Made by a program: the position numbers and the translations under genes | Part shown: positions 1 through 64,000 of the stretch, piece after piece | Numbering within the stretch: position 1 is the stretch's first letter | Layout: each line of letters opens with the position of its first letter | NCBI GenBank assembly: GCA_051294905.1 | Contig: CM119372.1 | Location: 32,490,001-32,554,000 of the forward strand | DNA length: 64,000 bases | Reading direction: 5' to 3' | Source of the DNA: Botryllus schlosseri | Taxonomy: Eukaryota | The notes under the pieces: model-generated | What the model was told of the DNA's origin: nothing | Seen by the model: the letters and a program-made list of their open reading frames with translations, nothing else | Database searches by the model: none

Positions 1-640
1 TCTACCACATCGTCTTCAGTGCAAACGTTAAAATATGGGGGGGGGGGGGGGCAAACCATGAAAACTTCCGAAATGAAGCGCTGGGAGAATAAAGTATATG
101 TACCACCGGAGTAAATACTTTCCAAGAACCATGTAGTACGAGCATACGGACGATGGCACCCGCTTTCGTCGACGTTTACGAAATGGAATGGCTGGAACCC
201 TTAAAATCGTCGTTGGTTCAACAGTTATAGCATGTATAGTAGTGGTGTTCATAATTTGGAAAATCTTACAAATCCTCCGTTGTAATGTCTTATTCGATAG
301 ATTATTGTTAAAAAAAAAACGACACTGAGCCTGAAAGAAGCTCACAGTAAGGCCGTTAAGATTGCGTGCAAAGCGTTTGAAAGTAGCTGACGAAGAATGG
401 GCGTGCAACCGACCATAGAACGGCGAGAAGACCAGTAATCACGAAACCACGGCTCTTGATTGGCTAATCGGCTATGCTTCAATGACCATGACAGTAGCAG
501 CTTGCTGAGTAGGTGATCAAGTACTGCGTTTCCATGCACGGCCGATGGGCCCATTTTCAAGAGACTCGGCCGACGAACGAGAGAAATTTGTTGCGCAAGC
601 ACACCCACGTCGGCCATCGAGTGAATACTTCGACTTAGCC

Positions 641-1545
641 CAGTGGTTCCCAACCTTTTTCGACTCATCGCCCCCTTTTCAAGCTCAACGCCGATCATCG
701 CCCCCCAGATTTTGTGAACCGAAAAATCGGTATACAATCCGTAGTCATCGGCGGCTTGACTAAAAAAAAGGTCAACTTTTCGTATCGTTGTCGAATTTTA
801 CACTTTTCCAACCAAATTTCCGTGGGTTGACCGAAAAAAAAGGTAGCTGTTTTAACAAGTTATCGCCCCCCTATCGCCCCCTTCGCTATTTTCGCCCCCT
901 TTGTCCATTTTCGCCCCCATATCGCCCCCTTCGTCATTTTCGCCCCCCCTAGGCCGCCAAATCGCCCCCTTGGGGGCTGAAACTGAAAGATCACACGATT
1001 TCAGATTGGTATTTCTTCACTGACATATAGTTTTCTTTCCTGCGGCATGGTATTTGTCTTGTGAGGTTTAGATTGCCAAGACAAGAACATTCGGCGCCAG
1101 TCATTTAGGCGCCTATATGGACAATTAAACCTATATGTATTTTGTATATATAACGAAGTTTTTGGTATTTCGAAGTTTTTGGTCAGCATTAAAGCAGTTC
1201 TTTACGGCCAAGGCTTTCTCTCAGCCGATCGTTCTGACACACTTCTTGGAGTCACATGTTACATGGCCTAAAACTTTATATGTTGGTGCGTTGTGGTGCG
1301 GTCATGGCCAACGCTGATAAGCCCATTTCTATAAATCTTGCGTATTTTTTCTTGGAGAAGAGTACCCGATATTCAAGATATAGTGGCGAATTGAAATCGC
1401 TCCTAGCGCGAAAATTTTTTGAAAAAGTTGCATAAATTTTCAAAAAACACTCTATAATTTATGCTAATTCACGAAATAATTTTGGGCCCCCATCGAGCTC
1501 GGCCCCCCTCAACTAGGGGGTTTGGGGTGCTGCAGTTACGGCAAT
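641..1545 (-). mobile_element. Truncated reverse copy of the CAGTGGTTCCCAAC hAT-MITE plus a fragment of the CAGGACCGTAAC element
   Basis: Starts with CAGTGGTTCCCAAC and has ATCGCCCCC subterminal repeats. About 985-1545 is reverse-complementary to 4021-4540. Confidence 0.7.
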
Positions 1546-1644
1546 GAATATAGGACTACCAATTATGCTGCTTTTAGTCGGCTAAAGCAGTATGCATCTC
1601 GGCGTATTCAACCGTGAGTCACGGGCTGTACATCTAGTTTATCA

Positions 1645-1880
1645 TAGGGTTACCATTCGTCCTCTTTTAAGATGATTTGTCCTCTTTTTTGATTTTTTTT
1701 AAAGTGTCCTCGGAGGACGCCCAAATGTCTTCTTTTTTTAGATTTTGTCTTCTTTTTTGAGGATTTTGGTTAGATATAGGGCCAAATTAGACTAATATAC
1801 ATTAAGTCAGCACTGTAGGAAGGCTACGGCGGCTATTTCGGGAGCTGGACCGGAAAATTGACATTTTTTTTCAGTCAACA
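1645..1880 (+). mobile_element. Truncated TAGGGTTACCAT MITE (hAT-Blackjack-like TIR)
   Basis: Same left end (tagggttaccat.cgtcctcttttaag) as copies at 11607 and 33780 and the reverse copy at 3092-3431. Confidence 0.65.
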
Positions 1881-3091
1881 ACCTGTTAATGTGAAAGAAA
1901 AACTGTATTTTCCTGGAGTTGAGCCTCTTTTTTTAGTCCAGCGACCACGAAGTGGGAAAAATTATCAATACCTATTTATATCTATAGCTACTGCTCGTTC
2001 AACTGGAAAGTTAGGGCACATTGCATTGAAACAGCAGTGGCTTAACGTTAGCAGTCTATACTCACAACTTTCCTGCAATTCTATAAATAGAAGCTACAGA
2101 GGCCAAGCAAAGCAAGAGTATTTTATAAATATAAATTTTAATTTTTGCCATAAATCGATTTCCCAATATATTTTGGGGGCCGCAAGAAGGCTATCTGGGG
2201 GCCGCACTTGGGAATCACTGTTCATGACCATTTTACATGCTGGATTGATTTAGGCCTCCGTGTTCAAGGTCAAAGCGGCGGGTTGTTTGATTGAATGACC
2301 GCTCCAAGCCGTCTCGGCTCACTCCTCCTGAGTCATTTTATCGCAATCTTGTGATTATTATGAAATTATTACTGAGTAAGTAAGCCAAAAACTTCATCGC
2401 GAACGCTTCGCCCATCTAGTTCGGCCAAGTCACGGTTGGGTTACGTCTGGTCAAGGAAACACGGCCGACATGTACAACGCATGCGTCATGGCCTTTCGAC
2501 CGACCGTCGGCCGAGCGTGGAAACGAAGTAATAGAGTCAGCTACTGGCGATGATTCTGAAAGCGCATTGTATGTAGGTTGACAGATAATGATTTAGGATT
2601 GATTAAGGGTATGTTGAGGTACGAAATACATTATGTACAAACAACAGCTGCTTCACAAAAACGTCTAAGCATGACCGCTTTATTGTGAAGGAAACCGCCG
2701 TAGCCTATATGCCTTGTTTTTAACGAGGGAAATCATAGGCGCTTATGCAAGTGGCGACGGATTTCTATAGTTTCAGAAAGAATATATCATTTTTGAATAC
2801 AAAGATGAAGCTTAACAATGACACTATAAGTTAGGTGATCTTATTGGGCTCAGGTTGTAGTACATAGTTGAAGTTTTGAATGCTCTAGCGATCGGCTGAA
2901 TCAGACGGTTAGGCTTGGCACTTATCAGATGTTTGCAGCAAATTGAATTCACTTGTAAATGTCTTCTAAGTCCCTAATGATGTCGCATAAACGAAGTTTA
3001 AATGCAAGCACAGACAGACCCTACTTGATATAATATACAAACTATGCTGGATACTATGCACTATGCAGCATTGTCTGTGCTTACCTTTACA

Positions 3092-3431
3092 TAGGCTTAC
3101 CATATTTTGGAAATCTAAAAAGAGGACACTTTTTCAGAAATTTGAGACTTGCAAAACCGGTCCGCTCAGAACTCAAAATACCGTTTTTCTCTCCACATTT
3201 CTTGGTGGATGACTAAAAAAAAAAAAACGTTTTTAACTCCGAAATACCCGCCGGACCGTCACGTCTGTGCTAATTTACGGCATATCACTCGCAATTTCCT
3301 CTAAATCTGACCTAAATTTTCAAAAAAGAGGACAAAATCCCAAAAAAGAGGACAAAGGGCCTCCGAGGACACTTTCAAAAAAGTCAAAAAAGAGGACAAA
3401 TCCTCTTAAAAGAGGACGTATGTTAACCCTA
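3092..3431 (-). mobile_element. TAGGGTTACCAT MITE (hAT-Blackjack-like), complete
   Basis: Ends TAGGCTTACCATA...TATGTTAACCCTA, flanked by a perfect 8-bp TSD CCTTTACA (3084-3091 / 3432-3439). Confidence 0.85.
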
Positions 3432-3841
3432 CCTTTACACCCATTTTCTGCGCGATTATTAAGGAATTTGACATATCATATCCATCATATTATGTGCTTA
3501 CTTTTAAACCTCTTTTCTGCGTCATCATCAAGAACTCTGACAGCACTTGCAAGTGAATACAGTTTGATGCAAGCATCTGACAAGTGTCAAGCATAACACG
3601 CTGATTCAGCCGACCGTTGGAGCTTTCAAAACTTCAACTATGTACTACAGCCTGAGCCCGATAAGATCACGCAAACTATAGTGTCATTGTTAAGCTTTAT
3701 CGTAGTATTCAGTAATGATATATTCTTTCTGAAACTAGGAATCCGTCACCACTTGCATAAGAGCCTATGCTTTCCCTCGTTGAAAACAAGGCATATAGGC
3801 TACGGCGATTTCCTTCACAATAAAGCAGTCATGCTCTAGAC

Positions 3842-5241
3842 CAGTGGTTCCCAACGTGGGCGATATCGCCCCCCAGGGGGCGATTTGGCGGTCTAGGGGG
3901 GCGAAAATAACGAAGGGGGCGATAGGGGGGCGAAAGCGGACGAAGGGGGCGATAGGGGGCGAAAACAACGAAGGGGCGATAGAGGGGGGCGATGGCCCGT
4001 TAAAACGGCTATATTGGAGTCAGGACCGTAACTGCCGTACCCCAAACCCCCATTTGGGGGCCGAACTCGAAGGGGGCCCAAAATTATTTCGTGAATTAAC
4101 ATAAATTATATAGAGTATTTTATTAGAAATTCAAGCAACCTTTTTTTAAAAAATTTCGTGCTGCGCGCGATTTAGTATTGTCATATATTTTGATTTTGGG
4201 GTACCCTTCCCCCAACAAAAATGCGCATGATTTATGGAAATGGAGACTTCGGCATCGGCCATTACTGCGCCACGACGCACCAATACATATGAAGTTATAG
4301 GCCATGTAACATGCAACTCCGAGAAGTGTGCCAGAACGATCAGCAGCGAGAAGACCTTGGACGAAAAGGAATCCCCTTGTGCTGACCGAAAACTTCGATA
4401 TACATATATGTTTAATTGTCCTTAGGCGCCTCAATGGCTGGCGTCGAATGTTCCTGTCCTGGCGATCTGAACCCGACAAGACAAATGCCACCCCGCAGGG
4501 AAAAATTATAAGCCACTAAAGAAATACCCATTTGAAACAATATGCGTCTTTTAGTTTGGTACGTTTTGGCGATATCCATATCTTTTGACATAGCAGATAT
4601 AGGAGGTAACGAAATAGCATCATGTAACGAAGTCAATATAACAAAGGGTCCACCCGAAGATGTTTAATTATTATTTAGGGTTCCTACCTTTTCCAACACA
4701 CCACACTCAGCTCTACCGATAAATCTGATTACGTGAGCAGAGAGAGGATAAAAAATTGACAGCAATATATATGCAATTCCCGACCATATTGACCGATTCA
4801 AACATGAATTATATAAATTTGTCGCGTTTCGCGCGTTTAGGCGAAGTACGTAGATTCACCAAACAGTACACGAATTAGGGTATAGCTGATATGTAACGAC
4901 AAAAAGCCCACTGGTTGAGGGGGGCTGGGTTTTGGTTTATCACCCTATCGGGGCCCAAGACCAACGTTTTTTTTGGGGGGGGGAGGGGGGCTAACGAAGT
5001 GCTGTTACGGTCCTGATGGGAGTCAAGTTGGAGCAATTACCTTTCTTTTAGTCAACTCACGAAAATTTAGCTGTAGAAGTGTAATTTCGAGGTCGAGCCG
5101 AAAAGTTGACTTTTTTTTATTAGTCAACTCGCCGGTGATCCCAGATTGTATGCCCATTTTTTGGATTAACAATTTGGGGGGCAATGATCGGCGTGGAGCT
5201 TCAAAAGGGGGTGATGAGACGAATAAGGTTGGGAACCACTG
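3842..5241 (+). mobile_element. hAT-type composite MITE (CAGTGGTTCCCAAC TIRs) carrying a nested element
   Basis: TIRs CAGTGGTTCCCAAC / GTTGGGAACCACTG; TSD CTCTAGAC/CTCTACAC. The empty site is visible in the opposite foldback arm (about 2645-2685). Confidence 0.85.
4021..5015 (+). mobile_element. Nested hAT-type non-autonomous element (CAGGACCGTAAC TIRs)
   Basis: CAGGACCGTAAC...GTTACGGTCCTG with TSD ATTGGAGT/ATGGGAGT. Internal sequence recurs at about 985-1545, 20505-21030, 26447-27350, 61280-61660 and 62955-63365. Confidence 0.75.
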
Positions 5242-5676
5242 CTCTACACGTTTTTATGAAGCAGCTGTTGTTTGTTCATCATGTATTTCGTACCTCAACA
5301 TACCCTTAATCAATCCTAAATCATTATCTGTCAACCTCCATGCAATGCGCTGTCAGAATCGTAGCCGGTGGCAGTCTTTTTTATCACCTAATTAGCAAGC
5401 TGCTGCTGTCGTGGTCATTGAAGCATAGCCGATTAGCCAATCAAGAGCCGTGGTTTCGTGATTACTAGTCTTCTCGCCGTTCTATGGTCGGTGGCACGCC
5501 CATTCTTCGGCAGCTACTTTCAAACGCTTTGCACGAAATCTTAACGGCCTTCCTGTGAGCTTCTTTCAGGCTCAGTGTCATTTTTAATCAATAATCTATA
5601 GAATAAGACATTACAACGGAGGATTTGTAAGATCTTCCAAAGTATGGACAACCCTAGCCTACTGTATAGTGTAGAG

Positions 5677-6420
5677 CAGTGGTTCCTAGCCTTTTTAAAT
5701 GTCGGAGCCGCATTTCAGACTCAGAACACATATGGAGCCCATGAAAACACTCGAGTAGGCTACTTATAACGAAAATTTAACGGTAGCATAGTCTACCAAT
5801 GGATCTCACCATCCAACTAATTCAGAAGCATGCACATAGACTCTATATATTCTATATCGGTAATTTTAGCATTGATAAAGGCAGATTGGCGAGAGCTATA
5901 CATTGAAATAAACCGAAAATGCACATCATTACTGCATCATACTTTTATGTCGTTATGTGATAGCTCCTCACCTCATACATCCTAGCACTCAATGCACAAG
6001 TTTGCGGGGGATTATACGCTGAATCGTATTGGACTTATTGCTATTTATACCTGACTATGAGCAGTTATTTTTATGTTAATAAAATTGTGTCGTAATTTAC
6101 TATTCACAGAGACGATAAATAAAGGTGTATGACTAGCAGAACTCAAGATGTATCCTTGTCTGGCGGGTATTCATCCATGCGTTGGACGCTAGTCTGCAGG
6201 AATTCTCTTTTTCGATTTTCAGAAGCTGCCTTGGACGGCTTCAGACATAACTAATATCCCGCATTTTAGCATTCATATACATAAATTGACTATTACTGTT
6301 CATAGAAACAAACAACAACTGTAGTCTTTTATATTTTTGTGGCATATTTGGAGGTCAATCAGAGCCGCAAGAAGGCTACCTCGGAGCCGCATGCGGCTGA
6401 GAGTCGCGGTTTGAAATCAC
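5677..6420. mobile_element. Degenerate hAT-type MITE (CAGTGGTTCC end, GAGCCGCA subterminal motifs)
   Basis: Left end CAGTGGTTCCTAGCC; right end gagccgcatgcggctgagagtcgcggtttgaaatcac. Confidence 0.55.
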
Positions 6421-6429
6421 CAATAAATC

Positions 6430-6770
6430 ATCAGTACGGAATGGAGTGATGATGATCGCCGATCGTAAAACTGCATAACGATGCAGTCCTGCTTAAAGAT
6501 AGTTTGGTCCGTTCATGTACTGAGAACTAACCTAGGCAGATTAGTTTTCTGCAGTTTATGAAAGGAGTCGGATGCCTTTTCCGTCAAGGGAGCCATATTG
6601 CCCTATAGGCCTATATTAAATTGCCAATATCACCGGAATGTGTCGTCACAATTTAAGACTCGTGACGCAGGGCATTAAAAACTACTAAAAAACAATGAAA
6701 ACATGTTTTAAACAAAGGCCATGATTTAAACATGTTTGTTTTAAATTTATTTTCGTTTTCAATGCAACCT
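6430..6770. mobile_element. Right part of a GGTTGCATTTAAAAC-TIR element (possibly Kolobok-like) whose left part lies at about 138-236
   Basis: 138-236 aligns to 16833-16930 and 6430-6770 aligns to 16941-17245. Ends ...aatgcaacc followed by TTAA. Confidence 0.55.
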
Positions 6771-9700
6771 TAATAAACTTACCTGGAATTCCGTAGGCTT
6801 CGATACCAAGATAGAAACACACCACAAGAATTATATGTAACATAGCTGAAATGTGGATTGGAAGAACTTGTTGGGGATACAGAACTTCAATATGCAATTG
6901 AAAAATATATTCATAATAAAATAAACCCGAATATTTCCACTGACACTCGTCAGCGGCAAGGGGAAAAATCGTTGTCATATAAAGGAGTCCTGAGCACAAC
7001 GTCATTAGATCTATATGGGTATTTCAAAGCTATGTGCAGTATAGACTCAATAATGCTGAGGACTCAATAATACAGATTGTCAGACTGCGTTGCTGTTAGC
7101 CGGTCATTATGTTTGCGTCTGGTCCATTGCTAGTGCTATTAGCCGGTTCAACTCCGAGAGGACTCTTCTCTTGCCAAAAAGGCGTATTGTAAATTGAATA
7201 CTGATGGGAGTGAGCCTATGATATGATATTATTATGATCTTGGTCACAGTTACGAAGCTGAATTCATTTCCACCTTCTGATATATACTAGGGATAGTGTG
7301 AACGTGAGGTTCACGTTCACAAACGAACCTCGGCAGGTTCTGTACTGTGAACATTTTTCATATATTACAATTTTGCACGTCCTTATAACATCTTTGGTTG
7401 GAATTCTTTGCATTTCAACTTCGGGCCACTCTTCGGATGGCGCTGGCAGCATAAAAAAATCAACACTAAACGAGCATGGACCTTGCCAATTTCAAAACTT
7501 TTACTCGCTTGTTACAAAAGTATGCTCGATATATCCAGCTTTTCGTTTATGAATATTTTGTGACTCTCTGCTGTGAGCTTGCCCGCAATCACATGACACC
7601 ATAAGAGCGAAATACACTAGGTAGTCAGCGAATGATGCATATTCAGCTAATCAATTAAATTAATCAAGAATACGCTTTCCAATGTAATAAAAAATCTAGC
7701 AGACGTATAGGGATCCATCTTGATTTTATATGTTTATTGCATCATAAAAACCAAATCAGTGCGTTTGGGGTGTTGGCTATGCTTGTTAATGGGGTAAAAT
7801 CGGAAGCAGGTATAAAAACATGTTTTACACTCTGCTTAATATGAATTTAGTAATAGTCTGCCAGAGGTCGAATACATTGTCCGATCAGTTTATATTTCCT
7901 TGCAAGTCCTCGTCGAAATTATTGCCAAAGCGACGGAAGATATTGATTTTATGGAATTATTATACCAACTGATTGCACCAGCAGTTGATACACTTGGTGA
8001 CGTTTAATAAGTTAGCCTGTACTTCAGCATTGTGGCATAATGTGGCATGAGTCGTCGCTTGGCATCGTGTGCATATATATGTATATATAACTTCACTGAA
8101 ATGTAGGGTTGGAAATAGCATTATGACGTCACGTGACGTCATAGGTTCGCGTTCACATAGAAACTTTCAAAATGGTGCGCGTTCACACGAACCTTAACCT
8201 TCTAGAGGTTCACACCATCCCTAATACATACTATCACGTATTTTATGTGAAATCTCAAACCAGCGATGGGCCGTCGAAAGTGGCCTGATAAGTACGACGT
8301 GCGGCGAACCCTGATCAAGAGCTGCTAATGAAAACAGTTGACTAGTGGAGAAACCGCGGAGAACGAAAAGATTGAATGTATAGTTCAACCATATAATATT
8401 GCGATTCATCGGACGCGCCTATGGTGGACTTATATTGATTCGACGAGATCATTATCTCATCTCATCCGCACGCACAGGTGCATTCGATTGTTCAGACTGA
8501 ATTTGTAGCGATGGATAAGACTAATGAGCACTCGTTCGCCTCTATCGATCTCCATATACAATTGCGTTTACCCAATCGCAATACATGAAGGAAATTCAAA
8601 TCTGTCGTCTCATATAGCCTTTATCTGCAATTTAATTGTTACGATATCATCTGTCATCCACTGATACGACACAAGAACTCTTTCTCAGTTAATGCTGTGA
8701 TGGAACGAACATCTCCAATTAGGTAATCGGCTGAAAGCAATATACATGCATGTAAATGCATGCATTGATGTGGTCATATTCCCCAGGAAATGACGATTAC
8801 AAATGAATCAACAGTATTTACGCCTCCAATCGCTCCTTCGAGATCCTCGTAACTCGGATATCATATGTAAACGAAGTGGGATTTAAATCCACCAGTCAAT
8901 GGCAATGCAATTTCCTTCGGAAAATCTCTATTGCATCGCTTTGTATATCTATCCTTCTTAAGCGATAGCATGCCTGCTTTGTGCAGTTCGAATCGATAGA
9001 ATTAATCCGTGAAGTCGGGAGAATAAGGCATTGGCGTTTGTATTACATGCAATCGATCCTAATTACGTTTCGTAAATTCAGAACCCGCAAGTGCCGTCAA
9101 ACGATAGTAATCAAATCATGATATGTAGCCAAGACGATGGTAGCCGCGTGATTGGCACGCACCAAACTCTAATTAGTACTTTAGTAATTTTTAAAACTGT
9201 GACTAGGTCAGTGTCATATCCATATTCATCATAGCATTGTCGCAGTTAACATCACTAGACAAACGCAATAATGATATTGTAGTTGATACAGTTTGCATTA
9301 TTTGAAATAACAATATATATAGCTAACCTTTTTTCTTATAATTTTGCATAAGATATTTCAAACTTCAGATCTTACCTGACTTTCCATTGCTAACTAGCTA
9401 GATTAAAATTAGTCTCCCGTTTGTTCATAGTGAATACGTAATGCGTGCTTGTAATTATCCAGGTTGCGTTCGTCAATACGCAAAAAAGAAGGCGATGACT
9501 GATACGTGGAGCCTTATGTTACCATTTCGAAATATATACGTATGTACGGCGTTTAAGTGACTAATGTGTTAATGAGGTATACGAAGAAGCCAGCTACAAG
9601 ATATAAAATCCGCGCCCTAGTCACACACTAGCAAGTGTAAAATATCGCAATAAACTCAGATAGACCAAATATCTCCACCTTGCACATAAACGTAATTTCC

Positions 9701-11110
9701 CAGTAGTATGTCAAATCTGCTAGACACAGTACAGCTACTTCACAAATTGATTAAAAATCGGCGTGAGATGCACCCACTTCAACAACTTTCGGGGCGATAA
9801 TTTGGCGTCAAGAATGCCGTTTCGCGCTGAATATCTTGTTTACGCTTGTTTTGAGTACACTGATTATGACCACGAGTGCTTTCGAAAGATATGACAACAA
9901 GGTAGAAGTAACGGGTCGAGCAATTTACAATCGGCAAAGTAAATAAAAGTTTTCTAAATTCTATGCGTCACACTTTCCCTCGTTGTCGAATTCGTCATAC
10001 TCTTTCGTGATGAGTTTTTGTTATTATATTAACCTTGACACAGAGGAATGATAAAACCCATACAAATCTATATTCCATTATATCGCAAGATCAACTGCAG
10101 AAATATGCATTAGGAATCGATTGATATATTGTATATGATATATGAATATACGACATCATGCACTACAGCGGAACTCTGATCACTTTTTACATTGCTCTCT
10201 GCAAACCCTAACTTTAAACCAGGCATAAACACTCACACAGCAAGCAATTACGACATCATACCCTTCAATCGTCAGAAGACCTAGGATTTTCACACCCGAA
10301 AATTATCATAATTGCACGTTTAAATTAAGTCAATAATGGTATTTCCGGCCACCCTTATTCGTGCGCCGCAGAAAACATTCGAATTGACCATTACCCTCGA
10401 TTCTTTGACTAATGCCAAACGGGCAGCTTACCATCAGACTTGTGATCATTTTAAACGAGCGATAGCGAACAATAGTGAAGCCATTTTCATGTGTGGTATA
10501 TTATAGCAAACTGAAGTTTATAATAATACTTTTTTTCATACGAGTTTTTTCAATCTGACTCTTATCAAGGAATATATCATCATCTAGAATACGCGGACTC
10601 GAACTACTTAGTTAAACATTGCCCTCACGAATAGCTTCTGCTGAAAACACGTTGTTCGATTTGTAACTGTATAGGGCCGATTCGAAATTTTAATACTTTG
10701 ACTTCAGCAAGTAAAGTCTTTTTTTCTGGGCGAGTTAATGCGAGTTTGAAGATAATATTACATTTTTATGAATTATGATAATGAAGTATAAATTCAAAAT
10801 TATGCAAAGGTACACCGAGGTTTTGTACCACCAATAGTCTCCATAATATCACAACCTTTTGCTGTCCTTTCAGACACCATTCCTGACTACTTTACATTGC
10901 TGAAATGTCCTTCAAAAATAAGCCTGCAATAAATCCATGACAATAACCTGTCTTTAGTCACTACAATACTCACAAACAAATACAAATTTCATCATTTGTC
11001 ATTATTATATATATATTTCATAAAACAATCGTCTTCCAAAGTATTTCAAATTTGATAGCAAATATAGTTGTTTCATCATCCATTTCTTTGTTTCGAGTCG
11101 ACATTTATTT

Positions 11111-14100
11111 TCAGAAACGTTTTGAGAAGCGAAGTTGGAACGAGGGACTGGTGCGACCAGACGGATTTCTTTCAACGCCCTGTATATTACAAATATTGTA
11201 TCATATTTATATTGAAATCCAGCAGCTACTGCTCCTTTTGTCTAAGACGAGTAGGAAATGTTTACATTTGATGTATAGTCATTTATCACTTACCGCATTT
11301 ATTCCGAGATTTCCTCCTACAAATTTCTGTTAAAAAGTAGCAAATGGTTTTGTGAGCGCATGATTCATTTCACAGGCACGTCAAGATACAATTACTCACT
11401 CGGGAATACTCGGCACTTGCACCACGACCTCCAAATGAATTGGCGTACTGGAAAGCAAATGCAACGTATTGTATTCATCGTTTAACGAATCCTCGGAGTT
11501 GCTCGAAGGTGGCTACTTCCGAAGTTGCAAGATATGTCTGACTATTGACACTACCAATTCGTGGAATCTCCGGAGGTAGGTTTAGCTTCCTCGTACATGG
11601 TTTATTTAGGGTTACCATACGTCTTCTTTTAAGAGGATTTGTCCTCTTTTTTGACTTTTTTAAACTGTCCTCGGAAGACGCCTAAATGTCCTCTTTTTTG
11701 ACATTATTGGTAAATGTACGTGGAAATTGGACTGAGATGAAGTAAATCAGCGCTCAATTGACGGTCCGACGGGCTTTTCGGGACTTGAGCCAGAAAACGA
11801 CCTTTTTTTAGTCAACCAACCACAAAATCGGGAAAAATTTACCACTTTTCCGTATTTTAATCCGGCATACTAGGTCTGAAAATTTTCAAGAAGTGTCCTC
11901 TTTTCAGTTTTCCAAGATATGATAACCCTAGTTTATTTAAAGATGTTGTTATCTCAATTTTACTTATAAAAGGGACTCCAACTTATCCAATCACTACTCT
12001 CTGCTTTTCAAATTAAAAATTGCAAAATGTATTTTTGCCTAAATCAGGTAAGTAGAAGTGGTGTTAGTTTAAAAAGCTAGGCATTAGAGCAATGTTCCCT
12101 CTAAGCTGCGCACCTGTGCAAATGCGCAATGCTGACACGGTCTATGCGCACAGAAAATCTAAATTGCGCACAAAAAATCCGAAGTGGTGACCTTTTTTTA
12201 GTCGTTACGCACTGTTGTCCAAGGGTCTGCGCAGTAAGTAGGTGAGTGTGCTTAGACTCGGCAGAAATTTGAGGGAACGTTGCCCTTGAGTGAGTGAGTA
12301 TGTCTACTTTGGTACTCCGAAAAATTAGAAGTACTTCGTTCCTGACCACCTCGGGGTAAGCGATGGCCTGATTAATTTATTATATATGGAAAACCATCAG
12401 GGAGGACACCTCGGGGTGAATTTGAAAGTGTTGAATATTTTCGGTAGTAAAGTGAGGACACATCTTGAAACAAGAGGCCACGCTTGTCACCATTGATGTG
12501 GTATGAGAGTGCGTTCGAGTTGCACCCCTAGTTCGGACATTACAACTTCAGCCAGGCAAGTCTTTTAAGGCCGCGTCACACATTCGATCGTGGTGGTAGT
12601 CTTTTTAATTACTTTACACTCACCGCCGAAGCACCAAGTTGTCCACCAAAAGCTCTCTGTAAAAAGAAGATCGGGATACTCGTATCGTATGCTATGATTA
12701 AATCGATTGTTGTTAATCTTACCCCGGAATATCCAGCGTTCATCCCGTATCCACCGTATGAGTTTCTATTCTGTTTGCAATAAGATAATACTTTGAATGA
12801 TTTCGAGTTGGGAATGAAAACTCATTCGTTTTTATAATCACTGGTATGTATATAAAATATATCGTATATATTTCGAATCGAAACTCGTTTCCACGTAGGA
12901 CCATGTTAATCTCTATTCACATCTCATTGCATCAGCAGTCATTGTAAATTGCATTACAGAGTGTTACTATACATTCATGTTGGCTACTATATTACGCGAC
13001 TCAAGATAGTAATTGTTTCTCACCCCAGATATTGACACTCTTCCATTATTTGGTAGCCTCTGAAATAGAAATAAAGATACTTTCAACAATTACTCTCATT
13101 GATGACTCGTTCCGTGTTTTCTGATGACCAACAATTTTGGAGACGACCATCACTGATTGATAGATGGTGTAGAGGTCTTTGCTTATAAATGCTTACATGC
13201 TCGTATCCTCCACGTAGCTGCCACGTGTTGCTGGGATGGTGGAAACTCTGAAACGACACAGTAAGTTACTGATTTAGTAGTGAGGCAGATTATATAATTG
13301 TAAACACTTACCCCGCCTAAAAAGGTGTTTCCATTCCTGCCGACACCCTGAAAATCGAGAATTAAAATTTAGTTTTATGTCGAAAGGTTATGCTGCATGA
13401 TATACCGTAGATCATCAATATATCATACCACTGATCTTGCTTTCATAAACTGATATATCCTCATTAACGATTATGCTAGCTATGCGTCTCGTATATGGAA
13501 TGTAACACAGTGGGTATTGAACACACCCGATCTCCTACATACCCGGTTCAAACGTCCATTAAACGTAGTTCCTGATCTATTATGTTCCTGAAATAAAACA
13601 GAAATCGTCAAAACCAGAATACTACCTGGCTAAATTCCGACTTTATCGGAGTCATAATTGAACGTTTTCTTAACATTGCAGCACAATTGTAAAGCGCTTA
13701 GAGTCAATAAAGCGGTCGGTAATGGGTTATTGCTACTTTTTCCGGGTACTCAAGTAGTTTTTTTCTGCATGTTGGGCGATCCCAGGAAGAAGTGATTGTC
13801 GTTAATAGACGATCACTGTTTACGTCTGTACATCTTCAAACCGTAACAATAAAGTGATCTGTTATCAATTCCCCATATATTCCATCATTAGTATTGCCTA
13901 GATTGCCATTCTTCAATAAAAGTTATACTTTTATTTAGCCGAGGCAGAACAGTAATAATATCAAGATCAAACGATATATTCGAAACACGTTTAGGTAGAT
14001 CTCTAAATCAGTCGACAGTAATTTTATAGATGCACCTTGAAACATATTCACAGAATGTTAATGTCCATCTTAGATGTCTTGAACAATTTTGAACGCGATT

Positions 14101-16113
14101 GTGATAGATCAAAGCTCCCTATTCCCATCCAACATATCAAATTGTTTTGGATTGCATGGAAATTGACAACAACAAAATTCACTACTTTTCAAAAATATGT
14201 CCATGATATGCAAGGATCACGATCAATTTGATCATTCACTTACGGCCATGCACCAGAGATATAGTTCCTTAAGGTTACACAATGTGATTGTTACTTCTGC
14301 ATATCATATAGCACATGTATAGACTAGAGCGAGGGTGTCAAACATATGGTCCGCCAGGCGATTTCATCCGGCCCGCCAAGCAATTCTGAGTAGATTGAAA
14401 AAAGTTGTATTTTCCAGCACATTTCTAACAAATGTTGAGATCTTATAGTAAGAAATATCTCCTGCAATACAGCAATGTCGAAATCACAAGACGCAATAAA
14501 ACTATCCGACACCGGTGCTTTGGTTTCACTCTAGTTACCATCAGAAACAAGTCGGCGACACTGACAGGCAATTCCGAAAACGCAAAAAAGTGAACATTAA
14601 CTTCCGATTTTTATGAAATATTAACAAAAAGGCAGAATATAACAGTTTTACAAAAGTATAATTAAATATTCTGTGGTCGCTCTGCGGTATCACTTCTGGC
14701 TCAAAAGATTCCCGGCCGCCAGCTAAATATTTATTTTGCCAACTTATGTTTTAGCGGTTAATAACTGTATTCAACCGGCCAATCATTGAGTATTTGCCAA
14801 TTCCGTTGTTGCGAATGATTCCATTGTTACAATAGAATAGAAATGATCCGCAATGTAATATATTATAATATTTTGTATATAGGTGAGATCAGTGGATATC
14901 AGTGGAGATCAGTGGTCTTCCAGGTGGTACGCGAGTATATTATACTTTTCTTTAGACCGATGGGAGTTGTTAGTTCAGGTGGGGTGGGTTTTTTAAAGCC
15001 GTCGTGGGTAGGGGCAATCCCACCAATGACGGCCTACGGGCAAGAGATATAGTCGTAAAGCATTGAGATTTTCACCTAATTAAATTCCGTTTTATTATAT
15101 TTGACCACAAGAATTCCAAATGGATCCAATACAGAAATCATATCCTGCGCCGTATAATGAGCATTTTATTCACGGTAGAAACATTTTTGACCGCCTTCGG
15201 CACGCGTAACTCATGTAGGTGGTAATACGCGAGCACTGCATAAAACCTAGAAATGGTTTAGGAAAAACCACTGGGTTAGATATTGAAGTATTCAAGCGAA
15301 AAACAAGGTCGTGGATTTTGAGGTAACACTTTCAAACCATTATACGGGTCCGGTTGTGAGCGATTTCAAGGTTCGAATCCGGCGCGTGTCGCAAGTTGAG
15401 TTTTACACCCCTGCTGTTTAGTGTCCATATTCCCTTACTTAGTAGCCTACTATACTTACAATGTTGCCTTCGACACTTCCACGGGCTTGTCGCTTCGTTC
15501 TGCGTCGTGGCTACAAAAGCAATCATAAATCTCGCGGTCATTGAATATAAAAAGGATATCAGGTTACCATAGTCGGTTCGCTATGCTCATCGTATCGCTG
15601 TTTGTCATCATCCGGCACTTCAAAGCGAGGTGTCTGCAACGATTTGCGAATCAAATTGGCGTCATACAGGAAAGATAATTCAGTTAAATGCGTCCCAGTC
15701 ACAAGGGTTGGTAACGGGGAGAACCGAAATAGCAACTGAGCGCAAATTGCCAATAAAGCGGCATACCAAATTCCACTTACCGATTTCAAAACGCAATTCA
15801 CGCCATTCCAGCAGCATTCGTGAGTCTTAAGGCACTTGTCAGCGGTGTCAACAGATTCTCCGGTGCAGAGGTCCACGCACGCATCTGCATACATATTTAA
15901 TTAGTGAAAGTAGACCACCAATGCTTCCAATACGAATTTGCAACATGGGAGTTACGACTCCTAAATGGACTGCTTACCTTCCATGTCGGTGGAGCAAATG
16001 CCTATATGGACAAGAACAAGTCTGTTCAACTCGCATCTTCGCAAAGGCAAAGTAGCAGCTTGGACTTGGAGCGCAGCAGCAAAGGCTAAAAGAGCAACTG
16101 TCGTCTTTATCAT
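11111..16113 (-). CDS. Gene A: 11-exon secreted precursor (224 aa) with signal peptide, 8-Cys domain, acidic linker, RTKR furin site and a Gly-rich cationic hymenoptaecin/attacin-like peptide
   Basis: Exons 15978-16113, 15781-15884, 15568-15633, 15460-15510, 13543-13587, 13312-13347, 13197-13247, 13024-13059, 12723-12770, 12624-12656, 11111-11179. All introns are GT..AG and exon sizes match gene B. Protein: MIKTTVALLAFAAALQVQA-ATLPLRRCELNRLVLVHIGICSTDMEDACVDLCTGESVDTADKCLKTHECCWNGVNCVLKSTPRFEVPDDDKQRYDEHSEPTMPRRRTKR-QARGSVEGNIEHNRSGTTFNGRLNRGVGRNGNTFLGGSFHHPSNTWQLRGGYEHRLPNNGRVSISGNRNSYGGYGMNAGYSGRAFGGQLGASAGVERNPSGRTSPSFQLRFSKRF*. AATAAA follows the stop. Confidence 0.85.
11607..11930 (+). 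mobile_element. TAGGGTTACCAT MITE in the last intron of gene A
   Basis: TAGGGTTACCATA...TATGATAACCCTA flanked by a GTTTATT direct repeat. Confidence 0.8.
12090..12282. mobile_element. Short CAATGTTCCCTCTAA hAT-type MITE
   Basis: Ends CAATGTTCCCTCTAA / TTTGAGGGAACGTTG. Same family as 63680-63858. Confidence 0.7.
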
Positions 16114-16186
16114 GATTTATGCCTGATTCTGTCTCTTCGATATTTTCCGAAGTTTCAATATAGAGATTTTACGTGGTTGGCTGATA

Positions 16187-16212
16187 TTATATACTACTTT
16201 GTGGGGAATTCT
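16187..16212 (-). promoter_or_regulatory. TATA box plus adjacent kappaB-like motif upstream of gene A
   Basis: TATATAA on the minus strand at 16187-16193, about 75 bp above the ATG. GGGGAATTCT at 16203-16212. Gene B has the same spacing. Confidence 0.5.
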
Positions 16213-16658
16213 GCAGTGTGTGCCGCCAATATGTGGTCCAGTGAAATTGCGGTTTTCTCTGAAAGTAGCCTATACAAATCGAAAACCTATCGGATTGAGT
16301 TTCCGGAACAGTCCGTTTCAAATGAAAATTAAGTAATACCATGGTATGGGTCGTCTGAGTTTTGGACACGCATTACACCAACATATTTCGTGCAGTCGAA
16401 ACTAATTACAATCGAAGAAATCGAAATTCCGCAATATGGGTATCGCTATCACATCAAATAGGGTTCTTTCTCAGCTTTTAATTTCTCTGGTGGTGTACAC
16501 GCAGCGGATATGTTTGTGTCTTGCTGACTTTCACAGAATTATGTGACGATTCTGATAATTTATCGTGAAAATTGTTAACGCAGATGCAGATTATAGTAGT
16601 TCGGTTATTTCACCCGCACACAAACATGCACATTTTCAAAAATCACAACGTCATACCT

Positions 16659-17243
16659 AGCGTTGCATTTAAAACAAAAGGTGTTTTAAAACACTTTGTT
16701 TGAAACATGTTTTATTTAAACATTGTTTTTAAAACATTGCCATTTCAAAAAGAACAAAACTGTGTTTCTTTTTCAAAAGTTGTATAATTATGCCATACTT
16801 GTGTAAATACTTTTGAAAAAATCATTTAGTGTGGGCCTACGGACGCTTCCACCCGATTTAGTCGACGCATACGATATGGACTGGTTGAAACCCTCGAAAT
16901 CGTCATTGCTTCAACGGTTATTGCACGTTATTTTATATAATTGGTACGGAATGGATGTTCTGATAATGATGACCGCAAACCGTAAGCATGCTGCATTTCA
17001 ATGAATACCTGGTCAAACATATTTTTGGTCCGTTCAAGACAGAGGTCGGAAGCCTATTTTGACGAAGGAACCATATTTACCCTAATTTGAGATTGGTCAA
17101 TGTCATTCCACTGTGACGTCACAATTTAAGATTTGTGACGTCATGGCTAATAAAAAAAAACAATACCAAACATGTTTTAAACAAGAGACATGATGTTTTA
17201 AACATGTTTGTTATAAATTGAGTTTTGTTTTAAATCCAACGCT
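16659..17243. mobile_element. GGTTGCATTTAAAAC-TIR non-autonomous element, copy 1
   Basis: Ends agcgttgcatttaaaacaaaa / ttttgttttaaatccaacgct; internal gtgacgtca motifs. Confidence 0.65.
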
Positions 17244-17423
17244 CAGTAGTCCTACCCATGGACCGAAAATTATCATATAGTCCAAGATATATCACAATTT
17301 GGTGATTATATTGGTCAACGGCCAATTCCTTTCCGATACGAATGTGGGTGATCTTGGATAATAACGGGTCGACGATCACGAATATCATTTGCAAATTTAT
17401 TGATCATCTCTATAGTTATTGAT

Positions 17424-17826
17424 AGGGTTGCATTTAAAACAAAAGTCAATTTCAAACAAACATGTTTTTGTTTATTCAAGCCACGTCACGAATATTCAAT
17501 TGTGACGTCATATTGAATTGGCATTGGCATTTGAAAATATAGGGTAAATATAGCTCCTTTGACGAAACGTATACGTACTATAGCTGTTGAACCGATTATT
17601 TTGAGGGTTGCAACCATCCCATATCGTATACGTCGGCTATATCGGGTGGTAATTGTCCGTAGGCTCATACAACATGTGTTTTGGAGAGTATTTACACAAT
17701 TATGGCATAATTTTGCAACTTGAAAAAATTACAATTTTCTTTTATTCAAAGGCCTTTGTTTAAACACTGCTTAAAACATGCTTTAAGCAAAGTGTTTTAA
17801 ACAACCATTTGTTTTAAATGCAACCT
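17424..17826. mobile_element. GGTTGCATTTAAAAC-TIR element, copy 2, inverted relative to copy 1
   Basis: Ends agggttgcatttaaaacaaaa / tttgttttaaatgcaacct. Internal blocks are reverse-complementary to copy 1. Confidence 0.65.
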
Positions 17827-17882
17827 TAGTTATTGATATATTGCACGCTGCCAAAATGTGCTGACCATGTTCATACACATTT

Positions 17883-19324
17883 AAGGGAGATTTGTCCTCC
17901 TTTTTTACGATATTGAAAATGTCCTCCGAGGACGCCTAAATGTCCGCTATTTTTACAATTCATCCTCATTTACAGTTTTACAGCTAGGCTAATGCCCTAA
18001 TGGACAGGGTTAACTGAAAATCGACATAAATGAGGCGAGTTGGTTAATGCGGACGTTCGAGCGGGTCATTCGAGGAGGGTTGGTTCGATTTGTTTGAAAT
18101 AAGGTCAGTTTTGTTCGAAATAAGGCCAGTCTAATGTTTTAAATGAGGATAGTCATGATAGAAATAAGGTCAGTCTCATGTTTGAAATAAGGATAGTCGC
18201 GATATTCACTATAAGGTCAGTTGCAGTATCAACATATCCAATGCAAGATATCACAGTGGTGACCCAGTCCGAACACATCCCAGACATGATGTCCGAACAC
18301 GCCCTAGACACGATGTCCGAGTTTCAACACAGGCCGAACACGCCCCAGACACCATGTTCAAATGGCAATAGAGGGCGAACACATCCCAGACATGATGTGC
18401 GAACACGCCTCAAACATGATGTCCGAGTGTCAACACAGTTCGAACACACCCCAGACACCATGTCCGAACGGCAGCACAGGGTGAACACACCCAAGACATG
18501 ATGTTTGAACACGCCCCAGAAACGATGTCCGAGTGTCAACACACGCCGAACACGCCCCAGACACCATGTCCGAAAGGCAGCACAGGCCGAATACACTCCA
18601 GACGTGATGTCCGAACACGCCCCAGACACGATGTCCGAGTATCAACACAGGCCGAACACGCCCAAGAAACCATGTCCGAATGGCAGCACAGGCCGAACAC
18701 ACCCCAGACATGATATCCCAACACGCCCCAGACACGATGTCCGAGTATCAACACAGGCCGAACACGCCCAAGACACCATGTCCATGTCTATGGCGTGTTC
18801 GGACATCATGTCTTGGGTGTGTTCACCCTGTGCTGCCATTCGGACATGGTGTCTGGGGCGTGTTCGGCCTGTGTTGACACTCGGACATCGTGTCTAGGGC
18901 GTGTTCGGACATCATGTCTGGGGTGTGTTCGAACTATGTTGACACTCGGACATCGTGTTTGGGGCGTGATCGGACATCATGTCTGGGATGTGTTCGCCCT
19001 GTGTTGCTATTTGGACATTGTGTCTGGGGCGTGTTCGGACATCACGTCTGAGGTGTGTTCGGACTGGGTCACCACTGTGATATCTCACCTTGGATATGTT
19101 GATACTGCAACTGACCTTATAGTGAAAATAGCGACTATCCTTTTAGACAACACCACAATAATCGTAAAAAAGTGGGTAATGCGGGGGATGGCCTTTTTTA
19201 GTCAACACAACAAGATTTCCAGTTATTATTAAAAAATCAGCTGTTTTCAATTTCGGTAAACAATTTTTTTTTAGGATTTTAAAAAAGTGTCCTCTTTTCC
19301 GGTTTCAAAAATACGGTAACCCTA
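17883..19324 (+). mobile_element. Degenerate TAGGGTTACCAT-family MITE shell enclosing a palindromic satellite
   Basis: gatttgtcctcc...gtcctccgaggacgcctaaatgtcc at left and aaagtgtcctcttttcc...aaaatacggtaacccta at right match the family at 11607 and 33780. Confidence 0.6.
18190..19142. repeat. Palindromic tandem array with a ~106-bp higher-order unit built from ~21- and ~32-bp subunits (GTCCGAACACGCCCCAGACAC core)
   Basis: The left half is direct repeats and the right half is their reverse complement, switching at about 18785. The unique ~70-bp flanks (gatagtcgc...gtgacccagtccgaac) are also inverted. Confidence 0.9.
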
Positions 19325-20224
19325 TACAATATAGCGGCTACGATCCGAAATGTAATTCACAGGACTATTATATGCATGTACGCTTGATAATAAAGCATTC
19401 CAGTGACAAAGAAAGGTATGGATTTGGAGGTAACAGTTTGAAATCATTTTACTTGTCCACCTGCAAGCAACCTGAATTTCGGAATCCGGGCCACGACCCA
19501 AGTTGACTTTGACACCCCTTCAATAGGTGTACCAAAGTATAAATGACGTGCACCACAAAAGGTAAATAAGGATGCATCATCAACTTTTAGCACCAATACT
19601 CAATAGCTTTGACAGTTGACGACGGCCTACAGACGGTGGCGGTGCTTGCTAATTGTTGGCATCTTGCATTCCGCGGGCATCGATGCTATGTTGGTTGCCT
19701 AGGCTTGCCTACAATTACGTCAACACATTATATTAGGTTTGTACAGTGGAGGGAGCGACGAAATAATACCGTGCTGTCTGTAATCACTAGTGTCCATATA
19801 GCTGTCTCTATTCAGGTAGCCTATAGCTCGCCGCATAGGCCTAATATTCATTTTATGATAGTCAAAGATATATAATACGTATCTCCAAACTTTAATCACA
19901 ATTTAGCAAACTATTTGTCCTACTTATGACAAAACAAATATTTTCAAATAATGGAATATCTGACTTCAGAAACAAGCTCAAGTTATTTATTGGATTACTG
20001 ATGATGAGTAGTGGTACGGTGTTGTTGACAATTCGGCCAGACACGCGAAAGGGTTTTTTTTATTAGCGGTATTGCGTACATTCAGCAAGGGTCAGATCAT
20101 ATGCAATTGTGAATCCCATTATGCTGTGACAACAAAATGCATTTGTCTGCTTTGGCTCCATATTGTCTGCACGCATCGCCGAGGTTTCGGATCTTGTTAA
20201 GACTGAAAAGTAGCGATTGTAGAC

Positions 20225-21519
20225 CAGTGGTTCAGCGGTCCGCGAGGTATATTACAATTTTATACTTCAATTTCAAGATGTAATGTTGAAGGATGTCCAT
20301 TGATAGAATAAATAAAACATCAAATTATAATATAATTCAGAAGTTCGTGAGGTATCATTAGGGCGTGAAACATGTTCGATTTGACTTAAAGTTGAAGGCG
20401 TGTTATTTGACGAGCGACAAGTACAGAACAGGTACGAACCGAAAAATCGCTAAACAGCGCAGTTTGCGCGATTATTCGTTTTCGATTCATTCATTTTGTG
20501 TAGGACCGTAACTGGGGCACCAAAAACCGCCTAATTGGAGAGGGGTCGAGCTTGAAAAGTGCCCAAAATTATTTTGCAAATGAACCTAAATCATAACGTA
20601 TTTTTCTGAAACTTTTTCCAACATTTTTCAATTTCTTTTCGCGCTTTGCTTGATTTAGTGTCACTAAATGTTCTCCGAGATATACGCATGATTTATAGAA
20701 ATAGGTATTTCGGAGTCAGCCATTACCGTGCCACGACGCACCAACCCCTGATGAAGTATAAGCTAACATGGAACTCCGAAGTGTGTACCAAAAATTCGGC
20801 AGCGAGAAAACCAATTCAGTCATTAATGATCGATAATATTCGGTATTGCCGCGATTAAGCTACATAAACTCTCTGCTTACACCGAGTAGAATGAATGTGC
20901 TCACAAGTACAAGTGAAAACATCCACCGAACTGCAGGGTCTGGGGGTGAATCCCCCGGAAGTTTGGCTTATCTCCCTGTGGGTGACCAAGACCAACGTTT
21001 TTCGGGGTGGACTAACGAAGTGCTTTTGCGGCCCGGATTACCGGATGGCCGGTATATAGTTGCTACAAGGTGTTTTCCTGCGGCACACTTTGTATTCGTA
21101 GTTGCCAGAGTAGCGTATGCGTCTGATGGAAGTGGGCAATGAGCAAGGTAGCACGGCAAGGTGCTTGGTTCGACTTAGTGCTTAGTTCGACTTGGTTCGA
21201 GTTGGCGAGGTCGGTTAAACCCACGGCCTTCGGCGCCAAAGACTGTAAACGACTCTCGGCGGTAGCACGTTTATCTGGATAAGGCAATTTTACTTCGAGT
21301 CAGCAGACTGACTACCATAAAATCCCATGGATGCGTTCATGAAGATAATTAATTACGATCAAACCCCTTTAAATGTCACTCTCTAGCACCATATAATTGC
21401 AAAAAAACGGCTGCATACTTTACATTTTGGCTTCATTTCAATTTTCGAAGTGCACCGGTCCGCCAGACATTTTTTAAAATTTTACCGGTCCGCGAGGTGA
21501 AAAAGGTTTAGAACCACTG
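20225..21519. mobile_element. hAT-type non-autonomous element
   Basis: CAGTGGTTC...GAACCACTG with perfect 8-bp TSD TTGTAGAC. Carries a degenerate CAGGACCGTAAC-element fragment. Confidence 0.8.
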
Positions 21520-21804
21520 TTGTAGACAACGGCATGTGCGGCGGTTTTCAGTAACATCATCGATTTGCTTCTACATATTTTGTTGAACGTGATGTCCTTC
21601 TTACAACATTCCAGATTGATATATAGGCTATTACAGTTGAAATCGTGAATTCAGTTACCAATCATCCTCACAGTACAATTTGTACGATGTATCCGCGGCC
21701 AAACCGTCTAAAAAGAGAATGAGTAAGGCTTTAAGTCTGCCCACGGCTTGACTTGGAGAACGCTTGCTGAAATCTCGCATTTTGAGACCGACTTCACCCT
21801 AATG

Positions 21805-22715
21805 CAGTGTTATTCAACCGCGGGTCCGCGGACCCCTGGGGGTCCGTGAAGCTTTTTCAGGGGGTCCGCGAAGCCTCTAAATTTGTAAAATGCTTGATAA
21901 CCTAATTTTTATTTCATTTTTTAATTAGTAAAAGCATTGACCTGTTTCGCTTCATAATAGCTAAAACTCTAGGACTCACAACATTGAAATTGTCGTCTGA
22001 GTTGAAATATCCGACTGTTCAAACTCATTTAATAGCCTGCTGATGCGAACATATTGCGGTTCACGGATGTTTTGTTGGGGTTTGTGTAAAAATGAAATGT
22101 TGGAGATGTGGTGGTCAGACAAGCAAACATTTCGGATTTGGAGTCGTCAGTTTCAGCAAATTAGTAAACAATCGTTTGAAATTGAAATTCCTGAGTTTTT
22201 ATCGAATATGTCCCGATGAAGGAATTGAAACCTCGCCACGAAATCCATTTTCTCGTGTGATACAACCACTAAATAACTTCAATATGAGATGCTATATAGA
22301 AATGACTATGGGCTGGGCCCACGTGGTATGTTCATTAAAAACTCACACCAAAAGCTGTAGTCGGAAGCGGTACGCGTTAATAATACATTCGCGACCAATA
22401 TATCTTTGTCGAAATGGATTTTCGGCGCTCATTCATATCAAATCGAATACGCAGATTTTATCGACAATAAATACGGATGTAAAATTACCTTCGAAATAAT
22501 AAAAGTCCACCAAATTTCTGCATATAGTGTGCTGTTATTTTCAAGAAAAGTCATTTTGTGGCTGTTTATCACTAGCCAAACATTTACTATTTGCACAAGA
22601 CAGTTGACGGTTGCACGATAATTGAGCTAATTTTGAACCAAAACTTAAGGGGGTCCGCGGAGGTCCGTGACAGTCCAAAAGGGGTCCGCGAAGACAAAAA
22701 GGTTGAGAGCCACTG
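21805..22715. mobile_element. hAT-type MITE with GGGGTCCGCG subterminal repeats
   Basis: CAGTGTTATTCAACC...GGTTGAGAGCCACTG; TSD CCCTAATG/CCCTAATA. Confidence 0.8.
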
Positions 22716-23256
22716 CCCTAATAGCTTCATTGAATACCATAGAGCTCCAAAACTCGAGAGAGCGCGCAAGCACAACGGCAGTCGCACTCAAACTCGTTTC
22801 TAGCTTTTCGAATACAGTTTCTTAAAGGGGCACTGCACTTTAAAAATGATGTGGCCTCAGATTGAAGGGCAAAACGAAAAAAGAAAATTGCCGCAGCTGT
22901 TTTCTTCAGAACGGTACCGTAATGGAGCTGCAATTTATTGAAATTTCCACAAAAACTTCACGCAGCAGCAGTCACTTAGAGATCGAACTTTATATAGTTG
23001 TCAGCCGCTGTTATGAAGGAAAGCAGATTCCACAGACTTTTTTATACGTAATCGCACGAATAGCTTCTGCTGAAAACGCATTATTCTATTTGTTACAGTA
23101 AAAGAATTGCAGGCCTAATTTGCGGTTTGATTGATTGACAACACCAAGTCATTTCGAGTTTTTCCTTTCTTTTCACTTTACAGCGATTGTTGGACCACAA
23201 ATTACATTATATTAAAAGTTATGGTGATGAAAAAGTGTGAATTATATTATTTAAAG

Positions 23257-24070
23257 CAGAGGTGAGCAACATTTTTTCTATTCACGGCCGCATTTCGATT
23301 ACTTGTGTAGCCTACGGCCGCATTCCAGGAAACGGCCGCAATGAACTAACAGGACGCCGAATACCCATGTTAAACTGCCATGTCCATTTCCGGTGAACTC
23401 CGGACTAATCTACATTTTGATATCGGCGTACTAGACGCACTGAAATCGCGAGTGGTCAATCTGGTCATGTTATCAATAGTTACTGGGACTCGTTATGTTC
23501 GTCATTAATATTAGTAGTTTCACATATTACTATCAAATATTTATCCTTTCTCAGCCCTTGTGATCAGATTCACAGGTAGAGTTGATGAAGGGGGTGCTTT
23601 CGAAAATTTAGGGCTAGTTATAAATGATGATTCATCTTCGGGTGAGCCAATTGGTATTGGTCACTTTATTGCATGCTGGTATTTCTTGAACTCCCATCAG
23701 GATTGTCGGTATAGTGGAAAGACATTGGAATCGCCCAAACGTACCAGAAACAGATTTCTGTCGTGAGGAGCACATGATTCCAAGTTGATATTTGTATATG
23801 GGGTGCACCATTTTCCTGTGCTGTTAGCGTCGACTGTGGGGCTCAGATTGCAAAGGGAGCTACTGTATTAAAATCAAAAAATGAAGTCACAGTGAATAGC
23901 GCGCAGCGCGAAGAAAATTTCCAAGATTAATTAAAATCTCTCGAAAATTCGGGAGTCAATTTGCATGTCGACGGCCGCGAACACATACTAATTGAATTAC
24001 GTGTTGACGGCCACGCAAATTCCTCTCTACGTCCGCATGCGGCCGTACGGCCGCAGGTTGCCCACCCCTG
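23257..24070. mobile_element. hAT-type MITE
   Basis: CAGAGGTGAGCAAC...GTTGCCCACCCCTG; TSD ATTTAAAG/ATTTAAAA. Absent from the paralogous flank of gene A. Confidence 0.75.
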
Positions 24071-24396
24071 ATTTAAAAATACACCGAACTTGTGTGAACT
24101 TGGGCGTCTTCTTATTATTATCACAACTTGTTACCGCTGTCCTTTCTACCTCTATTCAGGACTATTCCACGTTGAAAAATACTCCCGTTCTTAATATCAC
24201 GCAAAACCAAAACCATTCGAGCAAATACAAGAAAATCCTAACATCGACCTTTTTACTCGTTAAAAAACCATTACAAATTGCATCATTTGTCATTTTCATA
24301 TATATATTTCATAAAACAAATGTGCTTCGAAATATTTCAACAATGATAGCAAAATATAGTTGTTTCATCGTCCATCTCTTTGTTTCAAGTTGACAT

Positions 24397-27300
24397 TTAT
24401 TTCCCGAAACGTTTCGAGAAGCGAAGTTGGAACGATGGACTGGTGCGACCATACGGATTTCTTTGAAGGCCCTGTGTTTAAAAATATTGCATCATTTGAT
24501 TTTGAAGTCAAAAGCACATGTAATTTTCGTTTTGTTGCGGCTAGTTTCAAAGCGTTCACATTAGGAGAGCTATTTGAGTATGTTTCCATGACACTATCAC
24601 CGATAAAAGTGATGCTGAGTCATCCCAATATTACATTCCGCTTTTTAAGAGCTGAATTCTAACGATTAGGTATAGTTCTGCCCCAAAACTGCTCAAGTAG
24701 ATGTATCCTAAGAACATATCTCAGTGATTAAGTTGTGAGTGGAATTTTCCTACTTGAGTACTCATCATGGTAAAGGATAGCCTCATTTATATAATAAAAC
24801 TGAGCCGATCAGGGACGTGACCACAATGACATTTTCAAAGTGAAAAACATTTTAGCAATTAAGTGCGATCGCAGACGGATACCTCGTGACACAAGAAATG
24901 AATATGCGGTTGCTACGTTACCATGGCAATATCGTTGGAAAAGGGCGCCTTCTGGCTACAACAATGTAGAATGTAAATTAATTCACACTTGTTTTTTTTA
25001 GGCAAAGACAGTGTCGATAACTACACATTCGGTCGTGGTTGTAATTCTGTCATACTTACCGCCGAGGCACCAAGTCGTCCGCCAAAGACTCTCTGTGAAA
25101 AAATATCGAGAAACTGGCATCGAAGGTATGATTCGAATATTATTAATCTTACCCCAGAATATCCAGCGTTCACCCCGTATCCACCGTATGAGTTTCTGTT
25201 CTGTTAGCAATAAGATAACAGTTTGGGTGAATTCGAGTTGGGTTTGAATTCATTCGTTCAGAATCACTGGTATGTATAGGCTATATAGAATATATTAAAT
25301 AAATTTTGAACATCTTTTACACGTTCAACTAGGGTTATAAAATGTTGAATCTCAATAAATCGGCGGTTATGCATTGTGCTATTCATCTAGCACTAGAGTG
25401 GAAACACATTCATGTGTTACGCGAGTTATGATAGAAATTATTTCTCACCCCAGAAATCGACGCTCTTCCATTATTTTGGAACCTCTGAAATACAAATAAA
25501 TAGATTTTTAATAATAATTCATGGTTTCCCTTTCCGCGTTTTCTGTGGTTTTAATTTTGGACACTATAATCACTGATTTGGAGCCGCTTGTGTATACACT
25601 TACGTGCTCGTATCCTCCACGTAGCTGCCATGCATTACTTGGATGATGGAAGCTCTGAAACGACCCAGTGACATATTGAATTACTTGTGAAACAGAGGAA
25701 TATAATTTCAACACTCACCCCTCCTACAAACGCGTTTCCATTCTTGCCGACACCCTAAGAAAGGAGAACTCAATTTTCTATTTGAAAGGGTATGCTGGTT
25801 AATGCAACCTAGCTGTTCCATATACCATACCAAAGATCTAGTATTTCTCAAAAGATTATTTTCAAAAACGCTATTATGGCATAGGATCTGGAATGTACCG
25901 GAGTGGGTACTGGTCAAGCTACATCCCATACCCAAAAATTAGAAATCCATTGTGTAAGTTATCTCTAAACTAGATCTTCTACATACCCGGTTCAAACGTC
26001 CATTGTACGTAGTTCCGTATCTATCGTGTTCCTGAAATAAAATAAAAATCATAAAGACTTGAATATTACTTCGTTTCATTTCCGCTTGATCGAAGTCTAA
26101 ACTGAACATTTGCTTAAAATTGCGCACAACTTATAAACTGTAAGAGGGTTTTTAATCGGTTGATAACGGGTGATTTCGACTTTTTCCGGCACTCACGTAG
26201 TATTTCGTACATCTCGGCCTATAGCAGGCAGGAATGAGCGATTTTGCTTTTATGAAGATAGAATAGACCAGTGGTTCCCAACGTGGGCGATATTGCCCCC
26301 CAGGGGGCGATTTGGCGGTCTAGGGGGCGAAAATAACGAATGGGGCGATAGGGGGGCGAAAATGGAAGAAGGGGGCGATGGGGGGCGAAAACAAAGAAGG
26401 GGGCGATAGGGGGGCGATGGCGCGTTAAAACGGCTATATTGGAGTCGGGACCGTAACTACCGCACCCCAAACCCCCCAATTGGGAGTGGGGGCCCGAAAT
26501 CGAAGGAAGCCCAAATTTATTTCGTGAATTAACATGAATGATAGAGTAATTTTTTAGAAAATCATGCGACTTTTTCAAAATTTTCGCGCTGTGCGTGATT
26601 TAATATCTTCATGTATCTGGATGTTGGGGTCCCCGTCATCCAACAAAAATACGCCTGATTTATGGAAATGGGAGACTTCGGCGTCGGCCATTACTGCGCC
26701 ACGACGCGCCAAGACATATGAAGTTGGAGGCCCTGTAACATGCGACTCCGAGAAGTGTGCCAGAACGATCAGCAGCGAGAAGACCTTGTCCGAAAGAAAT
26801 GCCCTTGTGCTGACCGAAAATATCGATATATATACATATATGTTTAGTTGTCTATAGGCGCCTCAATGGCTGGCGTCGAATGTTCCTGTCCTGGTGACCT
26901 TAACCCTACAGGACAAATTCCATTCCGCAAGGAAAATATTATTTGACAGTAAAGAAATACCAATATGAAATCATGTGCGTCTTTTAGTTTGGTACGTTTT
27001 GGCGATTTCCATATCTTCTGATATAGCAGATATAGGAGGTCACGAAATAGCATCATGTAAAGAAGTCAATATAACAACGATTCCGCCGAAGATGTTTAAT
27101 TATTATTTAGGAGTCCTACCTTTTCCGACATACCACATCGACCATATTGACCGATTCAAACAGGAATTATATAAATTTATCGCGCTTCGCTCGTTCAGGC
27201 GAAATACGGTGACTCACCAAACAGTACATGAAATAGGGTATAGCTGATATGTAGCGACAAAAAGCCCACTGGCTGAGGGGGGTCTGGGGTTTGGTTTATC

Positions 27301-29928
27301 ACCAAAGACCAACGTTTTTTTTGGGGAGGCTGACGAATACTGTTTTTCGGTTCCCAATATCTGGGGGGCGATGATCGGTGTGGAGCTTCAAAAGGGGGCG
27401 ATGAGTCGAAAAAGGTTGGGAACCACTGGAATAGACGATCAGTAAACTTCAAAACCGTGACACTCAAGTACTATATGCTCCTGACTCCCTCAATATTCCG
27501 TAATTCGCTTTGATGGATTCACATCATTTATTTGAAAATGGTGCCTCCGTTTACACAGGCAGAACTGTAATTTCGGGATCTATGTATTCGAAAGTGCTGC
27601 TGTCGATCTCTCGGCCATTATACAACTAACTTACATATATGCATATTGCAGCATTGGCTAGAGCTTTTCTGGTCGTCCAAGAGTTAGAGGTATTAGTCAC
27701 TTTAGAGACTGGCTTATTCTATTAATATTCATCTAAATCTTTCTCTTATCACCCATCATTTCAAGCCATTTTTGATTGCCTGAAAATCTATTATTAGGCT
27801 ACAATCACATATTCCAGAAATTTCACCAAGACGTGCACGATATGAATGATCATGATCATTCACTTCCGCTAATACCCAGAGGTGGTCAAAGTAGCCAAGA
27901 AAGCTACTCAAGTAGAAGTAGAAGTAGCGACGAAAAAATCTACTCAAGTACGAGTAGAAGTACTTCTTCAATGAGTCACCTAAAACTACTTGAAGTAGCA
28001 GTGGAATTTACTGACTTTAAATCTACTCAAGTAAGTAAGTAGTTTTGAAAACAGTCTTAATTCGTTCGCATGGACACTCAAAAGATGCGAATTGAGCTAT
28101 GCGGCAGGTGCAGAGAGCTTGATTCGTAGTGATGCATCCCAGGAGGTATCAATTTTCGACTGAATAAGCAATGTTTTGCATCATGGGATGCGAATTATAG
28201 TATTGATATGAAAATGCTATACTAACCCTCTGTTTACTAGAAGACCCCGTTTTTAGAGAATATCATGGCATGGCGCCATACCCCATATTATAAGGTGCCA
28301 AGTTTAGGCGAAGAGCAATACGTAGAAGTTGTATCGGATAGGGTTTCATCATTTTGCGCGATTAGTATACGTTATTAACAAATATTGTGGATCGTAAAAG
28401 TTATATTTAGTGTAGCTTTATTTTCGAAAAATAGAGGCATTACTACACTTGCTTTTGTGCTTCAACATGTATGTCATGCAGACAAAAGAACTGAAAGTAA
28501 TTAGAACTCAAAGTATGATACTCGTAATTGAAAGTGAAATACAAATACCACATCTAAAAAGTGGAAAATATACTTCATGTCTTTTGCCCATAAAGCTTCA
28601 AAGGTGATATGCTAAAAACAGGTGCAACGTTCAAAAAAGCTGGATTTTTCAGATTAGCAGTAAACGATTAGCTAGATTACAATATGATAGGTAATTGCTA
28701 GATTGCGAAACGGTAGTTTCAAACGTTATGATGGGCCATATTTACCGTGATGAAATAATTAATATGGGCGAAAATGCGGTGTGAGAGCAATCAAGCAATC
28801 CGGTACCTAAATTATATTCACTGATACTTTCATGAAAACATATTTGTCAGTCCATCACAACTATGCGCGAAGTGCAACAAAATTTATGAGCTTTACTTGA
28901 CTTTTATGAATATTAAATGTTGGTACTCCGTGAAAACAGCCCCGAAATTCCTCAGGCTATGTTTCGTATTGGGGGATTAAACTACTTCTACTTGACAAAC
29001 TGAAAATAGCGAAAAGTAAGTAAGTAGATCACAAAATTTTACGAAGTAGAAGTAGAAGTAGAGAAAATCAGATCTACTTGAGTAAGTACCAGAAGTAGAG
29101 GAACACTACTTGAGTACTTCCAAAAAGTAGAAGTGCTTCGTTACTGACCACCTCTGCTAATACCTTATAGTTATTGAACGTCACAGAATGCGATTATGAC
29201 TTCAGCATATACTGCACCTGTATAGCACTATAGCCCATCCACATTCCCATATAATAACTGATTTACTTACAATGCTGCCTTCAACACTTCCCCGGGCTTG
29301 GCGTTTTGCTCTACGTCGTGGCTGGAATGGCAATCATATCATAAATGCGACGGTTATTTAATACGAAAAGATGTGGTGTTACCATGGTCGGTTCGCTATG
29401 CGCCACGTCCTGTTGGTTGTCATCCTTAACCACTGGGAAGCGAGGTATCTGCAATGAATTTCGAGTTTAATTGGCGTAATACAGGAAGGTAAATTACGCT
29501 CACTGCGTCCAATTGACAATGGCGTGTAGCGGATAAATTCAAAATAGCAACTAAGCGGAGATTGGTAAATACGAAGCATATCATATTCCACTTACCGACT
29601 TCAAAATGCAACTCACACCATTCCAGCAGCATTCGTGAGTCGTAGAGCATTTATCGGCCGTTTCAACGAATTCTCCAGTGCAGAGATCCACGCACGTATC
29701 TGCATACATATTTAATTCATGAAACTAGCGTGACAATGTCAAAATTTCGAATTTGTAACTGAGAAGTGATAACTCTAAAATAGATTGTTTACCTTCGATG
29801 TCGGTGGAGCAAACACCGATATGGACAAGAACAAGTCTGTTCAACTCGCATCTTCGCAAAGGCAAGGTAGTGGCTTGAATCTGGAGCACAGCAGCAAAAG
29901 CTAAAAAAACAATTGCCATCTTCATCAT
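24397..29928 (-). CDS. Gene B: 11-exon secreted precursor (226 aa), paralog of gene A, with C-terminal amidation signal F-G-K
   Basis: Exons 29793-29928, 29596-29699, 29383-29448, 29271-29321, 25987-26031, 25719-25754, 25604-25654, 25449-25484, 25153-25200, 25060-25092, 24397-24471; all introns GT..AG. Protein: MMKMAIVFLAFAAVLQIQA-TTLPLRRCELNRLVLVHIGVCSTDIEDTCVDLCTGEFVETADKCSTTHECCWNGVSCILKSIPRFPVVKDDNQQDVAHSEPTMPRRRAKR-QARGSVEGSIEHDRYGTTYNGRLNRGVGKNGNAFVGGSFHHPSNAWQLRGGYEHRFQNNGRASISGNRNSYGGYGVNAGYSGRVFGGRLGASAGLQRNPYGRTSPSFQLRFSKRFGK*. Exons are clearly better conserved than introns relative to gene A. Confidence 0.85.
26269..27428 (+). mobile_element. Second copy of the CAGTGGTTCCCAAC composite MITE (intron 4 of gene B)
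   Basis: Full TIRs and perfect TSD GAATAGAC. Contains the nested element at the same ATTGGAGT site as the 3842 copy. Confidence 0.85.
27877..29156. mobile_element. hAT-type element with AGTAGA/TACTCAAGTA subterminal repeats (intron 4 of gene B)
   Basis: CAGAGGTGGTCA...TGACCACCTCTG, perfect TSD CTAATACC. Confidence 0.85.
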
Positions 29929-30009
29929 GATGTATGCGCGATTCTACCTCTTTGTTCCGAGATATTCTTGACAAATTTCAATTTAGAGAACTCACGGATT
30001 GGACAGATA

Positions 30010-30035
30010 TTATATACTAATTTACGGGGAAATTA
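30010..30035 (-). promoter_or_regulatory. TATA box plus kappaB-like motif upstream of gene B
   Basis: TATATAA (minus strand) at 30010-30016 and GGGGAAATTA at 30026-30035, same spacing as in gene A. Confidence 0.45.
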
Positions 30036-30616
30036 TGTGGTTGGCACCGGCAATTCGTGGACTATTGAAACTTCGGATGTCGCGTAAAATACACAAATCG
30101 AAAACTTGAATTACCTCATCGAAATAACTTCGTTTCGAATGAATATTGGGTAATACCATGGCAAATGCCATGCGATTATTTGACAGGCAATATACCAACA
30201 TGATTAGATTGCTGTCGAAACTAATCAGAACTGAACAATGGCTATTACGCAGTTCGGGTGGGTATCGCTTCAAATAGGGTTCATTCCAAGGTTTCATTGC
30301 AGTTAGGTTCATTCATGCCTTTTTTTATTTCTGCAGAATTTTCTGACGATTTTGATCATTTATCGTGAAAATAGCTAACACAGATGACATATCATAGTTG
30401 CCGGTCATTCTATTTGCAGGCTACCTCATGGTATTCCTTAGTTCACATTGCTGCTCTGTAGGTTATGTATTGAAGTGATGCCCATTTCGACAACATGAAA
30501 ACCATGTTTTTTAATATAAATAAACTGATATATAGGCCAGATTACTAGGAATATTCACACGGACGGCGAAATGTGAAAAACAGACCACGCGTTCACCACA
30601 ACAACCCTAAAGTAGT

Positions 30617-30885
30617 GGCGAGATAGCGCAGTGGTATAGTCCACGGCTGCAACACCAATGGGTGCGGGTTCGAGTCCGACCGAGGTCGACTTCAGAATTC
30701 CGATATTTAAGTGTTGGAGATTTACCTAGGCTCATTCGAGTAAGCGGTGTCTTACAAAAAGCCTACAGGTTGGCCGCGCTATAAGTCGGCAGTTACGGAA
30801 AATAATGAAGAATATCGGCATGGTGTAAACGACCGTAGTAGTTGACAAACACCATGAACACCACAAAACAAAAACCATAAAATAT
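30617..30885 (+). mobile_element. tRNA-derived SINE-like element
   Basis: Pol III A box TAGCGCAGTGG and B box GGTTCGAGTCC with no closing acceptor stem, followed by ACCGAGGTCGACT and an A-rich tail (caaaacaaaaaccataaaa). Confidence 0.5.
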
Positions 30886-32857
30886 TACAGGGCAGCGCTT
30901 ATTGACTGGTGAGACATGGGCCCACTACTGTCCCATTTGCAATTATTTTCAGATAGACCACAGAGGTAACAGCGGTTCAAGTTCGAGATCTTTTTTGGCT
31001 TTGAAGTAGACATGTCTGCAGGGGATAGGGACAGGGGGAAGATAGCCTACGTCTTTTCCTTTCTTTCTGAATTGGTGTCTGTGATGTCAAATATCAATGT
31101 TAAATTGGCTGCTGGGGGACTTTGCACCCAGGCACAAGGCGCCCTTGTGGTTTTTCAGTCATGACTATTTTCTTGTAAAATAGCTTGCGCACGAAGGATT
31201 CTAAATATAGAAGCAGAAAACGCCTTTTCATAAACAGGGTGTTGCTTTTCTCCGGCACCAAAGACTCCCACGACATTATCCGTCTCCGACTTCAAAGAAT
31301 TCTATGTATTTTCGGCCGCTATTAAAACTTGCACATTTTAATTGATTCGACTCCAGAATTCCTATACCTATTAAACATTAAAGGTTTATCTAGCCTACTC
31401 CTTGCCACGTGATCCGCATAAATGGTATCTCACAAAGAGCCAATAACGGCAGTGGACAGGGCTATAAGTCGGCCCCTGACGACAAAATGTGAAAGTAAAT
31501 TCACATCTGGACCATCGGATCACAACCTGTTGGAAATACACCCAAAGAAATATAAAACTTACAAATCTCATTATAGCTTTTGGTGACATACATTCAAATC
31601 CGATGACAGGAAGAGACAGGACTGAAACATCACTTGGGGTGGACCCATTGGTATTATTGACTTTATTGCACCTTGTTAGTACTTGACCTCCCATCAGGAT
31701 TTTCGGTATAATCAAAATATATTGGAATCGCCCAAAAGTGCCAAAAAATAACTTCTTGAGTGAGACGCACACGATTCAAATTGGCATTACTTTATGAGCG
31801 AATCATTTTCCTTTGCGGTTCGTATTTGTTAGCTGAGGCTCAGATGGCAATGACACTGCTATATCAGAATCTACAAATCAAGTCAACCTGAATCACAGGT
31901 TGGCCACCACTGGTTGAGGGAGAGGTACACTGGAGTTGCATCGCACTTGCGCGGTACTTTTTCTCATACACATTTATTAAAAATCATATCCTATTACAGT
32001 AGTTTTTCTTCACCCTGATCGAAATTTTAAACCGTGAGAGATCATCGCTAAAGGTAACTGTGAGCAATAAAATACCAATATGAACTATATGGTATCATAT
32101 GAAACTCTGCTCGCGGAGTCAGTTATAGTAGTTTCGATCAGTATTGATTTACAAAAAGCTGCATTGGAAAAATCGAGGATGACGATTGCATTGACTAGCT
32201 TTGTAGCTCTGCTGATTCGGTTATTTCCAAGACTCTCGAACTATAAGTAGGCTAAGAGGAGTCAATCCAACCCACGTTTTATTTCGAGATTATTCTTGAT
32301 GTATGAATGCGATATGGCGTAGCCGTGGTATATGACTATAAATGCTATATACCTGGTGTGGATGGGCCGACGAATATCTGTCCATTAATTAGTCATAACT
32401 ATATACTTATTAAATGTCTAATTAACGATTGGGATCTGGCTAGGTCGGGTCACCATTTCAAGTTGGCTATAGTTCACATCAAAGTGGACTGACATAATCG
32501 GTTAGTCTTAATAAGATTGCACATTGCCAGTGGCAACGAATGAAATGCCAGTTCTTCTGAAAAAACATAGGATATATGGCTCAACTTGGGAAAGATGTTT
32601 TACGCAATTTATCATATTATGTCCTCGGGACGCTATGTTTGTGCTCAGCGCCACTGGATATCGCATATTAATCGTTGGATACATGTATAGGGATTTTTTG
32701 AATCATGTTATTAAGTCCCGTATGCCATTGTGTCGCATGTTCACGTAGCCACGGACAATAATGACTATACAAACTATGTCACCCATCCATCTACATTGAA
32801 ATTTACCTGTCATCTTTTCGTTCTCTCTGTTGACGGAGCAATCTAAAATCTACAAAA

Positions 32858-35800
32858 ATGAAAGTCTTATTCATAACATTAACGATTGTTGCAATCGGCA
32901 CGATTGATGCCGCGACCATCTCACTAAATCACTGCGAGGTGGCCAAACTCATCATTGCGTACAGCGGGATATGTTCAATGAATAGTTCAGGTGGGTAAAT
33001 GTATTGTTCACCGCAAACTGGTCGAAAACTATGTGCGAAGGGTCTATTGAATATATAGAAAGCTCATAGCCATATGACCTATTGAACGTATTTTGATTTT
33101 GCCTCATATTTAGATCCTTGTGAAGACTACTGCACTGGGGAAATTATAGAAACTGAAATCGACTGCTCGATAAGAGACGAATGCTGCTGGACTGGAGAGG
33201 AATGCATAATGAAAGAGGTGCGATCGTTACCCTAACACTCGCTCTGAATCACCAATCTATGGCGTCTATACTACAAAATCCTCACGTGCGTCTCGACTCG
33301 CGTGGTCGATTTATGTGCCTATGTTTGAAACCCCATAGTTAACGTAGGTGTTCAGCCCTACGATTGTCAATTGTCTCATTTCATAGACACTAGCGCTGTA
33401 TATGATATTTTGACGGCGCCTTTTCTCCAACGGCTTCAGAATGCCCCATGTTATTTGCAATGGACGTGGAAAAACTGATGTCGAAATAAATAGCTCGAAA
33501 TCCAAACGCTGATATACGTATTTCACTACAGATTCCGGAACCAAGCTATGAGGATATCACGCCAGAGGAAGACTCAAACTCGGAAATGCAGGTAACCAAA
33601 AGATATATTTTATCTGCGATCGGCAGGCAATTATTAGTGTTTTCCGATCGAGCTCCCAAAGTAGTGGTGTTTATATTGGATTCAACGAATCAACTCATGA
33701 GTCGGTGTGCTGCTAATCAGTTCACGAGCAGCCGGCTATAAACGATTCACATTCATCACCAAATAGATCAATTGATATGTAGGGTTACCATACGTCCTCT
33801 TTTAAGAGGATTTGTCCTCTTTTTTGACTTTTTTTTTTTAAGTGTCCTCGGAGGACGCCCTTTTGTCCTATTTTTTGAGATTTTGTCCTCTTTTTTGAAA
33901 ATTTAGGTCACATTTAGAGCAAAATGCGAGTGAGATGCCGTAAATTAGCACAGGAATGACGCTCCGGCGGTTATTTCGGAGTAAAAAAACGGTGATTTGA
34001 GGTCTGAGCGAAAAGTTGACCTTTTTTTTTTTTAGTCAACCGATCACAAAGTGGGAAAAATTCACCGATTTTTGAGAATTCTTCTCCGGTTTTGCGAGCC
34101 TCAAATTTCTGAAAAAGTGTCCTCTTTTTAGATTTCCAAAATATGGTAAGCCTAATTGATATGTGACTTGCTACTTCATTAGATGCGTTTGCTCGTAATT
34201 GTATGTACGACTCGTGTTGTCTAATTTACATTATTCTGACAAGCAGATCCTTAATAGTAAGTATACTTATCAGATTGCGCTCTACAAATCAAATGACACT
34301 TTTCAATCTACTTCGTTATCGCGAACAATTGGCTCTTCTTATTTATTCTAATTATACACGAGATGGATCTCTTTCAAAGTTCCGATATCGGTGTTAATAG
34401 TCGGTCAGGGTGGCTGTATTTTGTCGCATATATTGTCCCTTACATATTTATCTACTTGCTGCTATGTATGCGTAAGCAATGAAATGCCTATCCTAAGCAA
34501 ACCTTGCTGCATCTTCCCCGTCGTTCCCTTCGACAAATTCTTCTCACTCTCCCAGAGACGGTCAATGGGGGAGTATTTACGTTTTTTGGAGTACTCGGGT
34601 AGGTTTTCCCTCAAGTGGTCATATTTTTAGACTACTTAAACTTTTACATTTTTAGCAAAAATACTTTTGAGAATTCAGATTTTTTAAAGTATAAAATAGT
34701 TTTAGGATAAGATTGCATCACTTTTAAAAGTGAGATTTTCGAAAAAACGGCGTGAAATAGGTTTTGTATTACAATAACGAAAGATATTTGCGAAGATACT
34801 ATCGATTTGCAGAGTAATTAATTAGTCTGCGTACGTCACGGAAAAAACATATTGCGATTTCAAAATAAGCCAGCTCCCCTTCACTGCGAAAGGCATGCTA
34901 CCACTCGGCGAAATCTACGTTTGGAAACTAATTACTTGAGTACTTCTTTAACCTTACTTTTCTACTTGCACTCGCACTGGTTTTGACATTTCTTGGAATC
35001 CGCTACTTTTACTGATAATTGCGTCGAAATTTTCGCCGTTACGTATACATCTACTTGACTAGCAACGCTGACTACTTTGATCACCTATGCTTTTTCTATT
35101 AGGATCAAGCTACCGTTGCGCCTATGGAGGAAAATATGCCAGAGGAGACTGTGAGTAAATGATCTGTAGCGAATCTCACGTTCCTTCTATCACTATCGTG
35201 CGCTTACAATCCAGACGTTGAAAAGGTCAAAGCGCCGGGCAGGAGGTGGCTTCGAAGCGGACGTGGTAAGATATCCATTTGCAATGTGAATGCACGAGCA
35301 CTTGTATTCTATAGAAAATATTATGTATCCACCATCAGGGATAATAACAACGAGTCGTGCATTCGAATCTTGGTCCATACTATACATAGTATTTTTCAAG
35401 TCGACAACATAACATATGGTATTTTCCGGTATCGAAACTACACCCAATACAGTTTAGGAGCGTGAAATATTATCATGTTAAAATGCTTGGTGCTTACTCC
35501 AGAAATCTGGAAGTCCCGAACCTATTCTTATTCCATTATCGCGGTCATCCAAACACCAAACGAAAGACGTTACATCCTGATATGAGCAATTTGAGAGAGG
35601 TTGGTAGCGCGCGACTGTCAGCGTTAAATAAACATCGTTGTATCATAATTTTCGATTGTCAAATACGGATAACTGATGTGGTATTCGTTGTGGTCACATG
35701 GTGTAACTTTGAAGCATTGTGTCCCGTTATTGTGTAATCTGTGCATCCCAAACATAAATGCTGATAGAAGCGAACGATATGGAGTCCCAGTCGTCATGTT

Positions 35801-38800
35801 GTCGAACTTGCCGGCCTTATTGGGCAAAGATGCTATTGATATTTGATACGGATCAGAAAATAAGGAAAGCCGAATTCCTAACTTTCCATTATCATTATGA
35901 CATATTTGTAAATAAAAAATTAATAATGAAACTACAAATTGAAGCAGTATTCTAAATTGTATTCATTTATCGTGATACAGGAAAGATTTCACTCAGTCGT
36001 TATGACAATCTCTCTCATAAAGGTGATAGAAACACATCCCAAAACCACTTTGTACTTTTCGAAAAATATGAAAAAAGCAATTAGTTTTGCCTAAATCACT
36101 TCTAAGTCGAAGTGGATGTAGTCACAAAATATAACCATTTGATTAATTATGTGCAAGTAGACAAACCTTATTGGGTACTCCGAAAATGTAGTACGTCGTT
36201 GCTATTCACGTCTGCATAGCCTACATAGCTAGACGTAATACATTGCATACATTTTGTCGACCTTAATGCAATATAATTCCGTTATTTCAGAAAAAAGACA
36301 AAAATGGCATAACAGTGTCAGGAGGAATTAACCAGGTATAAAATAAAATTATTCCTTGCTCCTAAATTTCTACCGTCAATACGAACGGTTCGAAGTAGCG
36401 GCTTATGATATCCAACGGCCATACAGTATATTGTCAGTTTGTAAATCTGACTCATGTATACAGGACGTTGGAAGAAACGGCAACGTCCAGGCAGATGGGG
36501 TAAGTGGATTGTCGCTTTTGATCGAATAGTCTACATTTGAGGTGAACAAACCGTGACCCCGGGGAAGGTTACAAGTAGCCCAAGCGGTATTTCTCGCAAT
36601 GACTTATTTTATCATCTTAATCGCCTACATAATTCATGGCGAACTTACATTTCGATAAATTGGCTTTTCTTTTCACGCTATGTCTTTTACTATATAGAAG
36701 TGGTTTTATATATGCTCAATATAATTTTATTGCATCACAATGCTAAATTTTACGCATCGTACTTCCATATTGCTATGTCCACATCAATTCTAATCAATCG
36801 CACTCGTGCTGGAAGAGTCAGTCACAGTCAGCTAGCAATTTTCTTACTTACGTCATTGATGTCCATCTGATATTAGAGATTCGGGCAAAACGCAGTTAGC
36901 AGTGGAATATCTTCCCCAAATTTGGACGTGTGACCTCTTTTGTTGGATGTTTGACAGTGTGGCAATTTGCCAGATGCAATTGTAAAATACCCACTTATGT
37001 AGTTGATGATCCACGTTACAACAACTGCTTAACTATTTAAAGATTAAGCACACCCGACCGCCGAGGCTGCGAGACATACAAAACTAACTTACAGCACGAT
37101 CCATCACAACAAGGGTTGTACCTAAGTCACAAGGTTACGAGTCACAAGTCAATCTCACTTTTATAGTTTTGACTCGAGTCGAGCCAAATCAAGTCATTTT
37201 CAATTCATCGCCGAGTCAAGTCCAAATCCAAGGCAAAGAGTAGTAGAGGGTCGAGTATGAGTCTTAGCGTTGTGACTCGAGTCCTAGTCCAAGTCATTGT
37301 GTTCACTGTACAGTTTTCAGTTCAATCCGGTTCATTCCATTTTTTACAATTCTGCTCGAGCGATATAGAATGGCTCGCATTCAAAATATCGTAATTTTCC
37401 TCAGTCCTAACAGTTTCTGGCCCTATTTGCCAAGTATCAGGACAGATACATCAAATACCAATCATTCGGTAACTTTACTATTCTTCGAAGTTACAATGAA
37501 ATGTCTGTTTTGGCCGCCGTAGTCTCGATTCATATGGCTTGGGTAGACTCCTGCACAAAGGGTCAAGTAAAGCTTGAGTCAATACACAAATTGACTCGAG
37601 TCGAGTAATTTTACGCCTTGAAAAAATTGACTCGAGTAAAGTTGAGTCACCAAAAAATCGTAATAGGAAAAAAGTGAAAACTGCTAAACATTGTCGATTA
37701 TACAGTTGAAGTTTGGTACATGCCAACATTTTCAACCCGCGATTAAAATATACTACGATCATTGTTTTCATTCTATTATCATTGTCTCCATTACAGACCT
37801 ACCATCATCCCAGTGGAGCTTACGACGCCAACGTCGGATATCGGCATGTAGGTATTGAGAGTTGACTGATATGGCGAATGCTATTGATACTTGAGATATT
37901 TGTTTCCAGAACATACCAGGAGGTCACATACGCGCAGGGGCGGTGAGTATTCGCTGAAATCTAGATTCATTGTTTAGGCGGTTCATAGTGTATTTTGAGA
38001 TGAGAGCTGTCGTAGCAATATAAATCCTAAAATGTTTCTTGAGTCGTTTGCTTGCTTTATCGCTAATTATATAATCTTAAGTCATAGTAGATGCACTCAC
38101 ATGATCGATATCTAATTGAATAGCGGTCCTTTCCGATTTTGATAATATCGATGGGTTATAATTTTCATCTGAACAAGTCACACACAATGTACAATGCGAT
38201 AAGACACAGCTATCATCTGAACCAGTCGCACACAATGTACAATGCGATAAGACACAGCTAGCCTAATAATGAGGCAATTTGGTTACTTTAGTTCTAGTAT
38301 ACAACCATTATTTTAGTTAATTTTAGATAATTAATGAGTTGAATTGCCGACGATACTTGCGAAATCTATCGACGATCGTGTTTCTAGTCTCATGAAGAGG
38401 AAGTAGCCTGTAAGAATTCCTGCGTCCGGCCATGGATAATTTAAGCAGACTGCCACGGTCGGTCAGTCCGGGTGGAAATAATTTTATGGCTCAAGTAAAT
38501 TTAGGGCTTAACGCTAAACCGACTAATTATTTCCTATCATTATGTTGTGATGAAGGATGTGGTTTGCATGCAGTAGGCTACTCGTCTTTATCCGGCCTAA
38601 GGGATAGTGGTAATTAATAGGTTATATAGTTTGTATCTATTTTCATTCATTGTTTCACTGTTTTTCTTCGAACTTAGGAATACAATAGTTTCTCTGTGAT
38701 ATTGAAAGAATATCAGAAACATTTCATCAACGTCTCTATTGGGGTCGGTGCATTTCACTAAATTCGGTTACTGGCCGTCTGAATTAGGTTCAAATTTTGA

Positions 38801-39325
38801 CGAACATATGGAATTGCAGTGTGATATTTTCTGAAAAGTACAGCAGAATGGTGAGAATTGGCTTACGAAATAAAGCAAGTTCTATCACACTGACTGTACC
38901 TTGATTATACCCGGTGCTGCCAATGCGTATAATTCCTATTATTTGCCATCCGATATCCACCATCTGGTGGATATGACTATTTCCATCACAAGAATGATGC
39001 ATATTTATCAAATCAATAGGCCTACCTATGCTTAGCTGACAATAATGCGAGAGGACTAGATATCTGTCTTGGAAAAATTTAGCAGCACTGTAGGAGGATG
39101 TAATGCGGAGGCAACTCCTGCAATAAGCGCCGGTGAAACTAACAAAAATACTGGATAATTGGTGTGCAATTTATTACTTACCAGATCTTCCTGGTAGCTG
39201 TGTTTCCTTGTGGTTTGTGTGGGCTGATCAGGACGTCCTTTTTGCAGGGAGTTTCCCGTGATCGATGGGGTCAAAGAGACCAGCGTATCAGCATCGGTAT
39301 CTCCAGACGTTGGGGACGGAAATAG
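32858..39325 (+). CDS. Gene C: 10-exon secreted precursor (about 212 aa), divergent paralog with a shorter mature peptide and W-G-R-K amidation signal
   Basis: Exons 32858-32990, 33114-33217, 33532-33591, 35103-35150, 35215-35265, 36291-36335, 36464-36499, 37797-37847, 37910-37942, 39248-39325; introns GT..AG. Protein: MKVLFITLTIVAIGTIDA-ATISLNHCEVAKLIIAYSGICSMNSSDPCEDYCTGEIIETEIDCSIRDECCWTGEECIMKEIPEPSYEDITPEEDSNSEMQDQATVAPMEENMPEETTLKRSKR-RAGGGFEADVKKDKNGITVSGGINQDVGRNGNVQADGTYHHPSGAYDANVGYRHNIPGGHIRAGAGVSRDRWGQRDQRISIGISRRWGRK*. AATAAA at 39386. Cys spacing and the 104/51/45/36/51/33-nt exon sizes match genes A and B. Confidence 0.8.
33780..34154 (+). mobile_element. TAGGGTTACCAT MITE in intron 3 of gene C
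   Basis: TAGGGTTACCATA...TATGGTAAGCCTA flanked by an ATTGATATG direct repeat. Absent at the paralogous site in gene D. Confidence 0.85.
34553..35090. mobile_element. Old degenerate relative of the CAGAGGTGGTCA element, shared by genes C and D (about 59223-59785)
   Basis: cagagacggtcaa...actactttgatcacctatg with tacttgagta motifs. Present in both duplicated blocks. Confidence 0.45.
37110..37650. mobile_element. GACTCGAGTC-motif hAT-type MITE, degenerate
   Basis: Aligns with 50844-51334 (gagtcacaagtcaatctcactttt...gactcgagtc). Confidence 0.6.
38165..38260. repeat. 48-bp tandem duplication in the last intron of gene C
   Basis: tcatctgaacaagtcacacacaatgtacaatgcgataagacacagcta twice, with 2 mismatches. 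Confidence 0.85.
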
Positions 39326-39565
39326 CTTCTGATTCCGACAATTCATTAATGATATATACTGACGGTCTCTAACTAATTTTGCGACAATAAATTCAGATAA
39401 TGCATCTCACGATTGCTCGTTAATTCGACGATTGGAGCAAGGTAGCCTATATAGCCTATATACAGGGTTGCCATCGACATGGACCCAAAAATAAGGACAG
39501 TCGAAAAATTAGATTTGCACGAAAAAGCGTTTTTGTACATACTTTGTAGTTATACGAGCCGGGAC

Positions 39566-41569
39566 CAGTGGCGGCTCGTCCTATAGGGCAACTGGGGCAT
39601 TGCCCCACCTAAAATTCTGTTCAATAACAATTTAACCATTTATAGACGCACAGCGCTCAATATATACCGAGATCACAGCGAAACCCGCGTTCTTCTTGTG
39701 CTTTCGCTTGCAAATGCCCATACATAGAGAAGTCTCTGCGAAAATCGAATTCTCTTCTGTGTTTTCGCTTTGTGAATGCCTAGCCGGGGCTTGCCCCGGT
39801 AGCGCTCATAACAAGCTTTCACTATCTATTCTCTCAAAGCCGCGCACAATTAAGAAACGGTGATATACTCTCTCCTATTCGTAAAATGGCCGAGCAACCG
39901 GGGCATATATGCCTGTCGCCCCTAAGGTGTGATGTAACAATCGTATCTATATCTGAACTCGGATACCGTGATATGCGTTGAGTCGACCTTTGCTGGTATA
40001 GGTCGATTTTGATGGTGTTTCACACCATGATAATTCTTGAAACTTGGTATGTCATGTCGTGATGGTGGTATTTAACACTGTCCTAAGTTTCAGGGTTTCT
40101 ACTCAAAGTTTAGGGTAGTAATTCCGTTTCCAAAGTCGAGTGTGTGCTGATCCGTCATGTATCGCAAACATATTTCACGCAAAGCCGGTATTGGTCTCCA
40201 TTAATTTTAACGATGCTCCTTAGCTAGATCCGTCATGAGCTTTTACATGGTATGTCTTGATTTTAGTATCGAACGCTGTGCCAAGTCTCAAGGTTGGCAC
40301 TCAATGATTAGGGCAGCAATTTCGTTATCAAGTTCGAGGATGGTAGAGATGTGCGCTGATCTGACACTTAGCCTACCTAACGCATTGCGGATTTCACGCA
40401 AAAGCCGGTGTATCTGTGTTCCATACTGAGATAGGTGATGAGATGATGATATCATGAAACAGTTTACTAACATCCTCGGTTTGCATTCAAATATTTAGTT
40501 TTATTTTATATTCTCCAATGTCAATTTCACCGTGGAATGGTGGCCTTCGGACCATTTGCTCACAATTACAACCCATGTCAAGCGCAATAGCTGTTTCGTT
40601 TTCGATGGCGGCTAACAGCTTATCGCTTGATCAGCCTATTCCTCAGTAAATTTTACGCAAAATTCGGCGTTGATCAATTCGTATTAATTTTGACAGTGTA
40701 CCATACCGAAAACGGTCATGAGGCTACTTCTCGATGATTTCATGTAACAGTGTACCAAGTTTTCGGCTTTCATCCACGTATTTATTCGGTAATATATTTT
40801 CCGAAGGCGATTTTGCAGCAGACATATAGACAGTAGACACTATAGACCGTAAGCCGTATGTGTCGTGTGACAATCTCCAGCCTCAAGGTCAAAATCTCCC
40901 AAGCTGTACCGGGACCGAATTTCCGAGGCTGCTATCCGTAGTTCTTCAGAATGATGTTTTGGATTCAATATGACATTTCCTTGTCCAATCTATGAGATAA
41001 CAATTGCGTATGTGTCCGAACTCGTTGACCTTTCCAGTAAGGCATACGCAATCTCTCGATTTATAGTCATTTCCATTTCTGCAGATAAGTAGTCAGGTCA
41101 AGTGCGAACATGAATCGTGTTGAATCTTTGCTCCGTACGCCGTTTAGCCAGCTGCCTTTAGAGCGAAAATTAGAGGTAAAGCGACTAGGTCCGTATCAGC
41201 CTAGAAATTGCCCATTGGTCCAATCGTACGCCGGAGGAAAACGCACTCGTGCCTTTTCTTCAGCGCATTTCGATAAAAATGAATGGCTTACTTATAGCGA
41301 GGATAAAAACGCCTTGTTTTGCTTTTACTGTCTTTTATTCGACAGTGCCGGTACCGGAAGCGGTGGCTCTTGTTGGAACAAAATTGGTTATCGCGATCTG
41401 AAGCATTTGTCAGAGCGTGTGAAAGCGCATCAAAAATCCCAAAATCATTGTTTACGGGAAATTCATGTGACCATCATGAACGTTGAAAAACGCTACTGTG
41501 ACGTCATATTGATAACAAGTCGCTTGCGGCCCTTGCCCCACCACCCGATATTGTCACGAGCCGCCACTG
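39566..41569 (+). mobile_element. Internally deleted hAT (Tip100-like) element nested in the above
   Basis: CAGTGGCGGCTCGT...ACGAGCCGCCACTG with perfect TSD GCCGGGAC. Confidence 0.85.
41110..41460 (+). pseudogene. N-terminal fragment of hAT transposase (TTF-type zinc finger, ZMYM1-like)
   Basis: WLTYSEDKNALFCFYCLLF...WNKIGYRDLKHLSERVKAHQKSQNH motif. The reading frame runs into the right TIR, so the catalytic core is deleted. Confidence 0.75.
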
Positions 41570-41759
41570 GCCGGGACATATCACATTCCATACTTTTCGC
41601 CAGAAACAATCTGCTACAGCAACTCCTTTTTATTAGATAGTGCTTCATGGATCTCAGCTCAGATCTAGGTTTACCTCTACTCAGGGACGAAAGTCAGCCC
41701 CCCCCCCCTTGAAAAAAACGCTGGTCGTGGGCCTCCCCATAGGGTGATGAACCAAACTT

Positions 41760-42267
41760 TCCCTCGTTGTGATTAGAGGCGTCAATCAAGATGGAGAAAG
41801 GCCGTACACCAAGTTTAGACAAAATCATTTTTTGAGCGTATGGAGCAAGAACTCCAGTAACAATGCTTGGAGTCTTGGTCCAGGTCGAAGAAAACGTATT
41901 TGCGATGTTGGAATCGGGGAATATTGCCTTGAACAATTGCGATGTGCAATCGTTGGTGAGGAATGATTGCTGGTGTTTGACAGTATGCCCGGGTACCCTC
42001 TGCAGCAGCTGCATTGTCGTCTGTGGTGGTTGGTGCTGATCGACTTGTGGAAAAATTATTCATCGACTGGCTCAAATTAATCATTATGACACACTTCTTG
42101 TGTTTTGGGGTATCAATGTGAGTTGAAATAGCAGTATTTCCTATGGCCTCTAGGTTAATGTCACAATTGCAGATATTGCAATGTGCGAAACACGGCCGTT
42201 CAAGTTTCTTTATACCTTTGAATTCTCTCTCATAATCGTGACGAAAAACGTTTTTACGCCTGCTCAT
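41760..42267 (-). pseudogene. Frameshifted hAT transposase remnant (zinc finger plus start of the catalytic domain)
   Basis: AHCNICNCDINLEAIGNTAISTHIDTPKHKK, then in another frame LFKAIFPDSNIA...IVTGVLAPY...PFSILIDASNH. Confidence 0.75.
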
Positions 42268-42373
42268 TTTAACTAACTAGATTTAGCCTTATTAGTAGCT
42301 AAAACTATATGCGCAAGTGCAATTTAATTTAGATAAATTTATCAATGATTTATAGCTTTACTACTGTTTAACC

Positions 42374-43562
42374 CGGGGGTGGGCAATTAATTTCCTCCGC
42401 GGGCCAAATGAGAAGTAAAGTAAACGTTGGCGGGCCGAATGAAATTTTTTAGCTATATTGTCTGGCGTGTTTTAATTTTATTTCTAAATTACATTGTTAA
42501 TAAATGCTGCTCAGCGAATGTGTTGATGTTAGATAATGTGTAAGTGACGGTTATTTGAAGAAATATCTATTTGCCATCATGATTCGAAACAATGTTAAAC
42601 ATGATGCATTTCTAACATTTTTACACCCCTATTCACGTTCTATTAGGACTCTAAAACAGTGGTTCTAAGACTTTTTTAGGCACGCCTCCCTTCATGACAG
42701 TGAAAATCGTCGCGCTCCTTATCATGATATAACAACATATTAAAAGGTGCAACCAGAATGCTAGCAATCCCAACGGATAGTTGGATGGCAGGGAAGGTTA
42801 TGGCTGTTGATGAGGGAATTCTGAAATATAAGATTCGGACAAAAGACGGAGCACCAAGTATAAGCTTGAGGTAGATCGCGCGAAGCGCGAAAAAAAAATC
42901 AATTGAAGTGCGGCTTCGCGCCCCCTTCAGATGCGTTCACGCCCCCACTTCTAGAACCACTGCACCGAAATGTATATGCGATAGTACAAAGCTTATTGTC
43001 TTGGTCGCTGCCTTACGAGCAGTGTGCAGCTTAAATATAGCCTTGATGTTGAGCGAATAGTGCAGTTTATCTGAAATTCGCCTTACCTTTACCGAGTGTT
43101 TCGTGCTTTTGTCATGAGACAAACATGAATTAAAATCTTTAATCAAAGCGACATAACCTGCAAAAATTAAAAGGACGGGTTTCCCCTATATCCAGTATAC
43201 AAATATTTAGTGCTCTAAACATTTTGAAACAGATAGCGTATAATGTAAAATGTGACAATGACAACAAAGAAGGTTTGAACTAAATTATATGGAAAGAGCG
43301 ATTTCTTTTGACTTTAATTGCTACTCATACTCATCAATTGTCGCATTGCCTTTATTTTGAATCTGGATCACGGTTGCGAGGTACGTAGCCAGCGTAATCG
43401 TGTCATATTACTGAACAGGCTTCAAATTAACCGAATTTCCCGTTCAGTTGATACAGTCTATGGTTTGAATCATTCAAAAAGCAAGTTTTATGTTTTTAAT
43501 CCAAAATAACCTTTCGCTGGCCGCACAGAATAGCTTCGCGGGCCGCACTTTGCCCAGGTCTG
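42374..43562. mobile_element. hAT-type MITE with a nested CAGTGGTTCT MITE (42657-42962)
   Basis: CGGGGGTGGGCAA...TTGCCCAGGTCTG, perfect TSD GTTTAACC. The inner element CAGTGGTTCTA...TAGAACCACTG is homologous to 47792-48082 and 48649-48975. Confidence 0.75.
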
Positions 43563-45591
43563 GTTTAACCAATGTGTCGACCCCACTGCGCCTTTTTTCA
43601 CTACGCAATAAATGCTGCCTTCCCCACAGCTTGAGCTTATTCTGCAGTAGACCAAACAGAAGGAACCTGGTACTGCTGCTTACTGCTAAAATGACGTCCG
43701 CTGCGGTAGCTTGGTACAGACGAAACTGCTATACCACCACTCACTGCCCAAGCTAACTCACCACCTAGAAGTCAAATCTTGTGGTGTGTAAGTCACGAGA
43801 GTTCCTATCATTTATGATGTCATAAAATCTCGACGCAAAAGCATAATTTTATAATATTATGCAACACAGATACCAGAGGAAAACGATCGAAGTTCAGTAG
43901 TGGTTGAAAATAAGACAAAATAAGGACGCAAGTCGAAAATAAGGACATTTCTTACAAATAAGGACAGTTGAGTTTTCTAAGACGTGGCCCTTCAAAATAA
44001 GGACAAATCTTAGAAATAAGGACGGTATGGCAACCCTGGGTATAGTGTATCTCAGTCGATGGGCGATGCTTTGCTAGTGTGACGTCATATTGACGGACAA
44101 CGTGTTACACCTCATTTTAAAATCTGCTAGTGGGCGCTAAAGAGTGTCCGGAATTTGCTTCACAAAAATATGGTAACCCTAAATTGGACCTTATCGTTAT
44201 AACGCCGAGGTTCGCGTATAGGCATCGAAAGTGTTTGTATAATTAAAGCCCTGCGGATCGCACGCCTGCGGCTATTGTTCGTTCGATTATTTTCGCCTTG
44301 GGATTAACGTATATGCTATTAAGCTGTTACGACTTCGGAACGCGCCCATGCGAGTGATTTGTTTCCGTAGCTCCGAACTTGAGAATCGCTTGCCTGCGTC
44401 TAATGAAAATAAGTCGTAAAATGTGGAGCCTGCAGAGACCGTATCTTGTATACATAAAATCAAGTTTACTAATATGGACGGATGAGTTATCTCTGATCAA
44501 TAGAGTAATATAACCGCATATAGTTTAGTGGGCTATATTGCTATAATGTATATCCAAACAATCGTTGCAGACTCTGAATGTTACCAAGGTCCTTATCACA
44601 AAAAATCATGCATCAGAAGCGTAGGGATTAATATTATCAAGTCGCAGCGCTCAAAATCGCATTTTATATTAATTAATTAGTGATGATGTGTAGAATTTTG
44701 GTATATCATCATAAAACCACACTTAGTTCAGTGTTGTTCATATTATCCATGAGAATACAAAGTCCTGAATACACATGATAATAATATTATCGAATATAGC
44801 CTTGCATAGACATCATAGTTTTTGGTTATCACGACAATAACTGGTTTCCGTTAGCGAAGTGTTATTGCAGATGTAAATACGCACATAGATCAATTGAATT
44901 CAAATTCACATTCACAAAAATGCTATAGCGGAGACGTCTGGAGAATGCGTTTAGGACAGTTCGATGTCACTCGAACATTTCATCTCCAACTCGACGTAAG
45001 GTTATCTCTGCTTTCGTATTTACCTTAAAGCATGAGCCGTCGAGTTCGTACATGATAAAATTCCTGGTCAAGGAATATGCTTCTGATATAATTTCATCCT
45101 TTTCTTCAGAGATCGAAGGTGATACTCGTGATAATTCCACGGTTTGAGGAGAATATAGCGAGTCAGAGCTTATTTCGAGATCTAAGCTACTTTGAAAATG
45201 AGGATCCTAGGATTTGCTTAAGTTTCATCTATATCGTACAATGCGTTTTCGCGGTCCAGAATGACTTATGGCGATGAAAATAGCAAAAATGGTCTCTCAA
45301 GCATTGACCATGGTTTTGTTTTTGAAAGATGTTGCGATGTCGGTATAATATTTTCTAAAACTCAAACTAGGACGAAATCATGAATGTGTAGGACTTTTGA
45401 TAAACATATATTGTGCGCATACAACTTTATTACAAGAACTATGATATTCCTGTACTTGCACGAATTACAAATGCGGTATCGTAAATTACTATATACTACA
45501 CAAAATCCGGAGTGTAAAAGTTTTAGTACAATTGAGAAAAAGTACTCGATACGCTATATTTTAATCTAAAAATATTAATCCCCTTAAAACG

Positions 45592-45674
45592 TACTGGGTG
45601 TGGGGTTCGAACTCACGTGAACACCTGTTCATTGAAGCTTAAGTCCAACGCCTTAACCGCTCGGCCAACCCAGT
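45592..45674 (-). tRNA. tRNA-Leu(TAA), possibly slightly degenerate
   Basis: ACTGGGTTGGCCGAGCGGTTAAGGCGTTGGACTTAAGCTTCAATGAACAGGTGTTCACGTGAGTTCGAACCCCACACCCAGTA: 7-bp acceptor stem, TAA anticodon, long variable arm, one A.C mismatch in the T stem, TTTT just downstream. Confidence 0.85.
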
Positions 45675-45770
45675 TCCACCGTAACGATATCTGAGAAACC
45701 TCTTAAATTAGGTAGAAGTAACTATTTCCATGTAAGTTTCATGAAGTCTCGATACGTTATGCTTGACTCC

Positions 45771-45815
45771 CAAAATATTACTCCCCATAAAACGTACTGG
45801 GTGTGGGGTCCGAAG
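45771..45815 (-). pseudogene. 3' fragment duplicate of the tRNA-Leu gene with its downstream flank
   Basis: aaaatattactccccataaaacgtactgggtgtggggtccgaa repeats about 45569-45611. Confidence 0.6.
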
Positions 45816-46976
45816 CCTAGACTAATAAGAGGATCGTGATTGAAAATAGATGGAGGATCACTGGATTAAAGTTTACTGAATACTCTGCAATGTAAAATTA
45901 GTATATACTATACAAGATCCGGAGTGTCAAAGTCTTTAGTGCACCGGAATAGTGTAGTTTTCTATCTACAATACGATTTTACTTGGTGCGTTCCTGGATA
46001 AATGCAATTTTTCGAGCTATTTTTTATTTTTATTTTTCAATAAAATTGGAGCTACTGCATATTATTCATCGCCTATATTTACATTCGGTATGCTAATGCG
46101 TTGAGTTTGAAGCTAAAACATCCTATTTCATGCAGCCAAGAAGAGTAGCACCGCGTAGCCGATGACGCAAGCAAGCCCGGAACTAGTTACAAGCGTATAA
46201 TGATGAGGCAGATTAGGATGAATAATTTTTTAAACTCAGATATAGCGTATCAGGACATCGTGACTTTTTTCGACTAGTTTATATTTCGAATTTTATTCAA
46301 AACTGAAACTGTTAAGAACTACTAAAAATGTTATAAAATATGAAAAAGTGTACAAGTAGAATTATTATGTCATGAATAAGAAGTTTTCTATCTACCGTAG
46401 TATTATTTTTTCGTGCTTTTTAACTATTTTATTTTTCATTAAAATTATGACATCGAAATTTGCGCACTTCGCGCTTACCTTATGTAATAGTTTTCCTTTT
46501 CTATATACTTTACTAGATTCAGTGTAGCAGTTTAGTAGATGTGTAAGAGTTTTCTATCTACCTTACGAAATTAAGTGTAGCCTACTATCTCCCAAATCGG
46601 TATGGAACAACGGTGAAATCATCACAGAGTAGAAGCGTTCGATGGTTTAATAGGTTTAGCATTCATTTTACAAATTCATATTGTCAAAAGTCTTTAATAC
46701 ATTGGAATAAGTAGTTTATTTCTACTCTATAAAATCCGATTCGGTTTATTAAAATTAGTATTATACTGGTATACTGGTAGACTTTAAATATAGCGAAAAG
46801 TAATTATGCGAGTTATAAAATGTGAAAAAGTGTACAAGTAGAATTATTATTATGTGAGGACTAAGTAGTTTCCGTCTACTTTACAAATTCGATGTAGAAG
46901 TGTCCGACTTTTTATTAAAATTAATATTTAATATACGTTATAAAAGGTAGTTTTATATCTACTCTACAATCTATAG

Positions 46977-49131
46977 CAGGGGTGGCCAAACTTTTGAGCT
47001 CGCGGGCCGCATTCAACATCAGAATCCATTCGCGGGCCGCATTATATAAAATTGGGAATTACCAAAACGCAATATTCGTATTTGATTATATAGCGAGGAC
47101 ATGGAGATGCTTATTTAACACAAACCAAGCATTGCTTTGACGATATCGTATATGCGCCAGAAAAAGTGGCGAGATTTCATTGGCTGGCCGACCTCAATAA
47201 CCAAATTTGTGTAAAGTATAGAGATGAAAGTCGGTGATCCCGATTCTTAGAACAGGACTGAAATTTAAATCTGTCAGCAGCGATCTGTTCATAGATTTGC
47301 TAATTCCACTTTTGTTTCAGTTCCAAGACACACAATGCTGACGGCATCATAAGTATGTCAGCTTTAAACACGCTTCTACTGTGTGTAGATAAAATATAAA
47401 TACCATAACTCTACGCATACAGAGAACGAATCTACCTAAGACAGGGGTCGCCAACTCAAAACGGGTCGCGGGCCACTTTTCACATTTCGTAGCGGCCGCG
47501 GGCCGCATGAATTCAATATCGATATAAACCAGGCAACCGCGTTTTAAAACTCTACGTCAGTACAACGCCGTACTACCTAACATAGGCAAAAGAAGTAATA
47601 TTCTATTAAAGGAATACAAATACAACAGAAAATTTTATCATCAATTTCATTTTATTTTGAACTCTGAGCTGTGCACGATACATGAAAACGCTTTTCAGCG
47701 ACTAAGGAATCGATATTAGGGCTAGCGAGATACGTTACTAGCTGAAAGACCACCTCCACGTAAAGCTCGATCTTTTGGGGAAGCCCTACGCCAGTGTTTC
47801 TCAAACTTTTTTAGACACGCCCCTCTTTATGATATTGAAAAATTTCGCTCTCCCCGTATCGTCATATCACAAAATGCAACCAGAATGCTAGCAACCCCAA
47901 AGGATAGTTTGATGGCATGGAAAGTTATGACTGTTGATGAGAGAATTCTACAATAAGAATTCCGGATTACACACAAAATATGAATGTCATGTAACTCGCG
48001 CCGAGCGCGGAAAAATTTTCAATTCATAGCAGCTCCGCGCCCCTTTCAGATGATTTCACGCTACTAGAGGTGCACACCACTGCACTATATGCCGTTCTCC
48101 AAGCGTCTCAGTCTTGGCAGTGTTTGGCCATTGCACGTTAAGGCAATATGCCCAGCCCATTCATATCAGCTGATTATTCTCCCTCGTTGCAATGCTGTTT
48201 CCATCGCCAAAGCCGTTTTAGCTAGTGACAAATAGTGATGCTGGGCACAGGAAAATAGCTTATTTTGAAACAACAACAACAACAATATGTTGAAACTGTT
48301 GTAAACTTCAGCATTTCAAAATGGTTTTCTTAGCTTTCTTTCAAAATCTCAAATCAAGTCGCGGGCCGCAAAATATGACCTCGTGGGCCGCATGCGGCCC
48401 GCGGGCCGCGTGTTGGTGACCCCTGACCTAAGACAAGCGCGAATCGTTTTTTATAACCACATCACTGAAAAAATATATCTGGAGTGGCCAATCTGAAATC
48501 ACACCTGTGATCCGTATTACGTCAATCTCGTATAGGATTACTGTGATTTTTAGCAGTTGAAACCTTTCAAACTGCGCGAGCTTTAATATCGGGCTGTCGC
48601 GCCAGACATTAAACATAAAAAACAATATGGGAAGTATTTACCTTAGAACAGTGGTTCTCAAACTTTGCAAGACATGCCCCCTTATGATGGTGAAAGATAT
48701 CGCGTCCCCCTATATCGTCATATCACAAAACGCAACCAAGAAGCTATCATACCTAGCGGGTAGTTTTATGACATGGAAGGCTCCGACTGTGGATGAGAGA
48801 TTTTTAAATATGAAATTGAGACTAAATACAACAAATGTGAATCGGGTGTAAATCGCATGGAGCGCGAAAATTTTTTTCAGTTGATCTCAGATTCGCACTT
48901 TTCTTCAGATGCTTTCACGCCCGCAATGGGGCGGCGCCCGCAAGGGGGCGGCGCCCCCGAGTTTGAGAACCACTTCCTTAAAAATATCATTGTGAAACAT
49001 GCAAAAAAATTTAATCAAGTCACTGCATTAATTCGATTTTGGTTAGCATTTATAAATATTTTTAATAGGTTTCTTTTGACTCTCGTGGGCCGCACAGAAC
49101 GGTGTTGCGGGCCGCAGTTTGCCCACCCCTG
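46977..49131. mobile_element. hAT MITE nest: outer 46977-49131, inner 47442-48425, innermost 47792-48082, plus 48649-48975
   Basis: Outer TSD ATCTATAG (perfect). Inner CAGGGGTCGCCAAC...GTTGGTGACCCCTG with TSD ACCTAAGA (perfect). The 48649 copy has TSD CCTTAGAA/CCTTAAAA. Confidence 0.85.
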
Positions 49132-50623
49132 ATCTATAGTGTAAGACTTTAGTACATTGGAAAAAGTAGTTCTTCTATCTACTTTGCAATACTCACTCCC
49201 ACTTCTACGTAACGATTTTACAGTACGTAGTTATGTTTCTAGGCTACTTTTACTTCTATTTAACGGGGTTTCATAGAAATCTGCACACTTTTATAACTTT
49301 ATATTTTGTGAAGTAAAGAGTAGTTTAAGGTTATGATTGTATAACCTTTACGAGTGCTATTGTCACACTCGAAAAAGATATTACCATCTTTAAATCATCA
49401 GTTGCACTGCAAGTTGAACATAAATCGTACGGATGGCACTAAAAAATAACTGTGTATCGTTTTATACGCACACATACTGCGGTGTTGCGATATAGGCCTG
49501 ATACGATTGTCCAAGTTCTGAAAGCTGGAAAAGATACTCTCATATTATTTAATTGCGAATTCAATCGCGCAGAATCTCGAGTTATTCGTAGTCAATGGTA
49601 TGGTACCTCTATCATAGATGTAGAGTGAAAAGAGATCTTCCGATTTGTTGGTATCGTTAATATTCAACGCAAATCGGGCTTCATAATTGTGCGGGGGGTC
49701 CCATTGTTTAATTTGAATTGATCGGCGTGTCGCTGTACATGATGCACTATATCGAAAGCATTAATGCTAGTTGAATATTGTCGAATGGTTGTTAATAATG
49801 TTAGTTGCATACAAGAGTCTCGGTGATCTAAGCTCAAGATTTACTTACTCATGCTTGATTTGTTTCCATAGCCCCGACCTTGGGAATCGCTTGTATGCGT
49901 CTAATGAAAATAAGTCGTAAAATGTGGAAACTGTAGGAACCGTAACTGCGAGTTAGGAATCGCGTACCTGCAGCGAAAAGTTTGTTTAATTGTAACGCCG
50001 AGAATTTTGCGCCTGCGGGTAGTCCGTTGGCGTTTTAGTGCTAATTAAATCATCCTTATACTCGGCATGCAAAGTAAATTTGCAGGTATTCGAATGCAGC
50101 CCTATTCAATTGTAGTGTGCGTTCATATTAGGTCATGAAATGCGGAGACCTCGGCAATTGAAACCACGATCCGTCTGCGCTCGAAATCGCATTTTATATT
50201 AATTAATTAATTAGTGATGATGTGTAGAATTTTGATATATCATCATGAAACCCCGCGCCTAGTTCAACGTTGATGAGTGTTATCTGTGCATATCTGGCAA
50301 ATATAGTATTCTATTGACAGCATAGTTTTCGAAATTTATGTGTAATCTGAATGTTATTTATATCCAGAAAGTAAGTTATTATGAAGTTTCGGAATTTAAT
50401 CATCTAACGTAATCATCATAAAACCACGGAAATAGTCAACGTTGATGAGTATTATGAGCTAATGTTATACGCAAAAATACAAGTCCAAATACACATAATA
50501 AAATTATCTGGCGAATATAGCCTTGCATAGACATCATAGTTTTCGAAGCTTATGTATAATCTGAATTATATTTATTTTTCGAAAGCAAGTTATTATAAAG
50601 TCTCGGAATTTAATCATCTAACG

Positions 50624-52412
50624 CAGGGGTTCTCAACCCGCGGCCCGCGGGCCGCATTCGGCCCGCAGACGTTTTTTTGCGGCCCGCGACATATTTCGCT
50701 ATGAAAGCAGTTGCACACAGTACACAGTATTGTTACATATTAATTTAGCTAATTTGTTCTTTTATCGCACCGTCTTTGTTTCGTTTGATTACTCATTCTT
50801 TGATGTGTTCTGGTATTCTTGATATATGCTCGAGCTTAGATTGCAGGGCTGAAATCAAGTCACATGGCTCCGAGTCATAAGTCAATCTTACTTTTGTAGT
50901 TTTGACTCGAGTCAAGTCGAGTCATTTTAATTCCCCACCGAGTCCAAGTCTAGCGAGTAGCGGTTCGAGTCCGAGTCCAAGTCATTGTGTTGACTGCTCA
51001 GTTTCCAGTTAAAGTCTTGTTAAGCCTACTTTTTACAAATCTGTTTGGTGATATCAAATGATTCGCCTTTATAATATACTAATTTCCTTCACTTTTAGCA
51101 GTTTCTGGTCACATTTCAAGTACCAGAACCAATAGACGAAATCCCAATAGTGTGCATGGTTACTTTACTATTCTTAGACATTACAATAAAATGTCGGTTT
51201 TGACCGTCTGAGTGTCACGTCATATGACTTGGTTCGAGTCATGCGCAATGACTCGAGTCAACACACAATATTTTGAGAAAATGACTTGAGTCAACTCGAA
51301 CCATCATAAAATCGAGACTCGAGTTACTACCCTGATATATTGTTATTGTTTTGAATCGGTGTTTGGCTGGACTCTGGTTAAAGAGAATCCATCTGCGTAG
51401 TAGCCTACACCTTTACAGTGATTCCGTCACCGCGAATGGTTTGAACAGAAACACGAACAAAGGCAATTAAACGGCGAAAATATGGTTAGTATAACTTTGC
51501 CTGGAACAATGAATTTGCTTTCTCTGATATAAATGGAAAACCGATGTGTCTTATTTGTCGGTAACGAAGCGTAGAAGCTTAAAATGATACCATGCACGGC
51601 AGTTTCTTCTGGAATTATGCATATCACCTGATCTAAGAACAAAGCGTCGCTAGCTAGGTGTCAAGCCCAGCAATCCATATTTCGAGGCATTGTTAAAATT
51701 GCCGACGACGTTAATTACAGACACATCGTTCAAAATTGCTTGGTGTATCGCTAAATCCAAGAAATCTGCTAGAGAAGGTGTGTTAAAACCGTAACGTACC
51801 GTGCGAATATTCGCGGTTTCCATAACTTAGCAGCCAGGACAACATTACCTGACAAATTCCGAAGCTATACAGTTGTCTGATTCAACCGTGGCCAAAATAG
51901 TAACAGCAATGTCAGTCGATCTTTTATCGCATGTTCTGAAACACGTTACCGCGTGGACTACGCTAGCCTAGCATTGGACGAATCCACCGACTCCACAGAT
52001 AATTTTCTTGTTGCATTTTATCATAGTGGACATATTTGCAGAGGAAGTACTGGGGATATAGGCTGGGAAAACGTGATTAGTTCGGTTCTCTGGTGGAAGG
52101 GTTTGAAGGTGCATATACCGACTTGTCAACGAATGCAATGCACGCCCCATGAAGGGATTTACTTGCGCCGCTGGAAGATACATATCCTCACAAAAAGAAA
52201 CAGCAACTGCAAACTTACGACCCTGCGCAATAATGCTTTAGAATGCATAAAAATGTACTTAATGCACAATGCCCTTATCCGACTGGCAAATAGGCTACAG
52301 TAGCCTAAATTTGCTAGTAGCCCACAAATACATGTAAATAATTATATGCGGCCCGCAGCGTCTTTTGTCGTTGAAATGCGGCCCATTATACAAGCGAAGT
52401 TGAGAACCCCTG
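50624..52412 (+). mobile_element. Defective hAT-Charlie-type transposon with a nested GACTCGAGTC MITE (50844-51334)
   Basis: Perfect TIRs CAGGGGTTCTCAAC / GTTGAGAACCCCTG and perfect TSD ATCTAACG. Decayed transposase text SFKIAWCIAKSKK, IQLSDSTVAKIVTAMS and YASLALDESTD (GTF2IRD2/Charlie-like). Confidence 0.85.
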
Positions 52413-54338
52413 ATCTAACGTATAATGAATGTTATTTATTTTTCGGAAGCACGTTATTCAATACATATTGCTAAATACACATGGAAAATCGGTATTGAAA
52501 TTGACAAAACAATGAAAGTTACTCATAAATACACACGACAATAGTCTAGCAGGCACGATGAACGTAAATAGCCTCAGGGACGGGGATTGGTGCGTCTATA
52601 AAAAGGATGACTACACTACTACGGTATCATATGAAACTCTGCTCGCGGAACGAATTCTAGTAGTTTCGATCAGTATTGATTTATAAAAAGCTGCATTGGA
52701 AAAATCGAAAATGACGATTGCATTGACTAGCTTTGTCGCTCTGCTGATTCGGTTATTTCCAAGACTCTCGGACTATAAGTAGGCCAAGAGGAGTTAATCC
52801 ACCCACGTTTTATTTCGAGAATATTCTTGATATATGAATGCGATTTGGCGTAGCCATTGTATATGGCTATAAGTGCTTTATGCCTGGTGTGGATGGGCCA
52901 ACGTATATCCGTTCATTAATTATTCATAACTATATACTTATTAAATGTCTAATTACCGATTGGGATCTGGCTAGGTCGGGTCACCATTTCAAGTTGGCTA
53001 TAGTTCTCATCAAAGTGGACTGACAAAATCGGTTAATCTTAATAAGGCTATGCGCATTCCCTGTGGCAACGAATGAAATGCCAGTTCTTCTGAAAAAACA
53101 TAGGATATATGGCTCAACATTGAGAAGGATGTTTTATGCAATTTATCATATTATGTCCTTGGGACGCTATGTTTGTGCTCAGCGCCACTGGATATCGCAT
53201 ATTAGTCGCTGGATACATGTATAAGGATTTTTTGAATCATGTTATTAAGTCCCGTATGCCATTGTGTCGCATGTTCACGTGACCACGGACAATAATGATT
53301 ATACAAACGATATCACCCATCCATCCACACTGAAATTTACCTGTCATCTTTTCGTTCTCTCTGTTGACGGAGCAATCTAAAATCTACGAAAATGAGAGTC
53401 TTATTCATAACATTAACGATTGTTGCAATCGACACGATTGATGCCGCAACTATCTCACTAAATCACTGCGAGGTAGCCAAACTCATCATTGCGTACAACG
53501 GGATATGTCCAATGAATAGTTCAGGTGGGTAAATGTATTATGTTCACCGCGTACCGGTTGAAAACTATGTGTGGAGGGTCTATTGAATATATAAAAAGCT
53601 CATAGCCATATGACCTATTGAACGTATTTTGATTTTGCCTCATAATTAGATCCTTGTGAAGACTACTGCACTGGGGAAATTATAGAAACTGAAATCGACT
53701 GCTCGATAAGAGACGAATGCTGCTGGACTGGAGAGGAATGCATAATGACAGAGGTGCGATCGTTACCCTAACACTCGCTCTGAATCACCAATCTATGGCG
53801 TCTATACTACAAAATCCTCATGTGCGTCTCGACTCGCGTGGTCGATCTATGTGCCTATGTTTGAAACCCCATAGTTAACGTACGTGTTCAGCCCTACGAT
53901 TGTGAATTGCCGCATTTCATGGAAACTGGCGTTGTATATGATATTTTGGCGGCGCTTTTTTGCCCACGGCTTCAGAATGCCCCATTTTATTTGTAATGGA
54001 CGTGGAAAAACAGATGTCGAAATAAATATCGCGAAATCCAAACGCTGATATACGTATTTCACTATAGATTCCGGAACCAAGATACGAGGATACTACGCCA
54101 GAGGAAGACTCAAACTCGGAAATGCAGGTAACCAAAAGATGTATTTTTATCTGCGATCGGCAGGCAAATATTAGACTCAGGAGAATTAGTGTTTTCCGAT
54201 CGAGCTCCCAAAGTAGTTGTGTTTGTATTGGATTCAATGAATCAACTCATGAGTCGGTATGTTGCTAATCAGTTCGCGAGCAGCCGGCTATAAACGATTC
54301 ACATTCATCACCAAATAGATAAATTAATATGTGACTTG

Positions 54339-54487
54339 TGTAATAATAGCTGCTACTTTACTAAGCTAGCAACAGACTGCAGAGTACATGTTTATTACTC
54401 GCCGGTATACAACACACTCATTGATGAAACAAGGATGCAAGCTGAAGCCTTGGAAAACATAAACGGAAATAATCAAATATTACAACA
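54339..54487 (-). repeat. 3' LTR
   Basis: TGTAATAATAGC...CAAATATTACAACA on the + strand, adjacent to the PPT. Confidence 0.9.
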
Positions 54488-54550
54488 TCTTCCTTCCAAT
54501 AGTTTAGAAGTAAGAATGGCACAGTGACTACAATACTACACAAAGAAAAG

Positions 54551-57094
54551 TCAGTATTGAAGCCGATTCGGAGCTTTGATAAGCCTGCCGGATCTCGTGG
54601 TAATTGCACGAGTGCTGCCATCACTGATTGCTGTGGCATCACCAATATCCATGTCGTTTGATTTGGATCGGATCGGAGTCTTGATAAGTCTGCAAGGTCT
54701 TGCGGTAATTGCTCGAGCGCCGTCATTAGCCATTGAAGACGCATCACCAATATCCATGTCGTTTGTTTTCGTTTGCTCGGCATCGTCGAGTGTCGCTCGT
54801 TTTGCTGCGCTGGTTTCACGTAGATGGATTCTGTTACGTACCAATTCATTACCCTTTTCAGTTAGTACCCTGTACGAACGTTCATTTTCTCTAGTCACCA
54901 CTTTAGCTGGGGACCATATTTTATCATATTTGTTGAATACACGAATCTGTTGTCCCTCTATCAATGGAGGGAGAGCCTTGCTGCGAATGTCAGAATAATC
55001 CTTCTGTTTCTGCAGTCGAGCTTGCACATGTTCTTTATAGATCTCTGGTTTGTTGCTGATACCGTGACTTGGCATAGCTGTAGGAATCGGTCTACCAAAC
55101 ATCAGCTCGGCTGGGCTAGGTAGAACACTGTCCAGTGGAGTTGCTCTAACATTTAATAGTGCCATATGGATATCTTCTCCCCCTTTCATGCATTTGCGAA
55201 GAATTGGTTTCAGGTATCCAATTTGTCGTTCGATGAACCCGTTTGATTTTGGAAAACGGGGCGAGGATTTGGTATGTTTGACACCCCACATATGACAAAA
55301 TTTGTCAAACTTGCTGAGATAGCATGGACCATTGTCGGAGACGATTTCTTGCGGCACGCCAAAAAGGCTAAAACTTTCTTTGACAACTTCGATTACGTCT
55401 TCGCTGGTGCTTGAAGACAGTTTTTTCACAATCGGGAATCGACTGTAGTAGTCTGAAATTATAATGAAATGTTTACCTTGAATTTCAAAAAGGTCTGTTC
55501 CAAGCTTGGTCCATGGCATATTTGGTCGCTCATGACTGATAAGCGGTTCTCTTGTTTGTCGCGGCAGAGCCTCCTGACATAATTCACAGTTTTTGCAGAG
55601 ATTTTCAATGTCCTTGTATAGCCCTGGCCAATAGACACTTTCCCGGCTCAGAGCACGCGTTTTCTCAATCCCTTGATGACCTGCATGAAGCTGCAACAGT
55701 ATGTCATTCTGCATGGTTTCGGGAATAATGACTTGTCGACCTTTGAAGATGATGCCATCTTCAACTGCTAGTTCGTCCCTGTAAGTCCAAAAGCTTCTCA
55801 GTTCATTTGGGATGGACTTGATATCTTCTGGCCAGCCAATGAAAATACATTCAGATAGTTTGTGGAGGACGTGGTCCTTGGTTGTCTCAGTTCTCAGATC
55901 TTTTCTCTTTTCTTCTGAAAAGTGGATCATGTCTATGTCGGTGTTTTCGATTGACCACATTGAGATTTCTTCCACATGCGAGTCAAGGTCAATATATCCA
56001 GCATTGGCTGTATTAGGCATTCTTGACAGGGTGTCTGCCAGAGTCATTTCATTGCCAGGTCTGTATTTAACATCAAAGTCATATCCTTGCACTTTCAACA
56101 TCATTCTTTGCAGCCTTGGAGGTGCGACCCGTAGAGGTTTTTTAAAGATCATTTCCAGAGGTTTGTGATCTGTGACCACGGTGAAGTATCGACCATAAAG
56201 ATAATGGTGGAATCTCTGTATACCACATATAACGGCAAGGCATTCCCTTTCTATATTGCTGTAGTTTGCTTGAGACGTCGTGAGCGTTTTACTGGCAAAT
56301 GAAATGGGTGCCCCGTCCTGAATCAAGGCTGAGCCCATTCCTTTCATCGAGGCGTCCACTTCCAATGTGACAGGACGTTGCGGGTCATAATATCTCAATG
56401 CCATGCAGTCGGAGATACCTTTTTTCATTTCGTTGAAGGCTTTCTCTTGGTCAGTATCCCAGGTGAATGGCGTATCCTTTTTAGTCAAATCTCTCAGAAT
56501 GGAAGAGCTAACCGAAAAGTTTGGGAGATGATTAGCGAGAAAGTTGGTCATCCCAAGGAACCTTTGGAGATCTAGCTTGGTTGTTGGTGACGGCATTCTC
56601 AATATGTCTCCAACCTTTTTTGGATCAGGGTATACTCCATTGTCGGTGTAAATGCGTCCAAAGAATGAGATTCTTCTTGACTTCACGATACATTTACTCT
56701 GATTAAATTTCAAACCTTCTTGCATTGCAACTTTCACGAATCTCAGGACACGTTCATCGTGTTCGACTTCTGTGCTGCCGTAGATGACTATGTCATCCGA
56801 GATTCCGGCGCAACCGTCACATTTTTCTAGAATGCTGTCCATTCGGGCTTGAAATATATCCTGACTTACTGATAGCCCGAAAGGTAGTCTCATGAAGCAA
56901 TATCGACCGAATGGAGTCCTGAATGTGGTTAGTTCTTGAGACTCCTTGGCCAGTTTCACACTCCAATACCCCGCCTTCGCATCCAGTTTGGTAAAGAACT
57001 TGGCTTTGCATAGGGATGGAGTTATTTCTTCCACCGTGGGAATATTGTGCGGATATCGTTTCAGTGCCTTGTTCAGTTGTGTGGGTCGAGGCAC
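54551..57094 (-). CDS. pol: Pol part of the retrotransposon: reverse transcriptase, RNase H, integrase
   Basis: KLDAKAGYW, RLPFGLS, GISDDIVIYG, VDAS, TDHKPL, HAGHQG...CKNCELC (HHCC), GTDLF, VSDNGP, NGFIER. Confidence 0.92.
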   Translation of the reverse strand: MPRPTQLNKALKRYPHNIPTVEEITPSLCKAKFFTKLDAKAGYWSVKLAKESQELTTFRTPFGRYCFMRLPFGLSVSQDIFQARMDSILEKCDGCAGISDDIVIYGSTEVEHDERVLRFVKVAMQEGLKFNQSKCIVKSRRISFFGRIYTDNGVYPDPKKVGDILRMPSPTTKLDLQRFLGMTNFLANHLPNFSVSSSILRDLTKKDTPFTWDTDQEKAFNEMKKGISDCMALRYYDPQRPVTLEVDASMKGMGSALIQDGAPISFASKTLTTSQANYSNIERECLAVICGIQRFHHYLYGRYFTVVTDHKPLEMIFKKPLRVAPPRLQRMMLKVQGYDFDVKYRPGNEMTLADTLSRMPNTANAGYIDLDSHVEEISMWSIENTDIDMIHFSEEKRKDLRTETTKDHVLHKLSECIFIGWPEDIKSIPNELRSFWTYRDELAVEDGIIFKGRQVIIPETMQNDILLQLHAGHQGIEKTRALSRESVYWPGLYKDIENLCKNCELCQEALPRQTREPLISHERPNMPWTKLGTDLFEIQGKHFIIISDYYSRFPIVKKLSSSTSEDVIEVVKESFSLFGVPQEIVSDNGPCYLSKFDKFCHMWGVKHTKSSPRFPKSNGFIERQIGYLKPILRKCMKGGEDIHMALLNVRATPLDSVLPSPAELMFGRPIPTAMPSHGISNKPEIYKEHVQARLQKQKDYSDIRSKALPPLIEGQQIRVFNKYDKIWSPAKVVTRENERSYRVLTEKGNELVRNRIHLRETSAAKRATLDDAEQTKTNDMDIGDASSMANDGARAITARPCRLIKTPIRSKSNDMDIGDATAISDGSTRAITTRSGRLIKAPNRLQY

Positions 57095-58635
57095 ATACGA
57101 AGATCACCGTTCTTTTTCACTGCATAGGCTAGTGAGGAGCACCAATCTGTATGTCCCTCTACTTTGCGAATAACTTTCAAGCTCACCATTCGCTCCAGTT
57201 CAGCTTTGATCTTGTCTTTTAAATTGAGAGAGACCCTTCTCGGTGGATCTATCGACGGTATGGCATCCTTCGTCACATAAAGATGCTCTTCTCCATTGAA
57301 CTCTCCAATGCCATTAATGCACCCTGGAAATCTTCTAGTAAGATCCTCCACTGTGTTCAGAGCGTCTCTGTCCGATTCACTTTTAATATCGTCGATATTA
57401 AACTGGATAAAGTCTAGTTTCAAACAACCTGGTAACCCAAGAATTACTGGTCCGGGCACATCCACAACGTAGAACTTGAACTCAACCGGTTCGTGGTCAG
57501 TTTTCTTTCTTATTGATAGCGTTATTGATCCATGGCAAAGAAGTTTCGTACCGGAGTATCCTGTCAATCGAACGTTAGGTTCGTCTAGTAGGATTTCAGC
57601 ATATGGCTTGCTGCCAAACATCTGTTTATATGTTCGTATTGGTAAAGTGTTACCACCAGCTCCTGTGTCCAGCTTGGAGTAGAGCTTGCCAGTTACTCTT
57701 GGCTCTGTGTATTTCATCAACAGAGGTATAATGACCTCTTTACAGTCCTCATCACATGCAATGTCATTGATCAATATATGGTGGAACTCAATTCCAGCTT
57801 CATCATCACTGTCCAGCTGTATCTCGTTGTGATAACTCTTTGATCTTTTGTTTCTGTGGTATTTTCTTTGAAATTGCTGTTCACTGTCTTGTTCTTCTGC
57901 AGATTCATCACGTTCATTTTGAGCATGTTTGCAGGTTTTCATCCAGTGGCCCAATTTACCACAATGATGACAAGTGGCATTATATGCAGGGCAACCTCTC
58001 GGCCTGTGATTTAGGCCACAGTTTGTACATCGTTTACCTTTCTTTATCGTGTCTATATTGTCATTGTACATTCCACTGCCAGTAGTCATCCTAGACAGTG
58101 AGTTACTTGACGCTTGGATCGCTTCATATTCTCTCCCCTTTTCTAGAATTTCAGCCAGACTAGCACCTTTAGGTTTAATCATCAATTCCTTTCGAAAGTT
58201 CTCGAATGGAGTGGATAGGATAATCATCTCTATCAGACGTTCATTCAACTCCTCAAGTCCAAACTCGCAACGAGAGGCCTTCTCCCTCAATCGTGAGATA
58301 AATCCAGTAATAGTTTCTTCAGGTCGCTGCCTGATTTGAGAGTACTCAAGCCTGTGAATACGAAAGTTAATCTTGATTGAAACGTCAATCTCACTTTCTA
58401 TCTGCTTCCATATTTCTTTTGGATCTCTTTGATTCTGCTGTGTGAGGCCAGAATTCATGATTCTGCGCATTCCCTCGTCGCCAAGCGCTATTTTTATTTT
58501 TATGGCCTTTTTCACGTCGTCTGTGATCTCTTGGTCCATAAAGAACAAGTCCATTCTTGCCTTGAAGGCTCTAAACGAGTCCACGAGCGGTTCATGTTTC
58601 CAGTCCATATGCGGCATTGGAATATTGCTTGCCAT
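57073..58635 (-). CDS. gag: Gag (two Cys/His knuckles) plus aspartic protease and the start of RT
   Basis: CTNCGLNHRPRGC and CHHCGKLGHWMKTC knuckles; LDTGA protease motif; ends in the RT motif KKNGDLRMCLDP. Confidence 0.92.
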   Translation of the reverse strand: MASNIPMPHMDWKHEPLVDSFRAFKARMDLFFMDQEITDDVKKAIKIKIALGDEGMRRIMNSGLTQQNQRDPKEIWKQIESEIDVSIKINFRIHRLEYSQIRQRPEETITGFISRLREKASRCEFGLEELNERLIEMIILSTPFENFRKELMIKPKGASLAEILEKGREYEAIQASSNSLSRMTTGSGMYNDNIDTIKKGKRCTNCGLNHRPRGCPAYNATCHHCGKLGHWMKTCKHAQNERDESAEEQDSEQQFQRKYHRNKRSKSYHNEIQLDSDDEAGIEFHHILINDIACDEDCKEVIIPLLMKYTEPRVTGKLYSKLDTGAGGNTLPIRTYKQMFGSKPYAEILLDEPNVRLTGYSGTKLLCHGSITLSIRKKTDHEPVEFKFYVVDVPGPVILGLPGCLKLDFIQFNIDDIKSESDRDALNTVEDLTRRFPGCINGIGEFNGEEHLYVTKDAIPSIDPPRRVSLNLKDKIKAELERMVSLKVIRKVEGHTDWCSSLAYAVKKNGDLRMCLDPHN

Positions 58636-58710
58636 TGTAGGTAAGGTCTTTGAAAAATGTAGGAGACAAAACGTACCTTTTCAACATAGACGCCAACACC
58701 GCTGCCACCA

Positions 58711-58854
58711 TGTAATAATAGCTGCTTCTTTACTAAGCTAGCAACAGACTGCAGAGTACATGTTTATTACTCGCCGGTATACAACACACTCATTGATGAA
58801 ACAAGGATGCAAGCTGAAGCCTTGGAAAACATAAACGGAAATAATCAAATATTA
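58711..58854 (-). repeat. 5' LTR (outer terminal bases missing)
   Basis: Near-identical to 54339-54482 and directly followed on the minus strand by the PBS. Confidence 0.9.
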
Positions 58855-61121
58855 CTACTTCACTAAATGCGTTTGCTCGTAATTGTATTTACGACTAATG
58901 TTGTCTAATTTACGTTATTCTGACGAGCAGATCCTTAATATCAGATTGCGCTCTACGAATCAAACGACACTTTTCAATCTACTTCGTTATCGCGAACAAT
59001 CAGCTCTTTTACAACTGCAAATTATACACGGGATGGATCTCTTTCAAATTTCCGATATCGGTGTTCATAGTCAGTCACGGAGGCTGTATTTTGTCGCATA
59101 TATTGTCCCTTGCATATTTATCTACTTGCTGCTATGTATGTGTAATCAATGCAATGCCTATCATAAGCAATCCTTGCTGCATCTTCCCCGTCGTTCCCTT
59201 CGACAAAATCTTCTCACTCTCCCAGAGATGGTCAGTGGCGGAGTATTTACGCTTTTTTGGAGTACTCGAGTAGGTTTTTCCTACTAATTACTCAGCTGGT
59301 CATATTTTCAGACTTTACACTTTTACATTTTTAGTAAAACCACCTTTGAGAATTCAGATTTTGTAAAGTATAAAATAGTTTTAGGATAAGATTGCATCAC
59401 TTTAAAAAGTGAGATTTTCGAAAGAACGGCATGAAATAGGTCTTGTATTACAATAACGAAAGATATTTGCGAAGATATCATCGATTTGTAGAGTACTTAA
59501 TTAGTTTGCGTTCGTCACGTAAAAAAAAACATTGCGATTTCAAAATAAGTCAGCTTCGCTTCACTGCGAAAAGCAGTGAAGTCTACGTGAAATCGGCGAA
59601 GCAGTGAAATATACGTTTGGAAACTAATTACTTGAGTACTTCTTTATCCTTTCTTTTCTACTTGCACTTGCACTGGTTTGGACATTTCTTGGAAACGGCT
59701 TCTTCTACTGATAATTGCGCAGAAATTTTCGCCGTTACGTATACATCTACTTGAGTAGCAACGATGACTAATTTGATCACCTATGCTGTTTCTATCAGGA
59801 TCAAGCTACCGTTGCGCCTATGGAGGAAAATATGCCAGAGGAGACTGTGAGTAAACGATCTGTAGCGAATCTCACGTTCCTTCTATCACTTTCGTGCGCT
59901 TACAATTCAGACGTTGAAAAGGTCTAAGCGCCGGGCAGGAGGTGGCTTCGAAGCGGACGTGGTAAGATATCCATTTGCAATGTGAATGCACGAGCTAACA
60001 CTCGTATTCTCTAGAAAATATTATGTATCAGGGATAGTAACAACGGATCTTTGTCCATACTCCATAGTATTTTTCAAGTCGACAACATGACATATGGTAT
60101 TTTTCGGTATCGAAACTACACCGCAATACAGTTTAGAAACGTTAAATATCATCCTGGTAAAATGCTTGGTGCTTATACTCCGGAAATCTTGAAGTCCCGA
60201 ACCTATTCTTATTTCATGATCGCGGTCATCCAAACATCAAATGAAAGACGTTACATCCTGATATACATATGAGCAGTTTGAAAGAGGTTGGTAGGGCCCG
60301 ACTGTCAGCGTTAAAGAAATATCGGTATATCATAATTTTCGATTGTCAAATACGGATAACTGATATGGTATTCGTTGTGGTCACATGGTGTAACTTTGAA
60401 GCTTTGTGTCCCGTTCTTGTGTAATCTGTGCATCCCAATCATAGAAGCTAATAGAAGCGGTCGATCTGGAGTCCCATTCGTCATATTGTCGAACTTGCCG
60501 GCCTTATTGGGCAGAGATGCTATTGCTATTTGATACGGATCAGAAAATAAGGACAGCCGAGTTGTTAACTTTCCATTACCATTATGACATATTTGTAAAT
60601 AAAAAATTAATAATGAAACTACAAATTGAAGCAATATTCGAAATTGTATTCAGTTACCGTGATACAGGAGAAGTTTCACTCAGTCGTTACGACAATATCA
60701 CTCAAAAAGGTGACAGAAACACATCCCATAAAACGACTTTGTATTCTTCGAAAAATGTGGAAAAAGTAATTAGTTTTGACTAAAACACTTCTAAGTCGAA
60801 GTGGATGTAGTCACAAAATATAACCATTTGATTAATTATGTGCAAGTAGACAAACCTTAATTGGCTACTCCGAAAATGTAATACTTCGTTGCTATCCACG
60901 TCTTCATAGCCTACATAGCTAGAGGTGATACATTGCTTACATTTTGTCGACCTTATTGCAATATAAGTTCCGTTATTTCAGGAAAACAAAACAAAAATGG
61001 CATAACAGTGTCAGGGGGAATTAACCAGGCATAAAATAAAATTATTCCTTGCTTCATAAATTTCTACCGTCAATACGAACGGTTCGAAGTAGCGGCTTAT
61101 GATGTCCAACGGCCATACAGT

Positions 61122-63858
61122 CATTGTTCCCTCTAATTTTTCATGAGTCCGCGCAAACACGTCAACGCACTGCGCAGGCCCTTGGACAACAGTGCGCAAC
61201 CAGCCCCCCATTGGGTGATAAACTAGCTTATGGGGGGCTTCGCCCCCAGACCCCCCTCGGCATCTAGTTTTTTGACCAGTCATTATCATCTACATGGGGC
61301 CCGTTTAATGGTTGGATCGCCTAAACGCACGAAGCGTGAAAAATTTATATAATTCATGATTGCATCGGCCAATATCATCGGGAATTGCATATATTTTGCT
61401 ATCAATCTTTATCCTCTCCATGGTCACATAATCAGATTTACCGGTCGAGCTGATCGAGTGAGGTGTGTTGGAATAGTTTGGCCCTCTAAATAATAATGAC
61501 ATCTTCGGGCCTGCCCGTTGGTATAATGATTTGTTACATGAGGCTATTTCGGGACCTCCCATCTGCTGTGTAAAAAGATATTTAAATCGCCCAAACGTAC
61601 TATACTAAAAGACGTACACGATTTCAAATTGGCATTTCTTTACCGGAAAATAATGTTCCCTCGATATGGCATTTGTCTTACACTGTAAAAACTGGGCCCA
61701 CTCCTAGAGGTGGTTCAAAATGCCACCCCATGATCAGAACGGTAGGGTGGACTGGTCTACCCACGCCACAGGGTAGACTGGTCCAACCACGCCACAGGGT
61801 AGACTGGTCTAACCACCCCTATCCGGATATAACCCTTACCTATCCGGATATTATTTACAAAAGTAAATCCAAGGCATAACAACCCATATCCTGCCCGAAA
61901 ATCTTCATCAAACGCTCAATCTCCGGTTACCAATACCAACCCATATCTTTGTCAAACGCCTATTCCTGCTGCACTCTTATATACCATATCGGTTTTTGTG
62001 ATGTTTATCGAAGTGTTCATTATGCCTCGCATGCTGACATAAATTACCAAACATCGTCATTATTTCAGGCAACTCATTTGCAAATTAGTCACTAATCTCA
62101 CGAAGTTTGGTGCGAACAGCACAACTGGCCTTTAAATTAGGCACGCGAGCGAGAAAAATCGACATGAAAGTGAGAGATCTTTCAGTCTTGGGTGAAAATG
62201 TCATGTTGAAGACCCAAGGAATTGATATCATCACCGCCAATGCGTGATGAAAGCTGCGTATTTGTGTCATGCGTTGCCCTTCAAAACCGACTGTCCACTC
62301 TTCATTCGTCGTATCAAAACAAATGACAGGGTATCCATTTCCGTGTTTGGGTGTCTGTTATTATATCAAAAAAGAATTAGGACAAATCTACACAGCACAT
62401 CACACAGACACATACTTCTAGCTATCAGCAGTGTTGGGATCAAGCCACTACCTTCGAGTGACGAGTCATTTTGACTCGAGTCAAGTCAGAATTCAAGTCA
62501 AGTTGCCTTTTCGAAGCAAGATGTATGAATATGTCTCAAGTGACTCGAGTCAAGTCAGAATTCAAGTCAAGTTGCCTTTTCGAAGTAAGATGTATCATTA
62601 CGTCTCAAGTGACTCGAGTCAAGTCACGAGTCAAGTTGCCTTTTCGAAGTAAGATGTATCATTACGTCTCAAGTGACTCGAGTCAAGTCACGAGTCAAGT
62701 TGCCTTTTCGAAGTAAGATGTATCATTACCAACCGGGGGTCCGCAAAGCATTTTCAGGGGGTTCGCGAAGCCTCAAAATAGTTGATAACCTAATTTGTAT
62801 TTTTTTAAATTCGGAAAATCACTTGGCAGTTTTGTTTTATTACTAGTAAAACTCTCAGAGCTTATATCAACAGAATAACATGAATAAAGGGATGGTAAGA
62901 ACCCTGAAAGGTTCAGGTTTGTGTGAACATTTTGCATAAGTATACTGTGGGACTCGGATCGCAGAACAGGAACATTCGGCGCCAGCCATTTAGGCGCCTA
63001 TGGACATGGACAATTAAACATATATGTATATATATCGGAGTTTTCGGTCAGCATAAGGGCAGTCCTTTTCGACCAAGGTTTTCTCGCTGCTGATCGTTCT
63101 GGCGCACTTTTCAGAGTCGCATGTTACATAGCCTATAACTTCATATGTTATGGCACGTCATGGTGCGGTAATGGCAGACGCACAAGTGCCAATTTATATA
63201 AAGCATGCGTATTTTTTTTTGTTGGGGAAGGGTAACCAATATTCCATATATCTGACAGTATCAAATCGCGCATAGTGCGACAAAAATTCATGAAATATTC
63301 CAACATATACACTATGATTTATGTTAATTCACGAAATAAATTTGGGCCCCCTTCGAGCTCGGCCCCTCCTTACGCAATGTTCATGCCACGCGGAGAAGAC
63401 TATTCGTTAGTTTCTCGCAGATTAACTTCGAGCCACTTGTTGTCCCATTGTTATTTATAACTTTGTTAAACCATGTTATTTCGCCATTCCCAGAAAATAC
63501 TGCGCTATCGAAATTATATCAGTATCGCTCACGCGTACGAGAGCATACTTTAAAAAATCTCTTCCGTGAGGCGCACGTGATTGTAAATGCTCATTTCTTC
63601 ACGGAGCGCAATATTTACCTTTGCGGGCTTCACTTGTACCTCGGTTTCAGACTTCAGTGATAACACTATTTGCCCGTGGCAATGTTCCATCTAATTTGTC
63701 ACGAGACTGCGCGCCAGCGTGGTCCATTGGACAACAGTGCGCAACGATTAAAAAAAAACATCACTTCGAATTTTCTGTGCGCAGCTTAGATTTTCTGTGC
63801 GCAGAGACCGTTTCAGCACTGCGCATTTGCGCACGTGCGCAGCTTAGAGGGAACATTG
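61122..63858. mobile_element. Composite hAT-type insertion (CAATGTTCCCTCTAA TIRs) in intron 6 of gene D
   Basis: CATTGTTCCCTCTAA...TTAGAGGGAACATTG with perfect TSD CATACAGT. The empty site is present in gene C (about 36420). Confidence 0.85.
62472..62729. repeat. Tandem array of four 64-69-bp GACTCGAGTCAAGTC units
   Basis: Units start at 62472, 62541, 62610 and 62674. Confidence 0.85.
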
Positions 63859-64000
63859 CATACAGTAGGCCTATATTGTCAGTTTGTAAATCTGACTCAT
63901 CTATACAGGACGTTGGAAGAAACGGCATTGTCCAGGCAGATGGGGTAAGTGGATTGTCGCTTTTGATCGAATAGTCTATATTTGAAGTGAACAAACCGTG

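Follow-up and report, generated by a model that had tools for sequence, protein, structure and literature searches.

The question raised by this locus is whether four genes broken into very small exons encode, as the original prediction held, a family of secreted antimicrobial precursors. The window, that is, the whole stretch of 64,000 nucleotides analysed, contains all four predicted paralogues, built of 33-136-nt exons, at exactly the predicted span of 11111 to 63944: the stop codon of gene A occupies 11111-11113, and 63944 is the end of a gene D exon. The genes are tandemly duplicated, real and spliced, and the four-gene family is confined to this single locus.

Gene structure of the family

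Genes A and B lie on the minus strand and genes C and D on the plus strand, each with 9-13 mostly symmetric micro-exons. The anticipated canonical splice sites were found, with GT..AG introns and AG...GT at every internal boundary of the gene models, and both splice sites and reading frames are intact throughout A, B and C. It also holds that no gene appears as a coherent open reading frame: none of the 32 frames of at least 100 aa in the window equals a complete gene, and one of 111 aa (15559-15894, minus strand) is a read-through of exon 2, intron 2 and exon 3 only. The proposed agreement in exon size applies to A (136, 104, 66, 51, 45, 36, 51, 36, 48, 33 and 69 nt, with candidates of 48 and 33) and B (the same series, ending in 75), and fails for C (133, 104, 60, 48, 51, 36, 51, 33, 78) and D (133, 104, 60, 48, 51, 36, 54, 35, then the last exon), each of which has an extra acidic 60-nt exon. 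This exon 2b was detected from RNA alone and is absent from the earlier exon-size match to A and B. Exons are indeed better conserved than introns between A and B, with 85% identity in coding exons (99 of 672 positions differ) against 69-82% in the eight introns compared. An identical TATA-like 13-mer lies upstream of both genes and has two matches in the window, compared with 0.02 expected. All exons of gene A and exons 2-5 of gene B are given below as sequence models.

Gene A
16183-16195, minus: TATA-like box, 70-82 nt upstream of the ATG, conserved in the A/B alignment
15978-16113, minus: exon 1, 136 nt, ATG at 16113, donor GT; signal-like hydrophobic N-terminus, Cys 1-2, end phase 1
15781-15884, minus: exon 2, 104 nt, Cys 3-8
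15568-15633, minus: exon 3, 66 nt, acidic spacer
15460-15510, minus: exon 4, 51 nt, carries R-T-K-R
13543-13587, minus: exon 5, 45 nt
13312-13347, minus: exon 6, 36 nt
13197-13247, minus: exon 7, 51 nt
13024-13059, minus: exon 8, 36 nt
12723-12770, minus: exon 9, 48 nt
12624-12656, minus: exon 10, 33 nt
11400-11447, minus: candidate exon 11, 48 nt, AG/GT boundaries, phase 0, F-G-G...A-S-A motif
11294-11326, minus: candidate exon 12, 33 nt, good splice sites, family motif
11111-11179, minus: last coding exon, stop 11111-11113, product end S-K-R-F

The 11-exon model of gene A reproduces exactly the mature part described before (115 aa, with 23 Gly, 15 K+R and 4 D+E). Gene A probably has two further Gly-rich exons, candidates 11 and 12, which lie outside that model, are specific to A and have no counterpart in B; with both included its tail would reach 142 aa.

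Transcription and splicing

The RNA evidence comprises raw reads of two runs of one study (X21, 12.9 million records read; X23, 7.4 million) and transcript contigs from two more runs, which belong to other studies. The mapping of RNA-seq data, which had been proposed as a check, recovered predicted joints in reads and contigs for genes B, C and D. Since the 495-Mb genome contains no intronless copy of the family, these joined forms are RNA. The family is thus transcribed and spliced, with RNA joints for B, C and D and a model from sequence for A.

For gene B, the five joints displayed (24471/25060, 25092/25153, 25200/25449, 25484/25604 and 25654/25719) have 54-72 raw reads each in run X21 compared with 0-6 in X23.

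Gene B
30006-30018, minus: TATA-like box, the same 13-mer as upstream of A
29793-29928, minus: exon 1, 136 nt; RNA depth in its bin, joint absent among the 15 joints displayed
29596-29699, minus: exon 2, 104 nt, Cys 3-8
29383-29448, minus: exon 3, 66 nt
29271-29321, minus: exon 4, 51 nt, R-A-K-R
25987-26031, minus: exon 5, 45 nt
25719-25754, minus: exon 6, 36 nt; joint to exon 7 in 61 raw reads of X21 and an X2 contig
25604-25654, minus: exon 7, 51 nt, RNA joints on both sides
25449-25484, minus: exon 8, 36 nt, RNA joints on both sides
25153-25200, minus: exon 9, 48 nt, RNA joints on both sides
25060-25092, minus: exon 10, 33 nt, RNA joints on both sides
24248-24471, minus: last exon, coding 24397-24471, end ...S-K-R-F-G-K, 3'UTR at least to 24248; joint to exon 10 in 63 raw reads of X21, X2 contig piece 24248-24470

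Unlike B, genes C and D do not differ in expression between X21 and X23. Their eight joints run from exon 1 through the last exon. It had been made a decisive point that Cys-rich and Gly-rich exons occur in one transcript, and a contig of gene D spans exon 1 to the last exon; the piece boundaries of a 707-nt contig match the sums of the D exons (162+104+60+48+51+36+54+35 = 550). At the D-specific letters shown, gene D contributes more of the X21 reads than gene C does (21 of 30 at 32862, 21 of 29 at 32898), and the insertions specific to D turn up repeatedly in RNA contigs from two studies.

Gene C
32829-32990, plus: exon 1, ATG at 32858, 133 nt coding, 5'UTR from at least 32829; RNA joint 32990/33114
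33114-33217, plus: exon 2, 104 nt, Cys 3-8; RNA
33532-33591, plus: exon 2b, 60 nt, acidic; RNA joints 33217/33532 and 33591/35103
35103-35150, plus: exon 3, 48 nt, acidic; RNA
35215-35265, plus: exon 4, 51 nt, R-S-K-R; RNA
36464-36499, plus: exon 5, 36 nt; RNA
37797-37847, plus: exon 6, 51 nt; the displayed RNA joint carries the 3-nt insertion of D
37910-37942, plus: exon 7, 33 nt; RNA
39248-39404, plus: last exon, stop 39323-39325, end ...R-R-W-G-R-K, 3'UTR at least to 39404; RNA

Gene D
53392-53524, plus: exon 1, 133 nt; D-specific letters in RNA reads and contigs (places 32862, 32898, 32941)
53650-53753, plus: exon 2, 104 nt
54068-54127, plus: exon 2b, 60 nt, acidic
54339-58861, minus: gypsy-type LTR retrotransposon, 4.5 kb, in intron 2b and antisense to D
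59799-59846, plus: exon 3, 48 nt
59911-59961, plus: exon 4, 51 nt, R-S-K-R
63909-63944, plus: exon 5, 36 nt, final D exon inside the window
1105-1158 and 1221-1255 bases beyond base 64000, plus: exons 6 (54 nt) and 7 (35 nt)
from 3792 bases beyond base 64000, plus: last exon

The retrotransposon has an open gag-like frame of 520 aa and an open pol frame of 847 aa, and its LTRs (54339-54489 and 58711-58861) are 98% identical. Gene D keeps its N-domain intact and its transcription, although two inserted nucleotides in its 35-nt exon shift the frame of the last exon and thereby render the tail acidic (pI 4.35) rather than cationic. The description of the family as tandemly expanding finds no support: just four copies exist in the 495-Mb genome, and the youngest, D, is the frameshifted one.

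Precursor layout and selection

Judged from the encoded proteins, the genes probably specify a secreted, bipartite precursor processed at R-X-K-R. This part of the earlier interpretation has good support in the sequence. The hydrophobic N-terminus fits the proposed signal peptide, which remains putative, as judged by its core and the -3/-1 rule only. All eight cysteines fall within an N-terminal 61-aa domain, and all four genes have the R-X-K-R site followed by a Cys-free part, in agreement with the expected layout. An acidic linker is evident in C (net charge -8) and only weakly so in B, where 4 D/E face 2 K/R before the basic site. Likewise, the claim of a cationic mature peptide holds for A, B and C (pI 11.76, 11.33 and 10.76; net charge +11, +13 and +5) and not for D. 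The N-part is acidic, the net charge of the Cys domain being -3, -4 and -10. The tails measure 75-117 aa, contain Gly (20-21%), Asn (11%), Ser (11%), Arg/Lys (13%) and aromatic residues (10%), and are strongly hydrophilic (GRAVY about -0.95); inspection by eye identified no amphipathic segment in them. Their basic-basic-aromatic C-terminal end is conserved across both subfamilies, and two of the three intact genes (B and C) end in Gly followed by basic residues. No DNA-level repeat connects the tail exons, whose peptides differ, nor does the tail show identical copies of a peptide unit set between dibasic sites.

Exon 2 has 14 of 34 columns invariant across both subfamilies, including six Cys and a Trp. 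Its predicted fold, modelled for this exon alone from a four-sequence alignment (mean pLDDT 85.4), fits a compact disulfide domain. Single-exon queries bear out the earlier impression that the domain combination matches no described family: Pfam gave no match for ten single-exon pieces, a library of 1.84 billion proteins gave none, a second protein search yielded no relative among 983 candidates, and the 495-Mb genome held none beyond the four copies.

Between A and B, dN/dS is 0.25 overall at a dS of 0.41; the linker reaches 0.30, the Cys domain 0.21 and the Gly-rich part 0.18. Because purifying selection acts on both halves, both are functional. Constraint is thus strongest on the presumed effector, and the cathelicidin-like logic of conserved prodomain and variable effector that had been put forward is not supported. 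The corresponding value for the C/D tail, 0.96, rests on just four substitutions.

Possible roles of the two halves

Host defence is, in our tentative view, the most likely role of the Gly-rich polypeptide. The processing itself is more secure: the N-terminus probably acts as a signal peptide, and a furin-type convertase probably cuts after R-X-K-R in the secretory pathway, separating the anionic disulfide-rich piece, which could neutralise the cationic part until release, from the Gly-rich polypeptide as the proposed effector. For B and C, trimming of the terminal Gly-Lys and Gly-Arg-Lys would be followed by amidation of the C-terminus so exposed (...K-R-F, ...R-R-W). The physical chemistry of the tail resembles that of attacin, gloverin and diptericin, large antibacterial proteins of insects that are rich in Gly, and is unlike that of short helical peptides. 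Attacins are described as pre-pro-proteins that a furin-like enzyme cleaves at RXXR, with a Gly-rich, Cys-free mature part of about 190 aa and a net charge of -3 to +10 (PMC7924397). Several points speak against a host-defence role. The absence of diversification in the Gly-rich part differs from many arms-race effectors, and no kappa-B-like motif was found upstream of the four genes (six matches in the window compared with 5.6 expected, none in a promoter). The hydrophilic tail with no amphipathic segment identified and the missing amidation Gly of gene A count the same way. So does gene D, acidic yet transcribed: either at least one expressed copy can do without cationic charge, or D is decaying.

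The composition of the tail (pI above 10.7, no Cys) also recalls basic Gly/Asn/Arg/Tyr-rich adhesive proteins, and modular symmetric micro-exons, as seen here, are typical of repetitive structural proteins. The product could be an extracellular protein with a structural or adhesive task in the tunic, in a wound plug or in an attachment organ. Its tail would then form a matrix or adhesive module open to cross-linking, with one Gly-turn unit per micro-exon, and its Cys-rich head would serve for assembly or anchoring and be either removed or kept on secretion. Purifying selection on the tail and the host, probably a tunicate and as such a builder of extracellular tunic, would suit this reading, which we nevertheless consider unlikely: the tail is short, not truly repetitive and modest in Tyr, and R-X-K-R together with a Gly-basic amidation signal better matches a regulated-secretion peptide. 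The moderate read support, below the very high level to be expected for a bulk structural protein, is a weak objection. A signalling precursor, with a cytokine- or hormone-like N-domain or an amidated hormone in the tail separated by convertases as in prohormones, appears similarly improbable. It would account for the cleavage site in all genes, the constraint on both halves, the Gly-basic ends, an N-terminal Gln of the cleaved tail in A and B that might cyclise, a C-terminus like that of RF/RW-amide peptides, and the presence of just four copies with subfamily-specific expression. However, a tail of this length and Gly content is unlike known neuropeptides and has no identical units flanked by dibasic sites, the amidation Gly is missing in A, and single exons matched no hormone or cytokine family in Pfam.

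That the Cys-rich domain itself is the effector, as an inhibitor, binding module or disulfide-stabilised defence peptide, and the tail a disordered pro-region or spacer for folding or sorting that is then discarded, seems less probable again. The confident exon 2 model, its invariant columns and the persistence of the N-domain in transcribed gene D speak for it, whereas constraint on the A/B tail equals or exceeds that on this domain, the conserved C-terminal motif is unexpected in a throw-away spacer, and the convertase site position and charge pattern fit an N-terminal pro-piece. Lineage-specific genes that are transcribed yet decaying and have no present function are a very improbable explanation for the family: gene D, with its frameshift, 3-nt insertion and intronic retrotransposon, the C/D tail ratio and the lack of relatives in single-exon searches would agree with it, and the A/B constraint, the intact A, B and C, and accurate splicing at moderate read support argue against it.

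Two duplicated gene pairs built from micro-exons

The window is eukaryotic DNA with a GC content of about 0.40, and its long open reading frames are retrotransposon frames only. Comparison of the window with itself reveals two duplicated segment pairs, an old one carrying genes A and B and a young one carrying genes C and D, the second copy of the latter being split by a 4.5-kb LTR element.

Duplicated segments, genes and retrotransposon in the window
10974-11219, 12578-13762 and 15424-16597 against 24265-24509, 25023-26205 and 29238-30398: old pair (genes A and B), 69-87% identity
32084-33780, 34168-36427 and 36427-36555 against 52615-54332, 58852-61121 and 63872-64000: young pair (genes C and D), 89-96% identity
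Gene A, minus strand: 11 exons (13 if two A-specific candidate exons are counted)
Gene B, minus strand: 11 exons, equal in size to those of gene A
Gene C, plus strand: 9 exons
Gene D, plus strand: 9 exons, six within the window and the rest past base 64000, on the continuation of the same contig (L006)
54339-58861, minus strand: young Gypsy-type LTR retrotransposon inside an intron of gene D

Six-frame scans and tblastx between the pairs identified two conserved coding pieces: an exon that opens with ATG and a hydrophobic stretch and carries two Cys, and another that contains six Cys together with a Trp. In the aligned old pair, islands of high identity appear that are flanked by AG and GT, have lengths divisible by three and stand in poorly conserved surroundings; exon enumeration recovered the same islands, together with their counterparts in the young pair. 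In the resulting models exon 1 ends in phase 1, exon 2 returns to phase 0 and all later exons are symmetric, and AG...GT is found at all internal boundaries. Exons of 33-66 nt, divisible by three and in phase 0, make up 10 of the 13 exons of gene A (447 of 756 coding nt) and 8 of the 11 exons of gene B (366 of 681 coding nt). In genes C and D four of the A/B micro-exons are missing and one acidic exon is added, the frame being kept throughout.

These models confirm, with corrections, what the original prediction had observed. The stop codon of gene A at 11111 and the end of the fifth exon of gene D at 63944 coincide with the limits proposed for the cluster, exon sizes match between A and B, and the four genes are, as had been stated, invisible as open reading frames. 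Exons were also said to be better conserved than introns; the coding exons of A and B are indeed 85% identical (99 differences in 672 nt), as against 69-82% in eight introns. A TATA-like motif of 13 nt is present at exactly two places in the window, against an expectation of 0.02; these precede the start codons of A and B by 70-90 nt. A scan of the window for kappa-B motifs remained at chance level, with none inside the promoters. Two possibilities that arose from the models were rejected: a candidate exon of gene C at 36877-36927, which is bypassed by a displayed splice joint running from exon 5 (36499) straight to exon 6, and an origin of the candidate exons 11 and 12 of gene A as recent copies of other exons.

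The retrotransposon within gene D has LTRs (54339-54489 and 58711-58861) that are 98% identical over 151 nt, and its open frames encode a gag-like protein of 520 aa and a pol protein of 847 aa with reverse transcriptase, RNase H and integrase domains. Its best named relative is from Styela clava, at 60% identity, and gene D is still spliced across it. Dispersed repeat families occupy introns and flanks of the four genes (26264-27137, 3837-4705, 61317-63366 and others), show very high summed word depths in the contig runs and include an insertion that fills the greater part of the 3.2-kb intron separating exons 4 and 5 in gene B. Between A and B, at 18265-19066, 106-nt tandem repeats (4.9 copies, 87% matches) precede an inverted stretch of the same repeat, and this block yields several spurious ORFs of 100-145 aa.

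Spliced transcripts of genes B, C and D

RNA evidence was obtained for 24000-43999, which holds genes B and C, from four runs: two raw RNA-seq runs from 2026 that bear the same species label (X21 and X23) and two contig sets from other studies (X1 and X2), both of them small-share runs. Fifteen splice joints were displayed, 67 further joints lying outside this set, and their strand was assigned from the splice signals because the libraries are unstranded. In gene B five consecutive joints lead from the last exon to exon 6 with GT..AG on the minus strand. Each is carried by 54-72 raw reads in X21 and by 0-6 in X23, and all five lie within one 812-nt contig of X2; the other five joints of the gene fall outside the fifteen. 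From its length, this contig would comprise 223 nt of last exon, all internal exons and 119 nt of exon 1.

In genes C and D the display covers all eight joints between exon 1 and the last exon, two of which define a 60-nt acidic exon (33532-33591) that was absent from the initial models. Wherever a 599-nt contig of X1 and a 707-nt contig of X2 differ from gene C, their letters are exactly those of gene D as read from the continuation of the contig: a 3-nt insertion in exon 6, whose final codon is also altered, and a 2-nt insertion in exon 7. In the 707-nt contig the boundaries between pieces match the exon sizes of D to the base. Raw reads at D-specific letters of exon 1 carry both versions, which indicates that C and D are both transcribed, and at the D-specific places shown gene D supplies more reads than C (at 32862, the D letter is found in 21 of 30 X21 reads). 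Junctions foreseen by the original prediction are thus displayed in RNA for B (five of them) and for C/D, and in the latter Cys-rich and Gly-rich exons are joined in continuous transcripts.

The joined forms must represent RNA, since the 495.5-Mb genome contains no intronless copy. A genome search with exon 2, which encodes Cys 3-8, returned the four window copies and one chance-level match (E 1.1), and at the DNA level the Gly-rich region of gene A found only A and B in its own genome. Exon skipping is not seen among the 15 displayed joints. Most reads are 95-99% identical to the window, not 99% or more, which points to a polymorphic species.

The A/B and C/D subfamilies are regulated independently. 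Gene B (24000-30000) is well covered in X21 and nearly absent from X23, a run of the same study, while C/D (32800-39400) are covered similarly in both. RNA reads also fall on two other stretches of 24000-43999. Between 38161 and 38262, a 48-nt tandem unit present in two copies draws RNA reads by the thousand (in X21, a depth of about 130 in each direction), and on both sides these reads run into unlike sequence; they probably stem from a dispersed repeat or satellite that is transcribed elsewhere in the genome. Contigs and reads also cover 41110-42267, where opposite-strand ORFs of 176 aa and 150 aa show Cys/His patterns like those of transposase-associated zinc fingers. These ORFs gave no Pfam match and are probably remnants of a DNA transposon.

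Predicted precursors, constraint and relatives

Read from sequence, the products have the architecture of a convertase-processed secretory precursor, with a predicted anionic N-terminal piece and a cationic C-terminal piece. The first 18-19 residues (GRAVY 1.45-1.81, small residues at -3/-1) qualify by rule as a putative signal peptide. They are followed by a 61-residue domain with eight Cys, whose net charge lies between -3 and -4 for A and B and between -10 and -11 for C and D, and by a Cys-free spacer. A basic site of the form R-X-K-R then occurs in all four genes (R-T-K-R in A, R-A-K-R in B, R-S-K-R in C and D), and the tail behind it is without Cys in all four, contains 17-21% Gly and is rich in Asn, Ser and Arg. 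The tails of A, B and C have a pI of 10.8-11.8 and net charges of +11, +13 and +5, respectively. The eight-Cys domain, the basic site and the Cys-free mature part had all been anticipated, and for gene A the 11-exon model reproduces the predicted mature part of 115 residues with 23 Gly, 15 Lys plus Arg and 4 acidic residues. The proposed acidic linker holds for A, C and D and less clearly for B, in which the spacer is only weakly acidic.

Gene A ends in S-K-R-F, gene B in S-K-R-F followed by Gly-Lys, and gene C in S-R-R-W followed by Gly-Arg-Lys. A C-terminal Gly followed by basic residues is a classical amidation signal; this ending is present in two of the three intact genes (B and C) and missing from A. 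Cleavage at R-X-K-R and C-terminal amidation are accordingly predicted processing steps. In gene D a 2-nt insertion relative to gene C in exon 7 (L006 2221-2255, that is 1221-1255 bases past the end of the window) shifts the frame of the last exon and produces an acidic end with a pI of 4.35. This insertion is no assembly error, as RNA contigs from two studies carry it too.

In order to compare the parts of the precursor, dN/dS was calculated by the method of Nei and Gojobori with our own script.

dN/dS between paralogues
A versus B, whole: 0.25 (dS about 0.41)
A versus B, signal: 0.54
A versus B, Cys domain: 0.21
A versus B, spacer: 0.30
A versus B, Gly-rich part: 0.18
C versus D, whole, up to the frameshift: 0.38 (dS 0.07)

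C and D differ by 10 non-synonymous and 7 synonymous changes in all, too few for regional values. The regional values of A and B show that both halves of the precursor are constrained and that the Gly-rich half does not stand out as the variable part. A conserved prodomain combined with a variable effector, as had been proposed, finds no support in this comparison (0.21 for the Cys domain, 0.18 for the mature part).

Searches for relatives used single exons, with a longest real query of 34-45 residues. Ten single-exon pieces of 20-49 aa matched no Pfam family (three searched at E up to 1, seven at E up to 10). A word-indexed search with the exon 2 alignment against longer proteins gave none among 983 candidates at E up to 10, an exhaustive HMMER search with a 34-position exon 2 profile gave none among 1,835,955,588 proteins at E up to 0.001, and the ESM Atlas returned no usable match to exon 2. 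No protein containing exon 2 was thus recovered from two large protein libraries, in which the species is barely represented. These null results weigh little, because a 34-aa profile is too short for distant relatives in libraries of such size and because of this poor representation. The pol frame of the window's retrotransposon, used as a control for the latter, found one match at 88% (in an assembly of a sequencing run) and then none above 63%; not even transcripts of the species itself occur in the protein libraries. Full-text searches of the literature, in the portions of the articles returned, found no description of such a family, and Rusticalin of Styela, judged from the relevant part of its report (PMC6339383), is a different protein.

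A small structural model of exon 2, built from the four-sequence alignment and covering six of the eight Cys, is confident (mean pLDDT 85.4) and contains short strands and one helix. Foldseek returned three rows for this model (E 4.2-6.4), none of them significant, and an exhaustive structural aligner found one of 48,161 chains at Z 2 or more, an unrelated trypanosome domain at Z 2.3. The structural comparison suggested for the prodomain has thus been made for exon 2, without a significant match, and assignment of a fold class from E values of 4.2-6.4 and a single Z of 2.3 was rejected. Two of the three weak Foldseek rows (E 4.2 and 6.4) are what we take to be PSI-containing proteins, a Sema3A complex and the MET receptor. 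PSI domains share with the Cys domain a small size, eight Cys and a Cys-Trp neighbourhood; their Cys spacing differs. PSI gave no Pfam match at E up to 1, and both PSI-type entries are absent from the rows of the exhaustive aligner. Compared as single exons, the family appears to be new and its design known.

Analogous systems and possible functions

Cathelicidins combine a Cys-containing anionic pro-domain with a cationic C-terminal peptide, and their genes form small clusters. An anionic Cys pro-domain ahead of a cationic C-terminal part, encoded in a small gene cluster, is common to them and to this locus. The cathelin pro-domain is, however, cystatin-like, about 100 aa long and provided with four conserved Cys, whereas the domain described here has 61 aa with eight Cys, and its exon 1 and exon 2 pieces gave no Pfam match at E up to 1. 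The cleavage site is of the convertase type, in contrast to the elastase type of cathelicidins, the 9-13 exons per gene are unlike cathelicidin genes, and the C-terminal part, hypervariable in cathelicidins, is not so here. The originally proposed cathelicidin-like logic consequently fails on both features tested, the type of pro-domain and the hypervariable mature peptide.

In the Gly-rich antibacterial pro-proteins of insects the pro-piece is short and is not known to contain a disulfide domain, unlike the 61-aa eight-Cys domain and acidic spacer found here. Attacin, as presented in the relevant sections of one report, is a pre-pro-protein in which a furin-type site precedes a Gly-rich mature part devoid of Cys, with Gly-rich domains encoded by one exon each (PMC7924397). 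The attacin type and this locus share a signal peptide (putative here), a pro-piece, a furin-type basic site (with cleavage predicted here), and a large Gly-rich polypeptide that contains no Cys and may be strongly cationic. They differ in their hosts (attacin, gloverin and diptericin are from insects) and in the 6-9 micro-exons that encode the Gly-rich part in the tunicate genes. The Attacin_N, Attacin_C and Gloverin profiles were not matched by Pfam searches with single-exon pieces of 20-49 aa. By analogy with that description, the insect attacin type would be the nearest functional analogue (PMC7924397). Known tunicate pre-pro-peptides such as styelins, clavanins, botryllin and turgencins, some of which are C-terminally amidated according to the passages devoted to them (PMC9966394, PMC7024374), are short blood-cell peptides of helical or six-Cys type, as opposed to a Gly-rich Cys-free polypeptide of 75-117 aa behind an eight-Cys domain, and no domain common to both was found.

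Exon-skipping variants are a hallmark of schistosome micro-exon genes (MEGs); the 15 joints displayed here contain none. As far as the pertinent passages of one source describe them, MEGs encode secreted products from short exons of 3-81 bp that are regularly interspersed with introns, most of the coding sequence lying in short symmetric exons framed by one exon for the signal peptide and one terminal exon (PMC10526429). This layout is also found here, with a putative signal peptide. Genes A and B likewise encode predicted secreted products through runs of short exons (8-10 internal exons of 33-66 nt in phase 0, the upper end of the MEG range), and A-D, like MEGs, escape ORF-based views. The phyla are unrelated, and a relation in sequence is not expected. 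The schistosome MEG would thus be, by analogy with this description, the nearest parallel in gene architecture (PMC10526429). In sequence, nothing found with single-exon queries places the family in the attacin type or the schistosome MEG family.

Host defence is our first choice for the role of these precursors, held tentatively and with less than even confidence, and the proposed interpretation is in part supported. A simple cationic-peptide model is opposed by two observations: the tail is constrained and not diversifying, and gene D, which has more reads than C at the places shown, carries an acidic tail. The polypeptide may instead have a structural or adhesive role or act in signalling, and the Cys domain may itself be the effector.

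Returning to host defence, we speculate, in a joint reading that we consider unlikely as a whole, that the genes could represent an undescribed tunicate effector family in which a new four-disulfide pro-domain and a convertase site precede a cationic Gly/Asn-rich micro-exon polypeptide. Each symmetric micro-exon would then encode one Gly-turn module, the MEG-like architecture would have arisen independently in a deuterostome, and the effector would have been varied by exon gain (the two extra exons of A), exon loss (the four missing from C/D) and frame change (D). Should the tail be a defence polypeptide, tunicates would possess a large Gly-rich effector class known mainly from insects, with a new disulfide pro-domain in front, and the locus would be a candidate for convergence on the design of anionic pro-piece, furin site and Gly-rich cationic protein.

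The family is tiny, and one of its copies is degenerating. Symmetric micro-exon arrays for secreted proteins are best known from schistosomes, and a second, unrelated example would allow a test of whether such an architecture favours modular variation; here the subfamilies differ by the presence or absence of entire exons, with the frame kept. Matching of exon sizes together with intron/exon conservation can recover micro-exon genes for secreted proteins from raw DNA, and RNA-seq agreed with the result.

Outside the four genes, the sole Rfam family match in the window is a tRNA.

45591-45674, minus strand: tRNA-Leu (anticodon TAA), 52 bits

Elsewhere in the genome, at about 15.02-15.09 Mb of a contig denoted C9, two tandem loci each have a glycosyltransferase-2 match (60 bits) upstream of a same-strand GH6 match that exceeds the cut-off (28-32 bits); the two matches are 3 kb apart in one case and 20 kb in the other. 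This order suggests a cellulose-synthase-like arrangement in two gene copies and, together with the Styela clava relative of the retrotransposon, a host that is probably a tunicate. A mitochondrial COX1, looked for as a taxonomic marker, is absent from the assembly. Cellulose synthase is described, in the part of one report that bears on it, as present in all tunicate genomes and in no other animal genomes (PMC6523144), and GH6 genes are treated as a tunicate feature in the corresponding passages of another (PMC7464555).

What the first reader, a model, noticed from the sequence alone, without database searches (positions are those of the whole stretch)
11111..15510. One exon per beta-strand: phase-0 micro-exons as structural modules (about 8 strands in A/B, 6 in C)
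Seen: every exon after exon 2 is phase 0. Each mature-peptide exon (45, 36, 51, 36, 48, 33 nt) contains one turn motif (NRSG, GRNG, PSN, PNNG, SYGG, FGG, PSGR) followed by an alternating polar/apolar strand. In gene C I find no counterparts of the 36- and 48-nt exons 8-9; its 33-nt exon NIPGGHIRAGA matches RAFGGQLGASA. Inference: the sheet or barrel changes size by gain or loss of one hairpin, and exon skipping could create combinatorial in-frame isoforms.
Basis: partly seen in the sequence, partly recalled or inferred. Interest (0 to 1): 0.76.

Follow-up and report, generated by a model that had tools for sequence, protein, structure and literature searches.

The report
Sea-squirt attacin-like genes, exon-per-strand
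A cluster of secreted-protein genes, probably from a sea squirt, builds a glycine-rich sheet resembling insect antibacterial attacins from tiny exons that each add one strand; the copies appear to differ in sheet size (5, 8 or up to 10 strands) by gain and loss of exons, but neither antibacterial activity nor mix-and-match splicing is shown.

Summary
Four paralogues (A-D) encode signal peptide, 8-Cys domain, acidic spacer, furin site and a cationic, Cys-free, 20%-Gly tail. Every intron after the first is phase 0 (one exception in frameshifted D). Junctions lie 2-4 residues before a turn and share one in/out strand register (apolar 33/39 versus 2/52; 0/10000 random sets). Corrections: A holds two more exons in intron 10 (48 and 33 nt, an old constrained copy of exons 9-10; inclusion in RNA untested), so up to 10 strands against 8 in B. 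C lacks three of B's exons, so 5 strands, not 6. RNA confirms 6 of 10 B junctions and 7 of 8 C/D-type junctions; no skipping among 15 of 172 joints shown. The one full-length relative found is an uncharacterised Styela clava protein (about 6 strands by my reading). Its nearest ESM Atlas clusters are hymenoptaecin-like and Attacin_C (leads only; no Pfam match), and its tail is predicted to pair last-strand-to-first-strand as a trimer (0.73, best control 0.19). Best reading: an ascidian attacin-like envelope-active defence protein whose sheet size evolves by exon gain and loss. Function untested.

The parts
15978..16113 (-). Gene A exon 1: signal peptide and first 2 Cys of the 8-Cys domain; phase-1 intron follows
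15781..15884 (-). Gene A exon 2: 6-Cys half of the N-terminal domain
   Evidence: a profile of this exon finds the Styela relative
15568..15633 (-). Gene A exon 3: acidic spacer (66 nt, phase 0)
15460..15510 (-). Gene A exon 4: furin site RTKR, then Gln and strand 1 (51 nt)
13543..13587 (-). Gene A exon 5 (45 nt): turn + strand 2; no counterpart in C/D
13312..13347 (-). Gene A exon 6 (36 nt): turn + strand 3
   Evidence: orthologous to C 36464-36499 (z 5.2)
13197..13247 (-). Gene A exon 7 (51 nt): turn + strand 4
   Evidence: z 7.7-7.9 to C 37797-37847; 22 X9 reads carry A-type letters at the exon 7/8 joint
13024..13059 (-). Gene A exon 8 (36 nt): turn + strand 5
12723..12770 (-). Gene A exon 9 (48 nt): turn + strand 6
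12624..12656 (-). Gene A exon 10 (33 nt): turn + strand 7
11400..11447 (-).
11294..11326 (-).
11111..11179 (-). Gene A last exon: turn + last strand, ends in Arg-Phe then TGA (B has Gly-Lys here)
24397..29928 (-). Gene B, 11 exons, 8 strands, ends Arg-Phe-Gly-Lys (amidation signal, from established knowledge); lacks the 9b/10b pair
   Evidence: 6 of 10 junctions in RNA including exon 10 to 11 (63 reads)
32858..39325 (+). Gene C, 9 exons (32858-32990, 33114-33217, 33532-33591, 35103-35150, 35215-35265, 36464-36499, 37797-37847, 37910-37942, 39248-39325), 5 strands, ends Trp-Gly-Arg-Lys; head-to-head with B
   Evidence: junctions seen, those with diagnostic letters D-type
53392..63944 (+). Gene D (continues beyond the window in L011): 87-97% DNA copy of C, transcribed, with a 35-nt exon 8 that shifts the frame of the last exon; an LTR retrotransposon in intron 3
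   Evidence: contig X1 record 5 carries D letters

Best explanation
A small tandem family of secreted ascidian pre-pro-proteins. SHOWN: exon structure, splicing of B and of D-type transcripts, composition, purifying selection, and a relative in Styela clava. INFERRED from established processing rules: a furin-type convertase cuts after RxKR and frees a 75-142-residue cationic, glycine-rich, cysteine-free peptide from an 8-Cys domain and an acidic spacer that would mask its charge; the N-terminal Gln (A, B, Styela) would cyclise and the C-terminal Gly-basic ends (B, C) would be amidated. INFERRED from pattern and one model of the relative: the peptide is an amphipathic antiparallel beta-meander whose first and last strands are free edges that pair with the next copy, giving a barrel-like oligomer on bacterial envelopes, as proposed for insect attacins. 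Each micro-exon is one 'strand end + turn + strand' unit, in phase for both the reading frame and the in/out face of the sheet. Duplication or loss of whole exons therefore changes strand number without breaking frame or amphipathy (A up to 10, B 8, Styela about 6, C 5). The variation is between genes (evolution), not shown within one gene (splicing). My odds: architecture and exon-wise size change about 0.85; antibacterial envelope-active function about 0.6.
For: Exons and phases. RNA joints. Composition (Gly 20-21%, 0 Cys, pI 10.8-11.8) and dN 0.07 / dS 0.37 between A and B. Register lock. Constrained duplicate pair in A, absent in B. Styela relative with the same layout (E 6.9e-4 on the exon-2 profile; named; sequence); mature tails of A and B align to it at z 6.0-6.5, 0 of 2000 shuffles. 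ESM Atlas nearest clusters: hymenoptaecin-like 0.84, Attacin_C 0.80-0.83 (whole protein); Gloverin/Attacin_C 0.90 and Attacin_C 0.89 (tail); these count as one source and are leads. ESMFold2 trimer of the Styela tail: score 0.73, best of 3 controls 0.19, pLDDT 91, at least 97% contact agreement; residues 184-195 pair antiparallel with 118-128 of the next copy. The mark was reached by 21 of 30 solved pairs and 0 of 23 single chains; on eukaryotes 17 of 29 and 0 of 30, but only 1 of 7 without an older relative; calibrated on two copies, not three. Attacin hallmarks (RXXR furin site; Cys-free, Gly 14-22%; predicted homotrimeric barrel): PMC7924397, PMC12940664, PMC10690985, passages. B exons are covered in X9 but have zero depth in X13 and almost none in X12, so expression is sample-specific.
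Against: No Pfam Attacin_C, gloverin or other AMP family match for the Styela protein at E<=10, none in NCBIfam; in PDB sequences only one chance-level hit, E=1. The top tail hits in the Atlas are unnamed 70-aa giant-virus proteins (0.93, 24 of 30 hits), not attacins, and the recognition value (1952) lies below the tool's mark of 2300. C's tail does not align significantly to Styela (z 0.9, 353 of 2000). The trimer model lists only two of three possible interfaces, an open chain that fits a fibre as well as a barrel. It is a model of the relative, not of A, B or C. dN/dS near 0.2 shows no arms-race signal. Exons 9b/10b are not shown in RNA. Most exon-exon pairs score z<2, so origin of all exons from one unit is not shown. 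No activity, tissue or induction data.
Confidence: 0.55

Rival explanations
1. Same exon-per-strand architecture, but the released peptide is a structural or adhesive protein that polymerises head-to-tail into a beta-sheet fibre (tunic, mucus net, wound plug); the pro-region keeps it soluble until furin cleavage.
For: The trimer model is an open last-strand-to-first-strand chain. The tail is rich in Gly, Tyr, Ser and Asn. Purifying rather than diversifying selection. The 8-Cys module recurs upstream of a TSP1 exon on contig C5, an extracellular-matrix-type context.
Against: Strong net positive charge (15-18 Arg+Lys against 4-5 acidic residues in A/B), blocked ends, one apolar face, and Atlas neighbours among insect AMPs fit a membrane-active peptide better. 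The tails are short and not repetitive enough for a typical fibrous protein (inference).
Confidence: 0.2
2. A micro-exon-gene (MEG)-like diversity device: skipping, or mutually exclusive use of the 9/10 and 9b/10b hairpin cassettes, yields many in-frame isoforms of different strand number from one gene.
For: All tail exons are symmetric phase 0 and share the in/out register, so any skip keeps frame and face. A has two equivalent hairpin cassettes in tandem; the 9b splice sites score 4.9/4.9, just below the known range starting at 5.4/5.4. The two Styela database forms part after residue 139.
Against: All family joints among the 15 shown link neighbouring exons; the B exon counts are even along the gene (63-72, one at 140 where A and B reads probably add). 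The shorter Styela form may be an annotation or assembly difference.
Confidence: 0.13
3. A neuropeptide or hormone precursor (pyroglutamylated, C-terminally amidated RF/W-amide peptide); the beta pattern is incidental.
For: Gln after the furin site; Arg-Phe-Gly-Lys end in B and Trp-Gly-Arg-Lys end in C. The resemblance to RFamide peptides is recalled, not tested.
Against: No repeated internal dibasic sites that would free short peptides; the C-terminal residues differ between A/B, C and Styela; A lacks the Gly; the junction-locked alternation and the confident sheet model are unexplained by it.
Confidence: 0.06
4. The phase and position of the introns are an accident of intron gain at favoured sites and bear no relation to protein modules.
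For: Phase 0 is the commonest phase (passage on the aphid background). Another micro-exon gene was noted in this genome by an earlier agent (e1-7884079, not tested here).
Against: Eleven phase-0 introns in a row (about 5e-4 at an assumed p=0.5), register lock 0/10000, and a demonstrable exon-pair duplication.
Confidence: 0.04

Closest known systems
Insect glycine-rich beta-sheet AMPs: attacins (Pfam PF03769), diptericins, hymenoptaecins (PMC7924397, PMC12940664, PMC10690985, PMC2853521; passages read)
   Same: Signal + pro-region + RXXR furin site; Cys-free mature part with about 20% Gly; predicted antiparallel sheet that oligomerises edge to edge; acidic propeptide as in hymenoptaecin; tandem gene cluster with a broken copy; growth by exon duplication (attacin exons 2 and 3 are described as homologous).
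   Different: No Pfam match; chordate rather than insect; an 8-Cys domain heads the pro-region; the unit of duplication is one strand per 33-51-nt exon rather than a whole G domain per exon; activity untested.
Schistosome micro-exon genes, MEGs (10.1101/2023.06.21.545858, passages)
   Same: Secreted protein; central part made of symmetric short exons.
   Different: MEG diversity comes from alternative splicing (35 genes, at least 87 proteins); none seen here. Exons here are 33-66 nt and each maps to a defined structural unit. No sequence relation tested or claimed.
Aphid bicycle genes (10.1101/2021.09.24.461719, passages)
   Same: Many small same-phase internal exons in a secreted protein; protein length scales with exon number.
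   Different: Phase 2 there, phase 0 here; unrelated motifs and host group.
Bacterial outer-membrane beta-barrels as hairpin-repeat proteins (PMC6340704 abstract and outline; PMC10629564 passages)
   Same: Alternating amphipathic up-down strands; size change by hairpin amplification; a C-terminal heptad resembling the beta-signal consensus LGLGYRF (Styela fits 6 of 7 described features, followed by two more residues; A/B fit 4 of 7).
   Different: Animal secreted pro-protein; no family match; strands are short and Gly-rich; C has an odd strand number; the paper itself warns that such motifs may only reflect strand alternation.
Styela clava LOC120338146 (XP_077973411.1, XP_039262017.1), uncharacterised
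   Same: True relative: same signal, 8-Cys, acidic spacer, RVRR-Gln and Gly-rich tail.
   Different: About 6 strands by my reading; gene structure not available here; 0 papers hold its identifier.

Membership tests
Attacin / diptericin / hymenoptaecin group | Pre-pro-protein with RXXR furin site (PMC7924397) | tested here: met
   RTKR, RAKR, RSKR and RVRR precede the tail; cleavage itself inferred
Attacin / diptericin / hymenoptaecin group | Mature part Cys-free, Gly 14-22% (PMC12940664) | tested here: met
   Gly 20-21%, 0 Cys
Attacin / diptericin / hymenoptaecin group | Attacin_C (PF03769) or related Pfam domain | tested here: not met
   No match for the full Styela relative at E<=10 or for five single exons of the window; spliced A/B/C were not scanned
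Attacin / diptericin / hymenoptaecin group | Antiparallel beta-sheet with oligomer formation (predicted for attacins) | tested here: inconclusive
   Trimer of the relative passes (0.73 against control 0.19, pLDDT 91); AlphaFold2 without alignment gave pLDDT 38 and 46; no model of A, B or C
Attacin / diptericin / hymenoptaecin group | Antibacterial, envelope-damaging activity; induction by infection | not testable with these tools
   Only sample-specific expression seen; tissues unknown
Micro-exon genes (MEG) | Secreted protein with central symmetric exons of 6-81 nt | tested here: met
   signal peptide judged by inspection
Micro-exon genes (MEG) | Isoform diversity by exon skipping | tested here: inconclusive
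Micro-exon genes (MEG) | Restricted to Schistosomatidae | tested here: not met
   Only named relative is an ascidian protein
Bacterial outer-membrane beta-barrels | Family match in Pfam or NCBIfam | tested here: not met
Bacterial outer-membrane beta-barrels | Sheet closes into a barrel | tested here: inconclusive
   Two of three interfaces listed in the trimer; monomer closure of the 8- and 10-strand forms not modelled
Trefoil (P-type) domain, for the 8-Cys module | Pfam trefoil match or fold match (resemblance of the Cys spacing recalled from memory) | tested here: not met
   No Pfam hit; fold searches with a low-confidence model empty

The most novel reading that the evidence does not exclude
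A chordate family of porin-mimicking defence proteins in which one micro-exon equals one membrane strand. Barrel or pore size would be set by exon number both in evolution (5, 6, 8, 10 strands) and, in gene A, by choice between two hairpin cassettes at splicing. The introns would then be a readable record of the hairpin amplification that is only inferred for bacterial barrels, and the attacin-type fold would be either ancient in bilaterians or reinvented in sea squirts.
Probability: 0.18. Interest if true: 0.88.

Novelty: new variant of a known kind. Interest (0 to 1): 0.64.

Why it matters
Attacin-type glycine-rich sheet peptides are described from insects in the papers I read. The tunicate peptides named in the review passages (PMC10608444: styelins, clavanins, halocidin, plicatamide and others) are of other kinds, and searches brought up no paper whose title or abstract start describes this family (full texts not read; subscription papers not covered). 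If the function holds, it is a new class of chordate host-defence protein. Independently of function, the genes give a natural series of 5-, 6-, 8- and 10-stranded versions of one sheet, with the steps marked by introns. That makes the question of how beta-meanders and barrels change strand number directly testable. Automatic annotation would miss these genes: no protein of A, B, C or D turned up in the database searches.

Tried and rejected
Exon 1 as query against longer proteins: 0 of 578 candidates at E<=10. Styela protein as query: only its own other form, 1 of 131 candidates; tail against shorter proteins: no candidate. Pfam and NCBIfam scans: no relevant family; weak PGP_phosphatase and GST_C hits below cut-off were rejected as compositional. 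PDB sequence search: one hit at E=1. An alignment of the Styela protein with single exons was mis-stacked by MAFFT and not used. P0004 (1643 aa, 12 short stretches) was not followed up; I took it as a Cys-repeat chance hit. Run search: no RNA holder listed on record; raw runs were added by species label. I tried to infer from read counts whether A joins exon 10 to the last exon; this is uninformative because A's exon 10 differs from B's in 5 of 33 letters (read) and probably fails to lay. Further paralogues: five single-exon searches of the own genome beyond one search found only A-D and the C5 gene; these searches are insensitive to small exons. The C5 gene has no tail of this kind in 14 kb downstream. 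Candidate exons at 12463-12410, 12158-12114, 38678-38743 and several in D were rejected: weak sites, repeat-derived or no family resemblance. An exon-8-like relic near 11570 was looked at by eye only. The coincidence of the Styela isoform break (after residue 139) with A's exon 5/6 junction holds only under a hand-chosen register; the computed alignments differ by four columns, so I do not count it. Supplements of papers were not read; ascidian transcriptome tables there could list these genes.
Full report
WHAT IS THERE. The window is eukaryotic DNA of about 40% G+C on a 40.6-Mb contig of a 495-Mb assembly. The finding's coordinates hold exons 4 to last of a minus-strand gene, A (ATG at 16113, stop ending at 11111). 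Three paralogues lie beside it. B is on the minus strand at 29928-24397. C is on the plus strand at 32858-39325, head-to-head with B. D is on the plus strand from 53392, runs out of the window and was completed from L011. Each encodes a signal peptide (by inspection), a domain of eight cysteines split over exons 1-2, an acidic spacer, an RxKR site and a tail with 20-21% glycine, no cysteine and a pI of 10.8-11.8. All introns are GT..AG. The first is phase 1 and all others phase 0 in A, B and C; D has one phase-2 intron caused by a 35-nt exon 8.

RNA. One lay was available and I placed it on 24100-39700 (B and C), with 4 of the 24 runs listed. Six of B's ten junctions are displayed, with 51-140 reads in X9, among them exon 10 to the last exon (63 reads). 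Seven of the eight C/D junctions are displayed (five in table 5, two in table 5c); a 599-nt contig goes from 37927 straight to 39247. Its diagnostic letters are those of D, not C: 8 differences in exon 1, and the letters at exons 7 and 8. So C's structure is confirmed through its 87-97% identical neighbour, not by itself. Twenty-two reads carry A-type letters at the exon 7/8 joint, so A-type transcripts exist. All family joints among the 15 shown link neighbouring exons; 157 weaker joints were not shown. B's exons have zero depth in X13 and almost none in X12, so expression depends on the sample; tissues are unknown.

A splice-site scan trained on the family recovers the known internal exons and finds two more in A's intron 10: 11447-11400 (48 nt) and 11326-11294 (33 nt), the lengths of exons 9 and 10, in that order. 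They keep 13 of 27 residues. Codon positions 1 and 2 are each 17/27 identical and position 3 is 7/27 (Fisher p=0.002); synonymous sites are saturated (pS 0.87, pN 0.37); none of 122 background stretches gives a comparable exon. The A/B split is much younger (dS 0.37) and B has no such pair, so the simplest history is an old hairpin duplication kept in A and lost in B. Whether A's mRNA includes the pair is not shown; the 9b sites score slightly below the known range. C lacks a 45-nt exon as well as two later ones. The scan finds none, and adding one would leave 4 nt of the contig for the last exon; the joint in question is not displayed. C therefore has five strands, not six, and single-strand loss occurs beside hairpin loss.

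EXON AND STRAND. A turn-prone band sits about 4-6 residues into each exon (2/5000 random junction sets for A+C, 10/5000 for A, 312/5000 for C alone; propensity table recalled). Apolar residues fall at -5, -3 and +2 from the junction in 33 of 39 cases and at -6, -4, -2 and +1 in 2 of 52 (0/10000; offsets chosen, exons not independent). The overall beta-periodicity is modest (z 2.0-2.3 for A and B, 1.3 for C; no helical periodicity). Each exon is thus the end of one strand, a turn and most of the next, and all junctions share frame and face. That explains why whole exons can be gained or lost. Common origin is shown only for the 9/9b and 10/10b pairs (z 3.7-4.5); a few other pairs reach z 3-4 and most stay under 2.

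RELATIVES. A profile of exon 2 against 1.84 billion representatives gave three hits: an unnamed protein matching the C5 gene, a long Cys-repeat protein that I did not follow, and Styela clava LOC120338146. The Styela protein has the same layout, and the tails of A and B align to its tail at z 6.0-6.5 (0/2000 shuffles) in several registers, as expected for a repeat; C's does not (z 0.9). I infer that the window is from an ascidian; the species is not established. By my reading the Styela tail has six strands. Pfam, NCBIfam and PDB sequence searches name no family. In the ESM Atlas the whole protein's nearest clusters are hymenoptaecin-like (0.84) and Attacin_C (0.80-0.83), with a recognition value under the tool's mark. 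The tail's nearest are unnamed giant-virus proteins of about 70 residues (0.91-0.93), then Gloverin/Attacin_C (0.90) and Attacin_C (0.89). These are leads.

STRUCTURE. AlphaFold2 without an alignment failed (pLDDT 38 and 46). ESMFold2 on three copies of the Styela tail gave 0.73 against a best control of 0.19, pLDDT 91, with runs agreeing in at least 97% of contacts; the last strand (184-195) pairs antiparallel with the first (118-128) of the next copy. The mark was reached by 21 of 30 solved pairs and 0 of 23 single chains, and in eukaryotes by 17 of 29 and 0 of 30, but by only 1 of 7 without an older relative; calibration was on two copies. Two of three interfaces are listed, so ring closure is not shown. 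No model of A, B or C themselves was obtained, so the strand counts for them rest on sequence pattern.

HOW IT MOST LIKELY WORKS. The precursor is secreted and cut at RxKR. The acidic spacer would neutralise the tail until then; Gln at the new start and Gly-basic ends in B and C would give blocked termini (established processing rules, not tested). The freed tail folds as an amphipathic meander and joins edge to edge on an anionic bacterial envelope. This parallels attacins, which are cut by a furin-like enzyme at RXXR (PMC7924397, passages), are Cys-free with 14-22% Gly (PMC12940664, passages), and in one case were predicted as a homotrimeric barrel and shown to damage the outer membrane (PMC10690985, passages). 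Hymenoptaecin has an acidic propeptide and repeat-expanded forms (PMC2853521, passages). I put this at 0.55 overall. A structural fibre (0.2), a splicing-diversity device (0.13), a neuropeptide precursor (0.06) and accident (0.04) are the rivals. A and B evolve under purifying selection (dN 0.07, dS 0.37), which does not favour a hypervariable effector.

MEMBERSHIP AND NOVELTY. It works like an attacin or hymenoptaecin by layout, composition and predicted assembly, but fails the Pfam test and is not filed as one; homology or convergence is open. It shares gene layout with schistosome MEGs (10.1101/2023.06.21.545858, passages) and aphid bicycle genes (10.1101/2021.09.24.461719, passages) without shown skipping. 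Hairpin amplification is the proposed origin of bacterial barrels (PMC6340704, abstract and outline), and the Styela end resembles the beta-signal consensus of PMC10629564 (passages), which that paper says can reflect mere strand alternation. Cockroach attacin passages (PMC7712779) gave nothing on strand-sized exons; the tunicate AMPs named in PMC10608444 (passages) are of other kinds. Ten paper searches (listings and abstract starts only) showed no description of this family, and the Styela identifier is in 0 papers; subscription literature and supplements were not covered.

Noticed in passing
window 54339-58861: An LTR retrotransposon (151-nt terminal repeats 98% alike; ORFs of 850 and 535 aa on the minus strand) sits in intron 3 of gene D, which is still spliced and transcribed in the D-type contig.
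   Followed up: partly
L011 (gene D exons 7-9, just beyond the window end): D's 35-nt exon 8 shifts the last exon into another frame, giving an acidic tail that also ends in Phe. The same skip row (36499-37803) appears in all four runs laid, though its D-type letters are shown only for X1. D may be a transcribed pseudogene, a re-purposed copy or an uncollapsed allele of C.
   Followed up: partly
L005 / L024 (G000:C5:10947861-10953905): A gene on another contig begins with a signal peptide and the same 8-Cys module; further Cys-rich exon candidates and a TSP1 exon (Pfam PF00090, E 3.9e-7) lie downstream. That they form one gene is inferred.
   Followed up: partly
window 12657-12722 and 25093-25152: Intron 9 is a multiple of three and free of stops in both A (66 nt) and B (60 nt), so retention would insert about 20 mostly hydrophobic residues in frame; may be chance.
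   Followed up: no
P0006 residues 114-195: The tail's closest ESM Atlas clusters (0.91-0.93, 24 of 30 hits) are unnamed proteins of about 70 aa from giant viruses (Nucleocytoviricota).
   Followed up: no
window 11111-11116 versus 24397-24405: A has TGA where B has the Gly codon of an amidation signal, so A's peptide would end in a free Phe.
   Followed up: partly
window 45591-45674: tRNA-Leu(TAA) on the minus strand, with a partial copy of its 3' end just upstream near 45810.
   Followed up: no
window 18189-19142: Tandem 106-nt and 65-nt repeat arrays arranged as a large inverted repeat.
   Followed up: no
window 11500-11600: A short stretch resembles a decayed copy of exon 8 upstream of exon 9b, next to a repeat insertion; judged by eye only.
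   Followed up: partly

Follow-up and report, generated by a model that had tools for sequence, protein, structure and literature searches.

The window analysed, a stretch of 64,000 nt from the sea squirt Botryllus schlosseri, contains a small cluster of four spliced paralogs, A to D, which code for secreted precursors; A-C are intact and D has a degenerate tail. Each of A-C encodes a signal-like N-terminus, an 8-cysteine domain, an acidic spacer, an RxKR-type site and a cationic, Cys-free, Gly-rich tail with a hydrophobic periodicity of two residues. Judged from these sequences, A-C are probably ascidian attacin-like antibacterial effectors, which would work in the manner of the attacin/diptericin/hymenoptaecin class. 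Common ancestry with the insect peptides is close to evenly balanced on the same evidence, leaning slightly against. A fuller reading is more tentative again: the genes may be chordate members of that superfamily, the class either predating the protostome-deuterostome split or having moved between lineages, perhaps via giant viruses. One beta-strand would then be coded by each phase-0 micro-exon, and gain or loss of exon pairs would give 6-, 8- and 10-strand variants, which may set the pore size.

Gene B, on the minus strand, consists of 11 exons which join into a single open model of 226 codons (Table 1), in the order signal peptide, 8-cysteine domain (C-x12-C-x7-C-x3-C-x10-C-x5-CC-x5-C across exons 1 and 2), acidic spacer, furin site and mature peptide. 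The last is 117 residues long, Cys-free, rich in Gly, Asn and Arg, and has a pI of about 11. The motifs on which the initial annotation was built were all recovered in a six-frame search of the window: RAKR at 29312 with QARGSV immediately after it at 29300 (minus strand), the C-terminal stretch of gene B starting at 24468 (minus strand), and DKNGITVSGGIN at 36297 (plus strand) in gene C. That stretch had been taken as the end of the peptide, but gene B runs past the Phe through Gly-Lys to a stop codon at 24397-24399, an amidation-type ending; gene A stops at Phe. Likewise, the range first proposed, 24397..29321, covers both peptide ends, but gene B begins at 29928, outside it. The annotation's title, a mature peptide resembling attacin/hymenoptaecin, stands as to the resemblance but omits the 8-Cys domain and the one-strand-per-exon build.

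Table 1. Positions of the features in the window.
Feature	Position	Strand	Description
Gene B promoter	30010..30034	-	kappaB-like 9-mer 30026-30034, about 10 nt upstream of TATA box 30010-30016
Gene B exon 1	29793..29928	-	signal peptide and first two cysteines of 8-Cys domain; homologous to Styela clava N-terminus
Gene B exon 2	29596..29699	-	six cysteines of 8-Cys domain; 46% identity to S. clava
Gene B exon 3	29383..29448	-	acidic spacer
Gene B exon 4	29271..29321	-	furin-type site RAKR and strand 1 of mature peptide, Gln first
Gene B micro-exon 5	25987..26031	-	15 aa, phase 0; kept in A; no RNA joint among the matches listed
Gene B micro-exon 6	25719..25754	-	12 aa, KNG turn
Gene B micro-exon 7	25604..25654	-	17 aa
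Gene B micro-exon 8	25449..25484	-	12 aa; RNA joint 25200/25449
Gene B micro-exon 9	25153..25200	-	16 aa; RNA joint 25200/25449
Gene B micro-exon 10	25060..25092	-	11 aa
Gene B last coding exon	24397..24471	-	final turn and strand, Phe-Gly-Lys-stop, amidation-type end
Gene A	11111..16113	-	13 exons, 251 aa; mature peptide 142 aa, 10 predicted strands, ends at Phe; model from sequence
Gene C	32858..39325	+	10 exons, 212 aa; mature peptide 89 aa, 6 predicted strands
Gene D	53392..64000	+	copy of C (89-93%), continues beyond window end
Gypsy-type LTR retrotransposon	54339..58861	-	within gene D intron; 151-nt LTR match, 98% identical

Six phase-0 micro-exons, each 33-51 nt long and bounded by canonical AG/GT sites, connect the two ends of the gene B peptide. 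In the sense direction, a filter for such exons picked out 7 candidates in B, of which 6 were used, and 8 in A, compared with none on the antisense strands of A and B and one across about 46 kb of strands without these genes. In most exons, A and B differ chiefly at the third position of codons. Each phase-0 micro-exon reads as one turn plus one amphipathic strand, and the hydrophobic and polar positions hold a fixed register ahead of each exon end. A hairpin would therefore be added or removed with each exon pair gained or lost, frame and sidedness being kept, and the predicted strand number does step by added exon pairs, from 6 (C) to 8 (B) and 10 (A). The mature peptides of A, B, C and S. 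clava contain 18-21% Gly and no Cys, with a pI of 9.9-11.6. A beta moment at least as high as that observed was found in 0 (A), 2 (B), 6 (C) and 0 (Styela) of 1000 shuffles, and the helix moment was not above the shuffles. For the Styela homolog, AlphaFold gave a mean pLDDT of 46 for the mature part alone and 40 for the full length (Cys domain 60-70, tail 28-36); fold searches with that low-pLDDT model reached a best Z of 5.0, with no Foldseek E under 0.001. A homotrimer prediction scored 0.73 against 0.60 for the control, and a PDB sequence search returned a single match (E 2.3).

Splicing is backed by RNA evidence, which covers B-type and C/D-type joints, in samples carrying no treatment labels. 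The joint 25200/25449 is carried by X1 and X5 contigs and by 125 X21 reads, though at a read likeness of 90% reads of A and B may be mixed. Record 8 of the X5 contigs matches gene B at 24248-24470 with one difference in 223 letters. The X24 run, under the same study label as X21, gave 0 B-joint reads, and B-type expression is thus sample-dependent. A kappaB-like site beside a TATA box, arranged as in B, is also found in the promoter of gene A (16203-16211) and is absent from C and D; as evidence for the NF-kB-driven, infection-inducible expression of the attacin class it is weak, the motif having been picked after the sequence had been seen, and it is expected 0.07 times per 300 nt.

Gene A owes its greater length to an extra exon pair (11400-11447 and 11294-11326). 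The last exon of gene C (39248-39325) ends in Trp-Gly-Arg-Lys-stop, and its DKNG exon (36291-36335) has canonical but weak splice sites; among the matches listed, this exon is skipped or unlike in C/D-type transcripts, the joint 35264/36463 occurring in all four RNA runs. In gene D the signal, Cys domain, spacer and furin site are all intact. Its tail is degenerate, with a GC donor (exon 60982-61028), a frame-shifting 35-nt exon and a last exon interrupted by a stop in the C-frame; record 13 of the X5 contigs equals the sum of the gene D exon lengths with exon 5 skipped. The flanks of the window, searched over 20 kb on the upstream side and about 29 kb on the downstream side, yielded no paralog exons beyond D's own tail. 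Furin-type sites, at which cleavage is predicted from sequence, are RAKR (B), RTKR (A), RSKR (C) and RVRR (S. clava), each after a hydrophobic N-terminus which was judged by eye to be a signal peptide. A further occurrence of the 8-Cys domain, which has no Pfam family, was seen elsewhere in the genome. A resemblance of this domain to trefoil or lysozyme-like domains was dropped, as Pfam gives no support for it.

The initial annotation had allowed for a host that is not an insect, or for known genes of a hymenopteran. Since the genome has cellulose synthase and the sole named homolog is a protein of S. clava, the host is an ascidian, neither an insect nor, in particular, a hymenopteran. The assembly yielded no COX1 with which to check the mitochondrial code. 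The homolog, uncharacterized protein LOC120338146 (XP_077973411.1, 195 aa; XP_039262017.1, 141 aa), is significantly similar to A and B (mature B scores 85 against 39 +/- 7 for shuffled sequences, with none of 2000 shuffles reaching it) and not to mature C (455 of 2000 shuffles). Like A and B, it has a signal, all eight cysteines, an acidic spacer and a furin-type site then Gln; like A, it has a Cys-free, Gly/Arg-rich, beta-periodic tail with Phe at the end. Unlike A and B, it has six predicted strands (83 aa) and lacks both the RGS start and the QRxPxGRxSP motif. A Cys-domain profile run over 1.84 billion representatives gave 4 matches, none outside ascidians. A word search with the Styela mature part yielded one candidate, and the full and mature Styela protein returned only their own cluster. 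The search for exon 1 homologs among longer proteins gave 21 candidates, none scored; ESM Atlas with exon 2 as query gave no usable match, and MAFFT did not place the micro-exon fragments on the Styela protein.

The hymenoptaecin motifs quoted in the initial annotation proved accurate, as printed in PMC12234437 and PMC12840399. Aligned by eye with hymenoptaecin (PMC12234437), A and B share 10 of the last 21 residues and 4 of the first 6, in register. The composition null for these matches is about 9e-6 and about 3e-4, respectively, rising to 3.5e-3 and 5e-3 when the per-site identity is doubled; the unanchored bound for the 10/21 match is only 0.015, and hymenoptaecin was chosen post hoc from many known peptides. 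The terminal motifs are not found in the S. clava homolog or gene C, and the DKNG-GGxN match of gene C requires a 2-residue gap and lies at the first turn, where the hymenoptaecin comparison expects the second. The proposed profile check went against the attacin class: Pfam scans, which covered the S. clava homolog and B's last exon rather than the spliced A and B peptides, gave nothing for B's last exon or the mature S. clava part, and only sub-threshold, unrelated rows for the full-length protein. Nor did scanning the genome in six frames with Attacin_C indicate this locus, though micro-exons blunt such a scan. With Styela as the ESM Atlas query, the only named families among the matches listed were gloverin, attacin and diptericin (clusters gloverin/Attacin_C, 0.90; Attacin_C/N, 0.89; Diptericin-D, 0.84). 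These rows share 152, 140 and 133 of 256 features, compared with the 170 reached in 9 of 10 same-family matches by a benchmark whose calibration excludes protein parts. Unnamed clusters made up 23 of the 30 matches, and the three of them that were listed, giant-virus proteins of about 70 aa, stood above the insect families at 0.91-0.93. The attacin/hymenoptaecin likeness held in that the terminal matches exceed the composition null and the only named ESM neighbours listed are of that class, but homology over convergence was not established.

Convergence would mean a tunicate-born antibacterial beta-meander on which a common membrane target had imposed furin release, an N-terminal Gln, turns of Gly/Asn, alternating strands and a C-terminal aromatic residue. 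The lack of a Pfam match, ESM rows below 170 shared features and outscored by unnamed viral proteins, and the poor conservation of the best hymenoptaecin-like motifs within ascidians all point that way, as do the tunicate-type 8-Cys domain, a gene with one exon per strand, able to expand by duplicating a single unit, and the profile and word searches, in which homologs outside ascidians were not found. We nevertheless consider it rather unlikely, given that both termini are in exact register (joint P near 1e-5 even with the doubled null), that the three named ESM families are all members of a single insect superfamily, and that the six predicted strands of the Styela peptide equal the by-eye count for hymenoptaecin. 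Secreted structural proteins also contain Gly-rich, aromatic, cationic beta repeats, and the Gly/Arg/Tyr-rich tail might self-assemble (as a cross-beta fibre, in a tunic or adhesive matrix, or in cellulose binding), with the Cys domain in storage or cross-linking. Strongly sample-dependent expression would fit such a role, but the strict one-face hydrophobic register and the amidation-type ends argue against it. Rapid paralog divergence, tail decay in D and the attacin-class ESM neighbours suit a defence effector better, and a structural protein is improbable.

An antibacterial peptide could also act by inhibiting BAM instead of forming its own pore, the aromatic end of the last strand mimicking the beta-signal of outer-membrane proteins and jamming BamA. 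In the A and Styela peptides an alternating strand is followed by a free terminal Phe, beta-signal mimicry is given as a known antibiotic mechanism in an excerpt of bioRxiv 10.64898/2026.09.25.754295, and inhibition of outer-membrane protein synthesis by glycine-rich insect peptides is mentioned in part of PMC11180110. However, the Gly-Lys(Arg) that follows the last aromatic in B and C points to an amide there instead of a free carboxylate, and there is little to commend this mechanism. The chance that the tail was transferred horizontally from a giant virus or bacterium, with introns inserted later, is smaller still. The top ESM matches are the Nucleocytoviricota clusters (166-177 shared features), and other transferred genes are carried by ascidians according to passages of PMC6339383, but an ESM row from another domain is, by the tool's own warning, no sign of transfer, and no relative was found in viral contigs, PHROGs or prokaryote genomes. 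The Styela mature part gave 23 stretches in viral contigs, none confirmed; a C-terminal motif pattern and a hairpin-consensus pattern had no match there, nor had the PHROGs search. Of 387 prokaryote stretches obtained with the Styela mature part, one was confirmed, and it was rejected as a wrong-frame reading over another, longer ORF. A neuropeptide or hormone precursor, in which B would end in Arg-Phe-amide, agrees with the signal, furin site and amidation-type end and is scarcely credible: repeated short peptides between dibasic sites are absent, the amidation signal is missing from A and S. clava, and the product is a beta-meander of 83-142 residues.

As attacin-like effectors, the A-C precursors would release their tails by furin-type cleavage, and furin is reported in Botryllus morula-cell granules (PMC9966394, in part). 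The N-terminal Gln of the A and B peptides may cyclise, and the B and C peptides would be trimmed and then carry an amide on the C-terminal aromatic residue. During storage the tail may be neutralised by the acidic spacer, perhaps together with the Cys domain. At the Gram-negative outer membrane the tail could fold as an antiparallel, amphipathic sheet with 6, 8 or 10 strands, and such sheets might oligomerise into a barrel-like pore, by analogy with the models for insect attacins and diptericins. In those insect families, a furin site, a Gln at the N-terminus and oligomeric pores, the last as a prediction, are described in the accessible portions of PMC7924397, PMC10690985 and bioRxiv 10.1101/2022.12.23.521774.

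The reviews consulted treat attacin-class peptides as insect-specific, and for the fold and mechanism of the class there are as yet predictions only. A family in ascidians that follows the same precursor logic offers a second, distant lineage for finding key residues and strand number, and the natural 6/8/10-strand series makes barrel stoichiometry directly testable. If the families are homologous, the origin of the class moves to the bilaterian ancestor, or transfer is implied; if convergent, the same design arose twice. Because exon-wise searches miss genes built of 33-51 nt micro-exons, more of them may hide in other invertebrate genomes.

To our knowledge, the 8-Cys domain does not occur in hymenoptaecin. 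Among ascidian peptides, the styelins, clavanins, halocidin, dicynthaurin, plicatamide and botryllin are also made as secreted precursors; the known antimicrobial peptides are short and mostly helical, unlike A-C (PMC10608444, as far as its available text goes). Rusticalin likewise has a Cys-rich part at its N-terminus, linked to a C-terminal domain of antibacterial type, but it has two Cx6Cx6-7Cx8Cx7CC repeats and an MD peptidase domain; the different Cys spacing and absent peptidase domain rule out rusticalin as the identity of A-C. Apis hymenoptaecin, with a mature peptide of 93 aa (PMC12234437), is released after an RxRR site according to a section of PMC12840399, and shares with A and B the RxxR-type release site, Gln start, lack of Cys and about 20% Gly; its KNG turn is at residue 31, compared with 29 in B. 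It differs in its insect host and in having six strands (by-eye reading) against 8 (B) and 10 (A), and the middle region aligns loosely. The bee peptide has shown activity, whereas the ascidian ones are known here from genes and RNA. The attacin/diptericin/gloverin/prolixicin superfamily (PF03769, PF03768, PF10793) shares with A-C a signal, RxxR processing, a Gly-rich, Cys-free mature domain and a predicted antiparallel sheet, with an oligomeric pore predicted for the superfamily. The ascidian family is set apart by its lack of a Pfam match, its strand-per-exon gene and its chordate host, and, where the insect pro-region is a short or Pro-rich peptide without the 8-Cys domain, the ascidian pro-region is a disulfide domain.

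The eukaryotic DNA of the window has a GC content of about 40% and many repeats. Six-frame translation recovered the motifs on which the initial annotation rested: RAKR at 29312, QARGSV at 29300 and, beginning at 24468, the C-terminal stretch of the flagged gene (B), all on the minus strand, together with DKNGITVSGGIN, quoted for gene C, at 36297 on the plus strand. The C-terminal stretch is as quoted, except that the frame ends in Phe-Gly-Lys-stop and not in Phe. The motifs of B are separate exons, hence the 4.9 kb between them, and a micro-exon scan found six phase-0 AG/GT micro-exons between its two motif ends. The micro-exon filter returned seven candidates on the sense strand in B and eight in A, compared with none on the antisense strands and one on the non-gene strands (about 46 kb).

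Four paralogs (A-D) lie inside the window. In all four, a hydrophobic N-terminus precedes an eight-cysteine domain encoded by exons 1 and 2; an acidic spacer follows, then an RxKR site. The tails that follow this site in A, B and C are Cys-free with 20-21% Gly. Searches of the whole assembly (495.5 Mb) gave five matches for exon 2, two for the last exon and four for the homolog from Styela clava, all within the cluster apart from one distant Cys-domain exon on another contig, C5. The first half of gene D is intact, but the tail carries a GC donor, a 35-nt exon that shifts the frame, and a stop in C's frame. The C region (32084-39462) and the D region (52615 onward) are 87-97% identical, as in a tandem duplication or two haplotypes placed in tandem. 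No Gly-rich tail exons were found in the 11.7 kb downstream of the C5 gene. The Cys domain may work on its own, as is also suggested by the intact first half of D and by a 141-aa form of the Styela protein.

Features of the paralog cluster and of neighbouring sequence (window coordinates unless stated)
Feature	Position	Strand	Product	Tail length (residues)	Tail pI	Remarks
Gene A	16113-11111	minus	251 aa	142	11.6	
Gene B	29928 to 24397	minus	226 residues	117	11.3	11 exons, single open frame
Gene C	32858-39325	plus	212 aa	89	10.3	
DKNG exon	36291-36335	plus				in gene C
Gene D	from 53392, past window end	plus				
Second gene, contig C5	~10947860-10948305	plus				signal-like start, same cysteine pattern
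Gypsy-type LTR element	54339-58861		gag-protease 535 aa, pol 850 aa			in gene D intron; LTRs 98% identical; open frames in different reading frames
Tandem array	18189-19142					106-bp and 65-bp units; second half inverted relative to the first
hAT-like frames	41089-42276					two open frames, by eye like hAT-type DNA transposon protein fragments
~1.2-kb elements	26264-27429; copies near 844-1541, 3837-4981, 20502-20812, 61317-63366					inverted ends; fill B's long intron 4
LINE-like frames	downstream of window		303 and 726 aa			zinc knuckle; endonuclease-like start

Four of the 24 sequencing runs were compared at 90% likeness with positions 24200-39600, which hold genes B and C but not A; two of them, X1 and X5, are presumably RNA. 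The B joint 25200/25449 (CT..AC, a minus-strand intron) was crossed by contigs of X1 and X5, by 125 reads of run X21 and by no reads of run X24; since A and B share 73-94% identity in their exons, reads of A are possibly mixed into these counts. An 812-nt X5 contig differs from 24248-24470 at a single position and is therefore of the B type. None of the remaining B joints was among the matches listed, which include at least seven joints of the C/D type. The length of a 707-nt X5 contig is the exact sum of gene D with exon 5 skipped, indicating that the C/D transcript abundant in those runs is without the DKNG exon and that its tail is shifted. Within an intron of gene C, a short repeat (38142-38208) has very high RNA depth, with poly-T loose ends in X21, and looks like the 3' terminus of a transcript that is abundant, carries the repeat and originates elsewhere.

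The host is not an insect, the case in which, according to the initial annotation, the peptide class would extend to a new lineage, but an ascidian, as follows from the Styela homolog and from a cellulose-synthase exon in the assembly (PF03552 above cut-off; E 1.6e-22 to solved cellulose synthases). Two cellulose-synthase-like exons lie 59 kb apart on contig C9, at about 15.03 and 15.09 Mb. Tunicates are usually said to carry one such gene, so the pair may reflect a duplication or else a haplotype that was retained. Tunicates are the only animals known to have a cellulose synthase gene. The portion of PMC6339383 consulted says the same.

A Cys-domain profile built from five exon-2 sequences had four matches among 1.84 billion representatives: an unnamed protein from Logan that is similar to the C5 exon, S. 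clava LOC120338146, a 44-aa ENA fragment, and a fern repeat protein taken as chance. The annotation lists the Styela gene as uncharacterized. The gene's 195-aa form has all eight cysteines and the spacer, as in the window genes, then RVRR, after which comes Gln, and a Gly/Arg-rich tail of 83 residues that has Phe at its end. Mature B and A scored 85 and 84 against this protein (shuffles about 40 +/- 7, 0/2000 reaching); mature C showed no significant likeness to it, 455 of 2000 shuffles reaching its score.

The beta-strand hydrophobic moment exceeded that of shuffles in the A, B, C and Styela tails (0, 2, 6 and 0 of 1000 reaching, respectively), and the helical moment did not in any of the four. 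Internal tail exons alternate between 15-17 and 11-12 residues. Counted back from the end of each, positions 3, 5 and 7 hold hydrophobic or small residues, and mostly polar ones occupy 2, 4 and 6, a register fixed to the exon end from which we infer that each exon encodes a turn and one amphipathic strand. By this rule C would have six strands, B eight and A ten. A's extra exon pair is similar to the pair preceding it (z ~6.5; the DNA is ~50% identical), and the second pair of C is similar to both the second and the third of B (z 5-6), which suggests gain or loss of hairpins in units of an exon pair. Structure prediction of the tail yielded no model confirming the strand layout.

It is established that the family has the layout of secreted precursors, is conserved in two ascidians, is spliced and shows a cationic amphipathic beta pattern. 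By analogy with attacins, the tail would be released by furin, its N-terminus converted to pyroglutamate and, in B and C, the peptide amidated; it might then fold on the Gram-negative outer membrane and oligomerise into a barrel-like pore. According to the parts consulted of PMC7924397, PMC12940664, PMC10690985 and bioRxiv 10.1101/2022.12.23.521774, which supply the attacin biology behind this scheme, even in insects the pore itself is a prediction and no solved structure. An attacin-like antibacterial role is, on balance, probable. Its rivals are a structural role in the tunic or as an adhesive, a neuropeptide role, and mimicry of the beta-signal directed at BAM. In A and B, a kappaB-like 9-mer sits upstream of the TATA box at a distance of about 10 nt; it is one ancestral site there and is lacking in C and D; the motif was chosen after being seen, and the window holds 14 such sites (0.07 expected per 300 nt).

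No attacin-like protein from tunicates was found in the literature searched for such proteins outside insects, which excluded most subscription journals, and the word attacin does not occur in the portion consulted of one marine and ascidian peptide review (PMC10608444); parts of PMC9966394, PMC7203481, PMC13337447, PMC6857651 and PMC11180110, also reviews of such peptides, were consulted as well. The ascidian gene family is real and expressed, and apparently undescribed.

The hymenoptaecin motifs given in the initial annotation agree with the mature sequence printed in PMC12234437 and with fragments, including the RxRR site, in PMC12840399, both consulted in part. Aligned ungapped and by eye with that sequence, A and B each show 4 identities over the first 6 residues and 10 over the last 21, and a KNG turn, at residue 31 of the bee peptide, falls at residue 29 of B. 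Composition predicts 2.2/21 C-terminal identities (P = 9e-6; N-terminal, 3e-4). With the per-site chance doubled on account of strand patterning, the two values become 3.5e-3 and 5e-3, and the bound for the C-terminal match without anchoring is 0.015; as the match was picked afterwards among the many peptides known, none of these values is an E-value for homology. The hymenoptaecin-like termini that the initial annotation singled out are present in A and B and missing from gene C and the Styela homolog. Attacin-class Pfam profiles matched neither B's last exon nor the Styela protein, and a genome scan with PF03769 did not indicate the cluster.

Queried with the Styela tail, the ESM Atlas gave, independently of the motif match, 30 matches, 23 of them unnamed clusters. 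The three of these that were listed are Nucleocytoviricota proteins of about 70 aa (0.91-0.93), above the insect families, and transfer from viruses is accordingly a rival, as is convergence with the insect peptides. The named families among the matches listed are three, gloverin/Attacin_C (0.90), Attacin_C/N (0.89) and Diptericin-D (0.84), all of the attacin/diptericin/gloverin superfamily, their insect rows having fewer than 170 shared features. Common descent with the insect attacin/hymenoptaecin class appears a little short of probable, and membership in that class is unproven; that the tails work like attacin is moderately supported.
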